Assembly (NCBI GenBank): GCA_008632985.1
Contig: QPGO01000069.1
Coordinates: forward strand, 1-64,000
Source of the DNA: Psammoneis japonica
Taxonomy: Eukaryota
DNA: 64,000 nt
Reading direction: 5' to 3'
Part shown: one piece after another, positions 1 through 64,000 of the stretch
Layout of the letters: the number at the start of each line of letters is the position of its first letter
Numbering within the stretch: the first letter of the stretch is position 1
Position numbers and translations under genes: made by a program
The notes under the pieces: model-generated
Told to the model about the DNA's origin: nothing
Databases searched by the model: none
The model's input: only the letters and a program-made list of their open reading frames with translations

Positions 1-499
1 TGCGATTTTCAAGTTGGTGGACACGTTCTACTCAAGTCTGTCGATCCTGCCAAGCTCGAACCACGAGCTCACGGTCCACATCCTGTCGTTCAAGTACACG
101 CCAACGGTGCGATTACGGTCCAACGTGCACCTCATGTGACAGAACGATTGAATATTCGTCGCGTCGTACCGTATCGTACCTGAGGTTAAGGGTTTTCTCC
201 CCAACATTTGGGTTTCCCTTCTATCCTCATCCATTGGAATTTAAAAATTTTTGAGTCCCGCATGATTCTCGACACTCGAATCATGGAAGGGAAGAGTGCA
301 GTGTCTCGCACCCTATTTTTCTGATATATAGTATTAATGAATCTATTAGATATAACGGAAGCCGTTGTAACGGGCTTCGCTGAAAGCGACCCTCGTTACC
401 TCGGTCTTTCGCTCACAATTTTGTTATCACTAAAGTCTTTATCTCGTTAGACCTTGCAGCCAGGGATCATCAGGCAGTAAGGGCAAGAGGCAATTTACA
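1..499 (+). mobile_element. 3' end of a Ty3/gypsy LTR retrotransposon: integrase C-terminus (1-183), PPT (~285-296), LTR from 297 (end approximate)
   Basis: Frame 1 reads CDFQVGGHVLLKSVDPAKLEPRAHGPHPVVQVHANGAITVQR...ERLNIRRVVPY*, matching the GPY/F integrase tail. The purine tract GGAAGGGAAGAG is followed directly by TG. The LTR end at TTTACA (499) is a guess. Confidence 0.75.
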
Positions 500-780
500 G
501 TGTGTCGTGCTTTCCGAGTAGAACATATTATACAGTAGACTCTAGCTAGAGTACTGTAGAGATAGAGTGCCGGTATGTCACTTATGGGGCTGTTGGGCTG
601 GTGGCTGCTGTTATGTTGACATACAGTACAGTACAGCGCTATGGTCGGTTTCTGCCGGCGCTGCGCAGAGCACACATGACCATGGCCCGCTGCGCTCTGC
701 CGCTACGGTTCGGAATCTCTGCCTTAAGCTGAAGCACCTGTTACCCTTGCTTCACTGCTGACACTTCCTTTCAACTCACA

Positions 781-2220
781 ATGACTGGTGATGGTATTTT
801 CGCTGCATTTTCGCTGGCATACGCACCAGCGGACGCAATCGCATCGCTGTTTTCCATGTCAAAGAACGCTGTCCTGATTCTTGCGGTTTCTGCAGTCTGC
901 GCCTTGTTGTTGGGGACTCGTCGGGGCCGGGCTTTGCTTATCAAAGTGCTTTCAAAACTGGTGTATGCAATTGGGCAAATTCGTAGTTGTGCTCATGATT
1001 TGTGGGAACTGCTTACAAGCCGAGACAAGCGAAAGCGATGGGAAGATACCATGATTAGCTTGAAGGAATTTACAGAAAATAGTGGCATTATCGACGAGCT
1101 GCTGCGGGGAACGGTGGATCCATTGCTTTTGAAATTAGCACTGCTTTCCAAGGTGCAAAAACTATCTCCTCAGAGCCGAAACGATACTTGCAAATTGCAA
1201 ACCAAATGCGCAATTCCAAGCATGGAAGAAGCCGCTCATTACATGAACCTCTCGACGGCGGTTTATGGTCCAGGCATGGTGACTTCTGTACGAATAGCAC
1301 TCGGAAAGGAGAATGTGGTGGCCACATCCTTTGAAGAGGGAAACTCAATGCACGCTGGTATCAGCCCAGACGACGTGATTGATGCTGATGTGGATTTTGG
1401 AGGAAGTCTGGACTACCTTCGTCATGCACTAGTGATTGATCACGAGAGAAAAGCGGTAGTACTGGCGATTCGTGGGACGTATTCTCTTTCGGAAATATTT
1501 ACAGATGTCGAGGGATACTCCGTTTCATTTTGTGGAGGCCAAGCTCATTCCGGGATGGTAAGAATGACACTGGCCATGTGGAAAAGGATTGAAACAATTG
1601 TCAAGAAGACAATGCAAGACTCGCCTTATTCTGATTTGATTATTACGGGCCATAGTTTGGGAGCTGGAGTTGCTTGTCTCATTACAATAATGCTGTACCA
1701 CGACAAGAGCCTTCTTCCGCGCAACGTCAAGGTCCGATGTCTTGCCTATGCTCCACCACCGTGCTTCTATCCCTTGGAAGCCGCAAAAGAGGCTCAAGAA
1801 AACACGGTCGCCTACGTTCATAATGCTGATTGGATACCGTCCCTGTCTGGACACAACATTCGACTTCTTTTTGCTTGCCTTAAAGCTCTAGAGGATGCAA
1901 ACAATCACCTCAGTTGGTTGAAGAAGCGAGAAATTTACTACGGAATTGTGGACCCTCCAAAGCGTCTAATGGACGCCGTGGACGCCGCTCGAAGCAAGCC
2001 ACTTCCCGACATGGATGGCTTGCCTACCTGCGCAATCCCAGCCCGTGCCGTGGTTGTAATGGAAAGAGATGGGCACGGTAACTACACGCCCGTCGTGTGT
2101 GATCCCATTGCGTACAACAACTACGGTGTTTACGTTGATGTCAGCATGACTGCTGATCACAAGGCCCCACAGTATGAATTGTGCTTTGCTTGGTTACTGG
2201 AGCATTATTCTGACAAATAG
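781..2220 (+). CDS. Class 3 lipase (DAG-lipase-like alpha/beta hydrolase) with N-terminal hydrophobic segment
   Basis: 479-aa ORF with VLAIRGT, AHSGM, ITGHSLGAG nucleophile elbow and D-W-I-P motif. Confidence 0.9.
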   Translation: MTGDGIFAAFSLAYAPADAIASLFSMSKNAVLILAVSAVCALLLGTRRGRALLIKVLSKLVYAIGQIRSCAHDLWELLTSRDKRKRWEDTMISLKEFTENSGIIDELLRGTVDPLLLKLALLSKVQKLSPQSRNDTCKLQTKCAIPSMEEAAHYMNLSTAVYGPGMVTSVRIALGKENVVATSFEEGNSMHAGISPDDVIDADVDFGGSLDYLRHALVIDHERKAVVLAIRGTYSLSEIFTDVEGYSVSFCGGQAHSGMVRMTLAMWKRIETIVKKTMQDSPYSDLIITGHSLGAGVACLITIMLYHDKSLLPRNVKVRCLAYAPPPCFYPLEAAKEAQENTVAYVHNADWIPSLSGHNIRLLFACLKALEDANNHLSWLKKREIYYGIVDPPKRLMDAVDAARSKPLPDMDGLPTCAIPARAVVVMERDGHGNYTPVVCDPIAYNNYGVYVDVSMTADHKAPQYELCFAWLLEHYSDK

Positions 2221-2611
2221 GAGTAAATTTCAGATGGATCTGCTTCTTCCGGTGATGTTGTCCGCCGAGATGCAAGACCTTCAACCTTGGCGTTTACTAT
2301 CTAGAGGTACTCTCTCTGGCTAGGCGCTCTTCACTAGCTAGAGTAGCATGCAGCTCATTTGGTCCTGTCTACTTGTGGCATGGTCAGCTTCAATTAAACT
2401 AACTACAACAGTGTAGGTTTTGTGTCCTTCTTTATGACACGCCGTCTCTAGCGTTTTCTTTCGCTGTCCTGTCTCTGCCTTTTTACTCCGGTTCTATTTC
2501 CAACAGTCATCTTCTTCAACGAAAGGACTGGATTCAATGCGATGACTCCACAACACAAGTCTGCGATTTTATCATGGACAATAAACACACAGCAGAGCCG
2601 GGTTGCTACAC

Positions 2612-4285
2612 CTATGGTGAAGAAAGTCCTTGTGTTTGTTGCTTCGCCCAACCCGGCAATGGCGCAACAATGTCAAGGCCTGCCGCAGGGAGTACGTATC
2701 GATGTGAATGAAGCCAGATTCCACCCTCGACCGGTAACTTTGGCAAACCAAATCCAGCATTGATTGGTTTGCCACTGCTGTCGCATCCATTTGTTTCCGT
2801 GGTCTTTCCAGCCACATGTTGGCTCTCCGCAATCATTTTCATGGTCCAATCGCACTTGGTACACCAAGACCGCCTAGCTTGTGGCGATCCCAGCACGCGC
2901 TGTAAAGTGCCAGCCTCATCATCCACATAGGCTAGCAATTCCTTCTCTTGAAAACATACAGAGCCCCCATAGATGGCATCGTTTGCAATTGGCCATCCAA
3001 TAGAGGCAAGATGGGCTCGTATCTGATGTCGATGACCTCTGAGTGGCTGACATTCCACCAAGACTGTCCCGTCCTCAAGCTGAGTCTGACGTCGGAACCG
3101 GGTCGTATGTGTACCTTGAGTTTTAGTTACTACTTTGTCGGTCTCACCTTCTTCTTGATCATGATTATTTGAAGCATCTCCTTCACCTTCTCCATCGTCC
3201 TTGGATACAACTAGTTTTCGTTTCATTCCATGATTGCTATTTTCATCTTCTTGTTGTTGTTCATGACTGCTGCCACCTTTACTGATTTGTCGTATCTCCT
3301 TCTTTTTGGCTTCCTTTCGTTTGCATCCCTCGAGACTGGCTTTTCTAGCCAGTGCCCGTTCGGCAGCAACCTCTGTACCCATGTCGCCCATCAACGTAGT
3401 TCTCTTGATCTTGTCGTTCCATCCAAGTTCAGCCTCTACAATGATTTCATCAGGAAAACATTCAGAAGCAGTCATTTCAGTCATAAATGACGACCCGTTG
3501 GATGGCTGTACTACAAGGGAAATGGAATCTGGGTTTCGCTTTACCCTGGCAATGTAAATCTTTTTCACTCCCTCTGTTTCGTCTGTTCCCCGATGAATTT
3601 CCCGGAGTAGTTTGGCAGCCTTTCCTGGTGATTTTCCTACCAGCAGCACTCCTGAAACTGGTTTGTCAAGACGATGTGCCGGTGCAAGTTTATAAGGTTT
3701 ACTATCCGCACCGAGTCTCCCTGATTGGACAATCTCGTTATGAATCAAATTCATGAGCGAGTTGATACCTTCTGGACCCATTTCATCCACGGTTGCTAAT
3801 CCACCGGGTTTGTTGATTGCAAAGCACCTTTCGTTCTCAAACAAAATGTCGATTCGAGGAATGTGCGGTACCACCTTTTCGTGAACATGCTGTTGTATCC
3901 GTACACACGTTCCTCGCGACTTGACAATTTCAGACGGGTCGTTTGCCACCCTCCATTGCCATGGATCGTCTCGAGACTTTTTTTTAGAACGCAATTGAAC
4001 CCGACCATCCCGCACTTCACACGACCAGTGCGCTGCGGCTTGTTCGAGTGGTTGTTTGCCCTTGTGTCGACGAAACATGTAACCCAACACAACGTCCAAC
4101 CGCTCTCCCACAAAGCGATCCTTGATGGTCATGGGCTTGGATGTAAAGTCATACGGAACCGCATACCGGAGGCCATTGCATATTAAAAACTTGTTGTTGT
4201 TGGGAAGTTGGGGTGAACATGCTTTTGATGATTCAACCGTAGCGACGTCCGTAGTCGAGGCGGGTTTCTCGGCAGCGTTCATCAT
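2612..4285 (-). CDS. RluA-family RNA pseudouridine synthase
   Basis: Motifs INKPGGL, PAHRLDKPVSG (catalytic Asp), GHRHQIRAHL..GWPIANDAIYG and WLHS. First in-frame ATG is at 4285; the ORF-track start at 4459 is GTG. Confidence 0.88.
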   Translation of the reverse strand: MMNAAEKPASTTDVATVESSKACSPQLPNNNKFLICNGLRYAVPYDFTSKPMTIKDRFVGERLDVVLGYMFRRHKGKQPLEQAAAHWSCEVRDGRVQLRSKKKSRDDPWQWRVANDPSEIVKSRGTCVRIQQHVHEKVVPHIPRIDILFENERCFAINKPGGLATVDEMGPEGINSLMNLIHNEIVQSGRLGADSKPYKLAPAHRLDKPVSGVLLVGKSPGKAAKLLREIHRGTDETEGVKKIYIARVKRNPDSISLVVQPSNGSSFMTEMTASECFPDEIIVEAELGWNDKIKRTTLMGDMGTEVAAERALARKASLEGCKRKEAKKKEIRQISKGGSSHEQQQEDENSNHGMKRKLVVSKDDGEGEGDASNNHDQEEGETDKVVTKTQGTHTTRFRRQTQLEDGTVLVECQPLRGHRHQIRAHLASIGWPIANDAIYGGSVCFQEKELLAYVDDEAGTLQRVLGSPQARRSWCTKCDWTMKMIAESQHVAGKTTETNGCDSSGKPINAGFGLPKLPVEGGIWLHSHRYVLPAAGLDIVAPLPGWAKQQTQGLSSP

Positions 4286-4519
4286 GGTCGCACAGATAGA
4301 TGGTAGATGGTCGCACTTTTGACTTTTGAGAGCATTTTTGAGTGTGTGCGAAATGGTGACTGCGGGTGTGCGATGTGCGATGAGCGATGAGGCGCATAAA
4401 TGTCGGTCGACGCATAGACTCACGATGGAGAGTGCAACCGCAACGCTACGACAACCCACACATCAGCACGAAGTTGTTTGGCAGTGTGCGATTGGCCTTT
4501 GTCGCAACGACAAACTCAA

Positions 4520-6119
4520 ATGATCATGTGGCAGGCTTTGTGAGCTCTCTCTCTCTCTCTGTTGCCATGGCCAGACTGTGAGGTGCCTGTCTTGTCACCT
4601 GCCGCAGTGTGCAGTGCAATTGCCAGTGCTGGTGCGCTCTTAAAAAAAATGCTGTGGCAATTTGGTGGCCACCCAGCAAGTTTTGCAGACTCACATCACA
4701 GCCAGGTGGGATGAAGGCAGTCATCACAAAGAAGTCAGCAAAAGAAGAGTGAGTGAGTCAGGTGCAACACGAAGCACTTGCCGCCGCCGCTGCTGCGCCT
4801 CCCTTTGTCTCAGCTCAACAAGAAATGTTCTCTGTGCTGCCGAGTTTTCTTTCACACAGCTGGCTGCTGTGTGCACTTGCGCTCAATCAACTTTTGACAA
4901 AATCTGTTTGGTTGTCAAGACACTGTTCATTGGACTCAGCTCACATCCATTTTTTGTGCAGAGCAAGCGCCCCCACTTGCTTGACCCCACATTGCCACGC
5001 CCACTGGCTCAAGAAGGGCAGGAGGAGGGCCAAGGCACCAGCATCTTCCACATCATCCAAAATGACAGCTGCACCTGGCTTCCAGAACAGAAAATGGAGA
5101 GCTGCCCACAGCTGCAGCTGGCTCTCAATGGCTGCCACAGCTCACACCCAGAGCAGCCACACCAGTGTGATGTGGGGTGGAGCACACAATGCATGTTCTC
5201 AAGCAGCTTGGAAAAAGCACACCATGGGCATCAAAGAATGTGGCTGGCAGCCTCGCTGGTGGAGATTCAAGGAAGGTCACAAAAAACAGAGCAAGAGCTC
5301 TTTGATGGGAGCAAAGCCACTCCAAGTGCTGCTGGTGATGATGCTTTCAGGCCAGCTTGTCTTGCCTCTTGTTGATTCATCTCAGGAAACAGCCCAGCAT
5401 CTCATCTGACACATCACTCTTGTGGCTTTTGATCTCAAAGAACCATTGAGCTGCCATGGGAGTTTTGCTCATCAGCAACTGCTGTTCCACAAAGGCTGCA
5501 CAGCCCAGGAGGGTCACTGTGTCTGATGCTGCCATGGCCAAACAATTTTGCTTCAAGAACAGCAGCCAAGGAACCACAAAAACAGATGGCAACATTGACA
5601 ATGTGCAGAAGAACAAACATGTTGTCCATGCAACCACTGCTGCCACAAAGAGCAGCTAGAATGGCACCATGCACTTCAAAGAAAAAGCTGTGCAATGCTG
5701 CTTTCTGCAATTTGGCAGCACATGAAAAAGGCAACAGGAGATAAACAAGAGGGTGACAACAAGTGAAGTGCGCGGGGGCAGCATCAAGAAAGATGGGCCA
5801 GCAAAGCAAGAGCACTTCAATGCAACAAAAAAGGCATGCATGGTGATGAAGAAAGAGTGTCATTGTTGCCAACATTCATGACTCTCAGGAGAAAAGCCAG
5901 TGTGCTGTGTCTCATCACAGAACACTCCCAACTGGGAGGTCTGCAAGTGGTGCGGATCACAGAAGGTCGAAGCCGCTGCAACGAAGAAGAAGTGCGGGGT
6001 CACTGCCTTTTTTCACAAATGTCCTCCATCCAGCAAAATGTCTGAACCAACCACATGACAAGGACTTGGCATCATTCCCATGGTCATCATCATCAAAAGT
6101 GAAAGGCTGGTTTGAGGGA
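4520..6119. mobile_element. Degenerate unassigned repeat/TE relic, interrupted by the copia insertion and continuing at ~13553-13780
   Basis: Almost no TpA, few CpG, no recognisable protein. The same composition resumes after the AGGGA TSD. Confidence 0.55.
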
Positions 6120-6396
6120 TGATAGAAAATGAAGGCAAATGGCAAGAATTCAAACAACAACTCCTTGCTGCTGTCTAAACAGCAGATGAGTCTCCGCTCA
6201 GAGACCGTCACAGGAGCCGAAAGACGTGCAAGTCGGTACAATCGGGCTGCTGTTGTCATTCTTGTGAGCCTTGTGGCTCGAAAGCAAACTACATCGCCGC
6301 GTGAACGCGCGGAACTAAAGCACACAAAACTGTGCGCGGTAAACTAAACAGCGCGCGATGCTTCGCGCGCATCCAAATCCTGTTCAAATCCTGTCA
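6120..6396 (-). repeat. 3' LTR of copia element 1 (277 bp, TpA-mutated copy)
   Basis: Direct repeat of 13277-13552 with 10 substitutions and 1 indel. Preceded on the minus strand by the PPT ACTGGGGAG. Confidence 0.97.
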
Positions 6397-9300
6397 CTCC
6401 CCAGTTTGCTTGAGGAGCCACAGAAACAGATTCGACTTCGGATGGAATGAAGTTCCAGAACATGAGGGGTCGGAGAAGGTCCCAGATTTGGGAGTGACCC
6501 CAATGCTTGCTGAGAATGTCAGCAGGGTTGCGGGAGCCTTCGATGAAGTGGAACTCAAGGCAACCAGAGGCAATTGCCTCACGCACACGGTGGAACGACA
6601 GTGCGGTGTGTCGCTTGTGCAACTTGGAGTGTGGGATGGTGGCACTGTCTACAACCGACTTGTTGTCACCGAACATGTAACTGACATTGCGGATCGGGAC
6701 GCCAAGGCAGCGCAGGGTGATGCGCAGGTCGACAATCTGCTCAACACAATTCCTTGCGGCAACAAATTCAGATCCGCAGGTTGCAGTCTCCACAGTGGCT
6801 TGTTTCTTGGAGAACCAATCAGCCGGGAATTTGTTGAGGAAGTGGAGCATTCCCATGACAGAGCGCCCGGTGAGCATGCAATGGTGCAAGTTTGCATCGA
6901 CGCAGTGGGTGGCAGTGACGAACTTGCCAAGGGGCGGTGGAGCGTCCTTCGGGATCATCTCTTCTGCTTCACCGTACACGGAATGCATCCATTCGTAGGC
7001 CGGAGCAGGGAGATCCGAATGGTCGGGCTCTTCCGTGCGAACGCGGAGAGCACCGTGTCGCATCTTGGAGAGGTGCCCACAGACGCGTTTGGCACGATCC
7101 AAGTGGCCTTGACGGGGCGCAGCTCGGAAGCTAGAGAGTGACATGACGGCCGTGGCAATGTCAATTCGACCAAGGGACACTGCCCATTGGAGTGAACCAA
7201 CAAGAGACTGGAACTTGTGAATGCCATCGGGTCCCAGCAGTTCGGAAGTGTCCAGTTCGGGGTGGTCACCCTTCTCTAGAGGTGACAGGGCGTTGGTGGC
7301 AGGTTTCTCCCCAAACAGTCGGGCGCAGCTGTCGACCATGCGCTCGATGTACTTGCGCGGAGACAGGCACAAGGTTCCATCGGGGTCCCGGGAAAAGTCG
7401 CAACCCAGATGGAACTCAATGGGTCCCGCACCCTTGAGCTTGAACTTGCACTTTTCCGTGAGAGTGTCGACGAAAGATTGAGGGTCCTTCATGGCAATGG
7501 CGAGGTCATCCACATAAACGGCAATGTGTTCACAGTGGTCGCCGTTCCTGCGCATCCAAATGTCGGGTTCGGCGCGGCAGGGGAAGAAGCCTTCAGCTCG
7601 CAGGCAGTCGGCGAAGCGCTCGTGCCAGCGGAGACCGGAGCTGCGGAGTCCACACAGTGCCTTGTGGATGACAAGGATGTGTCCTTCGAGTTTGCCAAAT
7701 TCGGGTCCAGCTACAATGTAAAGCTTCTCCTTGGTGGTGGCTTCAAGGCAGGCATTGCCAATGTCGGTGGCCCATGTCTCCAGCTCGTTGAGTTCGCCAG
7801 GTGCACTCGGATCTTCTTGTGTCCCGCAGGAGGAGTGGAAGACTTGAAGGGCCCGCAGTCATGGAAGACTTCGCATTCGTCGAGTTGGTCCATCTCGAGA
7901 TTAGTTGCGTCTCCCCACTTGCGGTTGCCATTGCGTTCGTCTAGTGACATGGCGTGTTTGCAGTTCCGGGGAACTTCGCATCCGCACTTGCAGCGAGGTG
8001 CAGTGCGGAAGGAGCGAAGCTTGGCTTGGTTGGCCATGCGAAATAGCTTCTTTTGGCGCCTCGCGATGGTGCGGAACCGCTTCCATCCATCCGTGTCGAG
8101 GAGTCCGTTCTCTCGTGCATAGATGGCACAGGTGACGGGGTCGTCCTTGGCGATGATGGCAAGAGGCTCGGACGTGATCTCCCCACTTTCCCATTCAAGC
8201 ATGATGTTGTAGCTTGAGCCTTTCCAGGTTGGGTCGTGAGGCTTCAGAGGGCCTTCGTGTGACACGATGCGTCGAAATTTCCAAACAGTGGTGTCTTCGT
8301 CTTCTTGCTCAATGTGATTCATGATGTCATTGTAGGCAAGGACTTCCTCGTATTCGTCATTGTTGACAGAGCAGACGAACTTAGTGAGCTCGGGATTGCC
8401 GTTCACTTTCCATTCGTGGTCTTCGACGGCCTTGACGATGCGAGCTCTGTGGCGTTGTCCGTCCTCTTGTGGCTGCATGAGGAAGGTACGTCCAATGATG
8501 TCTTGCGGATCGAAAACTGGCATCTTGGGTGTCCTGATCTCCCCATCAGGAGAATCGACGGGGTTGTCGTCATGGCGAGATTTGATGATGGGTTCAGGTG
8601 GCTCCCCATCAGGAGGATCAAGATGCAGGTTTCGAACGGCAGGATCGGGGGTGGCGGAGCGAACGTTGGACCGGCAGAGGATCTTCTGAGTCTCGTCAGA
8701 TAGAATCTTGAAGGTCATCTGGTGGCCGACGTGCTCAGCAATGCCAACGAAGCGTCCACGCAACTCACGAGATTCGGACGGCCAATCGGAGTCATCGAGG
8801 TGGAAGTACACTGGTTCCCACCAGTGAAAGCGAAGCAATGGGCTGATGTCCGGGGTGGATCCAGTGAGAGTCTCGAGGGGCGTGCGCCAGTGGAGACGTG
8901 GGGACGCTGCATGGTTGAGTGTGAAGCACACGTGCATGAGCGCCAGCAGCCATGTGTGGGCGGGCGAACCAAAACGGTCCATGACAGTGTTCGCCATGCG
9001 CTTCACAGTCTGGTGTCGACGCTCGGCAAAGTTTTGGTGTTGCTGGTGAGGCTCACTTTGCCAGCTGGAGATGAAGAGGGCGCGTAGGATCCCGAGCACT
9101 TTGTTGCTGATCTCAACTTGAGCACGGTCGCTAATGAGTTTGGATGGGGCACCACGTTCACGGATCTGATCCTCGAGTGTGTTGACAAACTCTTTGTCCG
9201 TCTCAGTGCCGCAGACGTCAGTGACGGTAGACTCGGTGCCAACAAACAGTTGGGCGCTGGTGCAACCAGAGTCGACGGCCGGGGTGTCGGCACAAACGGT

Positions 9301-12300
9301 GTCAGTGGCGATGGGCTCGTTGCGACGGTGCACATTAAGGGCGGGGTTGGGTGATTTGAAGGCCTTGCGAAGGTGTGCACCGGCGGGCATGCGGGCGTGC
9401 TGCGTGGTGCAGTCAAAAGTACGACGGACTGCATCGGCAGGCAGGAAGCCAAAGTGAGGCCGAAGGGACTCGAAGGGGGGGTCCTTGGGCTGTACAGTGC
9501 GCTCCGGAGGTGGAACGTCATCGCCCTTGGGGTCAATCGCATGCAGATGACACTCGCAGAACACGTCGTCGTTCGGAATGAGGTGATCATCGAGGGCGGA
9601 CGCGTGATCGGCAGACAAGGAAGCGGACAAGATGGTCTCGTTGACAACGACACGGTGACGGCAGTTGCCGCATTCGTCAAACAGGTTGGCAGTGGGATCG
9701 TCCTGCAGGTCAGAGATCGCGTCGTACCACTGGTCATCGTCAGTGACAGAGTGATCGAGGACGGAAGGGTCCCATGTGTCATCACCGGTGAGGATGACGT
9801 GGGGCAGGGTGTCCCATTCGGCGTCAGTGCAAGGTCGCATGGCAACACAAGGCAGGCCAGCCTTGATGTCAATGGGGATGACATAGCCATCAGGAGTGGC
9901 AATGCGTTGCAAGCCGTTGGGCACCTTGACAGAGCGATCGTTGACATCCTGTTTGCACCATTCGAGCTGGCCGCAGGAATGGATGGTCTTGCCCTTTCCT
10001 GTGCATGCGCACTGATGGAGGATGGCGATGACGGGACCACGCTGGGTCTCAATGACGGCACCAGCGGTGACAATGGGGATGTCCACCAATTGATGATCGT
10101 CAATGCCCTGAACGTCGACTTGGCGAGAGGTGCGTGCGATGACGCGGACGTCGTCGCCAGCAATGCCGCCGTTGGCCCCACGATCGACTAGAGCGCCAGT
10201 GCATGTGGAGCGATGAGCAGAGGCAGAGTGAATGACATTGTGGTTGTCAACGCGGCGGCAAGTGCGGCCGTTAAGTTCTGTGTCAGCTGCAGAAGCTGGC
10301 AACACAAGGCAGGCCAGCCTTGATGTCAATGGGGATGACACAGCCATCAGGAGTGGCAATGCGTTGCAAGCCGTTGGGCACCTTGACAGAGCGATCGTTG
10401 ACATCCTGTTTGCACCATTCGAGCTGGCCGCAGGAATGGATGGTCTTGCCCTTTCCCGTGCATGCGCACTGATGGAGGATGGCGATGACGGGACCACGCT
10501 GGGTCTCAATGACGGCACCAGCGGTGACAATGGGGATGTCCACCAATTGATGATCGTCAATGCCCTGAACGTCGACTTGGCGAGAGGTGCGTGCGATGAC
10601 GCGGACGTCGTCGCCAGCAATGCCGCCGTTGGCCCCACGATCGACTAGAGTGCCAGTGCATGTGGAGCGATGAGCAGAGGCAGAGCAAATGACATTGTGG
10701 TTGTCAACGCGGCGGCAAGTGCGGCCGTCAAGTTCTGTGTCAGCTGCAGAAGCTGGCGGGGTAGAGGAAGCGGCGGATGGCCCCGGTCGACTGGCATTGG
10801 TGGCTTGGTTAGGAGACAACAGACGTTGCAGATCACCGGGTGGCAGTGGCTTGCGCTTGGTGAGGTGCGCCAGGATGGGATTGTCCGAAATGGCGTCCAC
10901 ATGTGCAGCGGAGTCACCACAGTCAGCAGGAGTCGTGTTGGACAAGTTGACATCACCGTCACTCCCAAGGTGTTGGTCGTGAAGGTTGGCCGTAACAGAC
11001 TCATGGCAGTTGCTGGCTCGCGGGTTGCGGGGAGGCGGACGAGAGTGCTCAAGGATGATCGCCTTGGAGGAATCGGGCAACGAATCCCAGAGCCGTTGGT
11101 GGTCGGGAGGGAGACGTCTCCATTGGACACCGGTGAGGCTGGGACCACGGGTGCAGGCAGCATTGGCTTGAAGGACGTCAACGTCGCTGTCAATGTCGTA
11201 GAACACATCGTCGGACGGTTCCTCGGAGCAGACGTCGTGTGCGCATGTGGCGTGTCGGGGAGCTCGAGGTGTTGTCTTGGGTTGAAACGTGCTGTCGTGC
11301 TGAGCTGCCGCGGAGAGGAGCAAGCCACAGCATTGATCGCATGTGAGGCTCTTGCCACTCTGCGTACGATGCTGATCAGCTTGGTTCTTGACAGCACGGA
11401 GTTCCTCGACAGGGTGCACGGCATTCTCGAGCATGACGCGCTTCTGTCCTTCAGAGAAGTGGTCGCTGGCGGGGATGAGTGCCTCGCACTTGCACAACTG
11501 ATCTTGCCAATGAAGGATGAACCCGTGGGTCGGACCTTTCCAAGTGCCATCACCAAGACGTGTGGTGGTGAGGTGCGTGAGCAGGGTGGAGGACTCGACA
11601 GATGCACGGGTGGAGGCAAGCGCGCATTCAGACAAGGAGCGGCAGACGGTCTGTGCGTCAGAGGACCCCACATTTTCGCGAATGAGAGCCTTGCCCTTGT
11701 CGGTGAGAAGGATGCGTTCGAAGACGGCGAACATGTGCTTTTGCTGTTCAGCAAAGAGCAGTTTGTCTTCGGGGCTGGTCGGTTTGTACGACGAGTCTAG
11801 AATGCACTCGACGTCTTGGGCACGGGCTTGTGCCACAAGTGAGGTGTGCCAAGTGTGCCGCTGCTTGTCGGATTTGAGAGCCGTGAAAGCGGTGGGATCA
11901 CGCTTGATGCCTCGCTTGAAGTCTCGCACCGGGTCGCGTGCCTTGGTCGGGTTGGTGACATGTGGAGGTGCAAGGGGTGAGCTGCCGATGGACAGAGAGG
12001 ACATGCAGTCCGGGCTGAGGCGGTGGGCAAGGAACTCGTCATGCGTGAACAAAGAGGAGTCATTGGCAACGTCAAGACCTTTGTGTGCTTTGACAATGCA
12101 CAGGCCAACTGGTGCTGCTGACATGTTCTTATAACCATGGGGCAAAGGGATCACATTGGCGCGCCGTTGTCGCACTCAAGCGAGTCGATTTGGGACGGTG
12201 TGAACGTGAACAGTTCCTGATGCGAGTCCGTGCCGTCTTGGGCCAAAGCCAAACGAAGAGGACTCCCAGCACCTTGGGCAAGCACGGTTCCAACAACGTG

Positions 12301-12339
12301 CTCGAAACCATCGGTTTGTTGCTGACGAGTGAGAACCAT
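6397..12339 (-). pseudogene. gag-pol polyprotein of copia element 1 (frameshifted, internally duplicated and deleted)
   Basis: Gag: FKRGIKRDP, LENAVHP. Protease: LVDRGANGG. Integrase: IATDTV..., LISDRAQVE, HQNFAERR. RT: WATDIGNA, AVYVDD. RNase H: CVDANL, SEFVAAR, GDNKSV, NPADILSK. Confidence 0.95.
9840..10757. repeat. 457-bp tandem duplication of the protease region with TGGC microhomology
   Basis: 9840-10296 is repeated at 10297-10753. TGGC occurs at 9840, 10297 and 10754. 457 is not divisible by 3, so it frameshifts pol. Confidence 0.95.
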
Positions 12340-13265
12340 GGTAGACAAAAGTGGTGTCAGGACAATCAATTCTGGTTGGGAAGCGAAGGCAGACTCGAAA
12401 CTTGGGTGAGAATGGACTTGACTTGAAATGGACTTGACTTGAAATCTTGAACTGTCTTAAAATCAGAAGTCGCCGGGCTTTGTCATCCCGTTCGTTGTCA
12501 AGTGCTAAACTTCCCATCCGGACCGCAGAGTTGTGCCGGCACGTCCGAACCCGCAGCCAGCGGCGCTTTGGGTTGCTTGCGAGCGGAGCAGCGGGTTGTA
12601 AACCCCTGCAGGCAAGCTGAACAGAGGTGGACAAGACCCCCGAACCGTTCTTATTTTGTGTCGGTTGGATTTCCCGATCAGGCTGGCCAGTTGACGCAGG
12701 CGTCAGGCGCTGTGGACGAACGAACAAACGCGGGAAAGCACCCTCGCCCCAATGCAGGCTGCAATCACGGCTGCTTGCTCTCACAGTCGTCCTCGTGGAC
12801 CCAGTAGAACTGTAGAGCACCAGTAGTCCGGGGTAGATCAGGTACAATGGACTCGGTGTGCTTGTAGAGTGGTGGCAAAACCGCAGTCCGAAGAGTGGGT
12901 ACAGGTTCTTGGCCGTGAAGATATGTATATATATATGTCTTCAGCGACGAAGATCCTTGAATATGTAGGGTTCTTGACCGTTAACCGATGAATAGGTATA
13001 TCAAGGGATGAGGATCAAGGATAGACTTGGATATGACCGTTGAATGTATGTCTTCAGCGATCAAAGGTAGTATAATCAATCCAGATATCCAGCGGTAAGG
13101 AGACTTGACGGTGACGTTAACTTCCTGCCGATGCCCTGGTATTGAATGCGCGTAGACTTGCCGATGTATGTAGAATATATACGGAGGTCCACGTAGAATT
13201 GAAATAGCGTCGTTGGTAAATCAACGACGACGATGGCGGTTGCTCAATGGGTTGACAATGAGCAA

Positions 13266-13276
13266 GACTGTTAATC
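13266..13276 (-). other. Putative primer-binding site complementary to a tRNA-Asn(GUU) anticodon arm
   Basis: Plus-strand GACTGTTAATC abuts the 5' LTR and resembles the tRNA-Asn anticodon stem-loop (positions ~30-40). Confidence 0.55.
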
Positions 13277-13552
13277 TGATAGAAAATGAAGGCAAATGGC
13301 AAGAATTCAAACAATAACTCCTTACTGCTGTCTAAATAGCAGATGAGTCTCCGCTCAGAGACCGTTACAGGAGCCGAAAGACGTGTAAGTCGGTATAATC
13401 GGGCTACTGTTATTATTCTTGTGAGTCTTGTGGCTCGAAAGCAAACTACATCGCGCGTGAACGCGCGGAACTAAAGCACACAAAACTGTGCGCGGTAAAC
13501 TAAACAGCGCGCGATGCTTCGCGCGCATCCAAATCCTGTTCAAATCCTGTCA
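13277..13552 (-). repeat. 5' LTR of copia element 1 (276 bp, TpA-retaining copy)
   Basis: TGATAG...CTGTCA, direct repeat of 6120-6396. Confidence 0.97.
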
Positions 13553-14157
13553 AGGGACCTGTGGTTTTGCCAAAAATGCCCCAAATCACGTGATTTGTGA
13601 TTTTGTTCTTCCTGGAGCTGGGGGGCATGCCCCTCTCTGGTGGTGCCAAAGAACAGCAGAAATGAGGACTTGAATTCACTGACAGATCAGAACCCCCCAA
13701 CATTCTTGTTTCTGTAATTCAGCAAGAAGTGATGAGGGCAGAAAGCCTGCATTTTCAGTTGTGGACTGTTGCTTGGAATGACCCGTACATGTATGGCGTT
13801 TATGGTGTGTTCCACGTGTCATCAAATAACACGACCCGGCTATTATTGCCAATGGGGCTTCGGTGCTCTGTAGGGAGCTACGAAAAACATACTGAGAGCG
13901 AAATTCGTTCCGTGAGAAGCCCCTCGAGACCCAGCCACAAGATTTTGTGCGTCTACGCCTGCCTACCTGCTGGCTGTTGTTGGCTGTGTTGAGTGTGCTG
14001 TGTTGAGTTCCATCCTCGTCCATCGGCGTCGCTGTTGTTGCTGCTGCTGCTTTGGCGCTGTTATTGCTTTATTTGCCATTGCTCTTTCTCTTGCGGCAAG
14101 AACGTTAGACTCGTTTCAATCTCTTAGTTGACGCAAGATAAACAACACTTTTTAAAA

Positions 14158-15371
14158 ATGCAGAAAATGCTCATTATGCTCCCCGTCATGTTTGCGGCTC
14201 GCAAGCTTGACGGGGAGGACCCAACCGTTGTGTATTGGCTTCGGGTGGCTTACTTTTCGGTACAGACCATCGTTGTTGCGTTGGTCGCTTTTACCTACAT
14301 TCAAGCCACTGCAGCGGCAAAGGGGAATACCGACCGTACTGTCTATGTGCCTCCTCCTCCTCAGGTATGCAAAGTTGTGTTGTGGATTTCTGGATCATGA
14401 GTCATTGGTGGTTTCGGACATTGAGTTTATCACATTTCTTTTATACTCACCGTAATTCTTTTTTGTTCCTCTTTACAAAGCCATTCGTTGACCCCAACGC
14501 GAAAACGAAGTATTCTGAAGTGAATCTCTCAAAGCATATTCTCACCACGGCTCGCTCGTTGTTGGGTTCTACGCTGTTTGGTATCTTCCTTACGACCGCT
14601 TTGCATTGGTACAAGGGCATGGGTACGTGCTATACTTAGTTTTAGTGTTCATCTTTCAAGATCTTGAAGCTCAGGACCTCTCTTTGTATTTTATTTCTCT
14701 GTTTAAAAAATAGTCATGGGACTGGCTATTCAAACCGTCATGGCTCCGCTCAATCTCTTGGAGATGCTCTCGTCAAGGCTCTTGTTTTGGGAAATGGCAT
14801 TCGACCCGAAGACAAGGTGTTTGGAGAAAAGACGGCAGACGAGTTGACGCCGGACGATGAAGTGGTGGATGCGGGTGGCAATGTTGTTGTGCGAGCCAAT
14901 CAAACAAAAAAGGGAAAAAGGACCTTTGAGGATGTCTTGTTGGACACGTGGGATGCGGGTGAAAAGGCGGATATCGGACCGCTCATGCAAGCGTTGAATG
15001 ACAAGAATTGTAACTACAAAACCAAGGAGAACTCGTGGACGCCGCTCATGATTTTGTGTGGATTGTGTGCCAAGGGTACCGGCAGTGCGGTTCGTCAAGC
15101 CATCGAGTTGGGAGCGGATCCGGCTCTTTGTGATGCGGAAGGATGGAATGCCATGCACTGGGCCGCGTTTCATGGAAGTGCCGAAGCCGCAAGGGCTCTG
15201 TTGGACAGTGACAAGGTTGGTAAGGACCTCTATGTGGTTAAGGACAAGGAAGGCAAGATGCCGCTAGATCATGCACGAGGAGAAGGAAATGATGCGGTCG
15301 CCAAGTTGTTGGAGGATGCAACTACCACAGAAGCGGATAAAAAGGACGATGGATTGCGAAAGCGGAAATGA
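14158..15371 (+). CDS. PHO88/SND3-like membrane protein fused to C-terminal ankyrin repeats; exons 14158-14364, 14481-14622, 14714-15371
   Basis: GT-AG introns join ...VYVPPPPQ/PFVDP...ALHWYKGM/VMGLAIQTVMAPLNL, a PHO88-like pattern. Ankyrin motifs WTPLM, GWNAMHWAAFHG, GKMPLDHA. One 1-bp frameshift near 14763. Confidence 0.75.
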
Positions 15372-15624
15372 GGAGTGTATTCGAATGGCAAACGGAGCGC
15401 CCTTTTTGCTCCTTTTCTGCGTCTAGGTACGGGATTTCATGTTGTGAGAAAGTGCGTGCGTTATCTTGAAGACGACTTTGTTTCACCACAGTAATGTAAA
15501 GGAATATTATAGATGCCATGCAAGCACCTGAAGTCGATTGAACTATTAGTGAGCCATGGTAAAAGCCGAACAATGTTATTGTTTAAGTCATTGTCGACAG
15601 TCTATGAAACACAAACTTGCTCAT

Positions 15625-17402
15625 TTATTTATATTTTTGGCAGAACGCTTCGTGATGATTCTTGAAGAGTTCCACGGCGCGTTCCATTTCTTGTTCAGGA
15701 GGCAAAAAGGTTGTTCGGAACCCATACCGTCCTTCTTCTTGTCCAAAGCCCGAGGCAGGAACGACACAAATACCTGTGCTTTCCAGCAAGGAAATGGCAT
15801 AGAGCGTGTCGGGCGAAATGCCCTCTGCTTTCGCCGCCTCTTGTGCCGCCCATGGAATCTGCACGGAAGGAAAGCAGTACATGGAACCCTGTGCCGGCTG
15901 ACAAGAAAATCCGGGAATACTATCCAAACCATTTCCCACAATACGCGACCGACGTTTTAGGCTGGAATAGACAGCTTTCTTTTCAGCCTCGTGCCTCTCA
16001 TATGATTCGTCACCCGGTTTCGGGCCACGCACCATGAGACTCATCATGATTTGACCATTTACGGTAGAGCACAGGCTAGAAGACGCAAGTTTGTATAGCT
16101 GATCCATGACATCCTCATCAATGCCCACAAGTTCCATGTACCCCCCACGGCGACCGCATTCTCCAAACAAACCCTTGCTGGAGGAATGAAAAGATACGAG
16201 TTCTAATTCACCGCTGTCAATCAATCCGCAATCATGAGCCGCACGTTTGCAGCTTGTGAATTTCGCATTATCGGCATAAACGTTTTCTTGATACACTTCG
16301 TCTGCCAAGAGCACCAGCTTGTGCTTGGCGCAAAACCTGCACACGTCACGGACAGCCTTTTTCGACAGAACTTGTCCCGTGGGGTTGCCAGGGTTGATGA
16401 GAACAAAACTATTGACATTGATTCCAGCCTCTTTTGCGTCCTTGAGCGCACGCTCCAACTCTTTCATATTGAGATCCCACTGATGCTTTTCGTCGAGATA
16501 GTAACCAACCTTTTGACCACCCAACAAGTCAATCGTTGCGCTGTAGATTGGGTATTGCGGTATCGGAATCATAACGCCACTACAATTTCGGTTTGATGGA
16601 TCAACAGACGCAGTGTAAGAAATCACAAAGACAAAACTTAGGTCACATCATAAGAAACAAAACAGAAACTCACCATGTTGAATCTGCGATTAGCGTTTGG
16701 AGCATCATTTGAATCGCCGAACTTGCACCGTTTGTTATGAATATATGTTCAGGATTACTCGGCACTCCCCCATCGCGTGCTTCAATAAAGTCCGCAATAT
16801 CCTTTCGAAAGGCAGCAACTCCTTTGGAATGACTGTAGGCACCCGTACCCATACCACCCATGGCTGCTTGAATTTCCTTGGCACGAGCAATCGCATCCGA
16901 CGGAAACATTTTCGAAGCCATTGGATGGTCGACACCAACCTCGGGAGGCAGTTCTGCCAATGCCAAGACTTGTCTCGGCCATGTTAGTGGCTTTTGACCG
17001 ACCGAATGTGGATTCCCAATGTTGGTGTAAATAATATGATCAAAGGGATAGCTGCCCCTGTCGTTTGCTAAATCGTGACTGATTTTGTCGGCTGCAATCA
17101 CAACCTTTCCACGAACCGCATACTCCATCTCCCGCAAATTTTGCGACATTGTGTCGAGCGTCAGGCGATGAGTAACTAAGAGAGGAGAGTGCAAAAAAAT
17201 GTTTAAGACAACCCATCACAAGCGGAAATACAGATCCACGACGATAATCTTCTACAGCTGTAATTCCCACGCATTTCGCCGACTTCCACTCACCTCGAGG
17301 AGCTGCGACTGTTTCAGAAGCGGCATGTTGACAAGCAACTATAAATACCGTGAGAGAAACAAATCCCTTCTTGATAGGATTTCTACTAGATGTGATGGAC
17401 AT
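15625..17402 (-). CDS. Alanine aminotransferase family (AlaAT / glutamate:glyoxylate aminotransferase-like); exons 17402-17294, 17175-16674, 16579-15625
   Basis: Motifs EYAVRG, NIGNP, GAYSHSKG, IPQYPIYSA, INPGNPTG, LADEVYQ, SFHSSSKG (PLP Lys) and GECGRRGGY. Canonical introns keep the frame. Confidence 0.93.
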
Positions 17403-17567
17403 TATACAACTCCATAAAACTGCAAACAAAAACGGCAACAACTTGCAACAACCACAAAGACGCAGACAATGCAGTGATGCGCCGAGTTGAGTGAAGAAAT
17501 TATTGTGTCAAAGAACGAAGAACAGCGAAAGTTGATGCCGGCCATCTTTTTTCAAAAAATTCGATGC

Positions 17568-17598
17568 TGACGTCGCGTATTTGACGTCATGATGACGT
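17568..17598. promoter_or_regulatory. Cluster of three TGACGT (CRE/CCRE-like, bZIP) motifs in the divergent AlaAT/oxidoreductase promoter
   Basis: TGACGT at 17568, TGACGTCA at 17582, TGACGT at 17593. Confidence 0.6.
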
Positions 17599-17808
17599 GA
17601 AGTAAATTGTGCGAGTGAGGGAAATGGCGCGCGCCACGCGCACAAAAATCTTTCTGTCTGTGCGTCTCTCCGGTTCAACTTGCCGCTCTGCCAGCGCTCG
17701 GCGCTCGGCGCTCGCAACTCGGCACTCGGCGCTCGGCTTTTTTTCATGTCATTTTATTTTCTTTTCTGTTGTTGCGTTGTTGCTACTTCTGGCGTTTTCG
17801 ATAATCAA

Positions 17809-19220
17809 ATGAAGACGGCGCATCAGTCCTTGGTCCCTGGAAGCACTTGTCGATCGATCTGGTTTCTTTTTGTAATTTTGTTGCTCAGCTGTGTAAAATT
17901 CAGCATGTCCTTGGCAGCTTCTCGCAACATCGTGGTGGTTGGCGGCGGCATTCAGGGAACTTCTGTTGCCTTTCACCTGGCCCAGCAAGACAAGAATGCC
18001 AATATTTTACTATTGGAATCCAAAGCTCCAGCCTCCGCAGCGTCTGGAAAGGGTGGAGGTTTTATGGCTCGCAGTTGGGGAGACGGCACGCCCACGCAGA
18101 GATTGCATGAATTGGCGTTTGATATGTACGAACGTCTGGCGGTTGAGTTGGATTGCAAATCGTATCGGAAGCTTCCCGTTCTGTCTGTATCTCCCGGAAA
18201 TAAGGGTCTCGCATCGGCACGAAAGGACCGAATCGTCAAGGATTTGTTACCCGGTTGGTTGGACGGCAATGTGGGAAGAATCTCAGCCATGGGCTTGGGT
18301 GATGATACCGCACAAGTTACTCCGTCTGAATTTGTGACAAAAATGCTGGAAAAAACTTCCAACCAAGTCAAGGTTGTCTTGGGAACATGTACGGGAGTAG
18401 AAACAATGGATAACGACGATTGCAAGCAAATTACAGGCATCACGTACAAACCCCGTGATGCTCCCGACAGCACTACCGAAACGATTGAAGCTGATGCTGT
18501 AGTGGTTTCTGCGGGTCCTTGGTCGTGCGCAGCAGAACAATGGTTTGACGGTTCGGTTCAACTTCCCATGGAAGGTATCAAGAGCACCAGTATTGTTTGG
18601 AAGAAGCCAGAGAATGAAGAGGTTGATGGAACTGCACTCTTTTGCGGGGAGGACAACCGTTTTGGAACTCACTGTAAGCTTTCAATATTTGATTTCGTCG
18701 TGTCAAAGCTGTTCGTGTCTCACAGTCTTTCCTCTTGGTCTGCATTATCATCTCTAGTGGAAGTCTATCCTCGTCCGGATGGTACAATTTACATTTGCGG
18801 TATTGGTGGCTCAGACTACATTCCCAAGGAGGATTGCAAGCGGGTGCTTTTCTGGAAACGTGCGACGCCAAGGAAACCCGTGTCGAGGCTGCCTCGGCAT
18901 CCTTTCAGGAAATGTCAAAGCAGTACAAACAAAACGGTGAATTGGACAGAGTTCAGGCGTGCATGAGACCGTGTCCGCCGGATGCCATGCCGTACATGGG
19001 CCGTGTTCCAGGATATGAGGGTGCCTTCATGAATGCAGGACACAATTGCTGGGGAATAGCATGGGCACCCGCATGTGGACAAGCCATGGCAGAGTTGGTT
19101 TTGACTGGTGAATGCTCTAGTGTTAATTTGGCTCCATTTGATCCAGCAAGATTTACGAGAAGGGTTCGTGGTGGGCGAGGTAGAAAAAAGAAAGGAGCAA
19201 GTGTCGGAGAACAGTGGTAG
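17809..19220 (+). CDS. FAD-dependent oxidoreductase (DAO/glycine oxidase-like family); intron 18674-18757
   Basis: Rossmann motif VVVGGGIQG, ASGKGGGF, VVSAGPWS, ACMRPCPPDAMP, AGHNCWGI. 1-bp frameshift near 18832. Confidence 0.88.
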
Positions 19221-19530
19221 ACCTCCTCCGTACTTAGTCATGGTTATGCGAGTAAATACCGTAGAAGTATGCACCAAACTATCCGAAATGCAATGATAGA
19301 TGCGTTGGCTTTCTGCGTCCCTCCCAGCAATACAGCCGATTAATCCTTTCCGGTTCATTCCATTTTCAATTTTAGATTTGCTTTTTCAGAGAAACGGAAG
19401 ATGGGAGGACCATGGAGCCCGCGCCAAAAAAATCACGGGTATGGTAGCGCGTATGCGCGCGGGGAAGCAGAATCATCGGCTGACATTCAACATTCAACAC
19501 TCGAGCACCGGTATCCGATATGCCGCAACC

Positions 19531-20832
19531 ATGGCGGATGTCGTAGACGATGCGAGCCCCCCATATGGTGTTGTACTACCTCCGACGGCAGAACGTTGTT
19601 TGCTTCGTCGACTTCCAAAGGAGGTTTCACGAAGGATCGTATCGTACGGCGACGTTGAATCGAACGTGCGACTTGCGGCGTGTTCGTCAGGGCTAAGACG
19701 CTTTGTGTACCGAGACTGCCCCAGTGCATGGGCCGAGATTGATTTTGAGAGTGTAACGAATGCGAGTAACATCACTGATGCTGATCTCTTTACCTTGCTC
19801 AAGAACGTCGACGCTCACAAGGTGACGAGATCCCTCTCCTTGATGGGCTGCACCTCGGTTCGAGGCGGCGGACTGTCTGCGCTGATGTACTCGCGTCGCC
19901 TGGAAGAGATTGAACTCCGACGGAGCAGCGAGGAGATGGAAAGGTATGACCAAACAGGCCTTAAAAACTCAATTATAATTGGGGTGCTGAAGTCGATGCC
20001 TCCAATCAACACAAACCTCACGGCTTATCAAGGAGTCCCTGTTGGACTGAAAGTAGTCAAGTTTCGAAAGCAGCATGCAAACGCGGCGACCTTTTTTTCT
20101 TCATTTGATAACCCGATTGCTGACTTCTATGAAAGGCTACAAAGCGCCACTGCGGAGAGCATGAGAAAGCATCGAACTGCGTGTGATTTTTGTCACCGAG
20201 CAATCGTAGATACCATTGACGAAGACGACTTTGAGTGGCAGGGACAGTTGTCTTATTGCAGTGATTGCAAGGCGTTTACTTGCGACTTTTGCAGTGAAGG
20301 GATTTCTGAATGCCGTGCATGCATTGGTCAATACTGCAGTGAATGCAGATCTGTAACTTATTGTGTCGATTGCGACCAACCATTTTGCGAAAAGTGCAAG
20401 GAATCGTTCTATTGTGAATTCTGTGATAAGGCATTTTGTGAAGAATGTCGAGATGCCACGTTGTGTGACATCTGTGAGAGTGCCTCTTGTCATTCGTGTC
20501 GTGGTGTCCTCAGCTGCCGGGCTTGCAGTCGGTCGTACTGCAAAAAGTGCATGCCTGCTGTGGAATTTTGCGACAAATGCAAGGAGATCTATTGCATCTT
20601 ATGCAGCCCTGTCGTGGAATGCCATCGCTGTGGATTCTCTTCTTGTACATTCTGCTCTGCGGTGATGAGGCAGGTTTCAAAGGATTGCAAAGGATCGTGC
20701 ACTAATTGTCAACGTGTGTGCAAATGCCTCGGATGCACGCTTGGTCGAGCCAAACAGCAACTCATTACCAAGTACTTTGTGCCATTGAAGGAAAGCAGCA
20801 GCCCCGAAAGGAAGCGACCTCGTCTTGTTTAG
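19531..20832 (+). CDS. F-box-like / LRR-like protein with long CxxC-repeat Cys-rich C-terminus, paralog A
   Basis: F-box-like LLRRLPKEVSRRIVSY...W, LSLMGC LRR-like segment, many CxxC repeats, C-terminal RKRPRL (NLS-like). Confidence 0.7.
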   Translation: MADVVDDASPPYGVVLPPTAERCLLRRLPKEVSRRIVSYGDVESNVRLAACSSGLRRFVYRDCPSAWAEIDFESVTNASNITDADLFTLLKNVDAHKVTRSLSLMGCTSVRGGGLSALMYSRRLEEIELRRSSEEMERYDQTGLKNSIIIGVLKSMPPINTNLTAYQGVPVGLKVVKFRKQHANAATFFSSFDNPIADFYERLQSATAESMRKHRTACDFCHRAIVDTIDEDDFEWQGQLSYCSDCKAFTCDFCSEGISECRACIGQYCSECRSVTYCVDCDQPFCEKCKESFYCEFCDKAFCEECRDATLCDICESASCHSCRGVLSCRACSRSYCKKCMPAVEFCDKCKEIYCILCSPVVECHRCGFSSCTFCSAVMRQVSKDCKGSCTNCQRVCKCLGCTLGRAKQQLITKYFVPLKESSSPERKRPRLV

Positions 20833-21267
20833 GTTGGTCATTGCTACGTACGGTATTGCGACCGTGGCTATGACCTGGCAAATGGTTTACGGGCGCGAAT
20901 TGTTTCTTGTTTCTCAATGAACGGTAGATTGGGAAAATGCGCTAAGACGACCCAGAGTTGCCTCGGGTTCGATCTAAGGCACATAAACGGATGAACCTTC
21001 TCTAGAGTGCGAAAGGGTCTGGAGTAAAGAGGGCATACCTAGTACCATAAAGATATTCACTCTTCAAGCTGACATGTTCTAAGGATACAACGTAATTTTG
21101 CTTTCCCTAACACTTTTCACTACCCCTTTTTGTTAGTTTCCGAGATGGCTACGATCGCTTCAAGCTACAATGATCGGTGACATCATAAGGGCAACAACAT
21201 TGCGTCGAAAGCGACCAATCAATCGGATGGAGCCGTACAAGCGCATTTATAATACTTGAAACTCCTC

Positions 21268-22196
21268 CTACATGAACTTTGCTTGGCTAAAATCCATTTC
21301 AGGATGCTGCTTCTTGAACCTCTCAAACGCATCAAGCTTGTCCTGTTCCTCACTCGTAGGCAATCCCATTGCTTTTTGGCGCTGATCATACATCATCTTT
21401 TCTACTGTCTGTTGTATTTCACCGTCCAGATCGGATAGACTAGATGACTCTGGCTGAATCGTCTTGACATCAATCTTGGCATCCCCCTCGACTACACAAT
21501 CCCACCATTCCATTTGATCAAGCTTTTGTAAATTAATCACCAACGCATTACCGTCCTCGATAGTCCAAAACGAATCATCGACAATAACGCTTTTGCAGAG
21601 CGGAGCGTTGACGATGAATTCCTTTTCAGCCTTGAGACCAACCTTGAGATGCTTTTTGTGGATGACTACATTCAAATCCCGTGCACGAGAACCTTGTGGT
21701 AGGGGAACGTTGACATTGACTTCAGCCAAGGTTTGTGTCCAGACATACTTGCCCTCGACTGTACCGCCGTTTCCTACCGGCGGCGGTGCCTTCGTCTCGT
21801 CGTTGTCGTCGTTTTGTTGTGTGGACGGAGCGGCCGCTTCTTTAGTTTCCGGAGGTGTCTTTTTAGGTTCTTCAATCTTTTTCGTATCTTTCTTAGGTTG
21901 AGCAGAAGCAGGTTTCGGTGTCTTGGTTGGAGATACATCAAAGCCACCGTCGTTTCCAATCTCGACCACATCTTCAGACTTTTCTTTCTCCTCCGTCTTT
22001 TTCTTTTCCTTTTTCTTCTTTGATGCTGCCGCTTTTTTATTCTTGGCCTCTTGTTCCTTTTCATATAGCTTCAAGTGCTTATCCAAGACCTTTTGCACGG
22101 TTTGAACCGCCATTTTCGTTCCTCCCTTGCCTTCCGGACCTGCAAAGAAATCGGTCTTGCGTCTAAGAAACGAGAATACACTGTCTAGCAGCGGTT
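21268..22196 (-). pseudogene. 5'-truncated NudC copy (no start codon, no first ~28 codons, no promoter)
   Basis: Near-identical to 31104-32023 but cut at the duplication junction. Reads DGEIQ where the intact copy reads DGETQ. Confidence 0.85.
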
Positions 22197-22412
22197 GTTC
22201 CAGGATATGAGGGTGCCTTCATGAATGCAGGACACAATTGCTGGGGAATAGCATGGGCACCCGCGTGTGGACAAGCCATGGCAGAGTTGGTTTTGACTGG
22301 CGAATGCTCTAGTATTAATTTGGCTCCATTTGATCCAGCAAGATTTACGAGAAGGGTTCGTGGTGGGCGAGGTAGAAAAAAGAAAGGAGCAAGTGTCGGA
22401 GAACAGTGGTAG
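22197..22412 (+). pseudogene. 3' fragment of the FAD oxidoreductase gene
   Basis: Copy of 19005-19220 (MNAGHNCWGIAWAPACG...GEQW*) with no upstream exons. Confidence 0.9.
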
Positions 22413-22572
22413 ACCTGCTCCGTACTTAGTCATGGTTATGCGAGTAAATAGAAGTATGCACCAAACTATCCGAAAGGCAATGATAGATGTGTTGGCTTTC
22501 TGCGTCCCTCCCAGCAATACAGCCGCATTAATCCTTTCCAGTTCATTCCATTTTCGATTTGCTTTTTCAGTG

Positions 22573-25500
22573 CGAGCGAAATCCGATGTATCGAGCATTG
22601 GATTGGGATACCAATGCTGCGCTGCTATGTTGAAGTGGCGCGCGGGACTGTGACGTGGTGTCGGTGGGAAAGATGATGACCATGACCATCGATCGGTCTC
22701 ACTTGTTGCAATCGTTGCAGTGGTGACAGGCCTGGAAGCATCTTGTTGGTTGCATTCACATTGTCGTGCTAAAACTGTGAGTGGCTGAGCCTGTCTGGCA
22801 ACTGGATTTGCTCACTTTGTCAGAGCCAAGTCTCAACTCACGCTTGGTTTGACAAAAAGTGACGAGCAACTGAAAAGAAACGATTGCACCATCATGGCAT
22901 GGTCATGACGACGAATGCCGGACGATCGATGGGCATGCAATGATTGTCATCACCCAGCATCAGTGCATGCATGAGCAGTGAGGAGACATGGCCAGTCTCT
23001 CCATGCTTCCAATGGCTGTGTGTTGTCGTCAGCACAAAAAGAGAAATGTGATCGTCTTGTGTGTTTTCTCACATGACTCTGTTTTCCCACTGGCATGGGT
23101 GCCACTGTGGTGGCTGCTCTTCCTGATCTGATTGAGACAGCTCTTGATTGGATTGGATTTGTTGACCAGGCTCACAACGAGCTTCGCTTGTGGTGGATTT
23201 CGTGTCGTTTGACGATTTAGAAGACCTTGAGGAAGACGATGTCGACTCTCTTGCTTCGTCACATGCAAGGAGGACGGTTGCTGAAGGGCGCATTCATTTT
23301 GGTTTGGCCCGCAGTCATTGACTCAAAGCTTTCATCCATTGGGTTCAAGATTTTGGCCGCACAAGCGAGAACCCTGCTCTTGATGGGCTCGACCAAGCGA
23401 CACCCCGCACTGAACTCCAGACGGCACTTGGTCGCGCTGAGATTCACTCTCAGACTGAGGACACGGCAGACTCTCTTGGTGAGGAGGCATCACCTGGGAT
23501 GTCAGAGAGTGAGAAAGGTTGGGCAAAGTGGTGCACTGGCTTGACAAACATGTCAGGCATTGTGCTGGGAGAGTGTCCGGCATGCCACCAGTGCATTGCA
23601 TCCATCTGAACGATGCACCAGAGCCCAATGGTCACAACACCTTTGTCCAGAAGTGCATTGCATGTGCACCTCTCAATGGCCCAGCTTTTGAAGTGGATGC
23701 TCACACCATTCATTTGTTGGCAGAGTCCCTTGCCATGGGGACACCAAGTGAACAGTGGTTGAAAGACTGCAAAAGCGAGCAAAATGGACGCGTGGACTGT
23801 CAGGCACCATGTGACCACTGCCAGGGAGAAGGAAATTCCTCCCATTGCATTTCTGAAGCCAAGCGCATGGAGAACACTCTCCATTGCAAGAGTGAACATG
23901 CTGTGCTGTTTGAGTTGTTTGTTGACAAACTCCAAGAAATGTTCAACATTTGTGAGGAGAACGATGAACCCAAAACGGAGGCTCAGAAACTGTGCATCCT
24001 TTTCAAGAAGACTCAGCACCAACAGCTGCAGGCTGCAGTTGAGTCCTTGAAGGCACAAAACAAGTTTGGAGGAGGCATCACATTCACCATGGTGGCTGAC
24101 CACATTGCGCATCGCCGTGCGATTGCTGCAGTTGCCTCAGGAGGAGGAAGCAAGAGTGGCACCAACTGCAATGCCGATGGATTCATTGACACTGGATGCC
24201 ACAAGAATTGGCGCCAGTTGAGCAAAGAGGACAAGCAGAAGGTCATCGACAAGCGCACGCATCTGGGAATTTCTGAGCAACCTAAGAATCTGGCAAACGC
24301 CGTGCTGCACATCTGTCAAGTTGCTCAAGAAGAAAAATTGGAAGCTGTCGTTGCAGCTTAAAGAAGCAAACCGCAAAATCTTCACTTTGAACACAGACAC
24401 CCCCACGCTGATTTGGGCAATGATTCAAAGGATGGTGGACAAGACAAGGACAATGCCGGAGACGCATTCGGTGGATGCAGTGAAAGGTGCAGCAGATGCC
24501 AGAAATGACTGCCAAGCTGGACTCTGCTCTGTGGCACATCATCAACTTTGCACTGTGGTTGCTGCACTGGGGCAGAGGACACCCACATTGATCAGTCAGA
24601 AGAGACCCAAGTTGCTGCAGTTGAAAGATTTGCAAGGCAGTTGCCTCCACTTGATGCATTTCTGCAGCTCGGTCCGACACCCGAATCCCTCATGTCTGCG
24701 ACATGAGTCAGGAGGTACAGCATGGATGTGTTGAAATGGATTTGCATGCTGACACCACTGTCTTTGGTCATGGTTTCACCCTCTTGGGTTGTTCTGGAAG
24801 AGAGTGTGATGTGTTGCCTTTCAATGAGGGATGCAATTCCATCAAGAGTGTCCCGACAGTTTCAGCAGCAACAGCGTGGACGTCACCAACATTGGGAGCA
24901 ACGTTTGTTCTGGTCTTCCACAAGGGCTTGTGGATGTCAGACTCCATGGAGCACTCATTGGTCAACCCCAACCAATTCTTGTGGCATTTCAGTGTGAAGG
25001 TCCAGGACAACCCCTGTTCCAACTTGCCATTGCACATTCTCATGGAGGACAATTCATTCATGATGTCACTCGAGGTTGTGGGGACCAATGTCGTTGCGGC
25101 AACCCGCACTCCTGCAGATCAGGAGTTGCACAAGTGCCCCAGGATCCTGATGACCTCCCAGCAACCCTGGGATCCACAGAACATCAAGTTCAATTCTGTT
25201 AGACCTCAACGCTCTGCAGAGGAGGAAATGGAATTGGTTTGGTGAGTTGCAACGGTCGACACTGTCCAGACAAATTTGACACACAAATTTAGTGCCGACC
25301 CCACTTGCAGCAACCCTCAGTCCGGGGACTGCAAAGACAGGCAATTCATCTGTGGTGTCAATCAGATACAATCAAGGTTAACAGCAGTGGTTAAAGTGGA
25401 GTCACTGCCAGAAGCCAAGGTCACTGCAACCAAAACAATTGGCAACGGACCTGAAGATTTGCCAACTCGAAAGACATTCATGTCCAAGGAGTGACACAGT

Positions 25501-28500
25501 GATGTGACAGCTGCGGACTTGAGTGAATGATGGAGTGTTGGACTCAAGCAAGCAACGAGTGCACTCAAGAAAACTGCTCAGAAGCTCTCAAGGTCGGCGC
25601 TGATGCCCATGGGTCAACGCCATCGAGCGGACTGCATGTTTGCGAAACCAAGACTGCGAGGTGAGTGGGCAACCGACACTGTTGACAGCAAGGTGACTTT
25701 GTTGGAAGGCAACCGAAATGCCCAGATCCTTGCAAACAAGCAATGCTTTGCTGCAATGAGCCCCATGGACAAGAAGAGCAAAGCAGGAGAAGCTCTAAAG
25801 ACGTTCTGCCAAGAATTTGGCATTCCGGAGAAGCTCGTCATGGATGGTTCCAAGGAACAGACGAAACTGGGCACTGAGTTCATGAAGATGGTGTGCAAGG
25901 ACGGCATTGACTGCCATGTTGTCAAACCCGATCAACACAACCAGAACCCTGCTGAAGGCATTGCACATGAAGTTCAGTGCAAGTGGTTCCGTGTCATGGT
26001 CAAGAAGTGTGCACCGTGGCAACTGTGGGGTTGCGGATTTGCATGGACCTGCAAAATCATGTCTCACACGTTCCTCAGATCACATCATTTGGATGCTGGA
26101 GCACCACTTGAAAACATTCTTGGAGAGACCGTGGACATCTTGGAGCACCTGGACTTTGGATTTTATGATTGGGTCTGGCACAGGGAGAACGTGGGTCTTG
26201 GCGATGAGAAACTTGGCACAGGTGGCTTGGCGCATCTCGTGGAATGGGGAGCCTCATGTCACATCATGCTTTGACAGAGACCGGCAGTGTCATGTTGAGG
26301 ACATCTGTTCAAGGAGTCACCAACTTAGAAGCCATCACTCAAGAGAACAAGGTTAAGTTCAACAGTTTTGACGAGGAGATCATGCGCCATCTGAGGGAGC
26401 ATGATTTCCCCGATGATGAAGAACGAAAGATCAGCCCCGAAGATTGGAAGGACCACCTTGGACATGACGAAGAATTCCTTGATGAGTGCAATTGCATCAT
26501 GTCATTGGAAGAAGCAATTAATGAGGATGATGACACGAAAGACAAGAAAGCCTCACCAGAAGAGCAACTGATTGGGTGATTGGGGTCACCTCAATGTGGA
26601 AGCAGCACTCCCAAGGGATGACAATGGCCCTGAATTTGCTCATGTTGCAAAGAGGTTAAGAGATGCCAGTGGCATTCTGAGAGGAGCAGCCAACGACAAT
26701 CCCATCCTTGACACTGGGATGCATGAGGTGGAGCACCCCGATGGGCACAGTGCTGCGCTCTCTGCCAACTCCATTGCCATCAACATGATCGCAAAGATCA
26801 ATGAAGATGGGAGCCGACATGTTCTGTTTGATGAGTCAGTTGATTGCCATGCAAATGGGGACATTTCGGAATCCACGTTCTTTGAGACTGATCAGGGTGT
26901 TCAGAAGAGGCACAAGACTGCCAAGGGATGGGAACTCCTGTTCCAATGGAAGGACAGGAGTGTGACATGGACAGACTTGAAGGACGCCAAGGAGAGCTTC
27001 CCTGTCCAAGTCACCAAGTTTTCCATCCAACACAAGATCTCAGAGGAGGCAGCATTTGCTTGGTGGGTCCCTCATGTCATGAGGACCCACAAGCATTCCA
27101 TTGCAAAGGTCAAGTCGAAACATTGGCCAAGGACACACAAGTTTGGTGTCCGAATTCCCAAGAGCATCAAGGAGGTGATCCAGCTAGATTGCGTGAATGA
27201 CAACACCCTTTGGTGGGATGCCATTTGCATGGAGATGAAGAATGCATGCATTGCATTTGAGAAATGCAAGGGGGGGCTAGAAGACATGGCGCCTGGCTGT
27301 CAGGAAGTAAAATGCCATGTGATTTTCTACATCAAGATGGGAGAAAATTTTTGTGGCAAAGCTCGCATGGTGGCTGGAGGCCACACTGCTGAAGCCCCTG
27401 CAACTCTCACCTGCTCCTCTGTCATCTCGCAGGATTTGGCAAGAATTGCACTTGCACTTGCAGTGCTCAGCCAACAACTTGAAAGTTTTTGCATGTGACA
27501 TCCAGAACGCCCACCTTGCTGCCCCTTGCAGGGAGAAGATTTGGACCCGTGCAGGCTCAGAATTTGGTGAAGATGAAGGATGCATCATGATTGCAGTCAG
27601 AGCTCTCTGTAAATTAAAGAGCTCGGGAGTGGCATTTGGGGCATTTCTGGTGGAGACGCTGTGTGATCTGGGGCACAAACTGAGCAAGGCCGATCCGGAC
27701 GTGTGGATGCAACCTGCAGTGAAACCCGATGGATTCGAGCACTGCGAGTGCGTTTTGGTTTATGTTGACAACGTGTTGTCAATCAGTCACAAGCCAATGA
27801 AGATGATGGATGGCATCAGGTCCAAGTTCAAGCTCAAGGGTGACAAGGCAGCCAAGCCTGATTCTCACCTCAGAGCTGCGCTTTCCAAGAGGACTCTGGC
27901 CGATGGAACCACCTGTTGGTCGATGTCTGCGGAGAAGTGCTGAAAGGCTGCTGTTCAGAATGTTGAGGACAAACTCAACAAAAAAGGAAGACATCCACCC
28001 AATGAGGTGACCACTCCACTGGGCTGTGGACACAAGCCCAAGCTGGACATGACTGGTGAATTAGATGCCAAAGGACTGCACTGCTGCCAAGAGTTGATTG
28101 GGCGTGTTGGTTTGGGCGGTGGAACTTGGCAGAGTCGACATCCATTTGGAAGTGTCATCAACATCTGCCCACCTTGCATTGCCTTGCATTGGTCATCTGG
28201 AACAGGTGCTGCATGTCTTTGCGCATCTTAAACAGGTTCCAAAGTGCCAAGTGGCTTTTACCCGGCTCATCCCAAGATTGTTGAATCTTGATTCGTGAAG
28301 TGTGGTTGGCACGACTCTTGCCAAGACGCCAAGAAAGCCATCCCAACAAATGCACCGCCCACTCAAGGCAATGCAATGTCAACACATTGTTTTGTGGATT
28401 CTCATCATGCTGGCAATGTTGCCGATCACTGCAGTCACACAGGCATCTTGACGTTTGTCAATTGGGCACCCGTCATGTGGTGCTCGAAACGTCAGAATGC

Positions 28501-29225
28501 TGTGGAGGCGAGTGCATTTGGAGCCAAGATCGTCAACTCAAGAATGCTGTCAAGCTCATTGAAGGACTACGATGCAAGCTTTGAATGTTTGGGGTGCCAA
28601 TTGAGGGATCAATGAATGTCTTTTGCAACAACAAAGCCGCCCACAAGAGTTGCTCTGTTCCTGAGTCTGCACTCAAGAAGAAGCATCATTCCATTGCGCA
28701 CCACCACAACCGGGAAGCTGTCACTGCAGGGACTGTCAGGATTGCAAAGGAGGGAACAGAAACAAATCTGAGTGATCTGTTCACAAAGACCATGTCGTCG
28801 GTCAGGCGAAATTTTCTGTTGGACAAGTTCGCGCATTGAGTGGAGGAGCAGAGGTGGAGGAGCGGTGGTGATTTTCTTCCCTGGCGAGGGTTTGCACCAT
28901 GCTCAAGGATCATGTTTATTTAATTTAGTGTTGGAGATTGCAATTTGGCACTGGGTTGAATTGCATCTAGTGAGCTTGCTGGGAACATTTCGAGGGAACG
29001 AGTGAAATCCGATGTGTCGAGGATCGGACGCTGCGCTGCACAAGTTGAAGTGGCGGGACTGTGAGGTGGTGTCGGTGGGAAGATGACCATGACCATCGAT
29101 CGGTCTCACTTGTTGCAATCGTTGTAGTGGTAACAGGCCTAGACGCATCTTGTTGGTTGCATGTATTCACATTATCGTACTAAGACTGTGAGTGGCTGAG
29201 CCCACATGGCAGCTAGATTTACTCG
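22573..29225 (+). mobile_element. Ty1/copia (CoDi-like) LTR retrotransposon 2, heavily hypermutated; LTRs 22573-22814 and 28999-29225
   Basis: Diverged direct-repeat LTRs. AGTG duplicated at 22569-22572 and 29226-29229. Empty site present in copy A at ~19380-19405. PR: EMDLHADT. IN: EFGIPEKLVMDGSKEQ, NQNPAEG. RT: KARMVAGGH, CDIQNAHL, VYVDN. RH: FVDSHHAG, WCSKRQN, NLSDLFTK. PBS-like TGTCAGAGCC at 22818. PPT GAGGGAA at ~28992-28998. Confidence 0.93.
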
Positions 29226-29364
29226 AGTGTAACGGACGATGGGAGGACCATGGAGCCCGCGCCAAAAATCACGGGTAGCGCGTAGCGCGGCGAAGCAGAA
29301 GCGGCGCTGAGCGCTGACATTCGCCCACTCTGAACTCGAGCACCGGTATCGGTATGCCGCAACC

Positions 29365-30663
29365 ATGGCGGATGTCATAGACGATGCGAGCCCCCCATAT
29401 GGTGTTGTACTACCTCCGACGGCAGAACGTTGTTTGCTTCGTCGACTTCCAAAGGAGGTTTCACGAAGGATCGTATCGTACGGCGACGTTGAATCGAACG
29501 TGCGACTTGCGGCGTGTTCGTCAGGGCTAAGACGCTTTGTGTACCGAGACTGCCCCAGTGCATGGGCCGAGATTGATTTTGAGAGTGTACCGAATGCGAG
29601 TAACATCACTGATGCTGATCTCTTTACCTTGCTCAAGAACGTCGACGCTCACAAGGTGACGAGATCCCTCTCCCTGATGGGCTGCACCTCGGTTCGAGGC
29701 GGCGGACTGTCTGCGCTGATGTACTCGCGTCGCCTGGAAGAGATTGAACTCCGACGAAGCAGCGAGGAGATGGGGAGGTATGGCCAAACAGGCCTTCAAA
29801 ACCCCGTTGTAATTGGGGTGCTAAACTCGATGCCTCCAATCAACACCAACATCACGGCTTATCCGGGTGTCCCTGTTGGACTGAAAGAAGTCAAGTTTCG
29901 AAAGCAGCGCGCAAACGCGAATTTTTTTTCTTCGTTTGGTTACCCGATTGATGAGTTCTATGTAAGGCTTCAAAGCGCCACTGCAGAGGCCATGAGAAAG
30001 CAGCAAACTACCTGTAATTGGTGTCAAGAAGCAATCGTAGATACCATTGCCGAAGACGACTTTGGGTGGAAGGGACCGTTGTCTTATTGCAGTGATTGCA
30101 AGGCGTTTACTTGCGACTTTTGCAGTGAAGGGATTTCTGAATGCCGTGCATGCATTGGTCAATACTGCAGTGAATGCAGATCTGTAACTTATTGTGACGA
30201 TTGCGACCAACCATTTTGCGAAAAGTGCAAGGAATCGTTCTATTGTGAATTCTGTGATAAGGCATTTTGTGAAGAATGTCGAGATGCCACGTTGTGTGAC
30301 ATCTGTGAGAGTGCCTCTTGTCATTCGTGTCGTGGTGTCCTCAGCTGCCGGGCTTGCGGTCGGTCGTACTGCAAAGAGTGCATGCCTGCTGTGGAATTTT
30401 GCGACGAATGCAAGGAGATCTATTGCATCTTATGCAGCCCTGCGGTGGAATGCGATCGCTGTGGATTCTCTTCTTGTAAGTTCTGCTCTGCGGTGATGAG
30501 ACAGATTTCAAAGGATTGCAAAGGATCGTGCACTAATTGTCAACGTGTGTGCAAATGCCTCGGATGCACGCTTGGTCGGGCCAAGCAGCAACTCATTACC
30601 AAGTACTTTGTGCCTTTGAAGGAGAGCGGCAGCCCCGAAAGAAAGCGACCTCGTCTTGTTTAG
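29365..30663 (+). CDS. F-box-like / CxxC-repeat protein, paralog B
   Basis: Intact 432-aa ORF, paralog of 19531-20832. Confidence 0.7.
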   Translation: MADVIDDASPPYGVVLPPTAERCLLRRLPKEVSRRIVSYGDVESNVRLAACSSGLRRFVYRDCPSAWAEIDFESVPNASNITDADLFTLLKNVDAHKVTRSLSLMGCTSVRGGGLSALMYSRRLEEIELRRSSEEMGRYGQTGLQNPVVIGVLNSMPPINTNITAYPGVPVGLKEVKFRKQRANANFFSSFGYPIDEFYVRLQSATAEAMRKQQTTCNWCQEAIVDTIAEDDFGWKGPLSYCSDCKAFTCDFCSEGISECRACIGQYCSECRSVTYCDDCDQPFCEKCKESFYCEFCDKAFCEECRDATLCDICESASCHSCRGVLSCRACGRSYCKECMPAVEFCDECKEIYCILCSPAVECDRCGFSSCKFCSAVMRQISKDCKGSCTNCQRVCKCLGCTLGRAKQQLITKYFVPLKESGSPERKRPRLV

Positions 30664-31103
30664 GTTGGTCATTGCTGCGTACGGTATTGCGACCGTGGCT
30701 ATGACCTGGCAAATGGTTCACGGGCACGATTTGTTTCTTAGTCAAAATGAACGGTATATTGGGAAAATGCGCTAAGACGACCCAGAGTTGCCTCGGGTTC
30801 GATCTAAGGCACATAAACGGATGAACCTTCTCTAGAGTGCGAAAGGGTCTGGAGTAAAGAGGACATAACTAGTACCATAAAGATATTCACTCTTCAAGCT
30901 GACATGTTCTAAGGATACAACGTAATTTTGCTTTCTCTATCACTTATCACTACCCCTTTTTCTTAGTTTCCGAGATGGCTACGATCGCTTCAAGCTACAA
31001 AGATGTGAGTCGGTGACATCATAAGGGCAACAACATTGCGTCGAAAGCGACCAATCAATCGGCTGGAGCCGTACAAGCGCATCTATAATACTTGAAACTC
31101 CTC

Positions 31104-32105
31104 CTACATAAACTTTGCTTGGCTAAAATCCATTTCAGGGTGCTGCTTCTTGAACTTCTCAAACGCATCAAGCTTGTCCTGTTCCTCACTCGTAGGCAAT
31201 CCCATTGCTTTTTGGCGCTGATCATACATCATCTTTTCTACGGTCTGTTGTGTTTCACCGTCCAGATCGGATAGACTGGATGACTCTGGCTGAATCGTCT
31301 TGACATCAATCTTGGCATCCCCCTCGACTACACAATCCCACCATTCCATTTGATCAAGCTTTTGCAAATTAATCACCAACGCATTACCGTCCTCGATAGT
31401 CCAAAAGGAATCATCGACAATGACGCTTTTGCAGAGCGGAGCGTTGACAATGAATTCCTTTGCAGCCTTGAGACCAACCTTGAGATGCTTTTTGTGGATG
31501 ACTACATTCAAGTCCCGTGCACGAGAGCCTTGTGGTAGAGGAACGTTGACATTGACTTCAGCCAAGGTTTGTGTCCAGACATACTTGCCCTCGACTGTAC
31601 CACCGTTTCCTACCGGCGGCGGTGCCTTCGTCTCGTCGTTGTCGTCGTTTTGTTGTGTGGACGTAGCGGCCGCTTCTGTAGTTTGCGGAGGTGTCTTTTT
31701 AGGTTCTTCAATCTTTTTCGTATCATTTTTAGGTTGAGCAGGAAGGGTCGGTGTCTTGGCTGGAGATACATCAAAGCCACCGTCGTTTCCAATCTCGACC
31801 ACATCTTCAGACTTTTCTTTCTCTTCCGTCTTTTTCTTTTTCTTCTTTGATGCTGCCGCTTTTTTATTCTTGGCCTCTTGTTCCTTTTCATATAGCTTCA
31901 AGTGCTTGTCCAAGACCTTTTGCACGGTTTGAACCGCCATTTCCGTTCCTCCCTTGCCTTCCGGACCTGCAAAGAAATCGGTCTTGCGTCTCAGAAACGA
32001 GAATACACTGTCTAGCAGCGGTTCAATCCCTCGAGTGGTTTGAGCCACATTCAGATACAGTCCGTCGAATCGATCATCATCCATAAAAGCTTGGCTGGAC
32101 GACAT
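31104..32105 (-). CDS. NUDC: Nuclear migration protein NudC (N-terminal NudC domain, CS/p23 domain, C-terminal domain)
   Basis: DDRFDGLYLNVAQ...FSFLRRKTDFF; YVWTQTL; WWDCVVEGD; LSDLDGETQQTVEKMMYDQRQK; HPEMDFSQAK. Confidence 0.93.
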   Translation of the reverse strand: MSSSQAFMDDDRFDGLYLNVAQTTRGIEPLLDSVFSFLRRKTDFFAGPEGKGGTEMAVQTVQKVLDKHLKLYEKEQEAKNKKAAASKKKKKKTEEKEKSEDVVEIGNDGGFDVSPAKTPTLPAQPKNDTKKIEEPKKTPPQTTEAAATSTQQNDDNDETKAPPPVGNGGTVEGKYVWTQTLAEVNVNVPLPQGSRARDLNVVIHKKHLKVGLKAAKEFIVNAPLCKSVIVDDSFWTIEDGNALVINLQKLDQMEWWDCVVEGDAKIDVKTIQPESSSLSDLDGETQQTVEKMMYDQRQKAMGLPTSEEQDKLDAFEKFKKQHPEMDFSQAKFM

Positions 32106-32275
32106 GGTGACTATCTGTTCGCCGGAGTGGTACGGCTTTCTCGATTCAATCGGACGGTTGTCATTGTGAGCAAAATCAAAATCCAGCGCTCAGCGTCCAG
32201 CGGCGGAAGATCGCGTTTCCCGCGCAAAATCAACGGAACGTGAAAAGCCAGATTCCAATATTTGAGATTCTATAA

Positions 32276-32449
32276 TGACGTCATCCTTGCACATACATGA
32301 CGTCGGCATTCGATGACGACACATACCAATTCGAATTGTGTAGATTCTACACGAATTTGAAATTTTGAGGCCATGAACACGTCAGCGTTCGTCGTTGCTT
32401 CGTCGTTGCGCAAATCTTTCTCCGTTTTTGAACGGGCTCTCGTACGTCA
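32276..32449. promoter_or_regulatory. Four TGACGT/ACGTCA motifs upstream of the glycolate oxidase-like gene
   Basis: TGACGTCA at 32276, TGACGT at 32298, ACGTCA at 32379 and 32444. Confidence 0.6.
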
Positions 32450-32548
32450 CGACGCGATACCAAGCATTCCATTGCGATTGCTGAGTATCAAAGCTCTTCA
32501 CAAGTTTGTGTTGGGAACAGAAAAGACTTGGATAGGGCATTAGCGGCG

Positions 32549-34134
32549 ATGGTTATTAATCCGCATAAGCTTGGGGTTCACAAGATCCTGAAACACATTC
32601 CTCTGAATGCTGTTTTCGATGCTCCTGCCAAGAGACGCCTTGCCAAGGCGGTGAACATTGCCGATCTTCGGCTATGCGCCAAAGCTCGTGCCCATAAGGT
32701 TAGTTCAGATGGCATTGATGGCAGCGAGATCGCAAAGTAGGCTGATGCTTTAGTTCGTCGAGAAATAATGTGCGGAGAAGCTTGACAAGTACGGTCGATT
32801 GAGAAAAAATGAGGTGTGATGCGGTCTGCCGTGTGTCATTGCATCATCCGAGTCACAGAGTTTTTTGACATGTTGTGCTGCAGATCCGCGAATGCTTTCA
32901 ATAATATCTTTCCCAGCATTGAATTATTTGAAGATTTACGTGCTTATTGGTTTTGTTGTCTCTCTTTTTTCTGGTTTGAATATGGTAGATGGTCTTCGAC
33001 TACCTTGATGCGGGTGCCGATGACGAAATCAGTCTCCGTCGAGGAAAGGATGCATACTCGGAGCTCGAGATGCATTACCAGATTCTTGCAGGTATCAAAC
33101 CTCCGCTTGATCTTTCGACAAAAATCTTTGGCTGCGATGTCAAGCTGCCTTTCTTTGGATGCCCAACCGCCGGAAACCGCATGTTCCACTGGGAGGGTGA
33201 GACTGCCGCAGCCAAAGCTGCTGAGCACCACGGATCTCTGTATGGTCTCTCATCTCTTGCCACAACTGGTATCACAGAGATTGGTGAGATTTGCAAGTCA
33301 CCAAAGGTCTTCCAGCTTTACGTGTGGAAGGATCGGGAACTCGTCAAGGAGGTTCTTGCCAAGGCAAAGGAGGGTGGTTTCAACGCCCTTGCTTTGACCG
33401 TTGACTTCACTTGGTACGGAAACCGTGAAAGAGATATCCGCAACGATTTCTCCATCCCGCCCAAGTACTCTGTCAACCAAATGATTGAGGCTATCAAGAA
33501 GCCAGCATGGACCTACGATTTCCTCTCGCATGAACCCTACACCTACGCCTGTATCAACACCGATGTGCCAGCAGACTCTCTTGCTGCTTTTGTAAACAGT
33601 CAGATTGCTCCAGAGTTTGATTGGAAGGACGCTGAATGGCTCCTTGGTGAATGGAACGGCCCGTCAGCTGTCAAGGGTGTTGTTCGCCCAGATGATGCAA
33701 TCAAGTCTGTGGAGACCGGGTTCACTACCATGTGGGTTTCAAACCACGGAGCCCGGCAGCTTGAAACGTCTCCCGCCACAATTGATGTCTTGCCATCCAT
33801 TCGTGAGGCAGTCGGGCCAGATGTTGAAATCATTATGGACGGTGGTGTGCAGCGTGGTACTGATATTGCCAAGGCTCTTGCACTTGGTGCGGATGCCGTT
33901 GGTGTTGGTAAGCCATACCTTTACGGCCTTGCCGCCGGTGGTGCGGATGGTGTCATCAAGGCCCTTGAGATTCTCAAGGTTGAACTTGATCGAGCCATGG
34001 GTCTCCTTGGTACACCAACAGTGGACGATCTGAAGAAGAACGGCCACAGGCTGATCAAGAGGCGGCATGCAAGTGCTCGCGACTACCCTGATAGGTACGC
34101 GTATGAACGTGGCTACGGAGGCGGCGTGATTTAA
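32549..34134 (+). CDS. FMN-dependent alpha-hydroxy acid oxidase/dehydrogenase (glycolate oxidase-like); intron 32699-32988
   Basis: NIADLR..A/MVFDYLDAGADDE, FQLYVWKD, ALTVD, GNRERD, VSNHGARQLE, DGGVQRGTDIAKALALGA. Confidence 0.92.
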
Positions 34135-34559
34135 AAATTGTTCCAGGTCTTGTTTGCCGGAACTGCATTGCAACGAACTTCATTATACAAAAACCCTACT
34201 ACTTTATCAATTTTAGCAGCTTTTTGCACTGTCCAAACTACCCTATGCTGTTAGTGCGTTTCTCGTACACGTAGCATGTTGTTTGATCACTCATTCCTGC
34301 GGAGAGCCTGAGAAAAAGAGGTACGTTGCTAATAAACATGTACTTTCTTGTCGGCGAGGCAAATATTTCTTACTTGAATGTGTCAGAAGCTCCTGAACAT
34401 ATGGACTAGACTTGCACCGTACCGAAGTCCAAAAAGTGAGACGACCCGTGTTGAAAATTCTGCTCATCAGGTAACCTAGGTACCCTCTTTTCAACCAACA
34501 CATTGGATGGAAAGAATGCGCTAGGGTAACCGGGAATGGTGCGTTTGCGATATCGACGA

Positions 34560-34856
34560 CTAGCTATCTGTAGAGTACAAGTCTAGAGTAGCTAGTACTT
34601 TCGGCTCTACTCTCTATCTCTACAGTACTTACCTCTCTACTCTCTAGCTAGAGAGTTAGTAGGCCGTACTACTAGCTAGGTAGCTACCGGTACCGGTAGG
34701 CCCTCTAGCTCTGGAGTAGTAGTAGCGAGAGGGTTTTCTCTATCACACCAGTAGTACGTAGAGTACTCTCTACTCTAGCTCTACTCTAGAGCAAGTCTAC
34801 GGTGCTAGCTCTAGAGCTACTCTCTACCTAGAGAGTAGAGAGTAGAGAGGACTACT
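34560..34856. repeat. TpA-dense low-complexity island made of CTAG/GTAC/CTAC/GTAG units
   Basis: About 300 bp of TAGC/TACT/CTAG words, including the 16-bp palindrome CTCTCTAGCTAGAGAG at 34640-34655. Confidence 0.85.
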
Positions 34857-35247
34857 GATGATTGGACACGGAACCGCGCAAAAGAAGTAGCAGTTGCGCC
34901 ACATTTTTTTTTCTTCCACTCGCACGTTGCGTCGAGCACGACGTGTTCCCCTGTCATTGCCTTGGCTATCATTTCCTCGGTTACGCGGGCGGAGCGTCCT
35001 TGTCTTCTCTGTTTTTCTCCCCAACAAATCGAAGTACCGTTCATTGGGTGACTAACTATTCGTCTGTTGGACGCAATAGAGTGTTATCAAGTAGATTGAA
35101 GGCTTACAGGCGAGACAAACGGGTTTGCTGCGAGTCGTTCGCCCCGGTTCCAACAAGGAAAAGCGCATCCAAACGTTTGGCAATGGCAACCGCCCAGCCA
35201 CCCACTACCTGCTAAATCCGTTCCAACCAACGAGGCCAAGAAACATC

Positions 35248-36357
35248 ATGCAGCAGCTTCGAAAGGATCGCAAACTTCCTATTCTATCGGAAATCATATT
35301 CTATCCGGTGCAGTTGACCTTTGCTCTTTTCAATGTGATCTTCGAGCCTCTCGGTATAAAGCCTGCAGTGTCAATGCTTGTTTTCGGAGGAATGTTTGCT
35401 ATTGCTCTTGTACCTATTGCATTTGTCGGCTTTGTTCTTCACACGATCGAATCGACCGGGGTATGGGAGGAAGCCACGGAGATTCTCCTCAAGTGGTTTT
35501 AATTCCCTTTATGGTGTGCTATGTGGTTCAAGTGCTAATTCTTGATAAGACGCACATCACGGTGGAGAACTCAAACCCAATGTATCCAAGGAACGGTATT
35601 GAGAGGGCTGCTAAAGAATTCAGTGAAGCAGCGCTCGACTACTTTCCCTTGACGTGTGTGCCTTGGGCCAAAGATGCGTCTCTGCCTCCAACTGGGCAGT
35701 ACGTATTTGGTGTTCATCCTCACGGCATTCACTGTACGCCGTTGGCCATCTTGACGACAAGAGGATCAGACTTTGATCGGCGGTTTCCGGGAATTGTGGG
35801 ATCAAGGCTTACCGGCTTGGCCGCGACGGTTCTCTTCAAACTACCCCTTGTACGTGAGATTTTTATATACATGGGATATGTGGATGCGAGTCGCTCCGTG
35901 GCAAACAATGTGCTTGCCAGTGGACGCTCCCTCTTTGTGTGTACAGGAGGTGAGGAAGAGTCCATGCTGACTTCCATGGGTAAAGATATTGTCGTTCTCA
36001 AACGTCGAAAAGGTTTCGTCCGACTTGCCCTTTCCCATGGAGCTAGTCTTGTCCCCATGTTCGGGGTTGGGAATTCAGATCTTTATCACACTTATGAATT
36101 CATGGGAGGCTTCAGGCGATGGTTGCAAAAGAATTTCTCTGTTGCTCTTCCACTCTTTCACGGTCGGTACTTGTCACCACTACCTTACAAGAAACCGGTA
36201 ATGTCCTTGTCGGAGCGCCGATTCATACCCCGAACCAAAGGTCCGTGGAGAGCGACCCAACGAAGAGCTTGTCGATGAGTATCACGCAAAGTACATGGAA
36301 GCTTTGGCTGCTCTCCATGCAAAGCACGTCAAGGATCGTAAACTTATCATTCTGTAG
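35248..36357 (+). CDS. DGAT2: Diacylglycerol acyltransferase type 2 (DAGAT family)
   Basis: YFP, FGVHPHG, GGEEES, RRKGFVRLAL..GASLVPMFGVG, VLVGAPI, YHAKYMEAL. Three 1-bp homopolymer frameshifts at ~35497, ~36199 and ~36228. Confidence 0.88.
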
Positions 36358-36569
36358 TTACCTGATTCGGAGAACCTGCCTCAACAACAAAGCTGCAACA
36401 CATCACAAAGATGAATAAATCGCTTGCCCTCTACAAAAGACCAGGTTTTTATTTATCTTTTTTTAATTCCTATCGACATGCATTCCATAACATAATGTAC
36501 ACCAAATTTACTGATAGTCAACCCAACAAATACTACACTCCCAAAACGTACACAAACGACCACCATTCA

Positions 36570-37873
36570 CTATGCATCCACTTCAACTGAGCTCTCCTCC
36601 AAAACAAATTCTGTTCCTTCTTCTTGCTTTTCTTTCTTCTTGCCTCCTGTTACCGCGTTCTTAGTCTTCGAGTAGCCTGCTCCCACGCCTGCGCTCACTT
36701 TCTGGAACACATTCTTCTTCTGGACCTCTTCTTCCTCTTCGTTCTCGCCCGTTAGTCCTTGCTCCATGTCAACCACTGCAGGCTCTTCAGGCGGTGGGGC
36801 GGGGATCTCAGTCTTGGTGTAGGCATCAAAGGTGTTCGGGTCCGGAAGAGCCGCGAGAAGAACGCCAACCTTTTCGCTGTACTCTTCTTCCGAGTACGTA
36901 TCCTTGTACTTGTCAAGCAACGCAAGCTGCTTCTCAATTTCTTCATGCTTGGCACGGCGGACGGCAGCAAGAGTCGCAGCTGCCGCCAGAGCGGCCTGTT
37001 CCTCAGCCAATTGTTCCTCAATATCTTCAGCAGAAGGCACCATAACAACACCTCCTTTTGCCTGTTTCATCGCCAAACAAAAATAGCTTTAGACAACTGA
37101 CAACAGCATTAGAAAGAAAACGAGAAACTATTTACCTTTACTTCCTCCTCCTCTTCTTCATCCGCAGTGGCCTCTTCTTCTTCCCCTTCTTCCTCCTCTA
37201 CGGGTTTCTTGGCGCAGAAAGCACACCATCCATCATTCTCTTCCTTGTCTTTGGAAGCTTCCTTCATCCTCAAAATGAGTGGAACAGGCTTGGGCAGACA
37301 GCATGCGAGACAGCAGGCGAGAAAAAACAAGACGCATGCAGCAGTGGAAATCCAAGTGGAACGGGATGCACTGCAGGGGAATGGGCCGTTTTTAAAGTTT
37401 GGGTCGCACACGGGTGCAACGTAAACAAAGAATGTCAATGCCTGACCCACAAATGCGACAAAGAACGCGCTCGAAATCAAGCAGCGGCTGAATGGGTATC
37501 GGCAACACGTAATTTCCAAAACGATAAGTATCGCACCAACAATACCCAGAATTGCACCAATGTATCCTCCAACCTGTGCAGCTGTAAAGTATCCAGAGAG
37601 ACTATCAAAGTCATCTGAAATCTCAGAACACCCGATATTGTTGGGGTTGTAACGAAAAAGGCCGACCGTGGCATTATTGACAGTGATAAAGTCCGGTTTC
37701 CTGTTATCATCCACTCCATCCGGTGGTGGCGTGGGTGTGTACTTGAAAAACTCGCAGTCACCAAGGACGACAATAGAGCAAATCAAGCCCACAATAGCAA
37801 TCACGACATGCAGAACGCGAAGCAAGATCCCTAGCCATCCTTCCGAGGCGCTCAGTTTTCTTTTCTCTGCCAT
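36570..37873 (-). CDS. Four-TM (claudin-like) membrane protein with acidic/coiled-coil cytoplasmic tail; intron 37062-37135
   Basis: Four hydrophobic segments, a GLF..C extracellular loop motif, and an in-frame splice into a Glu/Lys-rich exon. Confidence 0.65.
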
Positions 37874-38231
37874 GGCTGTTTCAACGTTTCCAAGGAATCT
37901 ATTGCAGCGTTCGCGATTGAAGATATTTTTGAGGGAATCATGTCAGCTGTTGTGACACAAGACCCGCCAAAATTTGCCTTCCGTGGCGTTGAAGAATCAT
38001 CATCCATGGAATCTGAAATCCAGAAAATGGAGTTCGCATCCTGGAATCCGCAATCTCTGGCGAGTTTCTGCGCGATCTCTCTTTGGCGCGGCGGATCTGT
38101 CCGTCTATCCATTTTTTTTTGGCGCTTCAAGTTTGTTCCCGCCCATCATTGCCAGCGCCCATTCTTTATTCACGTCTTTTCTTGCTTCTCTTGCTTTCAC
38201 CACATTCCATAGCACTCCAAATTGGAACACC

Positions 38232-39462
38232 ATGACAAAAGCACTCGACTCAGCATCATCTGGCTTTGACTGCCCTGTAGAGAATTTACTGTCTCGTGAA
38301 AGTGCACCAGCCACAGAAGTAGGGCCGCTTCCAACCATCCATGAGGTGTTGCAGTGCCAATTGTCGTCATGGTACGACACGTTTCGAAATGTACCAGACT
38401 ACCGCCGTTCCAACGTCACCATCAAGTCGATTATACTTGTTCTTCCTCCGTCCTTTATGGATTATCTCTTGAGTGATGGTGTTCGACTACCCGAGGGTGC
38501 TACCAATGTTTCTTCCTGTGTCCCGCCTGAATCTCAAGACATGAACGACTGGTCGAGCGACGATGACAACAACGAAAATGTTTCTCACTCGAACGAGGGA
38601 CCCGAGGCATTTTCCTTCCCAGAACTCAATGAAAGTATAACGTCGGCCATATCATCCCTGGGCGGAGCGGTCATGCCAAAACTCAACTGGTCGGCACCCA
38701 AGGATGCAACGTGGATGAACCACGGCACGATGAAATGCAAGACGGCGGGAGATGTTTACTTGCTTGTCAAGAGCAGCGATTTTGTCCTGCATGATGTTTT
38801 GCATGCGTTTGATAAATGTCAACAAGAACGGACAGAGGCGCATGAAAAGGTTACCTATGAATTAGCGCTAAGGAAGTGGTCCAACCTTAATCCCAGCATG
38901 GAGTTTCGTTGCTTTGTAAATCAACATGAGCTTGGTAAGTCCACAGAAATCGAACACATCATGTCATTCAGGAGTGTGTTTGGATTCATTCTCACTTATC
39001 TTGGATTCTTTCATAGTTGCAATCTCACAGCGAAATCACACGCAGCACTTTGCTCACTTGAAAAACAATCGAGCCGAAATCATGTCACATATTGTGGAAT
39101 TCTTTGAGGACGTTGTATGCGAAAGGTTTGCCCATGGTGAAATTGACAGATATTGTTTTGACGTGTACCTGGATAAGAAGGATCGAATCTGGCTGCTAGA
39201 CTTTAATGTATGGGGAATCCAAACGGATTCTCTCTTGTTTGACTGGCACGAACTCGCACACGGGGTAGCAAGCGAAACGAAGAAACCCGAATTTCGCGTT
39301 GTTGAAACCGAGCTTGAGATCCGACAAGATCCATTGGCATCGTACCGTGCGCCTATTGATACCATTAATTTGGCGTCCTTGTCGGGTGGCGATGTGACAA
39401 ACTTTGAGGAATTCATGAAAATGTGTGAGGCGCCATCCGAAATCGAAAAGTCAGACGTTTGA
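38232..39462 (+). CDS. CDC123: Cell division cycle protein 123 (D123, eIF2 assembly factor); intron 38935-39016
   Basis: PKLNWSAPKDATWM, YLLVKSSDF, EFRCFV, AISQR, FDVY...WLLDFN, TDSLLFDW. Confidence 0.93.
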
Positions 39463-42400
39463 AGCGATGGACAATCTGAGCTTCATCGGTTAAGCCACCG
39501 TTATGCGCGCTATCCTGGAGATTCAAGATGATCCACTGGGCTTAAATTGTAAACCACGGTTTCTGGGCCTTTAGAGTTGTCTCTCTGCTTGTAGATACTG
39601 TACCCTTAAGTCACCAGCCGCCCCTACGAGCTAGGCGACACTGTGAAAGCTAATGTTAAAACAAACTTCGTAGATTAAAACAAAGGAGCACCTTAAACAC
39701 GTTCAGTTACAGCAAATAAAAGAGGTAAAGACAGCAAGCCGACCGCGATTGGCCTTCCCGTCAAAGCGCAACAACAACCCCACGACTGATTTGACAAGAA
39801 GTTTTTGCTCGTCCACAAGATGCCTTCTGTGGATGAGTTTCCACAAGTGTTCCAACACATCTGCAACACCTGCTTCTCTCCAGGGCCCTTCCCAAAGTCC
39901 ATTGATTTGACATTCATCCCAGAGGTCAAGAGGTCCTCACCACAGAAGTCACCAGTCCAAGCATGCACAGAATGTTGTCTCAGTGCCAATTCAGCAGGTC
40001 CATGGCTGCACACAGCTGCTGGCATTTGCACTCCAGCATCCTTCACAATGACTTGTCATCCAAAGAACATTGTCAGGGACTTGTCACAAAAATGACAAGA
40101 TTCTCATTCATCAGCTCCGTCACATCCCATCACTTTTGAATTGTGGGCACCATCAGAGTCATTCTGCTTTTCTGTTTCCACAAGGCCCATCAACCCAGCC
40201 AATTTCCACTCCAACATCTTCAATCAGAGAGTTTTTGTGGATTTGCAGTGATGCGCGAATCTTGGTCACCCAACAATTCAACGCTAGAAGAACTGGCATG
40301 TTTGTTGATCTTGCGCACTTCCACTGCACCACATTGCTTCCTCGCCTGATCACAAAATGAAGGATCATCATCAGCGATGGCAGACAGGTCTGGAGCACCT
40401 TGAAAAGTGCAACCAGTGGACGCGGCAATGGCCCTGACAATGGAGGAAAGAGATGCAATGGCAGAAGGTGGCAAGACTCTGTGGCCCTCTTTCATGACTG
40501 CCCTGCTTCCATTGGTCTTGTTCGGATGATGGAAGGAATGGCGGCATCGTGTGTCCAAAATTGATGATGGCCGAACCAAAAATCTGAACGCGAATCAACT
40601 TGACAACCAACAGAGCACTGGCAGCATCTGCAAGCATCAGATGACAGCAGCGCATGGGTGGCAAGCAGCTTGGGTGCAACCTTGGCAACAGAGGGCAGTC
40701 CATTTTGGAGGTGAATGTGACCATCTTTGCATGGAACAATGGAATGGCCAGAAACAAAAAACTTCGGGGTCTTGAGCAGGCAGGCGTGGATGTCGGCAGG
40801 AAGCACCATCGATTTGGCAGGAAGTTCAAGGGTGCAGCATCAATGTCTGTAGATGGCTTGCCTGCAGGTTCCACAATGGACACAGCAGACTTGACATTCA
40901 AGGAACTGTCATCCACAGGGTCCATCCGAGTGTCCATGGCAAGTGCATCTTCAACAAGAGATGCAACAGCAGTGTTGCAGCTGCTTGCAGCAGAGGCAGG
41001 ATCTGGGCACAACTTGGACTCAGCAAATCCATCAGAACTTGAAGCACTCTTCAATGCATTTGTCACAGTTTGCTCAAACTCTTTTGGACCAGGTGAATGA
41101 GTGGCTGAGGCCTCAGCAAAGTCTTCAGGAGTGGCACCTGCGGTGGCAGCAAGTGGAGGCGCAGGACTTAGAGCACATGATGATTTTGGATGCAGAATGT
41201 CAGAGATGTTGTCCCAACAATCATGATGCTGAAAACCAGGACAGAAGTGGAAATGCAGAGTCTCAACATGTGCAGTTGTGGTGTCCTCGTTCTCTGAGAC
41301 TGCTTTGATCACAGTCTTCTGAAGATCACTGAGGTTCAGACAAGTCAGAGAACCTTGAGGGGTGGCCACAAAGAGAGGATCCTTGTCAATGATTGGTCCA
41401 ATTCATGTGAGATCTTTAGTCAGCACAGCTTGGGGAATGATGAGGTCCTGAACAATTTTGTGATGGAGAGTTGCAAGAGGCCTTGAGGAGCAAATCCATC
41501 CAGAAGATCTTCAGGAGCGGGGATCTTGTCCTGACAAAGGGCACTCAGGAAATGGTGTGCATCGGGTGAGCAATTGTGTGGGTTGAATTCAACCAGTGTC
41601 AACTTGATCTTGGTCAAATTGATGGCATTTGGGGTTTTGTTCACCATGGTTGCAAGGGAAAAAATCAAATTCCCACGCAGAACTCTGGCACATGTGTTCT
41701 ACAGTGGTTGTTTGATCACAAATCAAGAGGCAAAAAAAAACAGCTGTGACAATGATGATGATTTCAACAAAGAAAGATTGCCAAATCACAAAATGGGCAT
41801 TGCAGCGGAGCAGCACAGAGGAAGACAAACAGTGCACTGCTGCTCACAACCTTGCGGACTGCCAGCATTGGGACAATCTGATGGACATCTGGAGCAGATG
41901 ATGATCTTGCACTGGATGAGAAAGAAAGTGAGCAAAGGAAAGATCATCGGATCTCTCCATGCCATCTGTGCATGCCAGTCTGTCCAACACAAAAGGGAGT
42001 GCACTCCCCGTCTTGGATGTCTGTCAATTCATTGTGTTGGGTGACACAGAATGGACATTTTCGGACATCTTGTCAAGAACCTTGGCCAATTGATTGACCA
42101 CCCAAGGGCACCTGCAGTTGGACTGAGCATTTTCAGCATTTGACACCACACTTCTTCATCCCAACCCACCCAGAGTGCAGCAAATGTTCTCATCTTTGCC
42201 TTGTTGCTGTGAGTTTAAAAACCTTCCATGTTTGGATGATGAGATGTGGCTGAGATGCATGATGCCATCTTCTTCTGATTCCACACAGATTCTGAGGAAG
42301 TCTTGAACATCTCCCAAGCTGCACCAACATTCAGTCTTGCAGTGTTGAGTTCTTCTTGGAGAATTTCTGCTGCATCAAGTCCGCCAGCCACCAGGCAGTG

Positions 42401-43250
42401 CAAGCTGTTTTGCTTCAATCAAATGCACCCTTCTCAACTCTGGGTCACTTGAGCCACGACTCTTCCATCATCTTCTTGTCAACTGGCAATTCATTTCAGA
42501 TGCTTTCAGCTTGCTTCCATCCCCACAGATTCATGCAGCAATGCACAATCCTTGGAGCTTCTTTTGTCAGCTTTGAAACATTTTTGAATCCACACACAAA
42601 TTTCACACTCAACTGGAGGGAGCTTGTGGGAAAGCCCACAGATGACCCAGTTGCTTGTGCGGCATGCCAAGTGTGTCTGATGTCTGCCACAGATTGCAAG
42701 CAACAACAGGTGGTGTGGTGTGCATTGAGTTCTGCGAGATGTGCCAGGAGTGCAAGTTTCTCTGCAACTCACCCTTTCTTTCATTTTTGATCTGTCAGCA
42801 TCCTGCCAAGCCTTCAGTTTCTTGACAATGTGAGTCAGAACATTTTGTCTTTTATTTCATCTTCTGTGCAGCAGCAGCCCAGCTGCTGGAAGGATCTTCA
42901 TTTCAGCCATTGGCCGCCATTGACTCTGGAGCTGTGACACACCAGGCTCCCACTCTCCATCTGAGCCTGGACCTCTTTGTGCACTGCTTCAATGAGCTCC
43001 TCATGATTTTGTTGTTTTGTTGCTTGTTGCATGCATGCAGCACTGAGGTCTGCTGAAGCTCCAATTTTGGCAGAGCCATGCCTTGCACTGGCCACCCAAT
43101 TGGTCAACTTTTTCACCCTGATCTTGTTGTCACTTCTGACATCCATGGCTTGCTGGGTGGATCAGGTTTGCCCTCCTGGGGTGTGTGCTCAAAAGATGGG
43201 AAACACAATGGGCTGGTCAAACCCTGTGCACCCAGCTGCCATTTCACATG

Positions 43251-43292
43251 CACAACAACAACAACAACACACAACAACAACAACAACAACAC
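43251..43292. repeat. (CAA)n microsatellite
   Basis: Imperfect CAA run. Confidence 0.9.
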
Positions 43293-45145
43293 ACAAATGC
43301 ATGATGCTTCACAGATTCCATTTGGGTTCATGTTCATTCCAAAGAAAGCCACACATCACATGGCCTCACAGTGAGTGGGCCATCATCTGTCCTCCATGTG
43401 CTGCTGCAAAACATGCTGCAGCTCTGACAAAGCAAGCAAATCCAGAGCACTTGCCTTGCTTTCTCTGTTCCATGATGAGTGAAGCCTCTGCAACAAAACA
43501 AAGAGCAGCCAACTTTCTCCTTGTGTCACAGTTGTTGCAATGCAAGAGTTTTGAAACAAAAGTTTTAACCAAAAATGAGCATTGCGAAGAACACCCCAAG
43601 GAGAGCATGATGACTTTGTGACACAATCTGGCACTGTTAGAATTCATTTGTGATCTCTGCATGTCTGTCTTGACCCAACATGCTCAGGCCCATTCCCACC
43701 CAGCTGGCTGTTGCTGCAAAACAAAGCAAATTCTGTTCCATGTGATTTCCTGTAGAAACTTTTGCACAAAAATTGCACGTCTCTGCAAATCATCTGACAG
43801 TTTGTGGCAGAAAATTTCACAGCAAATTTGAACAACAGCTGTTGAACTGTGTTGCCACAAATTCTCTCCTCTTGCAACAAACACAAGTTTTGTGGCAAAA
43901 GTGCTTTTTAGGAGCTCATGTGGACAGTTGATCATTTCACCACACAGCGTGCCAATGGCATCAGCCTGAGCATCTGCCAGTGACTGTTGTTGCAATCTGT
44001 GCTGTCATGGCAGTTTTTTTCTTGCAATGCTGCAAGACAGAAGCTCTAACTGCAATCCCTGTCACTCTCCACACAGCGCCTGGAGTGACAACATCAAGTG
44101 ACTTGTGCCTCTGAGGTTTCTCAATTGGTCCAGAATGTCTTTTTTTGAGTGTGCTGCTGAACTCTGCACTGACTGTGGGTGGGAGGCACACAGCAAAAAG
44201 CAAAGGCACTTTCTGTGGGGATGCACTCACTTTTTGCAGGTTGTGCTGCACCCAACAGAGCTGTGGAAAGCTTGTTGAAAAAAGGGGGGGACATGGCAAG
44301 TTGCAAAAAAAGGCCACATTGCTAAAAGATTCAATGTGTCCCAAATGTGTGGGCAAAAAAGCACCAGGTTAAATTGAAAGGCACCACTTGTTGAAGGAAA
44401 AGAAGTGACAAAATGCAATGATCTCAGGGAGTCAGAAAAAGAAGAAACTGTTGCTTGTCAGCATCGTCCGTTGTTCACAGCAACTTCAGCAAGCTCTTCT
44501 CAGAGCAGCTCAAAATCTGTGTGTTGCCATGTTTCCTTGCAATGCACTTGAGCCATTGTCAAGCTGCAAGAGCTGACTTAATGTCTGGACAAGAATTTTT
44601 GTTGTGATCACACATCATTTGAGCTTGGTTGTGCTGTTTGGGCTGAGTTCTTGTTGCTGCATTTTTCTGCCATTGTTGTCCTTTGCCAGGTGCAGCAAAG
44701 TTGCAGGAAAGAAGAAGAAGAGCCATTGTGGTGCTGCCTTTTGGTGCACTTTGCATCATGCTGTTGGGCAATTGCTTCGTCATTTTGCAGTGCTCACTCC
44801 TGTCGATCTCATCACAAGACACACGATATGGGAATTTTTTTCAACTGTGCTCCTGTCCACCTCATTGCCCACCATTAATTCCCTCTTTTGCTTTAAGAAG
44901 TTGGGCTCTTTGCAAATGTGAGCAGCAATCACAAAATGGACAATGAGCATTGCTGGCTGGGCCTGCACACTCAACTGCCAGCCATTTTTGATGAGCTTGT
45001 TGAGATGATGTTTTGAACTTTTTCAAGGCTCTTCTGATGCAAAGTTTTCAAGGAAACAAGGCATTTTGTCACCTTGGCATGATGTTGGCTCAACTGGATT
45101 TTTTTTTTTCAAAACAGCCAGTTTGTGACTGCAAGTGTTGCCAAC

Positions 45146-45299
45146 CACAGGAGGGCTGTCACAAACCCATGGCTCCTGCAAGGAATGAGATGCCAAGGCA
45201 CACCCTCATGACAGGGAGCTGACACAGGAGGGCTGTCACAAACCCTTGGCTCCTGCAAGGAATGAGATGCCAAGGCACACTCCCATGACAGGGAGCTGA
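45146..45299. repeat. 2 x 77-bp tandem repeat
   Basis: CACAGGAGGGCTGTCACAAACCC...GACAGGGAGCTGA starts at 45146 and 45223. Confidence 0.93.
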
Positions 45300-46569
45300 G
45301 CATTAGTTTGCCACCCACCAGCTCACCACACAAAGCTGTTGGAGCCAAAAACTGCAGGTCTTGGGAGAAAAATTGAGAGCAAAGAAAGCTGGGCCAATTG
45401 TGTTTGTGAAGAATCTACACAGAGCTTGTTGCTGGGATTCTAAGATCAAAACCCACCAACAATCAACAGCTGATGAACCCTCCATTCTTTCATTTTTCAG
45501 TGGAAAAGAACCCTCCATTCCAGCCTGAGCTGCATCTCAAGTGCTGTTTGTGCAATGCAGTGGTGGGTGGCCAGGCTGTTTTGCCACCGCATTTGCCATG
45601 TTGCCAGCCTGCACCACAATGGAGGCAGTCTTGATGTCCTCTTGCATGGGCCCTTGATGACCTTTTGTCAGGTGGAGTGTCTGTGAGACAACTTCCTGCT
45701 GCACATGCATTTTTAGAAGGAAAAGGGGATTTTTGCAGCCAGTGCATTTGTGATGACATGGAGAGCTGGGTTTTGCACATGATGAAGCTGGTCATTTTGT
45801 GCAAGTGGTTTGAATGGAGCATGGCACCCAGTCTGATCCTGCAGTGGTGGGGTTGACTGTTGTGTGGGAATGTCATGATGGATGTCCAAACACATGGGGC
45901 ATTGGCACATTGAGTTTTGTCACCTGGAAAATGTCAACCTTGACCTGATCAAGCACTTGCACAAAGGCAGACCAGCACTGTCTTCTCGCTGCAATGCCTG
46001 TGCTGATCTGAGGCAATGGGATGCACATGCCTCACAGACAAAGGCAGATTGCTTTCATGGGCTGCAGCACTCATTCTCATGCAATGAAGTTGCACGCTTC
46101 TAAATGTGGCTTTTGCCACTCATTGGCAAGTCACACCACCATCATGTGCAGGGTTGCTTTGGCCTCTTTACAAAGCAATCCATTGCATGAGATGTCACAA
46201 AAGTTGTGAAATGATGACATTGCTCAAGGCAAGGCTTGAAACACTCACATTTTTCCTCTTTCTCATTGTCCAGCAGGACTTTTTCCAGTGACTTGGACAG
46301 GTGTGATGCAACAACTGTGTGTCAGCAACAGTGACACCCAGTGTCAGTCATTCCCTCACAACAGAGAGCCATGGACAGTGAAACATCTCTGCAGTTTTGA
46401 ACTTGTGTGAGTTTGCAGCTGCACTTGGTGAGCCACTGGATCAGCTTTTGGCTTTTGGGCATCCTGAGATGGGATGAGAGTTGATGATGGATTTGTTGTG
46501 CATGCTGAGAAAGGAAAAACTCCCTTTGCCAAGATCAAGCCACTCTGAGCTTGTCACAAATTATGAACC

Positions 46570-48050
46570 CACTCATCATGGCATCAAATGGAGACCTCAT
46601 GTCCCCACATCCAGAACAGTGACTGGGTGGATGAGGTGGAGTTTGGATGCATTGCATGCAAAGAGCATCCCAAAACTCTTCACAAGAGAGTTTGACACAG
46701 TGTCAATGGGTCGCCAATGGCCACACACCAGTCTTGGTGCCATGTCCCAAAGCTTGAGGCTGATTCTCCAAAGATCATCTTGAGTGTCTCCTCATGCATT
46801 TTTTGCACTTTCCTCTTGGCCAATTCTCATTTTGCTTTGCACAAAACCATGGTCTTGTGGGCCATTGATTTGAGTTTTGAGCAGCTGCGCAGCAAGTCAA
46901 TCCTGTGGGAACATGCAAGAGTGCTTGCTTTGCAGCTCTGTGCCACACAAATTCCACTGGATGAGGGATGAACAGCCCTGTAAATTCCATTGGGGTGGCT
47001 TGACAGGTCCTCATCAGCTGGGGCTTGCTGGCCATGCTGCAAACAACTGGCAAGAGTGACAACTGAAGCCTGCCATCAGCTCAAGGACATGTCTGAAGGC
47101 ATGCAAACAATTTGCTGCAGCCCTTTGCTGCATGTCACACATGCTGCTGCCTGCGCTGTGGGGACTTTTGAAGGCTGGCATGAGTGGTCTGTGGGCAGTG
47201 GTGAATCGCAATAATTGCAAGACCACGGGCCACCACCAAGGTCGCTTTTTGGGGATTTTTCATCAATCTGCTGGTCAAACAAGCTCTGCTTGCCAATGAA
47301 ACCTCCAAGGCTGAATTGTTCACTGCCTGAGATGATGGCAAATCTGTGTCATTGGCAGGACAGTGTCCATGCTTGAGACCAATGGCTCTCCTGAGGGAAG
47401 CTGAATTTTCCTGCAGCTGCAGAGTTGTCAGTGCACCAGGGGGGTGCATCAGGGGCTTGGTCACTCATGCATTGGACCAGTGGCCCACATGCTGTCATGC
47501 CCTCCTGTGGGACACCTTTCAGCACTTGCAACAGTTGAAAGTGAACCTTGCCACAGATGGCCAGGTGTGCACTGTGCTGCACAACACATCAAGATCATGC
47601 TTGGTTTGCCAAATCTGTCAGAGGCAAGAGGCATCAATGTGGACAAAAAGCTGTTGTGTTCAAACTTGCATTGCTTCCAGAACATGCTCATCATGTTGGC
47701 TCTGCCTTCAGCACCTGCTTCCAATCCAGCACAAAGCTGGCCCAAGCTTTCTTGGCTTCTGGCATGCTGGCAACCAGTCACGAGAGCACAGCTTTGGCCA
47801 GCACACGGCAAGCTGCCAGATCTCTCCATTGCCAGCTGGACAGATGCCCAAACTTTTGTCAAATGCAAAGAGTCTCTTTGTCATGATTGCCTGACAGGCT
47901 GCCCATGGAGGAGTTGCTTGCCAGCCAGCTTGCAAACATGCATGCCCCTCTCCCCCCCCCCTTTGCCCAGAGCGGAGCGACACGGCATTGGCATCTGACC
48001 CACCAAGTCCTGCACTTCCAGATGATGTTCTCATGATGGGACATCTTGAA
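46570..48050 (-). mobile_element. Remnant of a CRE/R2-group non-LTR retrotransposon reverse transcriptase
   Basis: Degenerate motifs in the expected order: SGSAGLGGSDA, PPWAACQAIMTKRLFAFDKSLGICPAGNGEIW, QLCAGLEAGAEG, WPSVARFTFNCCK, PWCTDNSAAAGKF (WYADD-like, ~47404-47438), EFWDALCMQC...PSHCSGCG. Confidence 0.75.
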
Positions 48051-48349
48051 GCTCAGACAGTTCACTGAATTTGTGAAACTGGTCTTCTTCCCGAGGCATC
48101 GAATCAAAACGAGCGGACGACCTTGTCGTACATATGTTCGGCGACGAGTTACATCGCCTGTCAAGACAAACACTGGCTGTCCAAGCACTGTCAATGACAG
48201 TAATTTTTACAGAGATGAATAATTTCAAATGCAGCATTCTATCGCGATCGCTTATTTTGCACGCAGGTGCGACACGTGCGAAACGTGAAACCGCTACAGT
48301 TACTGTAGTAGAGCATTGCCCGCATTGAGCTTGCCTACAGCATTAGTAC

Positions 48350-49891
48350 ATGCTAACTTATCAAAGTGACTTGGGACTTTCAGCACGCTACCCTCATTCA
48401 ACGAATTCGAGAATGAATCAACGTGCTCAAGGTGTAACACTTTCATCGCTGTTGTGTGTGCTTGACGGCTCTCTGGGACCCGCTTTTCTCGTCGATACAC
48501 AAGGCAATGTTCTTCACATCAACAGGACGGCTCAGGGATTTCTGGGAGTTGCGGATGCATCTGCGCCGAGGAATGTGTCATCATTTCTTTCGTTTCCTGT
48601 AGTTGACAAGTGCGACGCATCGTCTTGGGAAGATGTCACTGAAGGTTTTGCTCCTGGATGCGTTCAGCAATATGAGGGCGCGCATTTGAAAACGGGCGAT
48701 GGAATGGCATGTCCAGTCAAGCTCGACCTGGTCAAGCTAGAATCCCTGCCAAACAGCTCTGTTGCGGGCGCTCAACCAAATGAAAATGACACTGACTGCG
48801 CTTATATCTGCGTGTATATCCGAGCCCACGATGTACTCGAGCCAGGAAGGAGCTTTCCCCTCTCAACTCAAATGGAAGAAAGAGACGACGGATCGGACCG
48901 CATGGTACTAAGTAGTAAGAACAATGGTTCTGATTTCCCCACACGTCCAAATGAGACCCATGAGCTGAAGGAGCATGATGACGATTCCTGTTTCATTGAG
49001 CGAGAGGATATTAAACATATGAAAGATGAACTTGCCCTTTCTACAAGTGTTCTGAATGCATCGTTTGATCCCGTGTTCTGCATCAACGAGTACGGTACCA
49101 TTCAGCAGGTAAACGAGGCCGCAGTGAAGCGGTTCGGTTGGAGTCATGAAGAATTCTCTGGGAAGAATATAAGCATAATTTGTGGAGGAGTCCATTCAAA
49201 GAATCATGACATGTACATGCAAAATTCCTTGAAAACTGGCGTGACGCGTGTCATGGGGAAAAAGAGGGAGCTGATTGCTAAAAGAAAAGACAACACGGAG
49301 TTCCCAATTGAGCTCGGCCTTGTAGAAATGGATAGCATTGTTGGAAAGGAACGTGTTTTCTGTGGATTTATAAGGGATCTGACAGATCAAAAAGCACATG
49401 AAGCAGAGATGAAACAAAAGACTAGTCTCACAGAAGGTATTCTGGATGCGTCGTTTGATTCGATGTTTGCAATTGACGAGCATGGCAAAATTTTGATGGT
49501 CAATAAGTCATCCACCAAATGCTTTGGCTGGTTAAAGAAGGAGTTTTTGGGGCAAAACATAAGTATGATTGTTGGTGCTGAGCATGCTAACAAGCATGAT
49601 GGATACATTAAGACTTATCTGAAGACAGGGGTCAAGAAAATGATGGGGAAACAGAGAATTCTTGAAGCTCGCCGAAAGGACGGTTCGGTTTTCCCGGTCT
49701 GGCTCGGCTTGACAGAAGTGTCAACAGATGGCGATGCTGGCAACCGAAGGTTTGTGGCTTTTGTTCGAGATCTGACAGACCAGAAGAAACTGTTTGAGAT
49801 GCAAATCAAGTACGCCAAAGCAACCGGGCTTCTTCGAGATTTTCTTCCGGAGGAGTATTATCAGCATTTTCAGCGCATAAATTCAATTTAA
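48350..49891 (+). CDS. Multi-PAS sensor protein (one divergent PAS plus two FixL-like PAS-PAC), no output domain
   Basis: LNASFDPVFCINEYG...H..Y...LKTG...AKRKDNTEFPIEL...FCGFIRDLT is repeated twice. Ends KATGLLRDFLPEE. Confidence 0.85.
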   Translation: MLTYQSDLGLSARYPHSTNSRMNQRAQGVTLSSLLCVLDGSLGPAFLVDTQGNVLHINRTAQGFLGVADASAPRNVSSFLSFPVVDKCDASSWEDVTEGFAPGCVQQYEGAHLKTGDGMACPVKLDLVKLESLPNSSVAGAQPNENDTDCAYICVYIRAHDVLEPGRSFPLSTQMEERDDGSDRMVLSSKNNGSDFPTRPNETHELKEHDDDSCFIEREDIKHMKDELALSTSVLNASFDPVFCINEYGTIQQVNEAAVKRFGWSHEEFSGKNISIICGGVHSKNHDMYMQNSLKTGVTRVMGKKRELIAKRKDNTEFPIELGLVEMDSIVGKERVFCGFIRDLTDQKAHEAEMKQKTSLTEGILDASFDSMFAIDEHGKILMVNKSSTKCFGWLKKEFLGQNISMIVGAEHANKHDGYIKTYLKTGVKKMMGKQRILEARRKDGSVFPVWLGLTEVSTDGDAGNRRFVAFVRDLTDQKKLFEMQIKYAKATGLLRDFLPEEYYQHFQRINSI

Positions 49892-50060
49892 TTTGGCGAG
49901 GGCCCTTAGATAACCACACCTTGTTATGTCGAAGCCTCTCATGATTTTCAGTTCTGAATTTTTTTCCCAATGCTCTTGTTGTATGCTGCCACATGGCTCT
50001 AGCTCGGGCAGTGGCAAGAACAGTCTTGTTAGGGAAAAGAGCAGAGCTGCGCCGCTCCTG

Positions 50061-50168
50061 GTCCTTGCAAAACAGTCATCCTTCTTGCACTTCCATTTGC
50101 AGAGACTGCCCACAGCTCTTGTCCTTGTAAACAGTCACCCTTCTTGCACTTCCATTTGCAGAGACTGC
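50061..50168. repeat. ~60-bp tandem repeat (about 1.8 copies)
   Basis: GTCCTTG..AAACAGTCA.CCTTCTTGCACTTCCATTTGCAGAGACTGC at 50061 and 50121. Confidence 0.85.
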
Positions 50169-50412
50169 AGTTCCTCCATTGCCTTGTCACTCCCCGCTCT
50201 GACAAAGGTTTTGCAACACACAGCTTGCCATGAGGTCACTCCATCAGTGGCTCTGGGGTGGTTCTGGGGCTTGGCCCCTCCTTCTTTGCTTTGCAAGAGA
50301 GCCACATGGAGTTTGCTGGTTGTGGAGAAAGGCTGCTCATGTGACTTGCTGTGGGTGATCATTTGCATCACATTGGCAACATGCAGGAGAGATGCATTTG
50401 AGGTCTGCTGCC

Positions 50413-53400
50413 AACCCAGACACATTGAACCTGGAGATGATTGTTGAAGGAAGGGCACGTGGGTCCTGACATGTGCCACAATGACAACTCTCCTTGAAGA
50501 ACTGCACAGCAGCTGTCAATCCCCAAGATCTGTTTTACGTTTTGTTCTGGTTCACACAAACTGTGTTGAGGCATCAGCAGGCACCTGTTTTGTGTTGCAA
50601 ATTTGAAGTTTGTTGAGAACTTCTGGGCAAACCACAGCCACCACAGCAACCAGGGCAAGTGCAGCAAGCAGCACAGGAAGCCTTGCAGGATTCCATTTTG
50701 ACAACATTGAGGACTGGCTGGTTCAACATTCACCCCGAATGGTCACAAGCACAGTGTTTGGTGCTTGTTTCAACTGACTTCACACATTTAACTGACATTG
50801 GAACTCTGCATTGTGAGTGGTGGAGGAGGTGGAACAAATGGCAGAGACCAAGGAAGTTGCTGAGGTGGGGGTGACAGAGGTCACAAGTTTTCCAGCAACA
50901 ACAAGAAGACCAACATGAAGAAAAGCTTTCAGCCTGAGATGAACTTTCATCCTTCATCACTGATCAAACACATGAAGATGTTAAGGCAAAAGTTGTCAGT
51001 TGCATTCAGAAGGAATGTGAACAAGGTGTGCATCCAGCAAGATCCTCAGAAGACATGAAGTCCAAGGATTTCATTGCAATTAGAACCCCACATTGGGTGC
51101 ACCAAAGTCAGAATGGCCAACTGACCAGATGCAGACAGACTGCCACAATGAGGTGGAAGTGAGACACTGAGAAGCAAAAGAACTGAAGAGCAAGTGCAAG
51201 GCCCCAAGCTTCACAACTGCAATGACAAAGTGAAGAAGCTCAAAAAGAGAACGAGACTGCTGCATTTGCCAGGATCCCAGATGACTGCTGCAGGAAGTTA
51301 ATGAGACAGAGAGTGCAAAGCAACCTCAGTTGCTCAAGCATTGGGGATGACCCAACAGCGCAACTCAAGCTAACACAGCTCCTTGTGTTTGACTCAATGA
51401 GAGGTCAACACCCATTCTGCACACTTGCTGAGTCTCTGAAGAACATGCTGGAAGTAAAACACAACAAGAGAACAAGTTGATGAATGATTGGCTGTCAAGA
51501 TTCAAGAATCAGCATGATTCCACAAGTGACAGTCTGGGAAAGAAGATGCCAGACAGGTTCATTGAGAACACCAAGGAACACAAGAGTGTGGCATCTCAAC
51601 TGTTGATGCCAACCTGAGAGACGCTGTGTGTGAGACATGGAGATGCACCTGTTTTGTGGAGAACAGCAACAATTGCTTCTGCAACAGCTTGAAGAAGAGC
51701 TTTGTGAGCAATCAAAACCTGGGCAGGGATGCACATCTGAAGACCCCAGACATGGCAATGAATGTGCTGCTCAATCATCCAAAAGATGATGATCCTTGCA
51801 AGCATCATGGCAAGAGGAACAATGAACATCCAAACAACAAGAATGACAATGCAAAAAGAGGCAATGAAAGGCCCAACAACCCCAAGGACCAGATTCATGC
51901 CCAGACAGGCAACCAAAACAATCCTGTGATGTGTCGCTGTTGTGGTGAGCGGAGTCACAAGTCCCCAAGTTGCAAGCACAAGAACAAGATGCCACACAAC
52001 AAACAGCTCAGGAATGCTGGGAAGAAACTGGATGCCAAGGGACGGAGTCACACACAGATGTGAGGTGAAAGACAACTCGTTGGTGGACAGCAACAGTGCA
52101 AGCATTGATGCCACCAGATGTGACAGATCAAGCCACAGCCAAAGCAGCAAGAAGCAAACATGGCACAGAAACCAACTGGGCACAAAGATTCCAGCAGAGC
52201 AGCAAGCCAGAGACTGTTGCACAACATTTGTCCAGCAAGGGCCAAGGCAGACCTGCATGCCAGCACAGGAGCGGACACCTTGGACAAGGACTTCACCATG
52301 CCTGGATGGGGAGACACAAAGCTGAGATCACAGAATGTGATCACAAACACCCTGAGTTTGAAGGATGTGAAGAACAAACGCTGTGTCACTTGTGAGAACA
52401 GAGTGGCCAATGAGTTTCAACTGCTGGACAAGAAGACTGGCAAACAAGTCACTGTGTTCAAGGTTGACAACATTGGGCAGCATGCATTTGTGCTGAGCTG
52501 GCAATTCTTTGACTGTGTAAAAGATCTCCTAGAAAACAAGATGTGCGTGAGCATGCTGTTAAAGAAGAAGACAAAGAAGACGCAGGCTGCACCAAGAGAG
52601 AAGTGGCAAGTGCTTGGCAAGCTCTCAGACTGTGTTGTGAGACTGGAGCACCCAAGGTGAGGGATTTCAAGCTGTTTTTTAGTTCTGGCCAAATGAAGAA
52701 CTTGTCCATTGTTGCTGAAGATGTGGGCAGGATGGCGGCTGTTTGGGGTCCACCAACAGATGCAATGAAAGGCAAGGCCAAGTCCACACATCATTCCCAA
52801 GAGAGAAATGACATTGTGGCAATGCCACCTGAGACACACAAGAAGCAGAGAGAAGGCATGATCCTCTGCATTGACACCATGGAAGCTTGCAGAGTCAAGC
52901 CTTTGCATGCAACAGACAAGATGATCAAGTGCCAATTGAGTGTGGGACTGAGATCCAAGAAATGTGATGATGTGTGTGAAGCACTGGACATGATCCTGTG
53001 GCAGGATGACACAGCCCTGTTTAAGATTGACTTTGTTGAGTGTGATTCCAAGTTCAAGGACATGCCTGCAGAAGTCACTGATGGCATGAATCTGGAGCTG
53101 ATTTCCATGAATGCAAAAGATCATGTGCCTGAAGTTGAGCAGAGCATGTGCAAACCAAGGAGCAAACACAGCCACAAGCCACTGCATGCCATGTGCCACA
53201 CAAGATGACACCCAAGTTGATGTGTGAGCAAGCCACAATCAAAAACACTGTCATGTTGAACATGTGCCTGCAGAAAGAAGAGATCTCTGACACTTGCAGT
53301 CTTCACATGATTGTGCAATGAAGAACCCTTGATTGTGACAAACACTTCAAGTTCAGGTTTAGAGAATTTGCAATCTTCCATGTTGAGAATCAACCAATGA

Positions 53401-56400
53401 ACACCATGAGAGCAGACACGGCATTGACATTGCATGCCTGTGACCATTCTTGATCTGCTCAAGGGCAGACACTGCACCATGAACCCACCAGGGGGAGAAG
53501 CCATTGAACCCCTGCAAGTGCACCTCCACACCCCTGGCCAACACTTGTGTGCAGGCTGTTGAGGAGATGGCCTTGAAGCAAGGCATCAAGGAAATTAAGT
53601 TCACATGGGCAAATGCAGAGATGGTCTGTGTGATGTCAACTTGAGTGCAGGAGTGGACAAAAATGAAAGCAACAGCAACAAAAGTGACAACGATGATGAA
53701 TGAAAAGAAGGGATGATCACAACAGGCTGATGTCAACAATGTGACCAATTAATCCCAACCTGCATGGACCATGTGTGGTCCTGGAAAAAGGCAAGAGAGT
53801 TCTTTGCATCCAAGTCATCAGAGCCACATGTGGCACAACAATCACAGCCATGTTGTGGTGCAATCAATTTCACAGAGACTTGGAGAGGAGAAGATGCTGG
53901 GGTTTAAGTTCAACCCATGTGATCCATGCATTGCCATTTGAGCAGTTAATGGCAAGCAGCACACTGTCCAATTCCACGCAGATGTGACATGATGGTGAGC
54001 CACAAGAACCCAAAAGCAAATGACAATCCATTGCAAAGTTGTCACCACACAAGGAAAGAGACATGACTGTCTTGACAAGACCATGGACTTTGGCAACAAG
54101 GGCAACAAGGTGAAGGTGACATGACCAACTGTGTTCACAAGATGATTGATCACTTTCTAGAAAGGAAAGATTGGGAGCATGGATGCTGCCATCATGCCAG
54201 CAGGTGAGAACCATTTGACACCAGCAGCACCAGGTTGCCAGCAGAAAAAGCACAGCCATTCCACACATGGGTGACCAAGGGACTGCTTGTGTCCCCAAGA
54301 GAGGCCACATGCTGGATGGGTGCCCCGCTGTCACTGCACTGTGTGCATGATGAGTGAGAGAGCTCACAAATGAGGATTGGGGAAAACCAGTCCATTGTTT
54401 CAAGCATGGTGTGAACCAGACAAGAAATGAACTTGCTGCATTGAGCACGAAAGATCATTGAGTCATCAAGTGGCCTCAAATGGCACGTGGGTGCATCAGT
54501 TGCAGCACATTCTGACTTTGAGAGCCACACCGGTGGAGTCATGCATGACAATGGGCAATGGAGCAGTGCAGGCTGCATCAAAGCACCAGAAGCTCAATGC
54601 TTGAAATGGCACAAAAGCTGAGCTTGTTGGAATCAATGGTGCCATGACTGTGCTGTGCTGTGGACAAAGTTGTTCATGGAATGCCCAAGGCATCTGATTG
54701 ACAAGAATGTCCAGCATCAGGACAACACGAGTGCCACACTGCTGGAAGCCAATGGGCACAAGAGCATCTGCAAGAAGCAGTCAAGAGTGCTCAATGTTTG
54801 AAACTTCTTTGTTGCCAATCAAATTGAGAAGGGCAACAATCTTAGAGTGCAGTGCCATCCTGCTGATGACATGCTTGGAGACTTCATGACCAAGCAATTG
54901 CAGGGCAAGAAGTTTTGTAGATTCAATGAGCTGTTGTGGGCCATTGACCTCAAGCATGACAGAAGCAACCCCTGTTCTTTGTGGCATCAACAAGAGCTCT
55001 GACATGCATGGGTGAGAAAGATCCCTGAAGTTCAATGCTCAGTGCAAGCATGAGGCCAACAGAGCCTTCTTGAAGCAAAGGCACATGATTTGTGACCACA
55101 ATGGCAAAGATGAGTGTGAATGTGTTGCCACTCAACCCAGTCACATTGAGATGGCCACATGATTGTTGGGCCTGGTTTGACGGCCATGACCATTGCATGG
55201 AATGCCACATGCACAAACTGCCATGTGAGCCAGATGGCATCACAACATGCAATGAGGAGATGATTGGTCACTTTGAACAAGCAAAAGAAAAGCTTGTCAG
55301 ATGGCTCAAGAGTGGCACCAAGGTGGAGTTGACAAGCAACCTGTGCTCACAATGAAATGTCTCCAACCTGCATCAAATGACGATTGATGCAAATCAGACA
55401 AGGGGAGGACACAACATGGAATGCAACAAGATCCCCAGTCTAAAGTCCAAGTTGATGAAACTGTGTGAATGAAGGCATTCCATTTTATGAGACTTTCATG
55501 ACAACAGCATGAGGCATTGGACCCCAAGTCAGCTCAAATGCATGTCTGCTGTGACACTGATGTTTTCTTCACATGACAGTTGCAACACAACTGGTGATGC
55601 TGAGATGTGCACCATGGAGGTGCACAAGGCCAGTTGCCACTGACAGATTGCCAGTTGTGACTTTTGCTTGCAACACAAGATGTGTTGCCAAGAACATGAA
55701 AGGCATGGTGAGGATGAAGAATTCATCAGAGACAAATGCATTGCTGGATCCAAGAATGGGAGCTTGCAGCTCACACTGGACCATGGAGATTTTATGATGT
55801 TGACAGGGTCTCATGAAACTCAGTCCCAGAGACAACAAGTGCAACAAGATCTGTTTTGGACTCATGTGTGACAAGAATGGATGCATTTTTTATGCAAAAA
55901 AGTTGGCATCATTTTTCCACCACAATGTTGTTCAGACAAGACCCAGGACAAAATGTTCTTGTCATCATGTGGGACTCTTTGCACTGGATCCCAAAGTCAT
56001 CAACAGCCAGATCATGGACCTGTTGATTGGCACTCTGTGGACAATGGAGTTGGCAGAGCAGAGCCGCTGTGCCCACACTGGAAAGTTTGTGGAGCACATG
56101 CAAGACAAGGCAGATGAATTCAATGATGACATGTTGGGGATGGTGCATGGATCAGCATCATGGTGTGATGACAGAGATGACAGCATTGGACAATGAGGTT
56201 GGGCCAGAGAATTCATTGTGTGAGTCCCTTGTGGGGATTCACCAGTGTGTTGATTCTAAGAAATTCAAACATTGATGAGAGCAGCAGGAGTGCATTGGAA
56301 CATCAAGACAAGAACCCAGACACATTGAGCCCAGAGATGATTGTTGAAGGAAGGACATTTGGTCCTGGTGCATGCTGCAATGATGTTCTCCTCCTTGAAG

Positions 56401-56652
56401 AGTTGCGCCATCATTGACCCCCAAAATTCATTTTAAATTTTGTTTTCACTCTTTGGAGTGAGTCATCTGGTTTACACAAACTGCATTGAGGTGTCAGCAG
56501 GCACCTGTTTTGCTTGTGTCACAAGTTTGAAGTTCATTGAGAACTTTTGGGAAAACTGTGGCCACTGCAGCAACAACCGGGACAAGTGCAACAAGCAGCA
56601 CAGAAAGCATCAGGGATCCTTTTTGACAACATTGACTTGTGCTGGTTCAACA
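50413..56652 (+). mobile_element. Old Ty1/copia LTR retrotransposon 3; diverged LTR segments at 50413-50728 and 56313-56652
   Basis: Direct repeats end in GCTGGTTCAACA. Zinc knuckle CRCCGERSHKSPSC (~51932). PR-like LVDSNS. GAPKVRDFK...KN..AEDV...WGP...KGK. RT: RATCG...MLWC, FNPCDPC, VNGKQHTVQFHAD. RH: HVGAS..H...SHTGG, QDNTSA. Confidence 0.85.
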
Positions 56653-58050
56653 TCTGTTTTGAAAATTCTGGATTTGCTGCCATTGTGCTTGGCGGTGATC
56701 CGCCACTGCTTGGGCTCAATGCACATGGTCCAATGGACAAGATTGGAGGTTGGGACATGCTGTTGTGTGGGCTGGCCAATCTTTTTGCTCTCACAGCAGC
56801 TGCAGTTGCCAGCACTTCTGCACTCCCTTCCCAACAACAATGTTGTCAAGCACCGTGGCCAACACCACTTCTGCCTCTAACTCTGGTTGTTTTTGCTTTT
56901 TTGACAATTGCAGACATTGCTTGTTGAAGCACCAGTGACAATGAAAGCACTGGAAACCACAAAGGCATGTCTCTGGTTTTCTCTCAGGGGGCAGGAAGCT
57001 TCCCTCTTTTCCTCTTCTGTCCCATCACTCTCCACCTTCATCTTGGTGTCTTTTTCCATCATCCATTTTCAGTTTGCATTGTTTGTGAGAGATTTGTAAA
57101 AATCAAATGACAACCCACTGGCATTTTCATCTCTTTTTTGTTTTCATGATGCTTTTGTCCATGGCAAACACAATGTGCAGGAACATGTGCCTGTTGGTGT
57201 GTTGCTCTGTGCTTCTGATGGTGGTTTGTTTTGCAGCATTGCATTTGAAGTGCCCACATGCTTGCTTGAAATTTGCTCAAATGGAAAACGAGATGACACA
57301 CGTTTTTCTGCAACCAAGAACAGAGGACCTGGGTCATTTCATTGTCATTGCAGCAGTGCAACCTCCAGCAGCACACAAAAGTCTCATCCAAGGGTCATTG
57401 TTCCTGGTTGGATTTTGTCCTCTTTGTGCATTGCAATTTGCCACACATTCAATGCCAAGGGTTGCTCTGCCATTGCAAATGTCTTGGCTCAAGTGCAACT
57501 TGACCTGCCCAAAGAAAAACTTGTGCTCTCTCCATCATTGTGCCCAGCTTGAAAAAAGCACAGTGCATGGGCTGCAAGGCATGAACATCTTTTTCTTCTT
57601 CTTGACACACTGCTCAAATCCTCTTTGCACAAACATGACTGCATGGCTGGTTGTGCACACTTGCCTCCCCAGCTTCCAGGTCTTGACAAGCTTCTGTTCT
57701 GACCAGAAAGCCACCACAATCACAACTTTGAGTGTTGCAGCAAGGGCGAGGCTTGTTGCCTCACCTCTCTCAATCATCTGACACACCATGGCCAGCTCCT
57801 CACATCTGAGGGACGATCGTCTTGGCTCCCTTCACATGATGCACGAGACACCTCAGGGGGTCTTCACCCGCGGCTCCCTGGCAAGTCAATCACTGAAAAT
57901 TCACATGTTGTCATGTTGTGAACAACCTGGTTTTGCAAGGCTTGTCGAGAGTGCCCTTGTCATTGTAACAGTTTGGATGCAATGTGATTGTGGAGGTGCC
58001 ACATGGATGATCACAGAGGAGCAATTTTTGTGAGAGAAAGCAAGACAGCC
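56653..58050. mobile_element. Unassigned TpA/CpG-depleted relic
   Basis: Composition only. TpA returns abruptly at ~58065. Confidence 0.5.
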
Positions 58051-58502
58051 AAAATTTTCGAAATTTATTCATATTACATTTAGTATAACTAGACTAATAT
58101 CATTGTGTTTGTGCTTTTTAACTAAAAAACATACGTGCTTAATGATACATTGGCATTTCGATCCGTTGCGTAAATAATACAACACCTCATGCATTAGGTT
58201 AAACATTGAATAGGAGTCTCACAGACTTTTTTGTATTGCTAAATGAAAGTACCCATTAGGTCGATCGGGATTGAAATTTTGGAATTACTTAACGTCGATA
58301 TTTTATAGAAATCCTTCTTATTGAATACTTATAATGATGGAAACATTGTTCGGTTTGGGCGGCCAACGGCAATTGTGCGCATGCTTTCCCTCGCGTTTTC
58401 ACCGCACCCACCAAACCGTCATTATTCTTGCTTTCACTCATTCCAATGCATCACGCACAACATACCGCAATAGCTCTCATTAAAACCTAAATTGAAAACA
58501 CA

Positions 58503-60311
58503 ATGATAAAGATTACCGGTGGTTCGCATGGGCTTGCCATGTTCCTGTTTGTTTTTGGCATTCTTCAATGCAGTCGAGAATGTGAAGCAATACCAAACTT
58601 GGGAAAGGCACCCGATCAAATTCTGCGGGACTATGACACGCGATTTGGGGATGCAATCGCACTTCACGGTGGGACTGCTCTTATCGGTGCATCCGAAAAG
58701 GGGGGCAAGGGGTCTTTCTATGTGTACAACGAAATTCCCGATGCCGCTCAACCATGGCAATTGGAGCAAACTATGAATTTCGACCCGGACTTTCCAGGGT
58801 ACGCCGGTGCGGACTCTTCGTCGTTTGGCTCGGCAGTGGGGCTCAATCTGGATGTAGCAATCGTGGGAGCACCTTATTTGATTCCAGAAGATTCTGCAGA
58901 TCCGTATGGGGCTGCCTTCTTATTTCGACGGGACGTGAATGGGGCATTCCAACTTATTGCCGATCTCAAATCCACCCTAGCCGACTCTGTCCGAGGAGGC
59001 TTTGGTCATGACGTGGCAATTGGGCGCAATCATATTGTTGTCTCTGAATTAGATGCTGGTATTGAGAACTCTTACTACAGTGTTGGAGCGGTCCACGTCT
59101 ATTCTTATTCAAGGGTGGGGGAACAGGGTTTGGGTTTTCTGCATTTACAGACAATTTACCCTCCTGAACCACATATGATGACGCATTTCGGCTCATCTAT
59201 CGACCTTGCTGGGGAGACTCTTGTCGTTGGGGAAGAGGGTCGAACTGTCAATGGGGTTCAGTGGGTTGGTAGAGCCTACACTTATGTCTGGAATGGCTCT
59301 ACGTCTAGCTTTGACCTTTCCAACACACTCATGCCAGAGTTTGATTTAACCGGTCAGTTCTTTGGCTCCGCGGTTGCGATAAGCGCTGATGAGTCGACAG
59401 TAGTCGTTGGAGCCAAGGGTGATTACCAGTCCGAAAATCATATTGGAAAAGCCTTTTCGTTCGATATGAGCTTTCTCGTTCCTCGAAGATTCAATCTAGT
59501 GCCCGTTGTGGGTACAATTACCACAGCGGACCGATTTGGCGCTGCTGTCGCAGTTTCATCCGATGGTACTTACGTGGTAGTTGGCAGCCCTGGGCTCCAA
59601 AAGGATGGCGCCATTTATGCATTTAGTAACGTTGGCGCGAATATTGCTGCTGTGAGGGGCCTTCACGACTTTGGCCATGCAATGGCCATGTCAGATGACG
59701 ATCACTTTTTGATGGTGGCCGACCTTGCAGGAGAGAATGTTTCTGAAAACATTTACATTTGGAGAAACGAGTCACCACGACCGCCTCGGACACCGCTGCC
59801 TACACCAGTGGCAACACCGAGTCCAACGGGAGCTGCGACACCCACCCCTACAGTGTCTCCGACAGTTGAAGAATCGACTTTTCCCTCCAGTTCTCCGACA
59901 AGTTCTCCAACAAGTTCTCCCTCCGGTTCTCCTACAGGTTTTCCCACGGTCACTCCAACGATTGAGGAATCTAGCTCGCCCAGTCAATCACCAACCCCGG
60001 AGGAAGCGACTCTTGCGCCGACAAGTGTACCAACTCCAGCCTCCACCACGACCCCTGTTCCGACAAGCGTGGAAGCATCGACGGCACCGCCTTCAGCATC
60101 GACGGCACCGCCTTCTGTATCGCCAGTTCCGACACCCCAATCGGAACCCGTACTAAACCCAATACCAATACCCTCGGCTGATACCCTTGCCCCAAGTTTG
60201 CGTCCAGGATTTAATGGTGTATTTTCGGAACGCAGCAGTAGCACGACCAAGTTGCTTTCTCCTCTATGCCTGGGGTTGTTTTCGGTGGGCTTTCTTGTGC
60301 TCTTTGCCTAG
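58503..60311 (+). CDS. Secreted/cell-surface FG-GAP-repeat (beta-propeller) protein with Pro/Thr/Ser-rich stalk and hydrophobic C-terminus (GPI-like)
   Basis: Signal peptide. Repeated FGxxV/IA...VVGAP/GAK/GSP units. PTxSP repeats. SSS followed by a hydrophobic tail. Confidence 0.85.
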   Translation: MIKITGGSHGLAMFLFVFGILQCSRECEAIPNLGKAPDQILRDYDTRFGDAIALHGGTALIGASEKGGKGSFYVYNEIPDAAQPWQLEQTMNFDPDFPGYAGADSSSFGSAVGLNLDVAIVGAPYLIPEDSADPYGAAFLFRRDVNGAFQLIADLKSTLADSVRGGFGHDVAIGRNHIVVSELDAGIENSYYSVGAVHVYSYSRVGEQGLGFLHLQTIYPPEPHMMTHFGSSIDLAGETLVVGEEGRTVNGVQWVGRAYTYVWNGSTSSFDLSNTLMPEFDLTGQFFGSAVAISADESTVVVGAKGDYQSENHIGKAFSFDMSFLVPRRFNLVPVVGTITTADRFGAAVAVSSDGTYVVVGSPGLQKDGAIYAFSNVGANIAAVRGLHDFGHAMAMSDDDHFLMVADLAGENVSENIYIWRNESPRPPRTPLPTPVATPSPTGAATPTPTVSPTVEESTFPSSSPTSSPTSSPSGSPTGFPTVTPTIEESSSPSQSPTPEEATLAPTSVPTPASTTTPVPTSVEASTAPPSASTAPPSVSPVPTPQSEPVLNPIPIPSADTLAPSLRPGFNGVFSERSSSTTKLLSPLCLGLFSVGFLVLFA

Positions 60312-60957
60312 AGACGCATTTGCCTCACAACAAAGACTGCTAGCTGCAAGATAATGGGCTGAACTGCATTCTTTGGAAGAAGAGTTTGTATCCCCTATTG
60401 TCTTGCTCCGATTTCACAAGAAGGTTCTCCACCCGGGACCTGCTGCATCATCCTTGTTTGCTGTCGGTGTCGAGAGAATCGACTACCCACAACACGACGA
60501 CAGGATCACCAGTAGCTGGACATTTAGAGTCCTCGGGTCGAACCTTTCCAACATTTTTTAGAATCCTCGACTCATAATGTTAAACTATGAGCGATGAGTG
60601 CATAATATTTTAGCCACATAAAGTGATTTCCCGGTGATCGTCTTGGAGCATAGTGAGGGATCAACATGATAGTCTCTAGCTAGAGCTAGCTACCCTAGTA
60701 GAGTCACAACAACATGACACTTCAAATCGCAGTCGCGCAAAACTCAACTTGAATATGGAATTTTAATAAAGATCAAGACTTCTGAATAAGAGAATCGCGG
60801 TTATCCAGTTCCACCATATGCCTGCTCACAGACTCACATAACACAGAATCCAGAATACGCCTCACGCCTCACTCTTCCCACTTGAAACCGCATGTCACAG
60901 ATCCCTCTCCCTCTGCCGGTGTCTCTGAATAGCAACAAAGTAGCTGAGATCTTGATA

Positions 60958-62400
60958 ATGAAATCTTAGCCTTGTTGAATTTATTGTGGTGCTGTCGTCT
61001 GTAGACGGCAGTGACAAAGACGATGCCGCTTCCTCGTTTTCACGCGGCATGGCTGCTCAGGCTTCTCACTACACAAATCCATCAAGTCCAATTGTCAAGA
61101 GGCGACAATTTCCTCAAGACAAACCGCAAGTGTGCCTGGCCTTTCTCAGCTGTTGTGGACGTACCGATTTATTAAATCACACGTTGGCTGCAGCAATTCG
61201 TCACATGGAAGAGGATGAACCGTCCGATTTGCGGTATGAAATTGCGTGGGTCGACAATGGGAGTGGCGCCGACAAAACGTCCTTGATTGAAGAATCGTTT
61301 CAAATAGAGCATGCTCTGCCCATGCAACAGAATGCCGGCTTGGCGTATGGGGATAATTTGCTCATTTTCAATCTCTGCACTGCGCCATATATTTTACTGA
61401 TGGAAGAAGACTGGCTCTATCTGGATGAGCTGGTCATGCCACAAACCGTAAAGAGAAAACGAGCTATTGCAACTGCGATTGCATTGACCGAATCCAATGT
61501 TGTCGCATATGATGGACGAAAAGTGATGGGCGTCTTTTTGCGACAGGAAACGTACGGTTCCTTTCTGAAATGGCCCAACCATGACATTTGGGAAACGACA
61601 ACTGTGGATTTGAATACAGTGCTGGCGCCACAACCGATGACCAACAACGAGATACGACCAATGAGATATCGGTTGACTACCAAATCTTTTGTGCCGATAC
61701 GAGTTTTCAATCAGGATATGTTTGGGGATCTTACACAAATGGCGTTGGTTTGTATTCTCGTGAAGCACTCATGGATATCGGCCGCATGTATGGCGAGCCG
61801 AGCGATGCCTTTCACAGTCGCTTCGTGGAGGGCAACTATGCCTACCGTGCAGGCCTAAAGTACTGTCATGCTGCCATTCATCTAGATGACGACCCTACTT
61901 GCCGAGAGATTTCAAATCCTGCCTGTGTCGCTGCCTTTTATCACATTGGTGGTGGACGTGGCACACAGCCAAGCTCGAGAGAAGGTAGCAAGTGCATGGA
62001 CGATGCATGGTATTTTTACAAGACACCAATGTACGACAAGTATCTCAAAATGAAGGAGCTCAGTGGACAGGGTGCTGAGGTGTGTTCAGCGCAAGATCTA
62101 GCCGAGATTACCGCGGCAGAAGCAAAACACAAAGATACAGAGGAATACCGAAAGGCGGTGGAAGAAACCAACAAGCGCGTGTTTGAAGAAGAACGTAAGC
62201 AACGGGAAACAATGCGTCAACAGGCCCAGGTGATTCGATCTACGAATCCCGACATTTTGAGACAAACTGTTCCGTGGATGGCACAATTGTCCAACGAGGA
62301 AATTATTGCCTTTGCCGACAAGATGGAGCGCATGGTAGATAGCGCCCATCCGTTGCAGGGCTTTTGGGATAGTCATGGTCGAGTTTTAAATAACAAGTAG
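60958..62400 (+). CDS. GT-A fold (family 2-like) glycosyltransferase-like protein
   Basis: VCLAFLSCCGRTDLL, YEIAWVDNGS, NAGLAYG, YILLMEEDW. The two ORFs join through a 1-bp slip near 61625. The start near 60958 is uncertain. Confidence 0.65.
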
Positions 62401-62473
62401 CCGTCCAATTTTGATCAAGTGTAACACTAGCGGTTTTGAAATTTTTACGCACTTTGCCATCTAGAAATGAGAT

Positions 62474-64000
62474 CTATTTGGAAACCTTGGCAATAAAGAG
62501 CGGCCCGGCCACAAGAATCGTCGTTGACAACAACTTGATGACCACATGAAGAGATGGTCCAGCTGTGTCTTTCTGTGTATTGAACGCGTGGATGCGGAGC
62601 AAGAGGCTGGGGTAAGATAGAACATGCACGGCGAATCGGCATTGGCAGACAAGAACAAGAAGATACTCACAAATGGGTCTCCCACTGTATCTCCCGTAAC
62701 AGAGGCTTTATGAGCTTCTGAGTTCTTTCCTCCAAAGTGTCCTAATTCAATGTATTTCTTTGCATTATCCCAAGCACCACCAGTGGTATCCAAGAATAAC
62801 GCCATTAGAATTCCTGTCACTGTCCCAAACATGAGATAGGCAGCCAGCACTTCGGCTCCAAGGAGAGGTTTGTTGAAAGCCTCGCCGACAAAGCGAAAGA
62901 CCAAGCCACCATGACGGGAGTAATGACACAAACCAAGCCAGGGAATCGCATTTCGCGTAGCGCCGCTCTGGTTACGAGCCAACACATCGTTCGTAGTTGG
63001 GTTTGGCCTTGTATGTCATAATGTCTGGATTCTCTTCAAACTGTCTTCTACTTCCAGAACCACCTCATGGGCAGTTCGGCCAACGGCAGAAATGGCGAGT
63101 CCTGTAAAGTAAAAGATAATCATGCTCCCAATCAGACCACCCACTAGTACTTCTGGAGTTGCAATATCGACTGCTTTGAATTCAATGCCTGAAATTCCGA
63201 GAACTCATCCATAAATGCACCAAACAATAGAAAGCACGCCATGCTAGCGGATCCAATCGAGTATCCCTTGGTGACAGCCTTTGTCACGTTCCCGGCAGCG
63301 TCCAGTCGATCAGTTACATCTCTACTTCTTCTGGTTGCATCGACATTTCCGCAATGCCACCGGCATTGTCAGCTATCGGTCCGTAATTGTTCATGCTCAA
63401 GATGTAGACTGCGTTACTCAACATGCCCATGGTAGCCACAGCCGTTCCAAATAGACCGGCATTTCGGCCATTACCAATACCAGTGCTGGCACCCAAGTGG
63501 TAAGCAAGCAAAACACAAACCGCCACTGTAATGGTTGGGATAAAACACGCCTTCATTCCGACACTGATACCAACAATAATGTTGGTTCCGTGACCCGTGG
63601 TGCTTGCTTCGGAAATGCTTTGAACCGGTCTGTAATCGTAATCAGTGTAGTATTGAGTCGAAAGGACAATGACATAGGCACAAACCACGCCGACTATGCC
63701 ACATAGAAAATACTTGAAACCCGAGCCCGGGTTGGTGGGATCCTCCAAGAGCCACGCTGTAATAACATAGAATCCAGCCACGGACAGTCCCAACGCGACT
63801 CGATAACCTTTTTGGAGTTGAATCATGGGATTACTGTCAGCGTGTCCCTGAGAGTACCCAACAAACGCAATGCCAATACTCGACACAATGATATCCATAG
63901 CATGAACAACCAGAGGAAAGAATAGAAACTTGTTGGCATTGTACCGCTCCATGCCAGACTCGCTCGATAGAGTGGATCCTAGAATCATGGCTCCAATAAT
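62474..64000 (-). CDS. Membrane H+-translocating pyrophosphatase, K+-independent (AVP2-like) type, 3' part; last intron 62573-62670
   Basis: [28 protein letters not shown] (Lys at the K+-independence site), [29 protein letters not shown]. Several 1-bp frameshifts. Gene runs off the window. Confidence 0.92.

Follow-up and report, generated by a model that had tools for sequence, protein, structure and literature searches.

This locus raises the question of why several blocks of a diatom contig are nearly free of TpA while the genes lying beside them are not, and of what kind of process could have brought this about. The window analysed here (the whole stretch of DNA, 64,000 nucleotides) contains five tracts, 30.9 kb in total, in which 140 TpA steps are found against approximately 1093 expected at the observed/expected ratio (o/e) of host DNA, 0.574. 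TpA o/e is 0.03-0.16 per tract compared with 0.57 for the host. In 1-kb windows it lies at 0.02-0.24 over approximately 4450-12805, 22650-29080, 39726-48129 and 49990-57966 (blocks 1 to 4) and at 0.36-1.2 in flanking DNA, and the two distributions do not overlap, with 28 of 28 tract windows at or below 0.23 and 30 of 30 host windows at or above 0.36 (Mann-Whitney p=7e-11). The 1.9-kb PAS gene separating blocks 3 and 4 stays at 0.43-0.48. A previous sequence-only reading of this DNA had claimed that transposon blocks had lost TpA and that genes had kept it, and had proposed a sliding-window calculation of TpA o/e; when this was run within the window, tract and host were fully separated and the claim was borne out. 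Only the YpR steps are shifted between tracts (pooled o/e: TA 0.07, CG 0.41, TG 1.68, CA 1.75) and host (TA 0.57, CG 0.93, TG 1.20, CA 1.18), with TpG and CpA elevated to 1.7-2.0 across the tracts and AA, AT and TT unmoved.

We consider it probable (about 0.75) that inserted mobile or foreign DNA in the nuclear genome of this diatom has been hypermutated in place at TpA, after its integration. Under this explanation a mobile or foreign sequence would insert into the nuclear genome, and a regional process would then convert A:T to G:C at TpA steps on either strand, leaving TpG or CpA. The domain acted upon would sit within the element and end some 50-750 bp short of the element ends, so that adjacent genes would be spared, and the pace would be about 100 times or more that of background substitution and also above that of CpG decay in the same DNA.

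Two of the blocks could be classified. Block 1 is a composite in which a Ty1/copia LTR retrotransposon of diatom type (6120-13552, minus strand) is nested in older sequence poor in TA and CG. The left part of this unclassified older sequence (4450-6119) has 3 TpA in 1670 nt (o/e 0.03; CpG 0.22, TG 1.87, CA 1.78) and gave no match in a Pfam profile search of its ORFs; the right part, past the copia target-site duplication (13553 to about 13750), has 0-1 TpA and 0-1 CpG per 100 nt at 13553-13752. The copia element has TG..CA termini, a perfect 5-bp target-site duplication (AGGGA at 6115-6119 and 13553-13557), an LTR pair at 6120-6396 and 13277-13552 with 96% identity, and a Pfam RVT_2 match (E=2e-16) in ORF 6347-7858. 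It has 2236 homologues, the best at 70-71% identity, and those that are named are from Cylindrotheca. On its minus strand, the 3' LTR (6120-6396) is without 9 of the 16 TpA that the 5' LTR still has, the interior (6397-12805) is hypermutated, with 46 TpA in 6409 nt (o/e 0.158), and the 5' leader and 5' LTR (12806-13552) are spared, with TpA o/e of 1.09 and 0.83, respectively. Block 2 is an older copia-like LTR retrotransposon (22571-29230, plus strand) with a hypermutated tract at approximately 22650-29080 (TpA o/e 0.078). Its LTRs (22573-22813 and 28999-29224) are 81% identical, and similarity to reverse transcriptase was found at 26929-28636 (a weak RVT_2 match, 8e-5, and tblastn with copia reverse transcriptases). 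It sits in copy 2 of a tandem duplication of host DNA (22196-22570 and 29231-32023), which it interrupts; the first copy (19004-22196, 3.2 kb), in which the corresponding empty site lies at 19389-19393, is not hypermutated (TpA o/e 0.45-0.66) and serves as a control. By RVT_2 and LTRs, with the 5-bp duplication seen in block 1, blocks 1 and 2 both qualify as Ty1/copia elements.

The direction of the change can be judged from conserved tyrosines. The 33 conserved Tyr columns of the two copia elements are now Cys in 17 cases and His in 4, and 5 are still Tyr. The RT/RNase H region of block 1 contributes 14 of these columns (3 Tyr, 7 Cys, 3 His, 1 Phe), its upstream part at 7786-8300 another 4 (1 Tyr, 3 Cys) and block 2 the remaining 15 (1 Tyr, 7 Cys, 1 His, 4 Phe, 2 other), and in block 1 no conserved Cys or His column has turned Tyr. 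The peptide motifs cited previously were all found, every one within the block 1 copia, and the ORFs described as poor in tyrosine are indeed so, with 3 Tyr in the 630-aa ORF and none in ORF 23513-24361 of block 2; neither of the two matched a Pfam family, hence the label 'gag' is at most putative. An environmental relative, L001, has a TpA o/e of 0.65-0.69 against 0.16 in the homologous part of the window, this single relative, the one locus confirmed from 48 pattern matches in a metagenome scan, being the composition control. Among 120 relatives in the database, two that come from other records show the same Tyr-to-Cys/His signature. With 21 of the 33 columns now Cys or His and TpA normal in L001, the change was a loss of TA, as was originally proposed, and both outcomes, TG and CA, are present as had been stated (3 TG and 6 CA among the copia LTR differences; 17 Cys and 4 His from Tyr). 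Polarity of this protein-based kind is available for blocks 1 and 2; blocks 3 and 4 share the compositional loss of TpA.

These results bear on the possibility that the tracts reflect native composition or codon usage, GC-biased gene conversion, or errors of Pol eta at WA motifs, a set of explanations to which we attach the least probability of all. The copia interior is GC-rich (57%), as native composition would have it, but conserved Tyr columns have been lost and the relative has normal TpA. The unchanged ApT, ApA and TpT leave no room for an overall AT>GC drive or for WA targeting, and GC-biased gene conversion is ruled out along with any broad AT>GC pressure. The Pol eta suggestion made in the sequence-only reading has to be given up, since ApA is not depleted and none of the nine TA-type differences between the copia LTRs is a transversion.

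Comparison of the LTRs proved informative on when and where the change took place. The copia LTR pair differs by 10 substitutions in 277 columns, all of them transitions, and at 9 of the 10 the right LTR has TA and the left has CA (6) or TG (3), so that the TA losses are all on one side, in the left (3') LTR. A 457-bp tandem duplicate inside the copia differs at six positions, all of YpR type (two TA-vs-CA, one TG/CA double and two CG-vs-TG). Substitutions in the LTR pair and in this duplicate are of the class, almost only A>G or T>C, that marks the hypermutation of Bigelowiella natans considered below, and the restriction to TpA is likewise shared, 9 of the 10 LTR differences being TA-type with ApA, ApT and TpT unchanged. 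From a single non-TA substitution over about 245 sites, set beside the loss of 9 of 16 TA sites, we infer that TA loss ran about 200-fold above other substitution, or at least about 36-fold at the Poisson limit, as estimated from this one LTR pair. In block 2, the TA retained in each LTR lies no more than 53 or 99 nt from its outer end, and the loss faces the element interior: the left LTR alone keeps two TA, at 16-53 nt from the left end, and the right LTR alone keeps seven, at 4-99 nt from the right end. A simple picture in which edges escape does not account for the copia left LTR, which retains three TA in its inner 100 nt though its outer part is mutated. A RIP-like gain of TA in the spared LTR parts was rejected as a candidate; it would require that gains were limited to the terminal 100 nt or less of block 2 and that the interior had no TA.

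Because the LTRs of a single insertion differ according to position within it, and the target-site duplication is intact, the change must have taken place in the chromosome after integration, which agrees with the chromosomal action put forward earlier. It is very improbable, then, that ADAR-, TAD- or APOBEC-like enzymes edited retroelement RNA or cDNA ahead of integration. In favour of such editing, two tracts are retrotransposons, and a preference of ADAR-type enzymes for a 5' U is given in the available part of a preprint (Mettrop et al., bioRxiv 10.64898/2026.01.13.699255). Against this, editing of an intermediate would place the same edits in both LTRs and on one strand, and here the LTRs differ by position, both strands are affected, and the tract runs on into the older adjoining sequence and ends within the element. 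A pyrimidine is also the preferred 3' neighbour, the reverse of the ADAR 3' preference. ADAR hyperediting and APOBEC hypermutation resemble the present case in being deaminase-type transitions against mobile or viral nucleic acid, but they act on RNA or single-stranded cDNA prior to integration and are strand-biased, whereas the changes seen here followed integration, affect both strands and vary with position within one insertion.

Long-read miscalling of a modified base at TpA could in principle give a similar appearance, and the library types of the window assembly and of the sequencing run used for comparison (X1) are not on record. However, eight X1 contigs (word depth about 57, the longest 315 kb) span 16.3 of 20 kb with 59 mismatched letters, and mismatches to the window occur in host DNA as well. 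Their reproduction of the TA-poor sequence makes a miscall unlikely, with X1 possibly being the same sample as that behind the assembly. Two further runs, X2 and X3, contributed next to nothing (3 and 0 pieces, respectively). The occurrence of the tyrosine signature in relatives from other records, and the fact that LTR halves of identical sequence read differently by position, also oppose an artefact, which we regard as even less probable than editing before integration. When the window is compared with single-copy X1 contigs there are four adjacent CA-vs-TG double differences, which suggests that hits have recurred.

Blocks 3 and 4 remain unclassified and are poor in both TA and CpG. Block 3 (39726-48129) has 28 TpA in 8404 nt (o/e 0.049) and block 4 (49990-57966) has 32 in 7977 nt (o/e 0.058). 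Block 4 contains an LTR-like direct repeat pair (50413-50729 and 56313-56653, 72% identity) with 13 adjacent TG-vs-CA double differences, which could have originated from CpG as well as from TpA. Pfam searches gave only the two RVT_2 matches of blocks 1 and 2 among 106 window ORFs of at least 100 aa, none falling in blocks 3 and 4, and nothing above chance among 125 ORFs of 60-99 aa. ORF 52420-53238 (minus strand) of block 4 had no match in a word-index search, ORF 40374-41402 (minus strand) of block 3 had none in an exhaustive HMMER search of 1.84 billion representatives, and tblastn with 120 copia reverse transcriptases found no similarity in blocks 3 and 4 or in 4450-6119. The term retroelement thus holds for blocks 1 and 2, which have RVT_2 and LTRs, and is putative for blocks 3 and 4, where no protein match was obtained. 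It is possible to see why such sequence would escape family searches, as the loss of Tyr codons and of two of the three stop codons leads to long spurious ORFs in all frames.

The copy number of these blocks is relevant to whether homology between repeated copies triggers the mutator, as in RIP. Segment 40334-42334 of block 3 is high-copy in run X1 (word depth 1369-3330 against about 57 for single-copy DNA), 50339-55007 of block 4 has a depth of 155-663, and both classifiable elements belong to a large family, all of which would suit such a trigger. On the other hand, X1 shows the greater part of block 3 (42335-48129) to be single-copy at 85% identity or above, and two LTRs that were identical when their element inserted fared differently. 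The host tandem copies, at 94% identity, differ by 129 substitutions with an ordinary spectrum (62 transversions, 37 other transitions, 13 TA-type and 17 CG-type), and duplication alone is therefore not the trigger. The main target in B. natans, according to the available part of the preprint, is a single-copy viral insert (bioRxiv 10.64898/2026.01.13.699255). We find a homology trigger improbable, and the earlier description of the mutator as repeat-directed is not supported in view of the host duplicate and of the single-copy state of most of block 3. The process shares with fungal RIP a dinucleotide-specific transition hypermutation that wrecks mobile DNA in the chromosome. RIP, however, is C>T at CpA, creates TpA and strikes any duplicate above a few hundred bp, whereas here TpA disappears, Cys or His codons replace those for Tyr, and the 3.2-kb host duplicate is untouched with normal TpA. 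The sequence-only reading had excluded fungal RIP, CpG decay as sole cause, and the editing of a retroelement intermediate, RNA or cDNA; all three do fail to fit the pattern.

The surviving TA steps indicate what the hypermutation at TpA prefers. YTAR accounts for 76 of 140 in the tracts against 207 of 1247 in host DNA (p=3.5e-21), and RTAY for 13 of 140 against 368 of 1247 (p=4e-8). At one-sided sites, 21 of 26 were mutated at the A with a pyrimidine next 3'. There is a flank dependence, in which R-TA-Y is removed first and Y-TA-R last; in bulk composition a strand-resolved form of the rule is not clear, the ratio (YTGY+RCAR)/(YCAY+RTGR) being 1.03-1.43 in tracts and 1.19 in the host. The natural target of TadA is an A with U before and C after, in the anticodon loop, and this TadA/ADAT2 context matches the T-A-Y preference. 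The likeliest chemistry is that a TadA/ADAT-like deaminase, directed by small RNA or silent chromatin, converts adenine in DNA to hypoxanthine; we give this somewhat less than even odds. To our knowledge no natural TadA/ADAT enzyme carries out regional hypermutation of chromosomal DNA. DNA adenine base editors were evolved from TadA, and a deaminase with natural T-A-Y specificity on DNA, if confirmed, would be their native counterpart. With the same targeting in situ, the T of R-T-A might instead undergo oxidation (by a TET/JBP-type enzyme, to 5-hydroxymethyl- or 5-formyluracil) or some other modification in silent chromatin, and mispair with G to give T>C. A>G on one strand is indistinguishable from T>C on the other, both outcomes are present and the flank rule can just as well be read as R-T-A. 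The base 5-formyluracil mispairs with G, and in some protists hydroxymethyluracil is placed preferentially at TpA. The X1 contigs give clean TG/CA calls, which indicates fixed mutations and not a standing modification, and we think the thymine route unlikely.

TpA-specific hypermutation of integrated DNA has been described in the chlorarachniophyte B. natans, where the targets are NCLDV and virophage sequences (Mettrop et al., bioRxiv 10.64898/2026.01.13.699255). As set out in the part of that preprint available to us, of 231 de novo changes that viral inserts acquired in mutation-accumulation lines, 230 were A>G or T>C and every one of these lay at TpA, with a rate about 1000-fold over background in only some of the lines; TpA-poor coding sequences were enriched in reverse-transcriptase and DDE domains, TpA-poor 1-kb windows clustered, and an ADAT2-like pathway was proposed but not established (bioRxiv 10.64898/2026.01.13.699255). 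So far as that text goes, the two cases agree in A>G or T>C exclusively at TpA, on either strand, giving TpG or CpA, in sharp local boundaries, in the confinement to inserted foreign DNA and, by the indirect estimate from one LTR pair here, in a rate excess of orders of magnitude; within the window, depletion is restricted to inserted DNA and neighbouring host genes are spared. The earlier suggestion that such a system might be undescribed consequently needs correction (bioRxiv 10.64898/2026.01.13.699255). The cases differ in that the host here is a diatom (Stramenopila) and not a member of Rhizaria, that the targets are LTR retrotransposons and unclassified inserts near saturation (o/e 0.03-0.16 compared with a Rho of 0.45 in the B. 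natans NCLDV region), and that the signature is known there from mutation-accumulation lines and here from sequence alone. The LTR asymmetry, the tract edges inside the element and the flank rule (YTAR resistant, RTAY sensitive) go beyond the B. natans account as available. The preprint does not contain the word 'diatom' (bioRxiv 10.64898/2026.01.13.699255), and a full-text literature search found no report of the signature in diatoms and no second report beyond that preprint.

A signature near saturation in a diatom adds a second major lineage to the one organism of a single 2026 preprint, and hypermutation at TpA would then appear a widespread eukaryotic means of disabling inserted DNA and not the oddity of a single alga. 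We infer a role in genome defence. A more tentative proposal, which we hold with less confidence than the deaminase chemistry itself, is that an enzyme-driven defence is common to diatoms and chlorarachniophytes and possibly ancestral to SAR, with a chromatin- or small-RNA-guided DNA adenine deaminase rewriting TpA, R-TA-Y first. If so, Tyr codons would be destroyed and TAA and TAG stops erased far faster than by 5mC decay. Since genetically tractable diatom species exist, the enzyme becomes findable, and the LTR comparisons constrain its mechanism to post-insertion action in the chromosome, a domain inside the element and the flank rule. Dating of hypermutated elements by LTR divergence would give badly inflated ages.

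A second process is overlaid on the loss of TpA. Decay of 5mC at CpG in methylated transposons likewise turns a self-complementary YpR step into TpG or CpA, but it cannot remove TpA. In the young copia of block 1, CpG o/e is 0.91 and TpA o/e 0.16; the two processes can therefore be told apart, with the loss of TpA running ahead, and CpG decay alone is ruled out as the cause; it is a separate and slower overlay. CpG is strongly depleted in blocks 2, 3 and 4 (o/e 0.45, 0.15 and 0.10, respectively), which also contributes to the excess of TG and CA there, a depletion that the sequence-only reading had passed over.

In sliding 1-kb windows the observed/expected ratio (o/e) of TpA was 0.02-0.24 at ~4450-12805, 22650-29080, 39726-48129 and 49990-57966, and 0.36-1.2 in the flanks. 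Tract and host windows did not overlap: all 28 windows of these TpA-poor tracts lay at or below 0.23 and all 30 windows of the flanking host DNA at or above 0.36 (Mann-Whitney p=7e-11), which confirms the loss of TpA first noticed in the sequence-only reading. Pooled, the tracts hold 140 TpA; at the host ratio (0.574) the expectation is 1093. Among the 16 dinucleotides only the YpR steps moved between host and tracts, TA from 0.57 to 0.07, CG from 0.93 to 0.41, TG from 1.20 to 1.68 and CA from 1.18 to 1.75; the values for AA (1.17 and 1.09), AT (0.95 and 0.92) and TT (1.17 and 1.20) illustrate the remainder. Stop triplets, counted on both strands, comprise 1543 TGA, 121 TAA and 82 TAG in the tracts as against 1158, 537 and 549 in host DNA. 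Since TAA and TAG have been lost, long open frames run in several frames simultaneously across the tracts, and ORF length there is uninformative on coding.

Block 1 is a composite, in which a Ty1/copia element on the minus strand (6120-13552) is nested in older TA- and CpG-poor sequence (4450-6119 and 13553 to ~13750). The element has 277-nt LTRs that are 96% identical, TG..CA termini, a perfect 5-bp target-site duplication (AGGGA) and an RVT_2 domain (E=2e-16), and the named relatives of its reverse transcriptase (RT) are from Cylindrotheca. A 457-bp tandem duplication inside its coding region (9840-10757; 98.7% identity) has doubled the HQCACTG motif, and the six positions at which the duplicates differ are all of YpR type. 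Block 2 (22571-29230) is an older copia-like element with LTRs 81% identical. It sits in the second copy (22196-22570 and 29231-32023) of a 3.2-kb host tandem duplication of 94% identity, the first copy of which (19004-22196) preserves the empty site. Blocks 3 (39726-48129) and 4 (49990-57966) gave no protein similarity in Pfam analysis of their ORFs or in homologue searches; block 4 contains a pair of direct repeats 72% identical and ~5.9 kb apart. Parts of both, at 40.3-42.3 and 50.3-55.0 kb, are multi-copy in a sequencing run, X1 (word depth up to 3330 vs ~57), while 42335-48129 is single-copy there at ≥85% identity. Contigs of X1 connect 56507 or 56534 back to 50603 or 50610, a distance of ~5.9 kb that equals the spacing of the LTR-like repeats, and these joins would fit tandem, solo-LTR or circular block 4 elements elsewhere in the genome.

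The host genes in the window encode a lipase, a pseudouridine synthase, an FAD oxidoreductase, NudC, glycolate oxidase, DGAT, CDC123, a PAS protein and an FG-GAP protein, and have their best matches in diatoms. Glycolate oxidase is 85-88% identical to those of Phaeodactylum, Fragilaria, Fistulifera, Pseudo-nitzschia and Amphora, and 91% to further database records. The intergenic sequence between the glycolate oxidase and DGAT genes (34600-34900) consists almost entirely of CTAG, GTAG, CTAC and AGAG words, and TpA o/e reaches 2.41 at 34601-34800, the extreme opposite to the hypermutated tracts.

The direction of change was read from conserved tyrosines. When the RT/RNase H ORF of block 1 was aligned with 120 database relatives, the 14 covered columns with Tyr in at least 80% of relatives read 3 Tyr, 7 Cys, 3 His and 1 Phe. 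The ten changes to Cys or His are the largest class among the 32 differences at conserved columns, and against the same relatives none of the conserved Cys or His columns of this ORF was changed. Upstream in block 1 there is Cys at three of four further Tyr columns, the stretch CKCGCEVP included, and the 15 Tyr columns of block 2 now hold Cys in seven cases, Phe in four, Tyr and His in one each and other residues in two. Composition was controlled with one relative of the copia RT, the environmental sequence L001 (70% amino-acid identity), in which TpA o/e is 0.65-0.69 as against 0.16 in the homologous segment of the window, CpG being similar (0.84 and 0.81). Because L001 has ordinary TpA, the TA poverty was acquired and is not native to the family. 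Two of the 120 relatives, P0035 and P0114, which come from other public records and have the lowest Tyr content of the set, bear the same signature, P0035 having Cys or His at 7 of its 18 conserved Tyr columns and P0114 at 5 of 15; this speaks independently against a sequencing artefact.

Comparison of LTRs proved informative on the timing and extent of the process. Identical when the element integrated, the two copia LTRs have since come to differ at ten positions, nine of which are TA in the 5' LTR and CA (six) or TG (three) in the 3' LTR. All 16 TpA thus survive in the 5' LTR, whereas nine of them are gone from the 3' LTR. The 5' leader and 5' LTR (12806-13552) have TpA o/e of 1.09 and 0.83, the interior 0.158. 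In block 2, two TA are retained by the left LTR alone, 16 and 53 nt from the left end of the element, and seven by the right LTR alone, 4-99 nt from the right end; the homologous positions facing the interior are all now TG or CA. In block 2, one contiguous domain was thus mutated in place, from 53-145 nt inside one end to 99-183 nt inside the other. This position-dependent asymmetry between LTRs of one insertion rules out pre-integration editing of the element as RNA or cDNA, and the reading of identical sequence differently according to position argues against a miscall. The claims that TA was lost, with Tyr giving way to Cys or His, and that the mutator is chromosomal and acts after integration are therefore both borne out, the former by the Tyr columns and L001, the latter by the copia and block 2 LTRs. 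That the copia 5' LTR and leader escaped, as did the outer 50-100 nt of block 2, suggests that the domain centres on the body of the element. A simple domain does not explain the patchiness of the copia 3' LTR, where the inner 99 nt (6298-6396) match the 5' LTR perfectly, three TpA (CTAA, GTAA and CTAA) included, and the outer 170 nt have lost nine.

Run X1, though it may be the source sample of the window, also makes a sequencing artefact unlikely. It has a word depth of ~57, a longest contig of 315 kb and 88% of the sampled window words. Its eight longest pieces cover 16.3 of the 20 kb compared with 59 differing letters, and since the contigs match with so few differences, the ~600 TpA missing from blocks 3 and 4 are missing in X1 too. 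Mismatches to the window occur in host DNA as well, so X1 is not a copy of the window assembly. Among the 40 listed of 316 differences, five are adjacent doubles of CA against TG, four of them in single-copy contigs, and four more are TA against TG. The doubles each represent one ancestral YpR step hit independently in two haplotypes or strains ~0.3% apart; in blocks 3 and 4 this step could have been CpG or TpA.

Survival of TpA in the tracts depends on the flanking bases. Y-TA-R accounts for 76 of the 140 survivors vs 207 of 1247 host TpA (Fisher p=3.5e-21) and R-TA-Y for 13 of 140 vs 368 of 1247 (p=4e-8), while TTAA makes up 20.7% of survivors and 3.8% of host TpA, and ATAC/GTAT 1.4% and 14.1%. 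At the level of the duplex the rule that R-TA-Y is depleted and Y-TA-R survives is firm. Where only one strand offers A then pyrimidine, the pyrimidine-followed A was mutated at 10/13 LTR sites and at 11/13 Tyr codons preceded by pyrimidine (21/26 combined; one-sided binomial p ~0.001). Bulk composition gave a mixed answer to the same question, and the strand-level preference for 5'-T-A-Y is provisional.

The host 3.2-kb duplicate shows 129 substitutions (62 transversions, 37 other transitions, 13 TA-type and 17 CG-type) and normal TpA, so duplication alone is not the trigger. In the copia LTRs, one non-TA substitution in ~245 sites over two lineages compares with 9/16 TA sites lost in one lineage, from which we infer, roughly and for this one LTR pair, a ~200-fold excess at TA sites (no less than ~36-fold if the single event is taken at its 95% Poisson limit). 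The process is regional, post-integration and flank-dependent, consists of TpA-specific A:T>G:C change on both strands, and has spared neighbouring genes and host duplicates. We consider it probable, at roughly three in four, that the tracts were shaped in situ by TpA hypermutation of the type reported for inserted viral DNA in Bigelowiella natans.

The available portion of that report (Mettrop et al., bioRxiv 10.64898/2026.01.13.699255) describes a TpA-specific signature in mutation-accumulation lines, in which 231 of 302 nuclear mutations fell in integrated giant-virus and virophage regions and 230 of these 231 were A>G or T>C changes, each of them at a TpA step. Mutation in the viral regions ran at ~1000x background with only some lines affected, RT and DDE domains were enriched among TpA-poor coding sequences, and an ADAT2-like deaminase was put forward, as a proposal only, as the candidate enzyme. 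That portion makes no mention of diatoms or flanking context, and full-text literature yielded no second report of the TpA signature and none for diatoms. The sequence-only reading is thus supported in part: it stands as to TA loss on both strands in the chromosome after insertion, but its "repeat-directed" mutator finds no support, the host duplicate being normal, and its view that no such system had been described is out of date. This kind of process has been described once, in 2026; unlike B. natans, the host here is a diatom, the targets include LTR retrotransposons and depletion is near saturation, and in these respects the finding is new.

As to chemistry, adenine deamination in DNA is the favoured reading, at slightly less than even odds. 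An enzyme would deaminate adenine in tract DNA, and 5mC, histone marks or small RNA might target it to the domain. TadA acts in a U-A-C anticodon context, which the T-A-Y preference resembles, whereas the 3' neighbour preference of ADAR is unlike the pyrimidine favoured here. The main chemical rival is that thymine at R-T-A is oxidised or otherwise modified and then mispairs, and sequence alone reads both chemistries alike.

Loss of CpG follows a different course. LTR identity, TpA o/e and CpG o/e are 96%, 0.158 and 0.91 in the copia element, 81%, 0.078 and 0.45 in block 2, and 72% (LTR-like repeats), 0.058 and 0.10 in block 4, the identities being lowered by hypermutation itself and not usable as a clock. 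TpA loss saturates ahead of visible CpG decay, which indicates two separate processes, CpG decay, presumably derived from 5mC, being the slower overlay. On its plus strand block 4 is also markedly richer in A than in T at 50001-56000 (AT skew +0.15 to +0.22), and at 51-55 kb TG o/e (2.1-2.3) exceeds CA o/e (1.6-1.9).

What the first reader, a model, noticed from the sequence alone, without database searches (positions are those of the whole stretch)
6120..13552. LTR pair records the spectrum: 9 of 10 substitutions are TA vs CA/TG, all one way
Seen, 5' LTR to 3' LTR: AATAAC>AACAAC, CTTACT>CTTGCT, AATAGC>AACAGC, GTTACA>GTCACA, TGTAAG>TGCAAG, TATAAT>TACAAT, GCTACT>GCTGCT, and TTATTA>TTGTCA (two sites). 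There is also one T>C outside TA and one 1-bp indel. No CpG differs although the LTR is CpG-rich. Established: LTRs are identical at insertion. Inference: the changes arose on the chromosome after integration, on both strands, in only one LTR. LTR-divergence dating would be inflated in this genome.
Basis: seen in the sequence. Interest (0 to 1): 0.9.

Follow-up and report, generated by a model that had tools for sequence, protein, structure and literature searches.

The report
TpA-erasing hypermutation of diatom retrotransposons
A young jumping gene in a diatom genome has had its TA steps rewritten to CA or TG in one of its two end repeats and most of its body, the mark of a targeted DNA-editing process so far reported only in an unrelated alga.

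Summary
The repeats 6120-6396 and 13277-13552 are the LTRs of a Ty1/copia element on the minus strand, with a 5-bp target duplication (AGGGA). They differ at 10 sites, all transitions. Nine are TA (right LTR) against CA or TG (left LTR), all in one direction. All 21 CpGs are intact in both LTRs.

- Conserved tyrosine codons in the element's polyprotein now read Cys or His.
- An unmutated metagenomic relative has TA at 32 places where the element has CA/TG, and never the reverse.
- Older elements in the window are almost free of TA.
- Their LTR pairs differ by CA-versus-TG double mismatches.

Classical RIP (CA to TA) is therefore rejected.

The window is a mosaic. About 30 kb lies in sharp-edged, transposon-derived blocks holding 136 TA. 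About 30 kb of normal gene DNA holds 1197.

The same spectrum was described in 2026 for integrated viruses of the chlorarachniophyte Bigelowiella natans. The host here is a diatom and the targets are LTR retrotransposons. I did not obtain an outgroup copy of the LTR itself, so the polarity at the nine LTR sites is inferred. The enzyme, possibly a DNA adenine deaminase, is unknown.

The parts
6115..6119 (.). Target-site duplication AGGGA, left copy
   Evidence: identical to 13553-13557.
6120..6396 (-). 3' LTR in the element's orientation (left in the window). It is the derived, CA/TG-bearing copy: 7 TA, 44 CA+TG, 21 CG. Nine TA sites are changed, at 6158, 6166/7, 6180, 6209, 6229, 6239, 6248/9, 6254/5 and 6257. 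Seven TA are kept, at 6123, 6176, 6237, 6290, 6316, 6340 and 6345.
6347..7858 (-). Open frame for reverse transcriptase and RNase H (RVT_2, E 2e-16). Conserved Tyr is replaced by Cys or His.
7714..10644 (-). Open frame for protease and integrase, recognised through homologous copia polyproteins (no Pfam hit). It joins the RT frame at about 7796, where about 44 residues present in relatives are missing. Other copies carry about 129 more bases there.
   Evidence: (loose ends at 7796).
9840..10757 (.). Internal tandem duplication of 457 bp (9840-10300 and 10297-10757). It has 6 differences: 2 TA/CA, 2 CG/TG and 1 CA<>TG double.
10286..12940 (-). Gag-side open frames (10286-12175 and 12179-12940), separated by one in-frame TGA at 12176-12178.
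6397..12700 (.). TA-depleted tract inside the element: rho TA 0.16, rho CA 1.51, rho TG 1.32, CpG normal at 0.91.
12805..13276 (-). Spared 5' untranslated end of the element, dense in TA (rho TA 1.11), with a (TA)n run at 12922-12935.
   Evidence: In one search, contigs of other copies match 12653-13271 with 5 differences in 621 and 12875-13126 with none.
13277..13552 (-). 5' LTR in the element's orientation (right in the window). It is the TA-bearing copy, inferred to be ancestral at the nine sites: 16 TA, 35 CA+TG, 21 CG.
13553..13557 (.). Target-site duplication AGGGA, right copy
4450..6119 (.). Older block almost free of TA and CG, into which the element inserted (left part). Rho TA 0.03, rho CG 0.22. 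Single-copy by contig depth.
   Evidence: In one search, one contig covers 4408-5952 with 1 substitution and 2 indels at depth 65.
13558..13783 (.). Right part of the same older TA- and CG-free block. Over 13553-13783, which includes the 5-bp TSD copy, rho TA is 0.06 and rho CG 0.08.
22573..29224 (+). Second, older copia element with LTRs 22573-22813 and 28999-29224 (81% alike). Its interior is TA-free (rho 0.08) and CpG is half gone (0.43). Of 27 conserved Tyr columns, 2 keep Tyr, 10 read Cys and 7 read His.
39727..48128 (.). Block free of TA and CG and of unidentified origin (rho TA 0.05, rho CG 0.13). Its edges are sharp to within tens of bases.
50000..58065 (.). Block free of TA and CG containing an old LTR-like pair, 50413-50729 and 56313-56653 (72% alike). 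That pair has 13 CA<>TG double differences.

Best explanation
The region is a defective Ty1/copia LTR retrotransposon of a diatom. It inserted into an older transposon relic.

After insertion, a chromosomal process changed TpA to CpA or TpG on either strand. This equals A to G at 5'-TpA, or equivalently T to C on the opposite strand. The process is confined to inserted DNA. It rewrote most TpA from the left LTR through about 12700. It spared the last ~750 bases (12805-13552), which include the other LTR.

The two LTRs were identical at insertion. They therefore record nine such events, all in the left LTR, plus one ordinary transition and one indel.

The same process has run to completion in older insertions in the window, which are almost free of TpA. 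CpG decay comes later and separately.

What is shown:
- the spectrum;
- its polarity in the element's body and in older elements;
- its action on both strands;
- its sharp confinement to inserted DNA;
- its independence from CpG loss.

What is inferred:
- That the nine LTR changes lie in the left LTR. This rests on continuity with the mutated body.
- That the chemistry is deamination of adenine in DNA at TpA, by an ADAT2/TadA-like or other deaminase recruited to silenced insertions. This is the hypothesis the B. natans preprint proposes for its own alga.
- That the process acts as a genome defence. It cripples proteins (Tyr to Cys/His) without ever creating an in-frame stop codon.
For: LTR pair: 9 of 10 substitutions are TA against CA/TG, all in one direction. 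Six are CA and three are TG on the plus strand. All 21 CpG are untouched.

Control duplication of host DNA: 12 TA-type among 122 mismatches, in both directions, with 60 transversions. Fisher p is 1e-7.

Polarity:
- At 23 alignment columns where at least half of the homologous copia proteins have Tyr, the element has Tyr 6, Cys 7, His 4, Phe 5 and Ile 1. Other consensus residues are kept at 61-100%.
- In the leave-one-out test, the element shows 7 of 14 Tyr to Cys/His, against 85 of 1305 pooled over 99 homologues (p 1.5e-5).
- Against the metagenomic relative L001 (intact frame, rho TA 0.65), over 1341 aligned bases, 53 TA in L001 correspond in the element to CA 22, TG 10 and TA 5. The 200 CA/TG in L001 correspond to TA 0 times.
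- At TA sites, T>C is 23 and A>G is 11, against C>T 0 and G>A 1.

Age series:
- The 81% LTR pair has 9 single TA-type differences and 1 CA<>TG double.
- The 72% pair has 1 single and 13 doubles.
- Older elements are TA-free, with rho 0.03-0.08.
- Copia2 keeps Tyr at 2 of 27 columns, with Cys 10 and His 7.

Confinement:
- There are 136 TA in 30,394 bp of blocks against 1197 in 30,804 bp of normal DNA.
- Block edges are sharp within tens of bases.
- No TA-type cluster appears in host DNA next to copia2.

Copy-specific action: among contigs of other copies, the same dinucleotide reads TA, CA or TG. At 6620, 9204, 9557 and 9830 most copies have TA where this one has CA. At 6678, 8488 and 9725 this copy keeps TA.

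The sequence is real: a contig of run X1 reproduces the TA-free flank 4408-5952 with 1 substitution and 2 indels.

Precedent: the same spectrum was measured in mutation-accumulation lines of B. natans (Results and Discussion read).
Against: - No outgroup copy of the LTR was obtained. The DNA pattern scans found nothing. The protein scans gave one 3-kb relative without an LTR pair or nothing. The table of laid contigs showed 40 of 360 variant places, and none was among the ten LTR sites.
- The spared end is richer in TA than host DNA. Rho is 0.83 in the right LTR and 1.11 in 12805-13276, against 0.53-0.63 in host DNA. The left LTR, at 0.43, is nearer to host values. Taken alone, this would also fit a gain of TA on the right.
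- Four TA in the CpG-dense part of the left LTR (6290-6345) are unchanged, although the body beside them is depleted. I cannot explain this.
- Part of the body's TA poverty may have been inherited from an already mutated source copy.
- The ancestor of a CA<>TG double can be CG as well as TA.
- Runs X1-X4 come from one sample. They may be the data the window was assembled from.
- The host assignment rests on one gene.
- No enzyme, modification or mutation rate was observed.
Confidence: 0.8

Rival explanations
1. Classical RIP-like mutation. The family's original state is CA/TG, and C to T at CpA hit the right LTR and the adjoining 5' end of this copy.
For: All nine differences fit CpA to TpA equally well as single steps. 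The right LTR and 12805-13276 have more TA than host DNA, with rho 0.83 and 1.11 against 0.53-0.63.
Against: - Old elements are TA-free, not TA-rich.
- Conserved Tyr is lost to Cys/His.
- None of 200 CA/TG sites became TA against L001.
- CA<>TG doubles in older LTR pairs cannot arise by RIP.
- Contigs of other copies match the TA-rich 12653-13271 with 5 differences in 621 and 12875-13126 with none. The TA-rich state is therefore the family's common state there, not a product of this copy.
- The host is a diatom. RIP is known from fungi (recalled).
Confidence: 0.04
2. The two LTRs are not a true pair at these sites. Either the left LTR received a conversion tract from another, more mutated copy, or the assembly or polishing of this highly repeated family mixed copies. 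The spectrum would then be real for the family, but the events would not have arisen in this LTR after this insertion.
For: The nine sites cluster in 6158-6257. The family is highly repeated: summed contig depth is 38,000-185,000 against 60-85 in the flanks, although the tool warns that this is not a copy number. Short-read contigs stop at the LTR edges (records 3 and 8).
Against: - Both ends carry the same 5-bp duplication and sit in one older TA-free block.
- The changed LTR is continuous with a 6.3-kb TA-poor body.
- Copia2 shows the same one-sided pattern, with 7 of 9 single differences having TA in its right LTR.
Confidence: 0.08
3. Editing before integration. Either ADAR-type A-to-I editing of the element's RNA or deaminase editing of its cDNA was fixed by reverse transcription.
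For: ADAR favours a U before the edited A (stated in the preprint's Discussion). A-to-G hypermutated retroelements are known (recalled).
Against: - Both LTRs are copied from single U3, R and U5 templates (established knowledge of LTR reverse transcription). Pre-integration edits would therefore appear in both LTRs.
- Both strands are hit in similar numbers: 6 and 3 in the LTR, 22 CA and 10 TG on the sense strand against L001, and 7 Cys and 4 His.
- The single-copy relic flank is TA-free as well.
Confidence: 0.03
4. This is not mutation bias but an artefact or selection. Either modified bases were miscalled in a long-read assembly, or the transposons avoid TA by selection.
For: TA and CG are both self-complementary steps that are often modified, and systematic transition miscalls at modified sites are known for nanopore data (recalled). 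The window differs from the X1 contigs by single-base indels, which suggests a long-read assembly.
Against: - A contig of run X1 reproduces 1.5 kb of TA-free flank with 1 substitution.
- Miscalls on both strands would also yield CG and TA calls, yet the blocks lack both.
- The changes destroy conserved residues of the element's own enzymes, which is the opposite of selection for function.
- The relative L001 has normal TA.
Confidence: 0.05

Closest known systems
TpA-specific hypermutation of integrated giant-virus and virophage DNA in Bigelowiella natans (Mettrop et al., bioRxiv 10.64898/2026.01.13.699255; abstract, Results and Discussion read)
   Same: - Changes are almost only A>G/T>C and occur only at TpA.
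- Both TpA>TpG and TpA>CpA occur.
- The process is confined to inserted foreign DNA, with a normal spectrum elsewhere.
- The long-term mark is low rho TpA with high rho CpA+TpG.
- Reverse-transcriptase and DDE Pfam families are enriched among TpA-poor coding sequences.
   Different: - The host here is a diatom (stramenopile), not a chlorarachniophyte (rhizarian).
- The targets seen are LTR retrotransposons and their relics, not viral insertions.
- Depletion is far deeper: rho TA 0.03-0.16 here against 0.45 for their NCLDV region.
- Here the evidence is historical (LTR pairs, protein decay), not measured rates.
- Homology of the machinery is untested.
Repeat-induced point mutation (RIP) of Neurospora and other fungi
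   Same: Both are dinucleotide-specific transition hypermutation of mobile DNA on both strands. Both produce compositionally aberrant blocks beside normal genes and inflate the divergence of repeats.
   Different: - The polarity is opposite: RIP makes TpA from CpA, and this process removes TpA.
- This process raises G+C rather than lowering it.
- It cannot create in-frame stop codons, whereas RIP makes many.
- A now single-copy relic is also affected, so dependence on repeats is not shown.
- The host is not a fungus.
ADAR hyperediting of repeat-derived double-stranded RNA, and A-to-G hypermutated retroviruses
   Same: Both give A to G with a preference for a 5' U/T, and both act on repeats.
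   Different: That process acts on RNA, gives changes on one strand of a retro-copy, and would mark both LTRs alike. Here the LTRs differ and both DNA strands are hit.
Methylation-driven CpG decay of silenced transposons
   Same: Present in the same blocks. Older blocks have lost CpG to TpG/CpA: rho CG is 0.10-0.43.
   Different: It is a separate and slower process. The young element has lost most TpA but keeps CpG at rho 0.91, and no CpG differs between its LTRs.

Membership tests
TpA to CpA/TpG hypermutation of inserted DNA (as defined in B. natans) | Substitutions are almost only A>G and T>C. | tested here: met
   All 10 LTR differences are transitions, and 9 fit this class. At TA sites against L001, T>C is 23 and A>G is 11, against C>T 0 and G>A 1.
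TpA to CpA/TpG hypermutation of inserted DNA (as defined in B. natans) | Mutated bases lie in TpA dinucleotides, giving TpG or CpA according to strand. | tested here: met
   There are 6 TA/CA and 3 TA/TG differences in the LTR pair. Of 53 TA in L001, 32 are CA/TG in the element.
TpA to CpA/TpG hypermutation of inserted DNA (as defined in B. natans) | The process is confined to foreign or inserted DNA, with an ordinary spectrum in the rest of the genome. | tested here: met
   Blocks coincide with copia elements and relics. Edges are sharp. The host duplication has 12 TA-type among 122 mismatches.
TpA to CpA/TpG hypermutation of inserted DNA (as defined in B. natans) | Long-term signature of rho TpA at or below 0.43 with rho CpA+TpG at or above 1.52, in clustered windows. 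| tested here: met
   Rho TA is 0.03-0.16 in five tracts. Rho CA is 1.36-1.88 and rho TG 1.32-1.96. The young element's body is the weakest, at 1.51 and 1.32.
TpA to CpA/TpG hypermutation of inserted DNA (as defined in B. natans) | Measured de novo rate about 1000 times the genomic rate, active in only some lines. | not testable with these tools
   No mutation-accumulation or multi-strain data were available. The four runs come from one sample.
TpA to CpA/TpG hypermutation of inserted DNA (as defined in B. natans) | Same machinery (candidate ADAT2-like deaminase) or shared descent of the system. | not testable with these tools
   No genome is held for this window. The host gene's best named relatives are diatoms at 86-88%, so the lineage differs.
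Fungal RIP | C to T at CpA, producing TpA excess and CpA/TpG deficit. | tested here: not met
   The polarity and composition are opposite.
Fungal RIP | Acts on duplicated sequence only. | tested here: inconclusive
   The element's family is highly repeated. However, the TA-free flank 4734-5834 has single-copy depth of 68-75. It may have been repeated when it was mutated.
ADAR/RNA-level or cDNA-level editing of retroelements | Edits are fixed before integration, so they are identical in both LTRs and lie on one strand. | tested here: not met
   The LTRs differ at nine sites, and both strands are affected.
Ty1/copia LTR retrotransposon | Direct LTRs with TG...CA ends and a 5-bp target-site duplication. 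| tested here: met
Ty1/copia LTR retrotransposon | RVT_2-type reverse transcriptase lying downstream of the integrase in one polyprotein. | tested here: met
   RVT_2 scores E 2e-16 at 6347-7858 on the minus strand. Full-length copia-like polyproteins align collinearly from 12049 to 6428. No integrase or gag Pfam domain was found in the ORFs scanned. The order rests on collinearity with homologues whose own domains I did not scan.
Ty1/copia LTR retrotransposon | Primer-binding site complementary to a tRNA next to the 5' LTR. | not tested
   The bases next to 13276 were read, but no host tRNA set was available for comparison.

The most novel reading that the evidence does not exclude
Diatoms have a dedicated genome defence that finds newly inserted DNA with near base-pair precision and deaminates adenine at every 5'-TpA on both strands. 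This erases TpA within a time short compared with CpG decay. It wrecks the invader's proteins without making stop codons. The system is shared by descent with the one just reported in the chlorarachniophyte Bigelowiella. If so, it would be an ancient counterpart of fungal RIP across the SAR supergroup, with opposite chemistry.
Probability: 0.3. Interest if true: 0.92.

Novelty: new member of a known kind. Interest (0 to 1): 0.78.

Why it matters
- A TpA-specific, insertion-targeted DNA hypermutation has so far one report, a 2026 preprint on a single chlorarachniophyte. Finding its full signature in a diatom would move it from a curiosity of one alga to a candidate widespread eukaryotic genome defence. 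The diatom signature is much deeper, acts on LTR retrotransposons, and carries an internal clock (LTR pairs of three ages). Diatoms are also a group with genetically tractable models.
- LTR-divergence dating in such genomes is inflated about tenfold for this element. The CA<>TG doubles inflate it further in older pairs.
- TA-free blocks yield long false open reading frames in all six frames, which will mislead gene prediction.
- The sharp edges and the spared LTR-proximal ends give concrete handles for asking how the targeting works.

Tried and rejected
- The whole genome of the window is not held.
- Outgroup LTR copies were sought without success:
  - An exact-pattern scan of viral contigs found 0.
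  - An exact-pattern scan of metagenome contigs found 0.
  - A protein-guided scan of metagenome contigs gave 1 locus, L001, which is 3 kb, 70% identical, and has no LTR pair.
  - A protein-guided scan of viral contigs gave 0 relatives.
- BLAST of the element against the window found no further copy.
- Pfam on 79 open frames of the TA-free blocks gave only one weak RVT_2 hit in copia2 and one weak DUF hit. tblastn with 36 copia polyproteins found nothing in blocks 39727-48128, 50000-58065 or 4450-6119. Their origin stays unidentified.
- I tested whether the mutation spreads into host DNA beside copia2. The nearest TA-type difference lies about 570 bases from the junction, so no spreading is seen.
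- No consistent strand bias was found. Changes on the element's sense strand are TG 6 and CA 3 in the LTR, CA 22 and TG 10 against L001, and Cys 7 and His 4.
- Cluster members and names of the hypermutated-looking homologues P0146 and P0165 could not be looked up because the database was switched off. Their organisms are unknown.
- Earlier findings of this scan held nothing on this genome and nothing relevant.
- Literature searches found no report in diatoms in that library (with passages read). Only the B. natans preprint describes the spectrum.
Full report
**The observation**

The repeats at 6120-6396 (277 nt) and 13277-13552 (276 nt) align with 266 identical columns, 10 mismatches and one 1-bp indel. 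Both begin TG and end CA. Both are flanked by the same five bases, AGGGA, at 6115-6119 and 13553-13557. They are therefore the LTRs of a single insertion.

All ten mismatches are transitions:
- Six are CA on the left against TA on the right.
- Three are TG on the left against TA on the right.
- One is C against T in a CC/TC context.

All nine TA-type differences have TA in the right-hand LTR. Each LTR has 21 CpG and none differs.

The differences are far from chance:
- Only 21-24% of LTR sites could give such a change, so nine or more of ten has probability 6e-6 to 2e-5.
- Nine of nine in one direction has p 0.004.

The coding strand is the minus strand. In window order the CA/TG-bearing LTR comes first.

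**What the element is**

Stop-to-stop frames on the minus strand give a copia-type polyprotein. RVT_2 scores E 2e-16 in 6347-7858. A search of 1.84 billion representative proteins with that frame returned 912 proteins at E 1e-30 or better, the best 68% identical. Full-length relatives align collinearly from 12049 down to 6428.

The copy is defective in four ways:
- It has one in-frame TGA at 12176-12178.
- It has a 457-bp internal tandem duplication, 9840-10300 and 10297-10757.
- It has a frameshift, with about 44 residues missing at about 7796. Other copies carry about 129 more bases there.
- It has many Tyr to Cys/His replacements (described below).

The family is highly repeated in the source organism. 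Summed contig depth over the element is 38,000-185,000, against 60-85 in the flanks. The tool warns that this figure is not a copy number.

**The host**

The FMN-dependent dehydrogenase gene at 32989-34131 has its best named relatives in diatoms: Phaeodactylum 88%, Fragilaria 87% and Fistulifera 86%. Unnamed environmental sequences reach up to 91%. The other genes in the window are ordinary eukaryotic genes with long uninterrupted frames. I take the host to be a diatom. This rests on one gene.

**The surroundings change the picture**

Counting dinucleotides in 250-bp steps shows that the window is a mosaic. Normal DNA has about 9 TA per 250 bases, with rho TA 0.53-0.63. Five tracts have 0-3 TA per 250 bases:

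| Tract | rho TA | rho CG | Note |
|---|---|---|---|
| 4450-6119 | 0.03 | 0.22 | older flank, left part |
| 13553-13783 | 0.06 | 0.08 | older flank, right part |
| 6397-12700 | 0.16 | 0.91 | body of this element |
| 22814-28998 | 0.08 | 0.43 | body of copia2 |
| 39750-48000 | 0.05 | 0.13 | unidentified block |
| 50000-58000 | 0.06 | 0.10 | unidentified block |

CA and TG are raised in all of them, to rho 1.3-1.96. Together the tracts hold 136 TA in 30,394 bp, against 1197 TA in 30,804 bp of normal DNA.

The edges are sharp. TA occurs every 10-20 bases up to 39726, then not once through at least 40100, the limit of the fine map; the 250-bp counts stay at 0-3 up to 48000. Dense TA resumes at 48129. 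A 1.9-kb gene with PAS domains sits untouched between two 8-kb blocks.

The element under study lies inside the older TA- and CG-free flank. Its own TA-poor tract runs from the left LTR to about 12700. From 12805 to 13501, TA is dense, with 55 in 700 bases. The changed LTR is therefore continuous with the depleted body, and the unchanged LTR is continuous with the spared end.

**Polarity**

Four independent lines give TA to CA/TG.

1. Protein columns.
   - At 23 columns where at least half of the homologues have Tyr, the element has Tyr 6, Cys 7, His 4, Phe 5 and Ile 1. Every other consensus residue is kept at 61-100%.
   - In a leave-one-out test on the RT/RNase H part, the element shows 7 of 14 Tyr to Cys/His, against 85 of 1305 pooled over 99 homologues (Fisher p 1.5e-5). 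It ranks third of 100 rows.
   - The two rows above it, P0146 (9 of 11) and P0165 (5 of 8), look like further hypermutated copies from unknown organisms.
2. A metagenomic relative.
   - L001 is 70% identical in protein. It has an open frame and normal TA (rho 0.65).
   - Over 1341 codon-aligned bases, its 53 TA correspond in the element to CA 22, TG 10 and TA 5. Its 200 CA/TG correspond to TA 0 times.
   - Outside TA the exchange is nearly symmetric: T>C 67 against C>T 52, and A>G 32 against G>A 34.
3. Age.
   - A second copia element (22573-29224, plus strand) has LTRs 81% alike and a TA-free body.
   - Of its 27 conserved Tyr columns, 2 keep Tyr, 10 read Cys and 7 read His. It also shows Arg to Cys/Gln/His, as expected from CpG decay.
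   - A RIP-like process would make old elements TA-rich. These are TA-free.
4. The LTR series.
   - The 96% pair has 9 single TA-type differences and no double.
   - The 81% pair has 9 singles (7 with TA in its right LTR) and 1 CA<>TG double.
   - The 72% pair, 50413-50729 and 56313-56653, has 1 single and 13 CA<>TG doubles among 60 mismatched columns.
   - Doubles are expected when an ancestral TA is driven independently to CA in one LTR and TG in the other. In those CpG-poor blocks the ancestor could also be CG.

The control is a host segmental duplication, 19393-22196 against 29231-32023. It has 122 mismatches, of which 60 are transversions and only 12 are TA-type, in both directions. Against 9 of 10, Fisher p is 1e-7.

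**Evidence from other copies**

Contigs of four runs from one sample were laid on 4000-15000. Of the 360 variant places, 40 were shown, and none lay in the LTRs.

Among those shown, the same dinucleotide often reads TA, CA or TG in different copies:
- At 6620, 9204, 9557 and 9830, 64-91% of the depth has TA where this copy has CA.
- At 6678, 8488 and 9725, this copy keeps TA where 32-80% of the depth has CA or TG.
- At 7020/1 and 9312/3, the window has TG where the same contigs have CA.

Copies therefore carry different subsets of changed TA sites. That is what mutation after insertion predicts.

In the spared end, contigs match the window with 5 differences in 621 bases (12653-13271) and none in 254 bases (12875-13126). 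In the body the figure is 1-6% (table 8). The TA-rich state of the spared end is therefore the family's common state, not a product of this copy.

A 1547-base contig at single-copy depth reproduces the TA-free flank 4408-5952 with 1 substitution and 2 single-base insertions. The odd composition is thus not peculiar to the assembly. The runs may, however, be the assembly's own source.

**How it most likely works**

Shown:
- The process changes TpA to CpA or TpG.
- It acts on both DNA strands in similar numbers.
- It acts after integration.
- It is confined to inserted DNA.
- It is faster than CpG decay and independent of it.

Three consequences follow from what is shown:
- Because both LTRs are copied from single U3, R and U5 templates, editing of the RNA or cDNA would mark both alike. 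Such editing is therefore excluded for the nine LTR sites.
- The process can never create an in-frame stop. TAA and TAG need a TA, and TGA can arise only from TAA. This explains the long open frames on all six frames of the blocks.
- It does destroy Tyr codons and other TA-containing codons.

Inferred:
- The chemistry is deamination of adenine to hypoxanthine at 5'-TpA in DNA. This is the hypothesis that the B. natans preprint proposes for its alga, with an ADAT2-like candidate.
- The enzyme is recruited by whatever marks insertions as silent chromatin.
- I put the deaminase chemistry at about even odds. Oxidised thymine at TpA followed by mispairing is a weaker alternative. That alternative comes from my own knowledge and was not tested.

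Unexplained:
- The last ~750 bases (12805-13552) of this element escaped. So did the right LTR of copia2 with about 80 bases before it. The spared end is the 5' end in one element and the 3' end in the other.
- Four TA in the CpG-dense part of the left LTR survive.
- Surviving TA in the blocks are enriched for TTAA, CTAA and CTAG, while ATAT, ATAC and ATAG are almost gone.

**Comparison with what is known**

A full-text search found one description of this spectrum: Mettrop et al., bioRxiv 2026. I read the abstract, Results and Discussion.

In mutation-accumulation lines of Bigelowiella natans, 230 of 231 mutations in two integrated viral regions were A>G/T>C, all at TpA. The rates were about 6e-7. 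TpA-poor coding sequences were enriched for reverse-transcriptase and DDE domains, and 124 TpA-poor clusters were found. The main text does not mention LTRs, retrotransposons or CpG.

Six further searches and two papers read in passages gave no report for diatoms in that library.

The present case meets every sequence-level criterion of that phenomenon. It differs in these respects:
- The host is from a different lineage (a diatom).
- The targets are LTR retrotransposons.
- The depletion is much deeper.
- There is an internal time series from three LTR pairs.

It is the chemical mirror image of fungal RIP and fails RIP's defining polarity.

**Verdict**

- RIP is rejected.
- The finding is a new member of a kind described only this year.

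The main gap is the lack of an outgroup copy of the LTR itself. No genome is held, and four scans were empty or unhelpful. The assignment of the nine changes to the left LTR therefore rests on its continuity with the polarised body, and on the absence of any sign of the opposite process.

Noticed in passing
window 19004-22196 versus 22196-22570 plus 29231-32023: A host segment of about 3.2 kb, including a NudC-like gene with CS domain, is tandemly duplicated at 94-95% identity. The second copia element (22573-29224) sits exactly at the point of the second copy that corresponds to 19389/19393 in the first, so the first copy serves as its empty site.
   Followed up: partly
window 50413-50729 and 56313-56653: An old LTR-like pair, 72% alike, has 26 of its 60 mismatched columns in 13 CA-versus-TG double differences. 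No protein similarity is left between the two repeats.
   Followed up: partly
all TA-poor tracts of the window: Surviving TA depend on context. Relative to normal DNA, TTAA survives at 0.69, CTAA at 0.37 and CTAG at 0.20. ATAT, ATAC and ATAG survive at 0.01-0.03. This hints at a wider recognition motif than TpA alone.
   Followed up: partly
window 34560-34860: About 300 bases of low-complexity sequence are made of CTAG, GTAC and TAGAG words, with 34 TA per 250 bases, the highest in the window. The stretch lies between the FMN dehydrogenase gene and a diacylglycerol acyltransferase gene. Its function is unknown.
   Followed up: no
window 12805-13552 and 28917-29224: In both copia elements the hypermutated tract stops short of the right-hand LTR in window order. 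That is the 5' end of the minus-strand element and the 3' end of the plus-strand element, so sparing does not follow the element's own polarity.
   Followed up: partly
window 12922-12935: A (TA)n run in the element's 5' untranslated region varies in length among copies. Contigs carry one more TA unit at 12925 (table 4).
   Followed up: no
window 4367-4733: A short stretch at the edge of the old TA-free flank has summed contig depth 954, against about 70 around it. The tool reports skipped repeats at 4535-4573, so this appears to be a small dispersed repeat.
   Followed up: no
proteins P0146 and P0165; locus L001: Two of 99 public homologues of the RT/RNase H part show the same Tyr to Cys/His decay, 9 of 11 and 5 of 8. 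The metagenomic relative L001 is unmutated. The organisms behind them could not be looked up.
   Followed up: partly
window 45146-45299: A tandem pair of 77-base units, 96% alike, lies inside the TA- and CG-free block.
   Followed up: no

What the first reader, a model, noticed from the sequence alone, without database searches (positions are those of the whole stretch)
9840..10757. Internal 457-bp tandem duplication suggests the mutator acted before and after duplication
Seen: both copies share most Tyr-to-Cys/His changes (HQCACTG, EWCKQ, GLPCVA). They differ at five sites: CATAGC vs CACAGC, GTTAAG vs GTCAAG, GAGTGAAT vs GAGCAAAT (one site resolved as TG in one copy and CA in the other, giving His vs Cys), and two CG/TG differences. 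Inference: shared hits predate the duplication and private hits postdate it, so the process is recurrent. The His/Cys site is best read as ancestral Tyr hit on opposite strands, although ancestral CG cannot be excluded.
Basis: partly seen in the sequence, partly recalled or inferred. Interest (0 to 1): 0.75.

Follow-up and report, generated by a model that had tools for sequence, protein, structure and literature searches.

The report
Retrotransposon duplication dates TA-erasing mutation
A 457-base tandem duplication inside a dead jumping gene of a diatom-like alga shows that an unusual process turning TA into CA or TG hit each copy separately after the duplication, but the changes the two copies share do not by themselves prove that it also acted before.

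Summary
The duplication and its five differences are real as described. It lies in a copia LTR retrotransposon (6120-13552) of a diatom-like host. The His/Cys site was TA: 13 of 36 sibling copies keep TA and none has CG, and 84 of 102 protein homologs have Tyr. So TpA->CpA/TpG hits on opposite strands struck both units after duplication. Strong site preferences make unrelated copies agree almost as often (10 of 11 shared directions against 7.9 expected, P=0.14), and two shared states are inherited family alleles. A private T>G and a CpG change shared by both units put the duplication about 30% (roughly 10-60%) into the copy's mutational life, so most hits came later. Across 35 LTR pairs, 343 of 405 differences are at TA sites. 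Hits are post-insertion, not strand-clustered, prefer TAY, and often spare the 5' LTR. This works like the TpA hypermutation reported in Bigelowiella natans (one preprint), most likely through distributive DNA adenine deamination; no enzyme is shown. The junction is not confirmed by reads. The scan found this process many times elsewhere in this genome.

The parts
9840..10300 (-). Duplication unit A; in frame with the downstream protease/integrase-region ORF 7711-10644
10297..10757 (-). Duplication unit B; its 5' part continues the gag-side ORF 10283-12175, which stops just past the junction because 457 is not a multiple of 3
10297..10300 (.). Duplication junction with 4-bp microhomology TGGC; junction pattern unique in the genome
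10229..10230 (.). His/Cys site in unit A (TG; unit B 10686-10687 CA); family state TA, homolog residue Tyr
9884..9885 (.). TA kept in unit A, CA in unit B (10341); Tyr in 112 of 117 homologs
10272..10273 (.). TA kept in unit A, CA in unit B (10729); slow TTAA context
10000..10001 (.). CpG decay private to unit A (CG in 35 of 36 siblings)
10651..10652 (.). CpG decay private to unit B (matches 10194; CG in 27 of 36 siblings)
10286..10286 (+). Private T>G shared by both units (also 10743); 0 of 36 siblings; the G-allele pattern matches only these two places in the genome
10202..10203 (.). CpG->CpA change shared by both units; 3 of 36 siblings
6120..13552 (-). Ty1/copia LTR retrotransposon, TG...CA ends, multi-copy family, carrying the duplication
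6120..6396 (-). 3' LTR; 9 TA sites changed relative to the 5' LTR (6 CA, 3 TG)
13277..13552 (-). 5' LTR; TA kept, as in most of the adjoining leader from about 12700
6115..6119 (+). Target-site duplication AGGGA (partner at 13553-13557)
7797..7801 (.). Site of a 132-bp deletion private to this copy, 5-bp microhomology CCAGG; 36 of 36 siblings keep the segment
6347..7858 (-). Reading frame with copia reverse transcriptase (RVT_2, E=2e-16)

Best explanation
A copia element inserted with its TA sites largely intact. In the chromosome it was then exposed to a regional, long-running mutation process that changes TpA to TpG or CpA one site at a time on either strand, fastest at TAC/TAT and slowest at YTAR, alongside slower CpG decay. 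Part-way through (best estimate about 30% of this copy's mutational life, roughly 10-60%) a microhomology-mediated slip duplicated 457 bp, and both units went on being hit independently. SHOWN: direction from TA, both strands, post-insertion timing, independent hits after duplication (given a real junction), context preference, no strand clustering. INFERRED: some hits before the duplication; a steady process rather than one late burst; chemistry by A-to-I deamination of DNA by a TadA/ADAT2-type enzyme guided to silent chromatin (about 45% on its own; a thymine-side lesion in 5'-RTA would give the same pattern). The confidence given covers the timing-and-process reading, not the enzyme.
For: Sibling states and homolog Tyr fix the direction. 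In 35 LTR pairs, identical at insertion by retroviral mechanism, 343 of 405 differences are at TA sites, 41 at CpG and 21 other; 57 site-pairs are resolved in opposite directions like the His/Cys site. 101 of this copy's 127 changed TA sites show TA or the opposite state in at least one of its 5 nearest relatives. Both units share a private allele found nowhere else. Private non-TA, non-CpG changes occur at 325 of 182,911 site-copies (0.18%), close to the post-insertion LTR rate of 0.15%, so the shared T>G most likely arose in place, before the duplication. The joint likelihood peaks at f=0.3-0.4; f=0 is down 1.6-2.9 log units if 30-10% of private changes were inherited. Adjacent hits show no strand coordination (-0.0026 vs null 0.0003+-0.005, 1235 pairs). 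TA kept ranges from 0.19 to 0.89 over 36 copies and TA loss tracks CpG loss (rho 0.52, p=0.001). Older blocks in the window are nearer saturation, with 60 of 92 leftover TA in YTAR vs 174 of 1078 in genic DNA. Hazard by base 3' of A: C 0.63, T 0.55, A 0.14, G 0.13, with C/G favoured at +2; TadA-derived editors prefer UACG(A) (PMC8052359, passages). TadA/ADAT2-like genes exist in the genome.
Against: TA sites alone do not require any hit before duplication (P=0.14-0.16); 33 of 406 unrelated sibling pairs agree as well as A and B do. The 'before' signal rests on two mutations and on the assumption that the TA, CpG and background clocks run together. TA loss does not correlate significantly with transversions (rho 0.23, p=0.17), so differences among copies may reflect location rather than age. 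The junction is not read-confirmed, and this assembly holds at least one duplication that looks artefactual (L033). The deaminase genes found look like ordinary tRNA or nucleotide enzymes; none reaches the TadA cut-off (best 133 of 150 bits) and nothing links them to DNA. TAT is nearly as fast as TAC, which is a looser fit than UACG.
Confidence: 0.6

Rival explanations
1. The duplication arose at or right after insertion (a reverse-transcriptase slip at the 4-bp microhomology). All TA hits came later, possibly in one episode; the shared states are parallel hits at biased sites, and the two shared non-TA changes were inherited from the parent element.
For: TA-only likelihood for f=0 lies within 0.6 log units of the best fit. 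Very fast sites (10004, 10259, 10279) are changed in nearly all siblings, mostly in the same direction. The same copy carries a second microhomology-flanked rearrangement. In B. natans hypermutation was seen in 11 of 15 lines, so it need not be steady.
Against: It needs the private T>G and the shared CpG change to be inherited, while private changes look mostly post-insertion. LTR pairs agree in direction at only 73 of 123 doubly hit variable sites (59%, my hand count from the table, leaving out four near-fixed sites), against 8 of 9 for the two units (binomial about 0.06 by hand). Siblings were chosen for likeness to this region, which inflates the expected agreement.
Confidence: 0.22
2. Assembly artefact: two haplotype alleles of one insertion were placed in tandem, so the five differences are allelic.
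For: No read-level proof. Sibling L033 has a 133-bp tandem repeat with an unresolved base at its joint and no substitutions between units, so false duplications probably occur in this assembly. Allelic copies would share the private allele and differ by the same kinds of change.
Against: This junction has no unresolved base and no indel, and it has a 4-bp microhomology (about 1.6% by chance, my arithmetic), like the 5-bp one at this copy's deletion. No second haplotype carrying the private allele is assembled elsewhere. Even if true, the opposite-strand reading of the His/Cys site would stand.
Confidence: 0.08
3. Chimera of two different family members (template switch between co-packaged RNAs, ectopic recombination or mis-assembly), so the differences predate the joint.
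For: The family is large: 342 candidates and 98 exact matches to a 23-nt pattern.
Against: The G allele at 10286 matches only units A and B in the genome and 0 of 36 siblings. A and B differ by 6 bases; each differs from the 29 siblings by 7-19 mismatches.
Confidence: 0.03
4. Shared states come from later gene conversion between the adjacent units, so they date nothing.
For: Adjacent near-identical repeats can homogenise (general knowledge, not tested here).
Against: The five private differences are spread over the unit (9884-10272) and interleave with the shared ones, so several short tracts would be needed.
Confidence: 0.04
5. The changes are RNA editing (ADAR-like) or reverse-transcriptase errors fixed before insertion.
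For: Raw counts show about 1.7 times more A>G on the element's sense strand (2652 CA vs 1571 TG), and two A_deamin loci exist in the genome.
Against: The strand excess disappears after fitting context (0.18+-0.2 log units). LTR pairs differ at TA sites in both directions, and one LTR is often spared.
Confidence: 0.03

Closest known systems
TpA hypermutation of integrated NCLDV and virophage DNA in Bigelowiella natans (Mettrop et al., bioRxiv 10.64898/2026.01.13.699255)
   Same: A:T->G:C transitions at TpA on both strands, confined to regions of foreign or mobile DNA, acting on chromosomal DNA; the authors propose an ADAT2-type DNA deaminase without showing it.
   Different: There: a rhizarian, two viral regions, rate measured in mutation-accumulation lines; the main text does not contain 'diatom', 'LTR', 'retrotransposon' or 'context'. 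Here: a diatom-like host, a multi-copy LTR family, inferred from comparisons, with TAY preference, frequent sparing of the 5' LTR and parallel CpG decay; no rate measured.
Repeat-induced point mutation (RIP) of ascomycete fungi
   Same: Dense transitions in transposon DNA on both strands that wreck coding capacity.
   Different: RIP makes C:G->T:A, mostly at CpA (abstract of PMC2621366), which creates TpA; this process destroys TpA. The 3-kb host-gene duplication in this window is not hit (12 of 120 classified differences of TA type, 89 TA kept), so duplication alone is not the trigger.
TadA/ADAT2 adenosine deaminases and TadA-derived base editors
   Same: A-to-G outcome with 5' T/U and a preference for UACG(A) (PMC8052359); here TAC and TAT are fastest and C/G is favoured at +2.
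   Different: Natural substrates are tRNA; no DNA activity or targeting is shown for the homologs in this genome; TAT is almost as fast as TAC.
Polymerase eta WA mutagenesis of somatic hypermutation (recalled, no call)
   Same: A>G at TA on both strands.
   Different: AA is barely touched here (32 A>G singletons in 20,149 site-copies) while more than half of TA site-copies are changed (4223 of 7312).
Diatom Ty1/copia elements (CoDi groups; PMC2806351)
   Same: LTRs with TG...CA ends, 5-bp target-site duplication, RVT_2 domain; named homologs come from Phaeodactylum tricornutum and Nitzschia inconspicua.
   Different: CoDi group not assigned (no RT tree made); this copy is broken by a frameshifting duplication, a deletion and many Tyr->Cys/His changes.

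Membership tests
Bigelowiella-type TpA hypermutation | Changes are almost only TpA->TpG/CpA | tested here: met
   343 of 405 LTR-pair differences at TA sites; 41 CpG, 21 other; direction from homolog Tyr
Bigelowiella-type TpA hypermutation | Both strands hit | tested here: met
   CA 2652, TG 1571; 57 LTR site-pairs resolved oppositely; the His/Cys site
Bigelowiella-type TpA hypermutation | Acts on integrated chromosomal DNA | tested here: met
   LTR pairs diverge at TA; nearest relatives differ in which sites are hit
Bigelowiella-type TpA hypermutation | Confined to regions of foreign or mobile DNA, host genes spared | tested here: met
   TpA o/e 0.10-0.19 in the element body vs about 0.4-0.8 in most genic kilobases; gene duplication spared. 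The origin of the other TA-poor blocks in the window was not worked out.
Bigelowiella-type TpA hypermutation | About 1000-fold raised de novo rate, active in only some lines | not testable with these tools
   Needs mutation-accumulation lines
Bigelowiella-type TpA hypermutation | Same enzyme (ADAT2-like candidate; unproven in B. natans too) | tested here: inconclusive
   TadA/ADAT2-like genes present (L072 E=6.6e-39, L075 E=4.4e-12 against NF008113, both below cut-off); no link to DNA
RIP | C:G->T:A transitions that create TpA | tested here: not met
   Direction is TA->CA/TG
RIP | Triggered by duplication as such | tested here: not met
   Linked 3-kb gene duplication at 94% identity keeps 89 TA; 12 of 120 classified differences are TA type
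ADAR-type editing of retroelement RNA | One strand only, fixed before insertion | tested here: not met
   Both strands; LTR pairs differ; strand term 0.18+-0.2 after context
APOBEC-like processive bursts (kataegis) | Strand-coordinated clusters of neighbouring hits | tested here: not met
   No excess agreement between adjacent hits at 3-30, 31-100 or 101-400 bp (213, 161 and 220 of 300 permutations reach the observed value)
Ty1/copia LTR retrotransposon | LTRs with TG...CA, target-site duplication, RVT_2 reverse transcriptase | tested here: met
Ty1/copia LTR retrotransposon | Integrase upstream of reverse transcriptase | tested here: inconclusive
   Pfam finds no domain in ORF 7714-10644; homologs of that stretch are named integrase-domain proteins and often carry RVT_2
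CoDi group (CoDiI, CoDiII or Copia lineage) | Placement by RT phylogeny | not tested
   No RT tree built

The most novel reading that the evidence does not exclude
Diatoms run a standing genome defence in which a TadA/ADAT2-type enzyme deaminates adenine in TAY motifs of silent chromosomal DNA, generation after generation, erasing tyrosine codons of transposons while sparing many LTR promoters. Shared with Bigelowiella, it would be an old 'reverse RIP' of the SAR lineage and a natural DNA adenine editor.
Probability: 0.3. Interest if true: 0.9.

Novelty: new variant of a known kind. Interest (0 to 1): 0.6.

Why it matters
A targeted A:T->G:C mutator is reported, in the papers searched, from one alga and on viral DNA. 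A diatom-like genome in which it acts on a large LTR family gives dozens of natural replicates, a sequence motif and a timing structure with which to look for the enzyme and the targeting signal. In practice, LTR-divergence ages are badly inflated here (343 of 405 differences are TA-type), and shared changes between copies must not be read as shared ancestry. The duplication itself is a small record: it shows hits after duplication and only suggests hits before.

Tried and rejected
Reads: 4 contig-only runs of one sample were laid on 9000-11600; they gave no joint or listed piece that decides the junction. No RNA holder was listed. A second internal duplication was sought in 36 siblings as a replicate: one was found (L033, 133 bp), but it has an unresolved base at the joint, no substitutions and one TA-class site, so it is uninformative; my first script for it failed and was redone. 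Ancestral CG at the His/Cys site: rejected (0 of 36). A sense-strand bias as a sign of transcription-coupled or RNA-level action: it vanished after fitting context. Processive single-strand bursts: not seen. Sparing of the 5' LTR explained by normal flanking DNA: no correlation over 34 copies (rho -0.18, p=0.30). Transversions as an age clock: not significant. Pfam gave no domain for the two ORFs that overlap the duplication. Deaminase searches (PF00383, 9 matches; PF14437, 5; PF02137, 4) showed no expanded family; 6 frames were scanned against NCBIfam and the PF02137 loci were not examined. Literature searches for a diatom report of TpA loss in transposons found none among the listed titles and abstract starts; the library lacks most subscription papers.

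Full report
OBSERVATION. The array 9840-10757 has period 457, two copies, 98% matches and no indels. The units overlap by TGGC and differ at six bases in five sites: TA/CA at 9884 and 10272, TG/CG at 10000, CG/TG at 10194 and TG/CA at 10229-30.

CONTEXT. The duplication lies in a minus-strand LTR retrotransposon, 6120-13552, with TG...CA ends and an AGGGA target-site duplication and an RVT_2 domain. Named protein homologs come from Phaeodactylum tricornutum and Nitzschia inconspicua, so the host is probably a diatom. A search of the own genome gave 342 candidates, of which 40 were scored. I used 29 of the 39 non-self hits as 3.7-kb loci and fetched 36 of the 39 as whole elements, leaving out three near contig starts. 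These are the copies most like this region, which biases their alleles towards the window's. TpA o/e is 0.10-0.19 in the element body, with CpG o/e near 0.9-1.0. It is about 0.4-0.8 in most genic kilobases and mostly 0.02-0.12 in other blocks that have also lost CpG. This copy also has a private 132-bp deletion with a 5-bp microhomology.

IS THE DUPLICATION REAL? The junction pattern matches once in the genome. Both units carry a G at 10286/10743 that 0 of 36 siblings have. A pattern with that G matches only the two units, while a pattern with the family T matches 98 places. A chimera of two family members is thus very unlikely. All five differences are of the two locally dominant types. Against this, reads could not test the junction, and sibling L033 holds a 133-bp repeat with an unresolved base at its joint that looks like an assembly artefact. 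Two haplotypes placed in tandem remain possible, at about 8% in my estimate.

DIRECTION. At the His/Cys site siblings have TA 13, CA 18, TG 5 and CG 0 of 36. At 9884 they have TA 14, CA 14, TG 7 (one gapped), and at 10272 TA 30, TG 4, CA 2. The two CG/TG sites are CG in 35 and 27 of 36. Among 120 homologous proteins, Tyr stands at the His/Cys position in 84 of 102 aligned and at the 9884 codon in 112 of 117. So four TA hits (one in A, three in B) and two CpG decays followed the duplication, and the His/Cys site took two separate hits on opposite strands.

TIMING: AFTER IS SHOWN, BEFORE IS ONLY SUGGESTED. The unit has 14 TA-class sites, and A and B share a changed state at 10. Two of these (10053, 10284) are also in the least-changed sibling and all six nearest relatives, so they are inherited. 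The other eight show TA or the opposite state in at least one near relative, so they arose in this copy's own line. But direction is site-biased. Independent hits would agree at 7.9 of 11 doubly changed sites against 10 observed (P=0.14), and 33 of 406 unrelated sibling pairs agree in state as well as A and B do. A model with site rates and directions fitted on siblings, using 11 of the 14 sites, peaks at 10-20% of exposure before duplication. It cannot reject 0% (0.6 log units) and rejects 70% or more. The naive reading that about 70% of hits predate the duplication is therefore too high.

A softer control points the other way. LTR pairs agree in direction at 73 of 123 doubly hit variable sites (hand count), against 8 of 9 here (binomial about 0.06). 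Two non-TA changes are shared by both units: the private T>G and a CpG change at 10202-3 (3 of 36 siblings). Private background changes occur at 0.18% per site-copy (325 of 182,911; two divergent copies supply 89 of them), close to the 0.15% post-insertion rate from LTR pairs, so most arise in place. A rough joint likelihood of the three clocks peaks near 30%, with 0% down 2.9 or 1.6 log units if 10% or 30% of private changes were inherited. This assumes the clocks run together and rests on two mutations.

THE PROCESS. In 35 LTR pairs, 343 of 405 differences are at TA sites, 41 at CpG and 21 elsewhere. The 5' LTR keeps TA where the 3' LTR lost it 198 times, and the reverse happens 28 times; 57 site-pairs are resolved in opposite directions. 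The window's own pair has 9 of 10 substitutions at TA. Copies keep 19-89% of 211 TA-class sites, and TA loss correlates with CpG loss (rho 0.52) and with other transitions (rho 0.39, p=0.018) but not significantly with transversions (p=0.17). On 129 sites, the hazard for A followed by C or T is 4-5 times that for A or G (p=1.4e-11), C/G is favoured at +2, and the apparent strand bias disappears with context. Adjacent hits are not strand-coordinated, and A>G outside TA is about 0.1-0.2%. In the more eroded blocks of the window 60 of 92 remaining TA are YTAR, against 13 of 43 in the element and 174 of 1078 in genic DNA, as expected if one process runs towards saturation. Targeting looks regional. 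Most siblings sit in TA-poor flanks, while the least-changed copy sits in normal DNA (TpA o/e 0.51 and 0.55). A 3-kb host-gene duplication in this window is spared.

MECHANISM. The simplest chemistry is deamination of adenine to hypoxanthine in chromosomal DNA, read as G at replication, acting site by site in silent domains. The TAC[C/G] preference resembles the UACG(A) motif of TadA-derived editors (PMC8052359; I saw passages). TadA/ADAT2-like genes exist in the genome but look like housekeeping enzymes, and nothing ties them to DNA. Because TpA is palindromic, a thymine lesion in 5'-RTA gives the same data and is not excluded. The duplication is best read as a microhomology-mediated slip; whether it happened in the chromosome or during reverse transcription is the open point above.

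COMPARISON. The closest case is Mettrop et al. (bioRxiv 10.64898/2026.01.13.699255). I read parts 1-3 of 5 of the text (abstract to the start of methods) and searched the whole main text for six terms. The supplements are closed, and Table S2 bears on the context claim. They measured 231 mutations in two viral regions, 230 of them A:T->G:C and these all at TpA, and proposed an ADAT2 homolog. This case works like that one on every feature I could test; shared machinery is untested. It is not RIP: the direction is opposite and duplication alone does not trigger it (PMC2621366, abstract start only). For CoDi elements I saw passages of PMC2806351. Five searches listed no diatom report of this process. 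Earlier notes of this scan gave me the preprint and describe the same process many times in this genome. One notes the TAY/YTAR preference, which I had measured before seeing it. These notes are not independent support.

VERDICT. Observation confirmed, interpretation partly supported. It is a new variant of a kind known from one preprint. The duplication shows independent hits after duplication and makes earlier hits likely but not certain. Interest 0.6.

Noticed in passing
window 12700-13552; L032-L067: The 5' LTR and leader keep TA in this copy and in many siblings (198 vs 28 asymmetric sites). The pattern looks bimodal and does not follow the flanking DNA, which suggests intrinsic promoter protection.
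   Followed up: partly
window 7797-7801: 132-bp deletion private to this copy with a 5-bp microhomology; a second rearrangement besides the duplication.
   Followed up: partly
window 5789-6119 and 13553-13882: The element sits at a boundary: 0 TA of 21 expected on its 3' side, 9 of 22 on its 5' side.
   Followed up: partly
window 4500-6100, 23000-29000, 40000-48000, 50000-58000: Blocks with TpA o/e mostly 0.02-0.12 and CpG loss as well, with sharp edges; leftover TA are mostly YTAR. Their origin was not worked out.
   Followed up: partly
window 19393-22196 and 29231-32023: About 3-kb host-gene duplication (includes a NudC/CS-domain gene), 94% identical, without TA loss.
   Followed up: yes
L033: 133-bp tandem repeat with an unresolved base at the joint and no substitutions between units; probably an assembly artefact.
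   Followed up: yes
L036, L045: The two copies whose flanks keep the most TA on both sides are among the three least changed, pointing to regional rather than sequence-homology targeting. L066 has a normal 5' flank yet is heavily changed.
   Followed up: partly
L032-L067 lineage markers (table): Non-TA markers switch subfamily along several elements, suggesting recombination between family members.
   Followed up: no
L074:313-1785 (-): A deaminase-like C-terminal motif lies in one reading frame with what looks by eye like a 2-oxoglutarate/Fe dioxygenase; fusion or neighbouring exons not checked.
   Followed up: no
L070/L073 and L071/L076: A double-domain dCMP-deaminase-like gene appears on two contigs with equal scores, possibly haplotype duplicates.
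   Followed up: no
element family, non-TA sites: A>G singletons outside TA (98 of 80,600 site-copies) run about twice the non-CpG C>T rate (47 of 82,889), possibly leakage of the same process.
   Followed up: partly

Follow-up and report, generated by a model that had tools for sequence, protein, structure and literature searches.

A 3.2-kb tandem gene duplication is not hypermutated beside a TA-erased copia element in a diatom genome

The duplication and the genes it carries

Within the window (the whole stretch of 64,000 nucleotides that was analysed), we observe a tandem duplication of 3.2 kb whose copies, A and B, are approximately 96% identical, with 125 differences between them by self-BLAST and global alignment. 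Copy B is interrupted by a Ty1/copia-type LTR retrotransposon (Table 1). Positions 19004-19372 correspond to 22196-22560 on the left of the insertion (8 mismatches in 364 aligned positions) and 19393-22196 correspond to 29231-32023 on its right (approximately 117-120 mismatches in about 2,784 aligned positions, with 55 gap columns). The junction at 22196 has one base common to both sides, and the two copies may have been joined in tandem through this single base of microhomology.

Table 1. Features of the duplicated locus and of a second retrotransposon in the window
Feature	Position	Strand	Remarks
Younger copia-type element	6120..13552	-	Perfect 5-bp target duplication AGGGA; serves as clock
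FAD-dependent oxidoreductase (DAO family)	17596..19220	+	Last ~215 coding bases within copy A
Copy A	19004..22196		Functional oxidoreductase 3' end, F-box-like gene A, 5'-truncated NudC A; self-BLAST, global alignment
F-box-like Cys-rich gene A	19531..20832	+	433-aa ORF intact
NudC A	21268..22196	-	5'-truncated at duplication junction
Copy B, left part	22196..22560		Detached oxidoreductase tail fragment; self-BLAST, global alignment
Ty1/copia-type LTR retrotransposon	about 22571-29224	+	RVT_2 match, LTR pair, empty site in copy A
Contiguous TA-erased tract	22627..29100		Right edge fuzzy, about 28917-29125; CpG o/e 0.45
Copy B, right part	29231..32023		F-box-like gene B and duplicated portion of full-length NudC B
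F-box-like Cys-rich gene B	29365-30663		ORF intact
NudC B	31104..32105	-	Full length, 333 aa; start codon at 32105, outside duplication

Two of the duplicated genes are incomplete in one copy: the oxidoreductase piece of copy B has no counterpart of the sequence 5' of 19004, and NudC A lacks its first 27 codons together with the upstream DNA. NudC A also bears the derived residue at all three conserved sites that differ between A and B. The named best matches of NudC B are diatom NudC proteins. The F-box-like copies both match PF12937 at 15.1 bits (E = 0.02), below the Pfam gathering cut-off of 24.3, and are not assigned to the F-box proteins; just two homologues of this gene were found, at 39-46% identity. 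With these as the homologues at hand, and a best NudC match of 64%, the differences between A and B are unpolarised at the DNA level. NudC has a dN/dS ratio of 0.19, and most of the F-box-like gene one of 0.34.

Whether both copies exist in the genome was assessed from the depths of Logan contigs in run X1, which may be the sample behind the assembly itself. The A-specific contig (19910-20276) has a depth of 69.3 and the B-specific contig (29744-30107) one of 62.7, compared to 60.3 and 55.5 for the flank contigs, with heterozygous variants at 27-34. Each copy is at flank depth, and the parts common to A and B are at double that depth (109-124), indicating exactly two copies. In addition, the flank contigs stop at 19033 and resume at 31994, exactly k-1 from the two duplication edges, which indicates a second path at both. 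The first-pass annotation had named as its own possible undoing a haplotype mis-join, in which a single locus would be represented by both its haplotypes, A and B, placed side by side, with the copia element in only one of them. Such an artefact would account for the lack of a piece bridging the 22196 junction among the Logan contigs listed, but it is contradicted by A- and B-specific contigs at full rather than half flank depth, by the doubled depth of the common parts and by the position of the contig ends, and we consider it highly improbable. A and B are a genuine tandem duplication. Its earlier description as recent is overstated, since dS between A and B is 0.04-0.09 (0.20 in one patch), which makes the duplication moderately old.

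TA loss inside and outside the duplicated copies

The copia element has LTRs at about 22571-22813 and 28995-29224 (end positions approximate), and its target-site duplication is probably CAGTG/GAGTG. It is absent from copy A, where the site is uninterrupted at 19372-19393, and it appears to have inserted into copy B after the duplication, upstream of the F-box-like gene. The copia tract holds 31 TA dinucleotides against 399 expected (observed/expected ratio [o/e], 0.08), with 27 left between 22627 and 28916, and its CpG o/e of 0.45 contrasts with 1.0 outside. The first-pass annotation had called the element fully mutated, which is accurate for the tract but not for the outermost ~60 bp (left) and ~125 bp (right), where TA is kept. 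Measured against copy A, which serves as the untouched reference, TA loss in copy B is zero in all 365 bp to the left of the element and zero over the first ~570 bp to its right.

The two copia LTRs differ according to their position. At 22589 and 22626 the 5' LTR retains TA where the 3' LTR has TG or CA, whereas deeper in, the 3' LTR retains TA at 7 sites lost by the 5' LTR. The mutation took place in situ, after the insertion. A fixed 5'/3' polarity was considered and rejected, because the LTR that is spared is the 3' one in the plus-strand copia and the 5' one in the element at 6120-13552, which lies on the minus strand.

Both gene copies have been left at ordinary genic composition. TA o/e is 0.56 in copy A (122 TA) and 0.70 and 0.55 in the left and right parts of copy B (18 and 99 TA; total about 117-118), which is the level of the neighbouring single-copy DNA (0.43-0.64), and CpG o/e in the duplicates is 1.01-1.05 (copy A, 1.01). 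The oxidoreductase tail has 18 TA in the copy B fragment and 18 in its copy A twin, and NudC has 31 in the truncated copy versus 27 in the working one. Tyrosine counts are likewise nearly equal in the two copies (14 and 15 in the F-box-like protein, 3 and 3 in NudC, 1 and 1 in the oxidoreductase tail), while the five copia ORFs have 3 tyrosines in 1,239 residues. These counts bear out the initial observation that both copies keep TpA and Tyr.

The substitution spectrum, proposed earlier as a check, shows no excess of TA-type changes: 13 of the 125 differences between A and B are TA versus TG/CA, the other 112 being 57 transversions, 18 CpG-type changes and 37 other transitions. Per opportunity, TA-type differences (13/702) are about as frequent as other non-CpG transitions (30/1666), indicating that they are at the background mutation level, and at these 13 sites copy A has the TA in 8 cases and copy B in 5. 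The two LTR pairs of the same window, which serve as positive controls, have TA-type changes at 17 of 27 differences (8 of 17 in the copia pair), a significantly larger share than in the duplicates (Fisher's test, p = 3e-8). As side observations, copy B is somewhat G/C-richer than copy A at differing sites (64 versus 36), and plus-strand differences are more often A/G than C/T (51 versus 17), an imbalance located mostly in the F-box-like coding sequence (30 versus 5).

With respect to timing, the element at 6120-13552, located 5.5 kb from the duplication, is informative. Its LTR pair (6120/13277) has TA versus TG/CA at 9 of 10 differences and only one other difference in 277 bp; given the dS of 0.04-0.09 between the duplicates, this makes it younger than the duplication. 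Its hypermutation thus came after the duplication arose, so both copies were already present while the process was at work. This single count also allows a rough estimate of the hypermutation rate, in that a young element has lost most of its TA while its LTRs acquired one other change in 277 bp. In the core of this element TA o/e is 0.10-0.19 and CpG o/e is intact at 0.94.

Three mutated elements can be recognised in the window, and all are LTR retrotransposons. One TA-erased tract (about 4450-12300) does not coincide with its element (6120-13552) but is offset from it, and at 4450-6119 and 56654-58060 TA-erased DNA continues past the LTR ends. A tract of 8.4 kb (39730-48128) has no reverse-transcriptase match in the seven ORFs scanned, and Pfam assigns no significant family to the ORFs in three TA-erased blocks (3800-5406, 40374-47995 and 51566-57778), their single match being to DUF5939, below the cut-off. 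Mutated tracts have a GC content of 0.47-0.59, with TA lost to TG/CA (TA o/e of 0.08 alongside CA and TG at 1.6-1.8), and older blocks have a CpG o/e of 0.10-0.13 with an excess of CA/TG.

Comparison with known mutation systems

To our knowledge, TpA-directed hypermutation has been reported so far in one 2026 preprint alone; our literature search found no description of it in diatoms. For Bigelowiella natans, hypermutation restricted to TpA is described in a viral insert that is single-copy and transcriptionally silent (Mettrop et al., 10.64898/2026.01.13.699255), with integrated NCLDV and virophage DNA as targets and a rate approximately 1000-fold above background. The changes in that account are almost solely T/A to C/G at TpA and form regional tracts on foreign or silent DNA, and the same features are found here, where TpA has become TpG or CpA (9 of 10 and 8 of 17 LTR differences) and an edged tract lies beside unaffected DNA. 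Bigelowiella, however, is a rhizarian alga in which viral inserts are described as mutating in experiment, whereas in the diatom we observe only sequence footprints on LTR retrotransposons, with CpG decay accompanying the older tracts. Furthermore, the Bigelowiella target is given as single copy, so that repetition is not needed there, while here duplication is insufficient and the mutated copia is itself multi-copy.

RIP in Neurospora crassa produces C to T changes with a preference for CpA and depends on RID/DIM-2-type methyltransferases and a premeiotic stage; its heterochromatin-linked branch involves DIM-2 and DIM-5. Like the process observed here, RIP inactivates transposons by hypermutation and leaves a dinucleotide footprint, but the changes here run from A:T to G:C at TpA instead of from C to T. 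The AT-rich outcome of C:G to T:A mutation is not seen in the tracts, with their GC content of 0.47-0.59 and conversion of TA to TG/CA, nor is every linked, kilobase-sized, high-identity duplication mutated, as the 3.2-kb pair (~96%) has a TA o/e of 0.55-0.70. RIP is described as detecting duplications whatever their origin, sequence, coding capacity or position (10.1101/2021.04.05.438447), in line with the first-pass statement that it attacks linked duplications regardless of content. In the heterochromatin-linked branch, mutation is described as coupled to silent chromatin, beyond pairing alone (PMC11969663); that branch works through cytosine methyltransferase chemistry in a fungus, whereas we infer the link to chromatin here.

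The CpG depletion of copia (o/e 0.45) and of the older blocks (0.10-0.13), with its CA/TG excess, resembles the CpG decay of methylated transposons. CpG decay cannot remove TpA, however, and the core of the 6120-13552 element has lost most of its TA (o/e 0.10-0.19) at a CpG o/e of 0.94. With respect to thymine, 5-hydroxymethyluracil (5hmU) mispairs with G. In dinoflagellates, 5hmU made by TET/JBP enzymes is enriched in transposons (PMC11572971), and according to the discussion of that paper it preferentially replaces thymine in TA and TC dinucleotides. It is a base modification without a reported mutation process, while here we observe a mutation footprint.

What aims the TpA process

A RIP-type rule fails at this locus because a linked, ~96% identical pair of 3.2 kb was spared while the process was active after the duplication, and the results support the conclusion that sequence duplication and linkage alone do not trigger it. 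The locus amounts to a natural experiment that includes its control, since copy A shows the state of copy B before the transposon insertion; mutation is confined to the insert, and the 3.2 kb of adjoining duplicated DNA was ignored. This excludes a RIP-like rule of mutating what is duplicated, and directs experiments towards the state of the chromatin, small RNA or the way in which inserted DNA is recognised. It also means that, in contrast to Neurospora, a genome can harbour an aggressive mutator and still keep gene duplicates. The first-pass annotation had attributed the trigger to TE identity or silencing and not to pairing of duplicates. The insufficiency of duplication stands (13/125, background), whereas TE identity, silencing (small RNA or methylation) and copy number are all candidate triggers at this locus. 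The promoterless fragments do keep TA, but the argument built on them is weaker than stated, given that the fragments have twins in working genes and that dN/dS is 0.19 for NudC.

Two features speak in favour of a contiguous silent domain, namely the reciprocal polarity of the LTRs and CpG decay over the same extent. The best explanation as a whole (a genuine duplication, TpA tract mutation and chromatin-domain targeting) comes from a single locus and is, in our judgement, probably correct. The genome runs a process that converts TpA to TpG or CpA in contiguous tracts, and this removed approximately 86% of the expected TA of copia, halting ~60 bp and ~125 bp inside the element ends. It most likely tracks a silent, CpG-methylated chromatin domain forming on inserted transposon DNA, which the chromatin of neighbouring genes may restrain, and the chemical step could be deamination of adenine, the proposal made for Bigelowiella, or a mispairing thymine modification. 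We can only tentatively extend this to a wider scenario, in which diatoms might possess a chromatin-guided DNA-editing defence that turns TpA into TpG/CpA across silent domains seeded by new inserts. Repetition would be neither needed (the single-copy insert of Bigelowiella) nor sufficient (the A/B duplication), and gene chromatin would block the process within ~100 bp. Such a defence might be common to SAR lineages, mechanistically unrelated to RIP, and based on adenine deamination or TET/JBP-type thymine modification.

Among the alternatives, multi-copy families could be recognised by pairing or small RNA above a threshold of more than two copies. The summed contig depth of the copia family in run X1 is about 350-1150 compared to ~60 in the flanks, so that copy number is confounded with TE identity and a threshold of this kind would account for the mutated copia just as well, and the depth of the parts common to A and B (109-124) corresponds to exactly two copies. 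Yet the two LTRs of one element, with the same sequence and copy number, have opposite fates depending on position, the edges of the tract at about 4450-12300 do not line up with those of its element, and the hypermutated NCLDV insert in Bigelowiella is described as single copy (10.64898/2026.01.13.699255), making a copy-number trigger unlikely.

We regard survivorship as quite unlikely. Duplications would be attacked here too, and struck pairs, having lost the oxidoreductase, NudC or F-box-like gene, would be purged, so that only unstruck pairs are seen. Each copy indeed includes part of a functional gene, and dN/dS is 0.19 in NudC, where free evolution of the truncated copy is unsupported, and 0.34 over most of the F-box-like gene. 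No partial signature is present, however (13/702 versus 30/1666 per opportunity), and the non-functional pieces hold at least as many TA as their working twins (18 versus 18; 31 versus 27 in NudC), although tracts can stop within ~60-125 bp and the dead parts could thus have been struck alone.

Chromatin-domain targeting also accounts better for the data than ADAR- or APOBEC-like editing of retroelement RNA or cDNA before integration, to which genes would never be exposed and which fits the three recognisable elements all being LTR retrotransposons, but which is hardly credible in view of the 8.4-kb tract without a reverse-transcriptase match in its seven scanned ORFs, the TA-erased DNA past LTR ends (4450-6119, 56654-58060) and LTRs that were identical at integration but now show TA differences whose polarity depends on position.

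The duplicated genes and their substitution spectrum

Repeat finding, self-BLAST and global alignment identify a direct tandem duplication (copies A and B) whose second copy is interrupted by a copia element. Self-BLAST and global alignment give 8 mismatches over 364 aligned bases in the left part, and the right part carries about 117 to 120 over about 2784 aligned bases plus 55 gap columns. At the junction the end and start of the unit have one T in common, as fits duplication by ordinary end joining or slippage. The unit holds the last ~215 coding bases and 3' region of a DAO-family FAD oxidoreductase, a 433-aa Cys-rich ORF (F-box-like gene) that matches the whole Pfam F-box-like profile yet scores below threshold (15.1 versus 24.3 bits), and, on the minus strand, NudC, whose best named matches are all diatoms (Mayamaea, Amphora, Cylindrotheca, Nitzschia and centric genera; ≤64% identity). 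The unit's boundaries fall inside genes, so that the intact oxidoreductase is the one ending in A and the intact NudC the one ending in B (start codon at 32105), which leaves as fragments an oxidoreductase piece in B and, in A, a NudC lacking 27 codons and its upstream region.

Features of the duplication and of hypermutated blocks, with dinucleotide ratios (observed/expected, o/e) and contig depth
Feature	Position	Description	TA o/e	CpG o/e	Depth (run X1)
Copy A	19004-22196	uninterrupted	0.56	1.01	
Copy B, left part	22196-22560		0.70	0.67	
Copy B, right part	29231-32023		0.55	1.05	
Adjoining single-copy DNA			0.43-0.64	~0.9-1.0	
Ty1/copia-type element	~22571-29224	plus strand (RVT_2 match); copy B only; probable target duplication CAGTG/GAGTG	0.08 (tract)	0.45 (tract)	51.6-69.5 (specific pieces)
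Copia LTRs	~22571-22813, 28995-29224				
Empty copia site, intact	19372-19393	copy A			
Young copia-type element	6120-13552	minus strand; perfect AGGGA target duplication; GC 0.56-0.59	0.10-0.19 (core)	0.94	
TE blocks	40-48 kb, 50-58 kb		0.05-0.06	0.10-0.13	
Left flank contig		5.5 kb			60.3
Right flank contig		6 kb			55.5
A-specific contig	19910-20276	367 nt			69.3
B-specific contig	29744-30107	364 nt			62.7
Parts identical in A and B					109-124
Heterozygous variants					27-34

The first-pass annotation had held that both copies, gene fragments included, retain TpA and Tyr, and this is what we observe: TA o/e is 0.55 to 0.70, versus 0.08 in the copia, with 18 TA in each oxidoreductase tail and 31 and 27 in the truncated and full NudC. 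Tyr codons are retained in both copies (14 and 15 in the F-box-like gene, 3 and 3 in NudC, 1 and 1 in the oxidoreductase tail); five copia ORFs together contain 3 Tyr among 1239 residues. CA and TG stand at 1.6 to 2.3 in the hypermutated blocks. Within gene territory, a 300-bp TA-rich, low-complexity palindromic stretch of CTAG/GTAG type at 34560-34860 (~50 TA) is wholly unmutated; TRF reported no tandem array there.

The A-versus-B substitution spectrum, the check proposed by that annotation, comprises 125 differences (57 transversions and 68 transitions, the latter 13 TA versus TG/CA, 18 CpG-type and 37 other). TA-type changes occur at the background rate per opportunity (13/702, 1.85%, versus 30/1666, 1.80%, for other non-CpG transitions), and of the 13 TA-type sites, 8 retain TA in A and 5 in B; neither an excess nor a direction of TA-type change was found among the 125 differences. 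As positive controls, 8 of 17 differing sites are TA-type in the copia LTR pair, as are 9 of 10 in that of the 6120-13552 element, where one and the same LTR keeps all nine TA (Fisher's P = 3e-8 for the TA-type share, duplicates versus both LTR pairs). Across the duplication (19004-32023), B has G/C and A has A/T at 64 differing sites versus 36 in reverse, a bias not confined to TpA. A saturated LTR pair (50546-50729 and 56466-56653, 80% identical) shows six adjacent double differences of TG versus CA, the pattern predicted by independent resolution of a single ancestral dinucleotide (TA or CG) in each LTR.

Tract anatomy and the trigger of hypermutation

TA density is normal up to 22626, amounts to 27 TA in 22627-28916, and is normal again from ~29125. 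The 5' LTR of the copia keeps TA at 22589 and 22626, where the 3' LTR has TG or CA, and at seven sites further in TA is kept by the 3' LTR and lost from the 5' LTR, indicating by this reciprocal polarity that one contiguous interval was mutated. The copia had been called fully mutated, but this interval stops ~60 bp short of its left end and ~125 bp short of its right end. CpG depletion spans roughly the same interval. With copy A as pre-insertion reference, copy B has lost zero TA in its 365-bp left part and in the first ~570 bp right of the copia. Tracts at ~4450-12300 and ~50030-58060 are offset from the 6120-13552 element and the LTR pair 50546-56653, respectively. The plus-strand copia has its 3' LTR spared, the minus-strand element (6120-13552) its 5' LTR, indicating that polarity is set by position rather than element orientation. 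In this minus-strand element, the rightmost ~750-1400 bp, one LTR included, are unmutated. A further 8.4-kb tract (39730-48128; TA o/e 0.05, CpG o/e 0.13) has edges that are sharp on a scale of tens of bases, and a Pfam search of seven of its ORFs gave no significant family.

RIP (repeat-induced point mutation) has size and identity thresholds for duplications. One study describes it as recognising duplications whatever their origin, sequence, coding capacity or position (10.1101/2021.04.05.438447), a rule that would have marked the A/B pair, which is unmarked. The mutation type here matches the TpA-only hypermutation reported for Bigelowiella natans, whose main target is an NCLDV insert that is transcriptionally silent and present as a single copy; an RNA-guided or epigenetic trigger and an adenosine deaminase are considered by the authors of that study (10.64898/2026.01.13.699255). 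Repetition is thus not needed there and not sufficient here. The observation is thus confirmed and its interpretation, that TE identity or silencing rather than pairing of duplicates is the trigger, partly supported: duplication is insufficient (13/125 TA-type differences, the background level), while TE identity, silencing or copy number may each be the trigger, copy number being confounded with TE identity in the multi-copy copia. This reading of the trigger is drawn from sequence footprints at one locus, which we regard as a useful, well-controlled datum on a barely described mutator and not itself a new kind of system.

We adopt a model in which a silent, methylated domain on inserted TE DNA guides the mutator, its chromatin link and chemistry being what we infer. 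Inserted TE DNA would turn into such a domain, the mutator would act throughout it, and adjoining gene chromatin would confine the mutator within ~100 bp. 5hmU mispairs with G. A 5hmU-like thymine modification may be an alternative chemistry for TpA mutation; dinoflagellate TEs are enriched in 5hmU, for which a TA and TC preference is stated (PMC11572971).

Besides this domain model, a threshold above two copies may act as the trigger, as the mutated copia family is multi-copy by summed contig depth. Survivorship is a real caveat, in that selection could have removed mutated duplicate pairs: some functional gene sequence lies in each copy and NudC has a dN/dS of 0.19, but the truncated NudC in A bears the derived residue at 3/3 conserved sites where the copies differ.

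Relative ages of the duplication and the insertions

The duplication had been termed recent, which is so only in a relative sense: dS is 0.044 over most of the F-box-like gene, 0.095 in NudC and 0.043 in the oxidoreductase tail, and reaches 0.20 in one patch. This 350-bp patch (19904-20250; 29738-30081 in B) has a dN of 0.13, versus 0.015 elsewhere in the gene, possibly reflecting either diversifying selection or a duplication of greater age that gene conversion has homogenised outside the patch. Transitions in the F-box-like CDS are 30 A/G versus 5 C/T on the coding strand.

Since the copia site is uninterrupted in copy A, the insertion most simply postdates the duplication, and 9 non-TA differences over 203 bp between its LTRs (4.4%) give it an age close to that apparent for the duplication. 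The duplication could alternatively have arisen once the copia had already mutated, by unequal exchange between homologues with and without the element, but the 6120-13552 element closes off this route, having inserted and been hypermutated 5.5 kb from copy A well after divergence of the duplicates had begun. With 1 non-TA difference over 277 bp of LTR, this element is young yet TA-erased, indicating that the process was active on the chromosome at a time when it carried a duplicate pair of at least 96% identity; its intact CpG indicates that TA erasure precedes CpG decay. Its TA-erased core contains a 457-bp internal tandem duplication (9840-10757, 98.7% identical; 2/6 differences TA versus CA), both copies of which are already TA-poor, so that this duplication postdates most of the hypermutation.

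Contig depth across the duplication

The annotation's own concern, a haplotype mis-join, was addressed by the depth of Logan contigs of one study placed on 17000-34000, in a run (X1) that may be the assembly's own sample. That A and B are two alleles of one locus is highly improbable, since each would then have half the flank depth, but both are at full depth and shared sequence is at double. Furthermore, the flank contigs end at 19033 and begin at 31994, each exactly 30 bases inside the duplication's edge, where a 31-mer graph must branch if the reads contain a second path, namely the junction; among the contig pieces listed, none bridges the junction at 22196. Contigs at about half depth (26.8-29.5) lie at 30740-30870 and 19689-19709 and carry variant clusters and a 3-base insertion, which suggests a diploid carrying heterozygous alleles inside the duplication.
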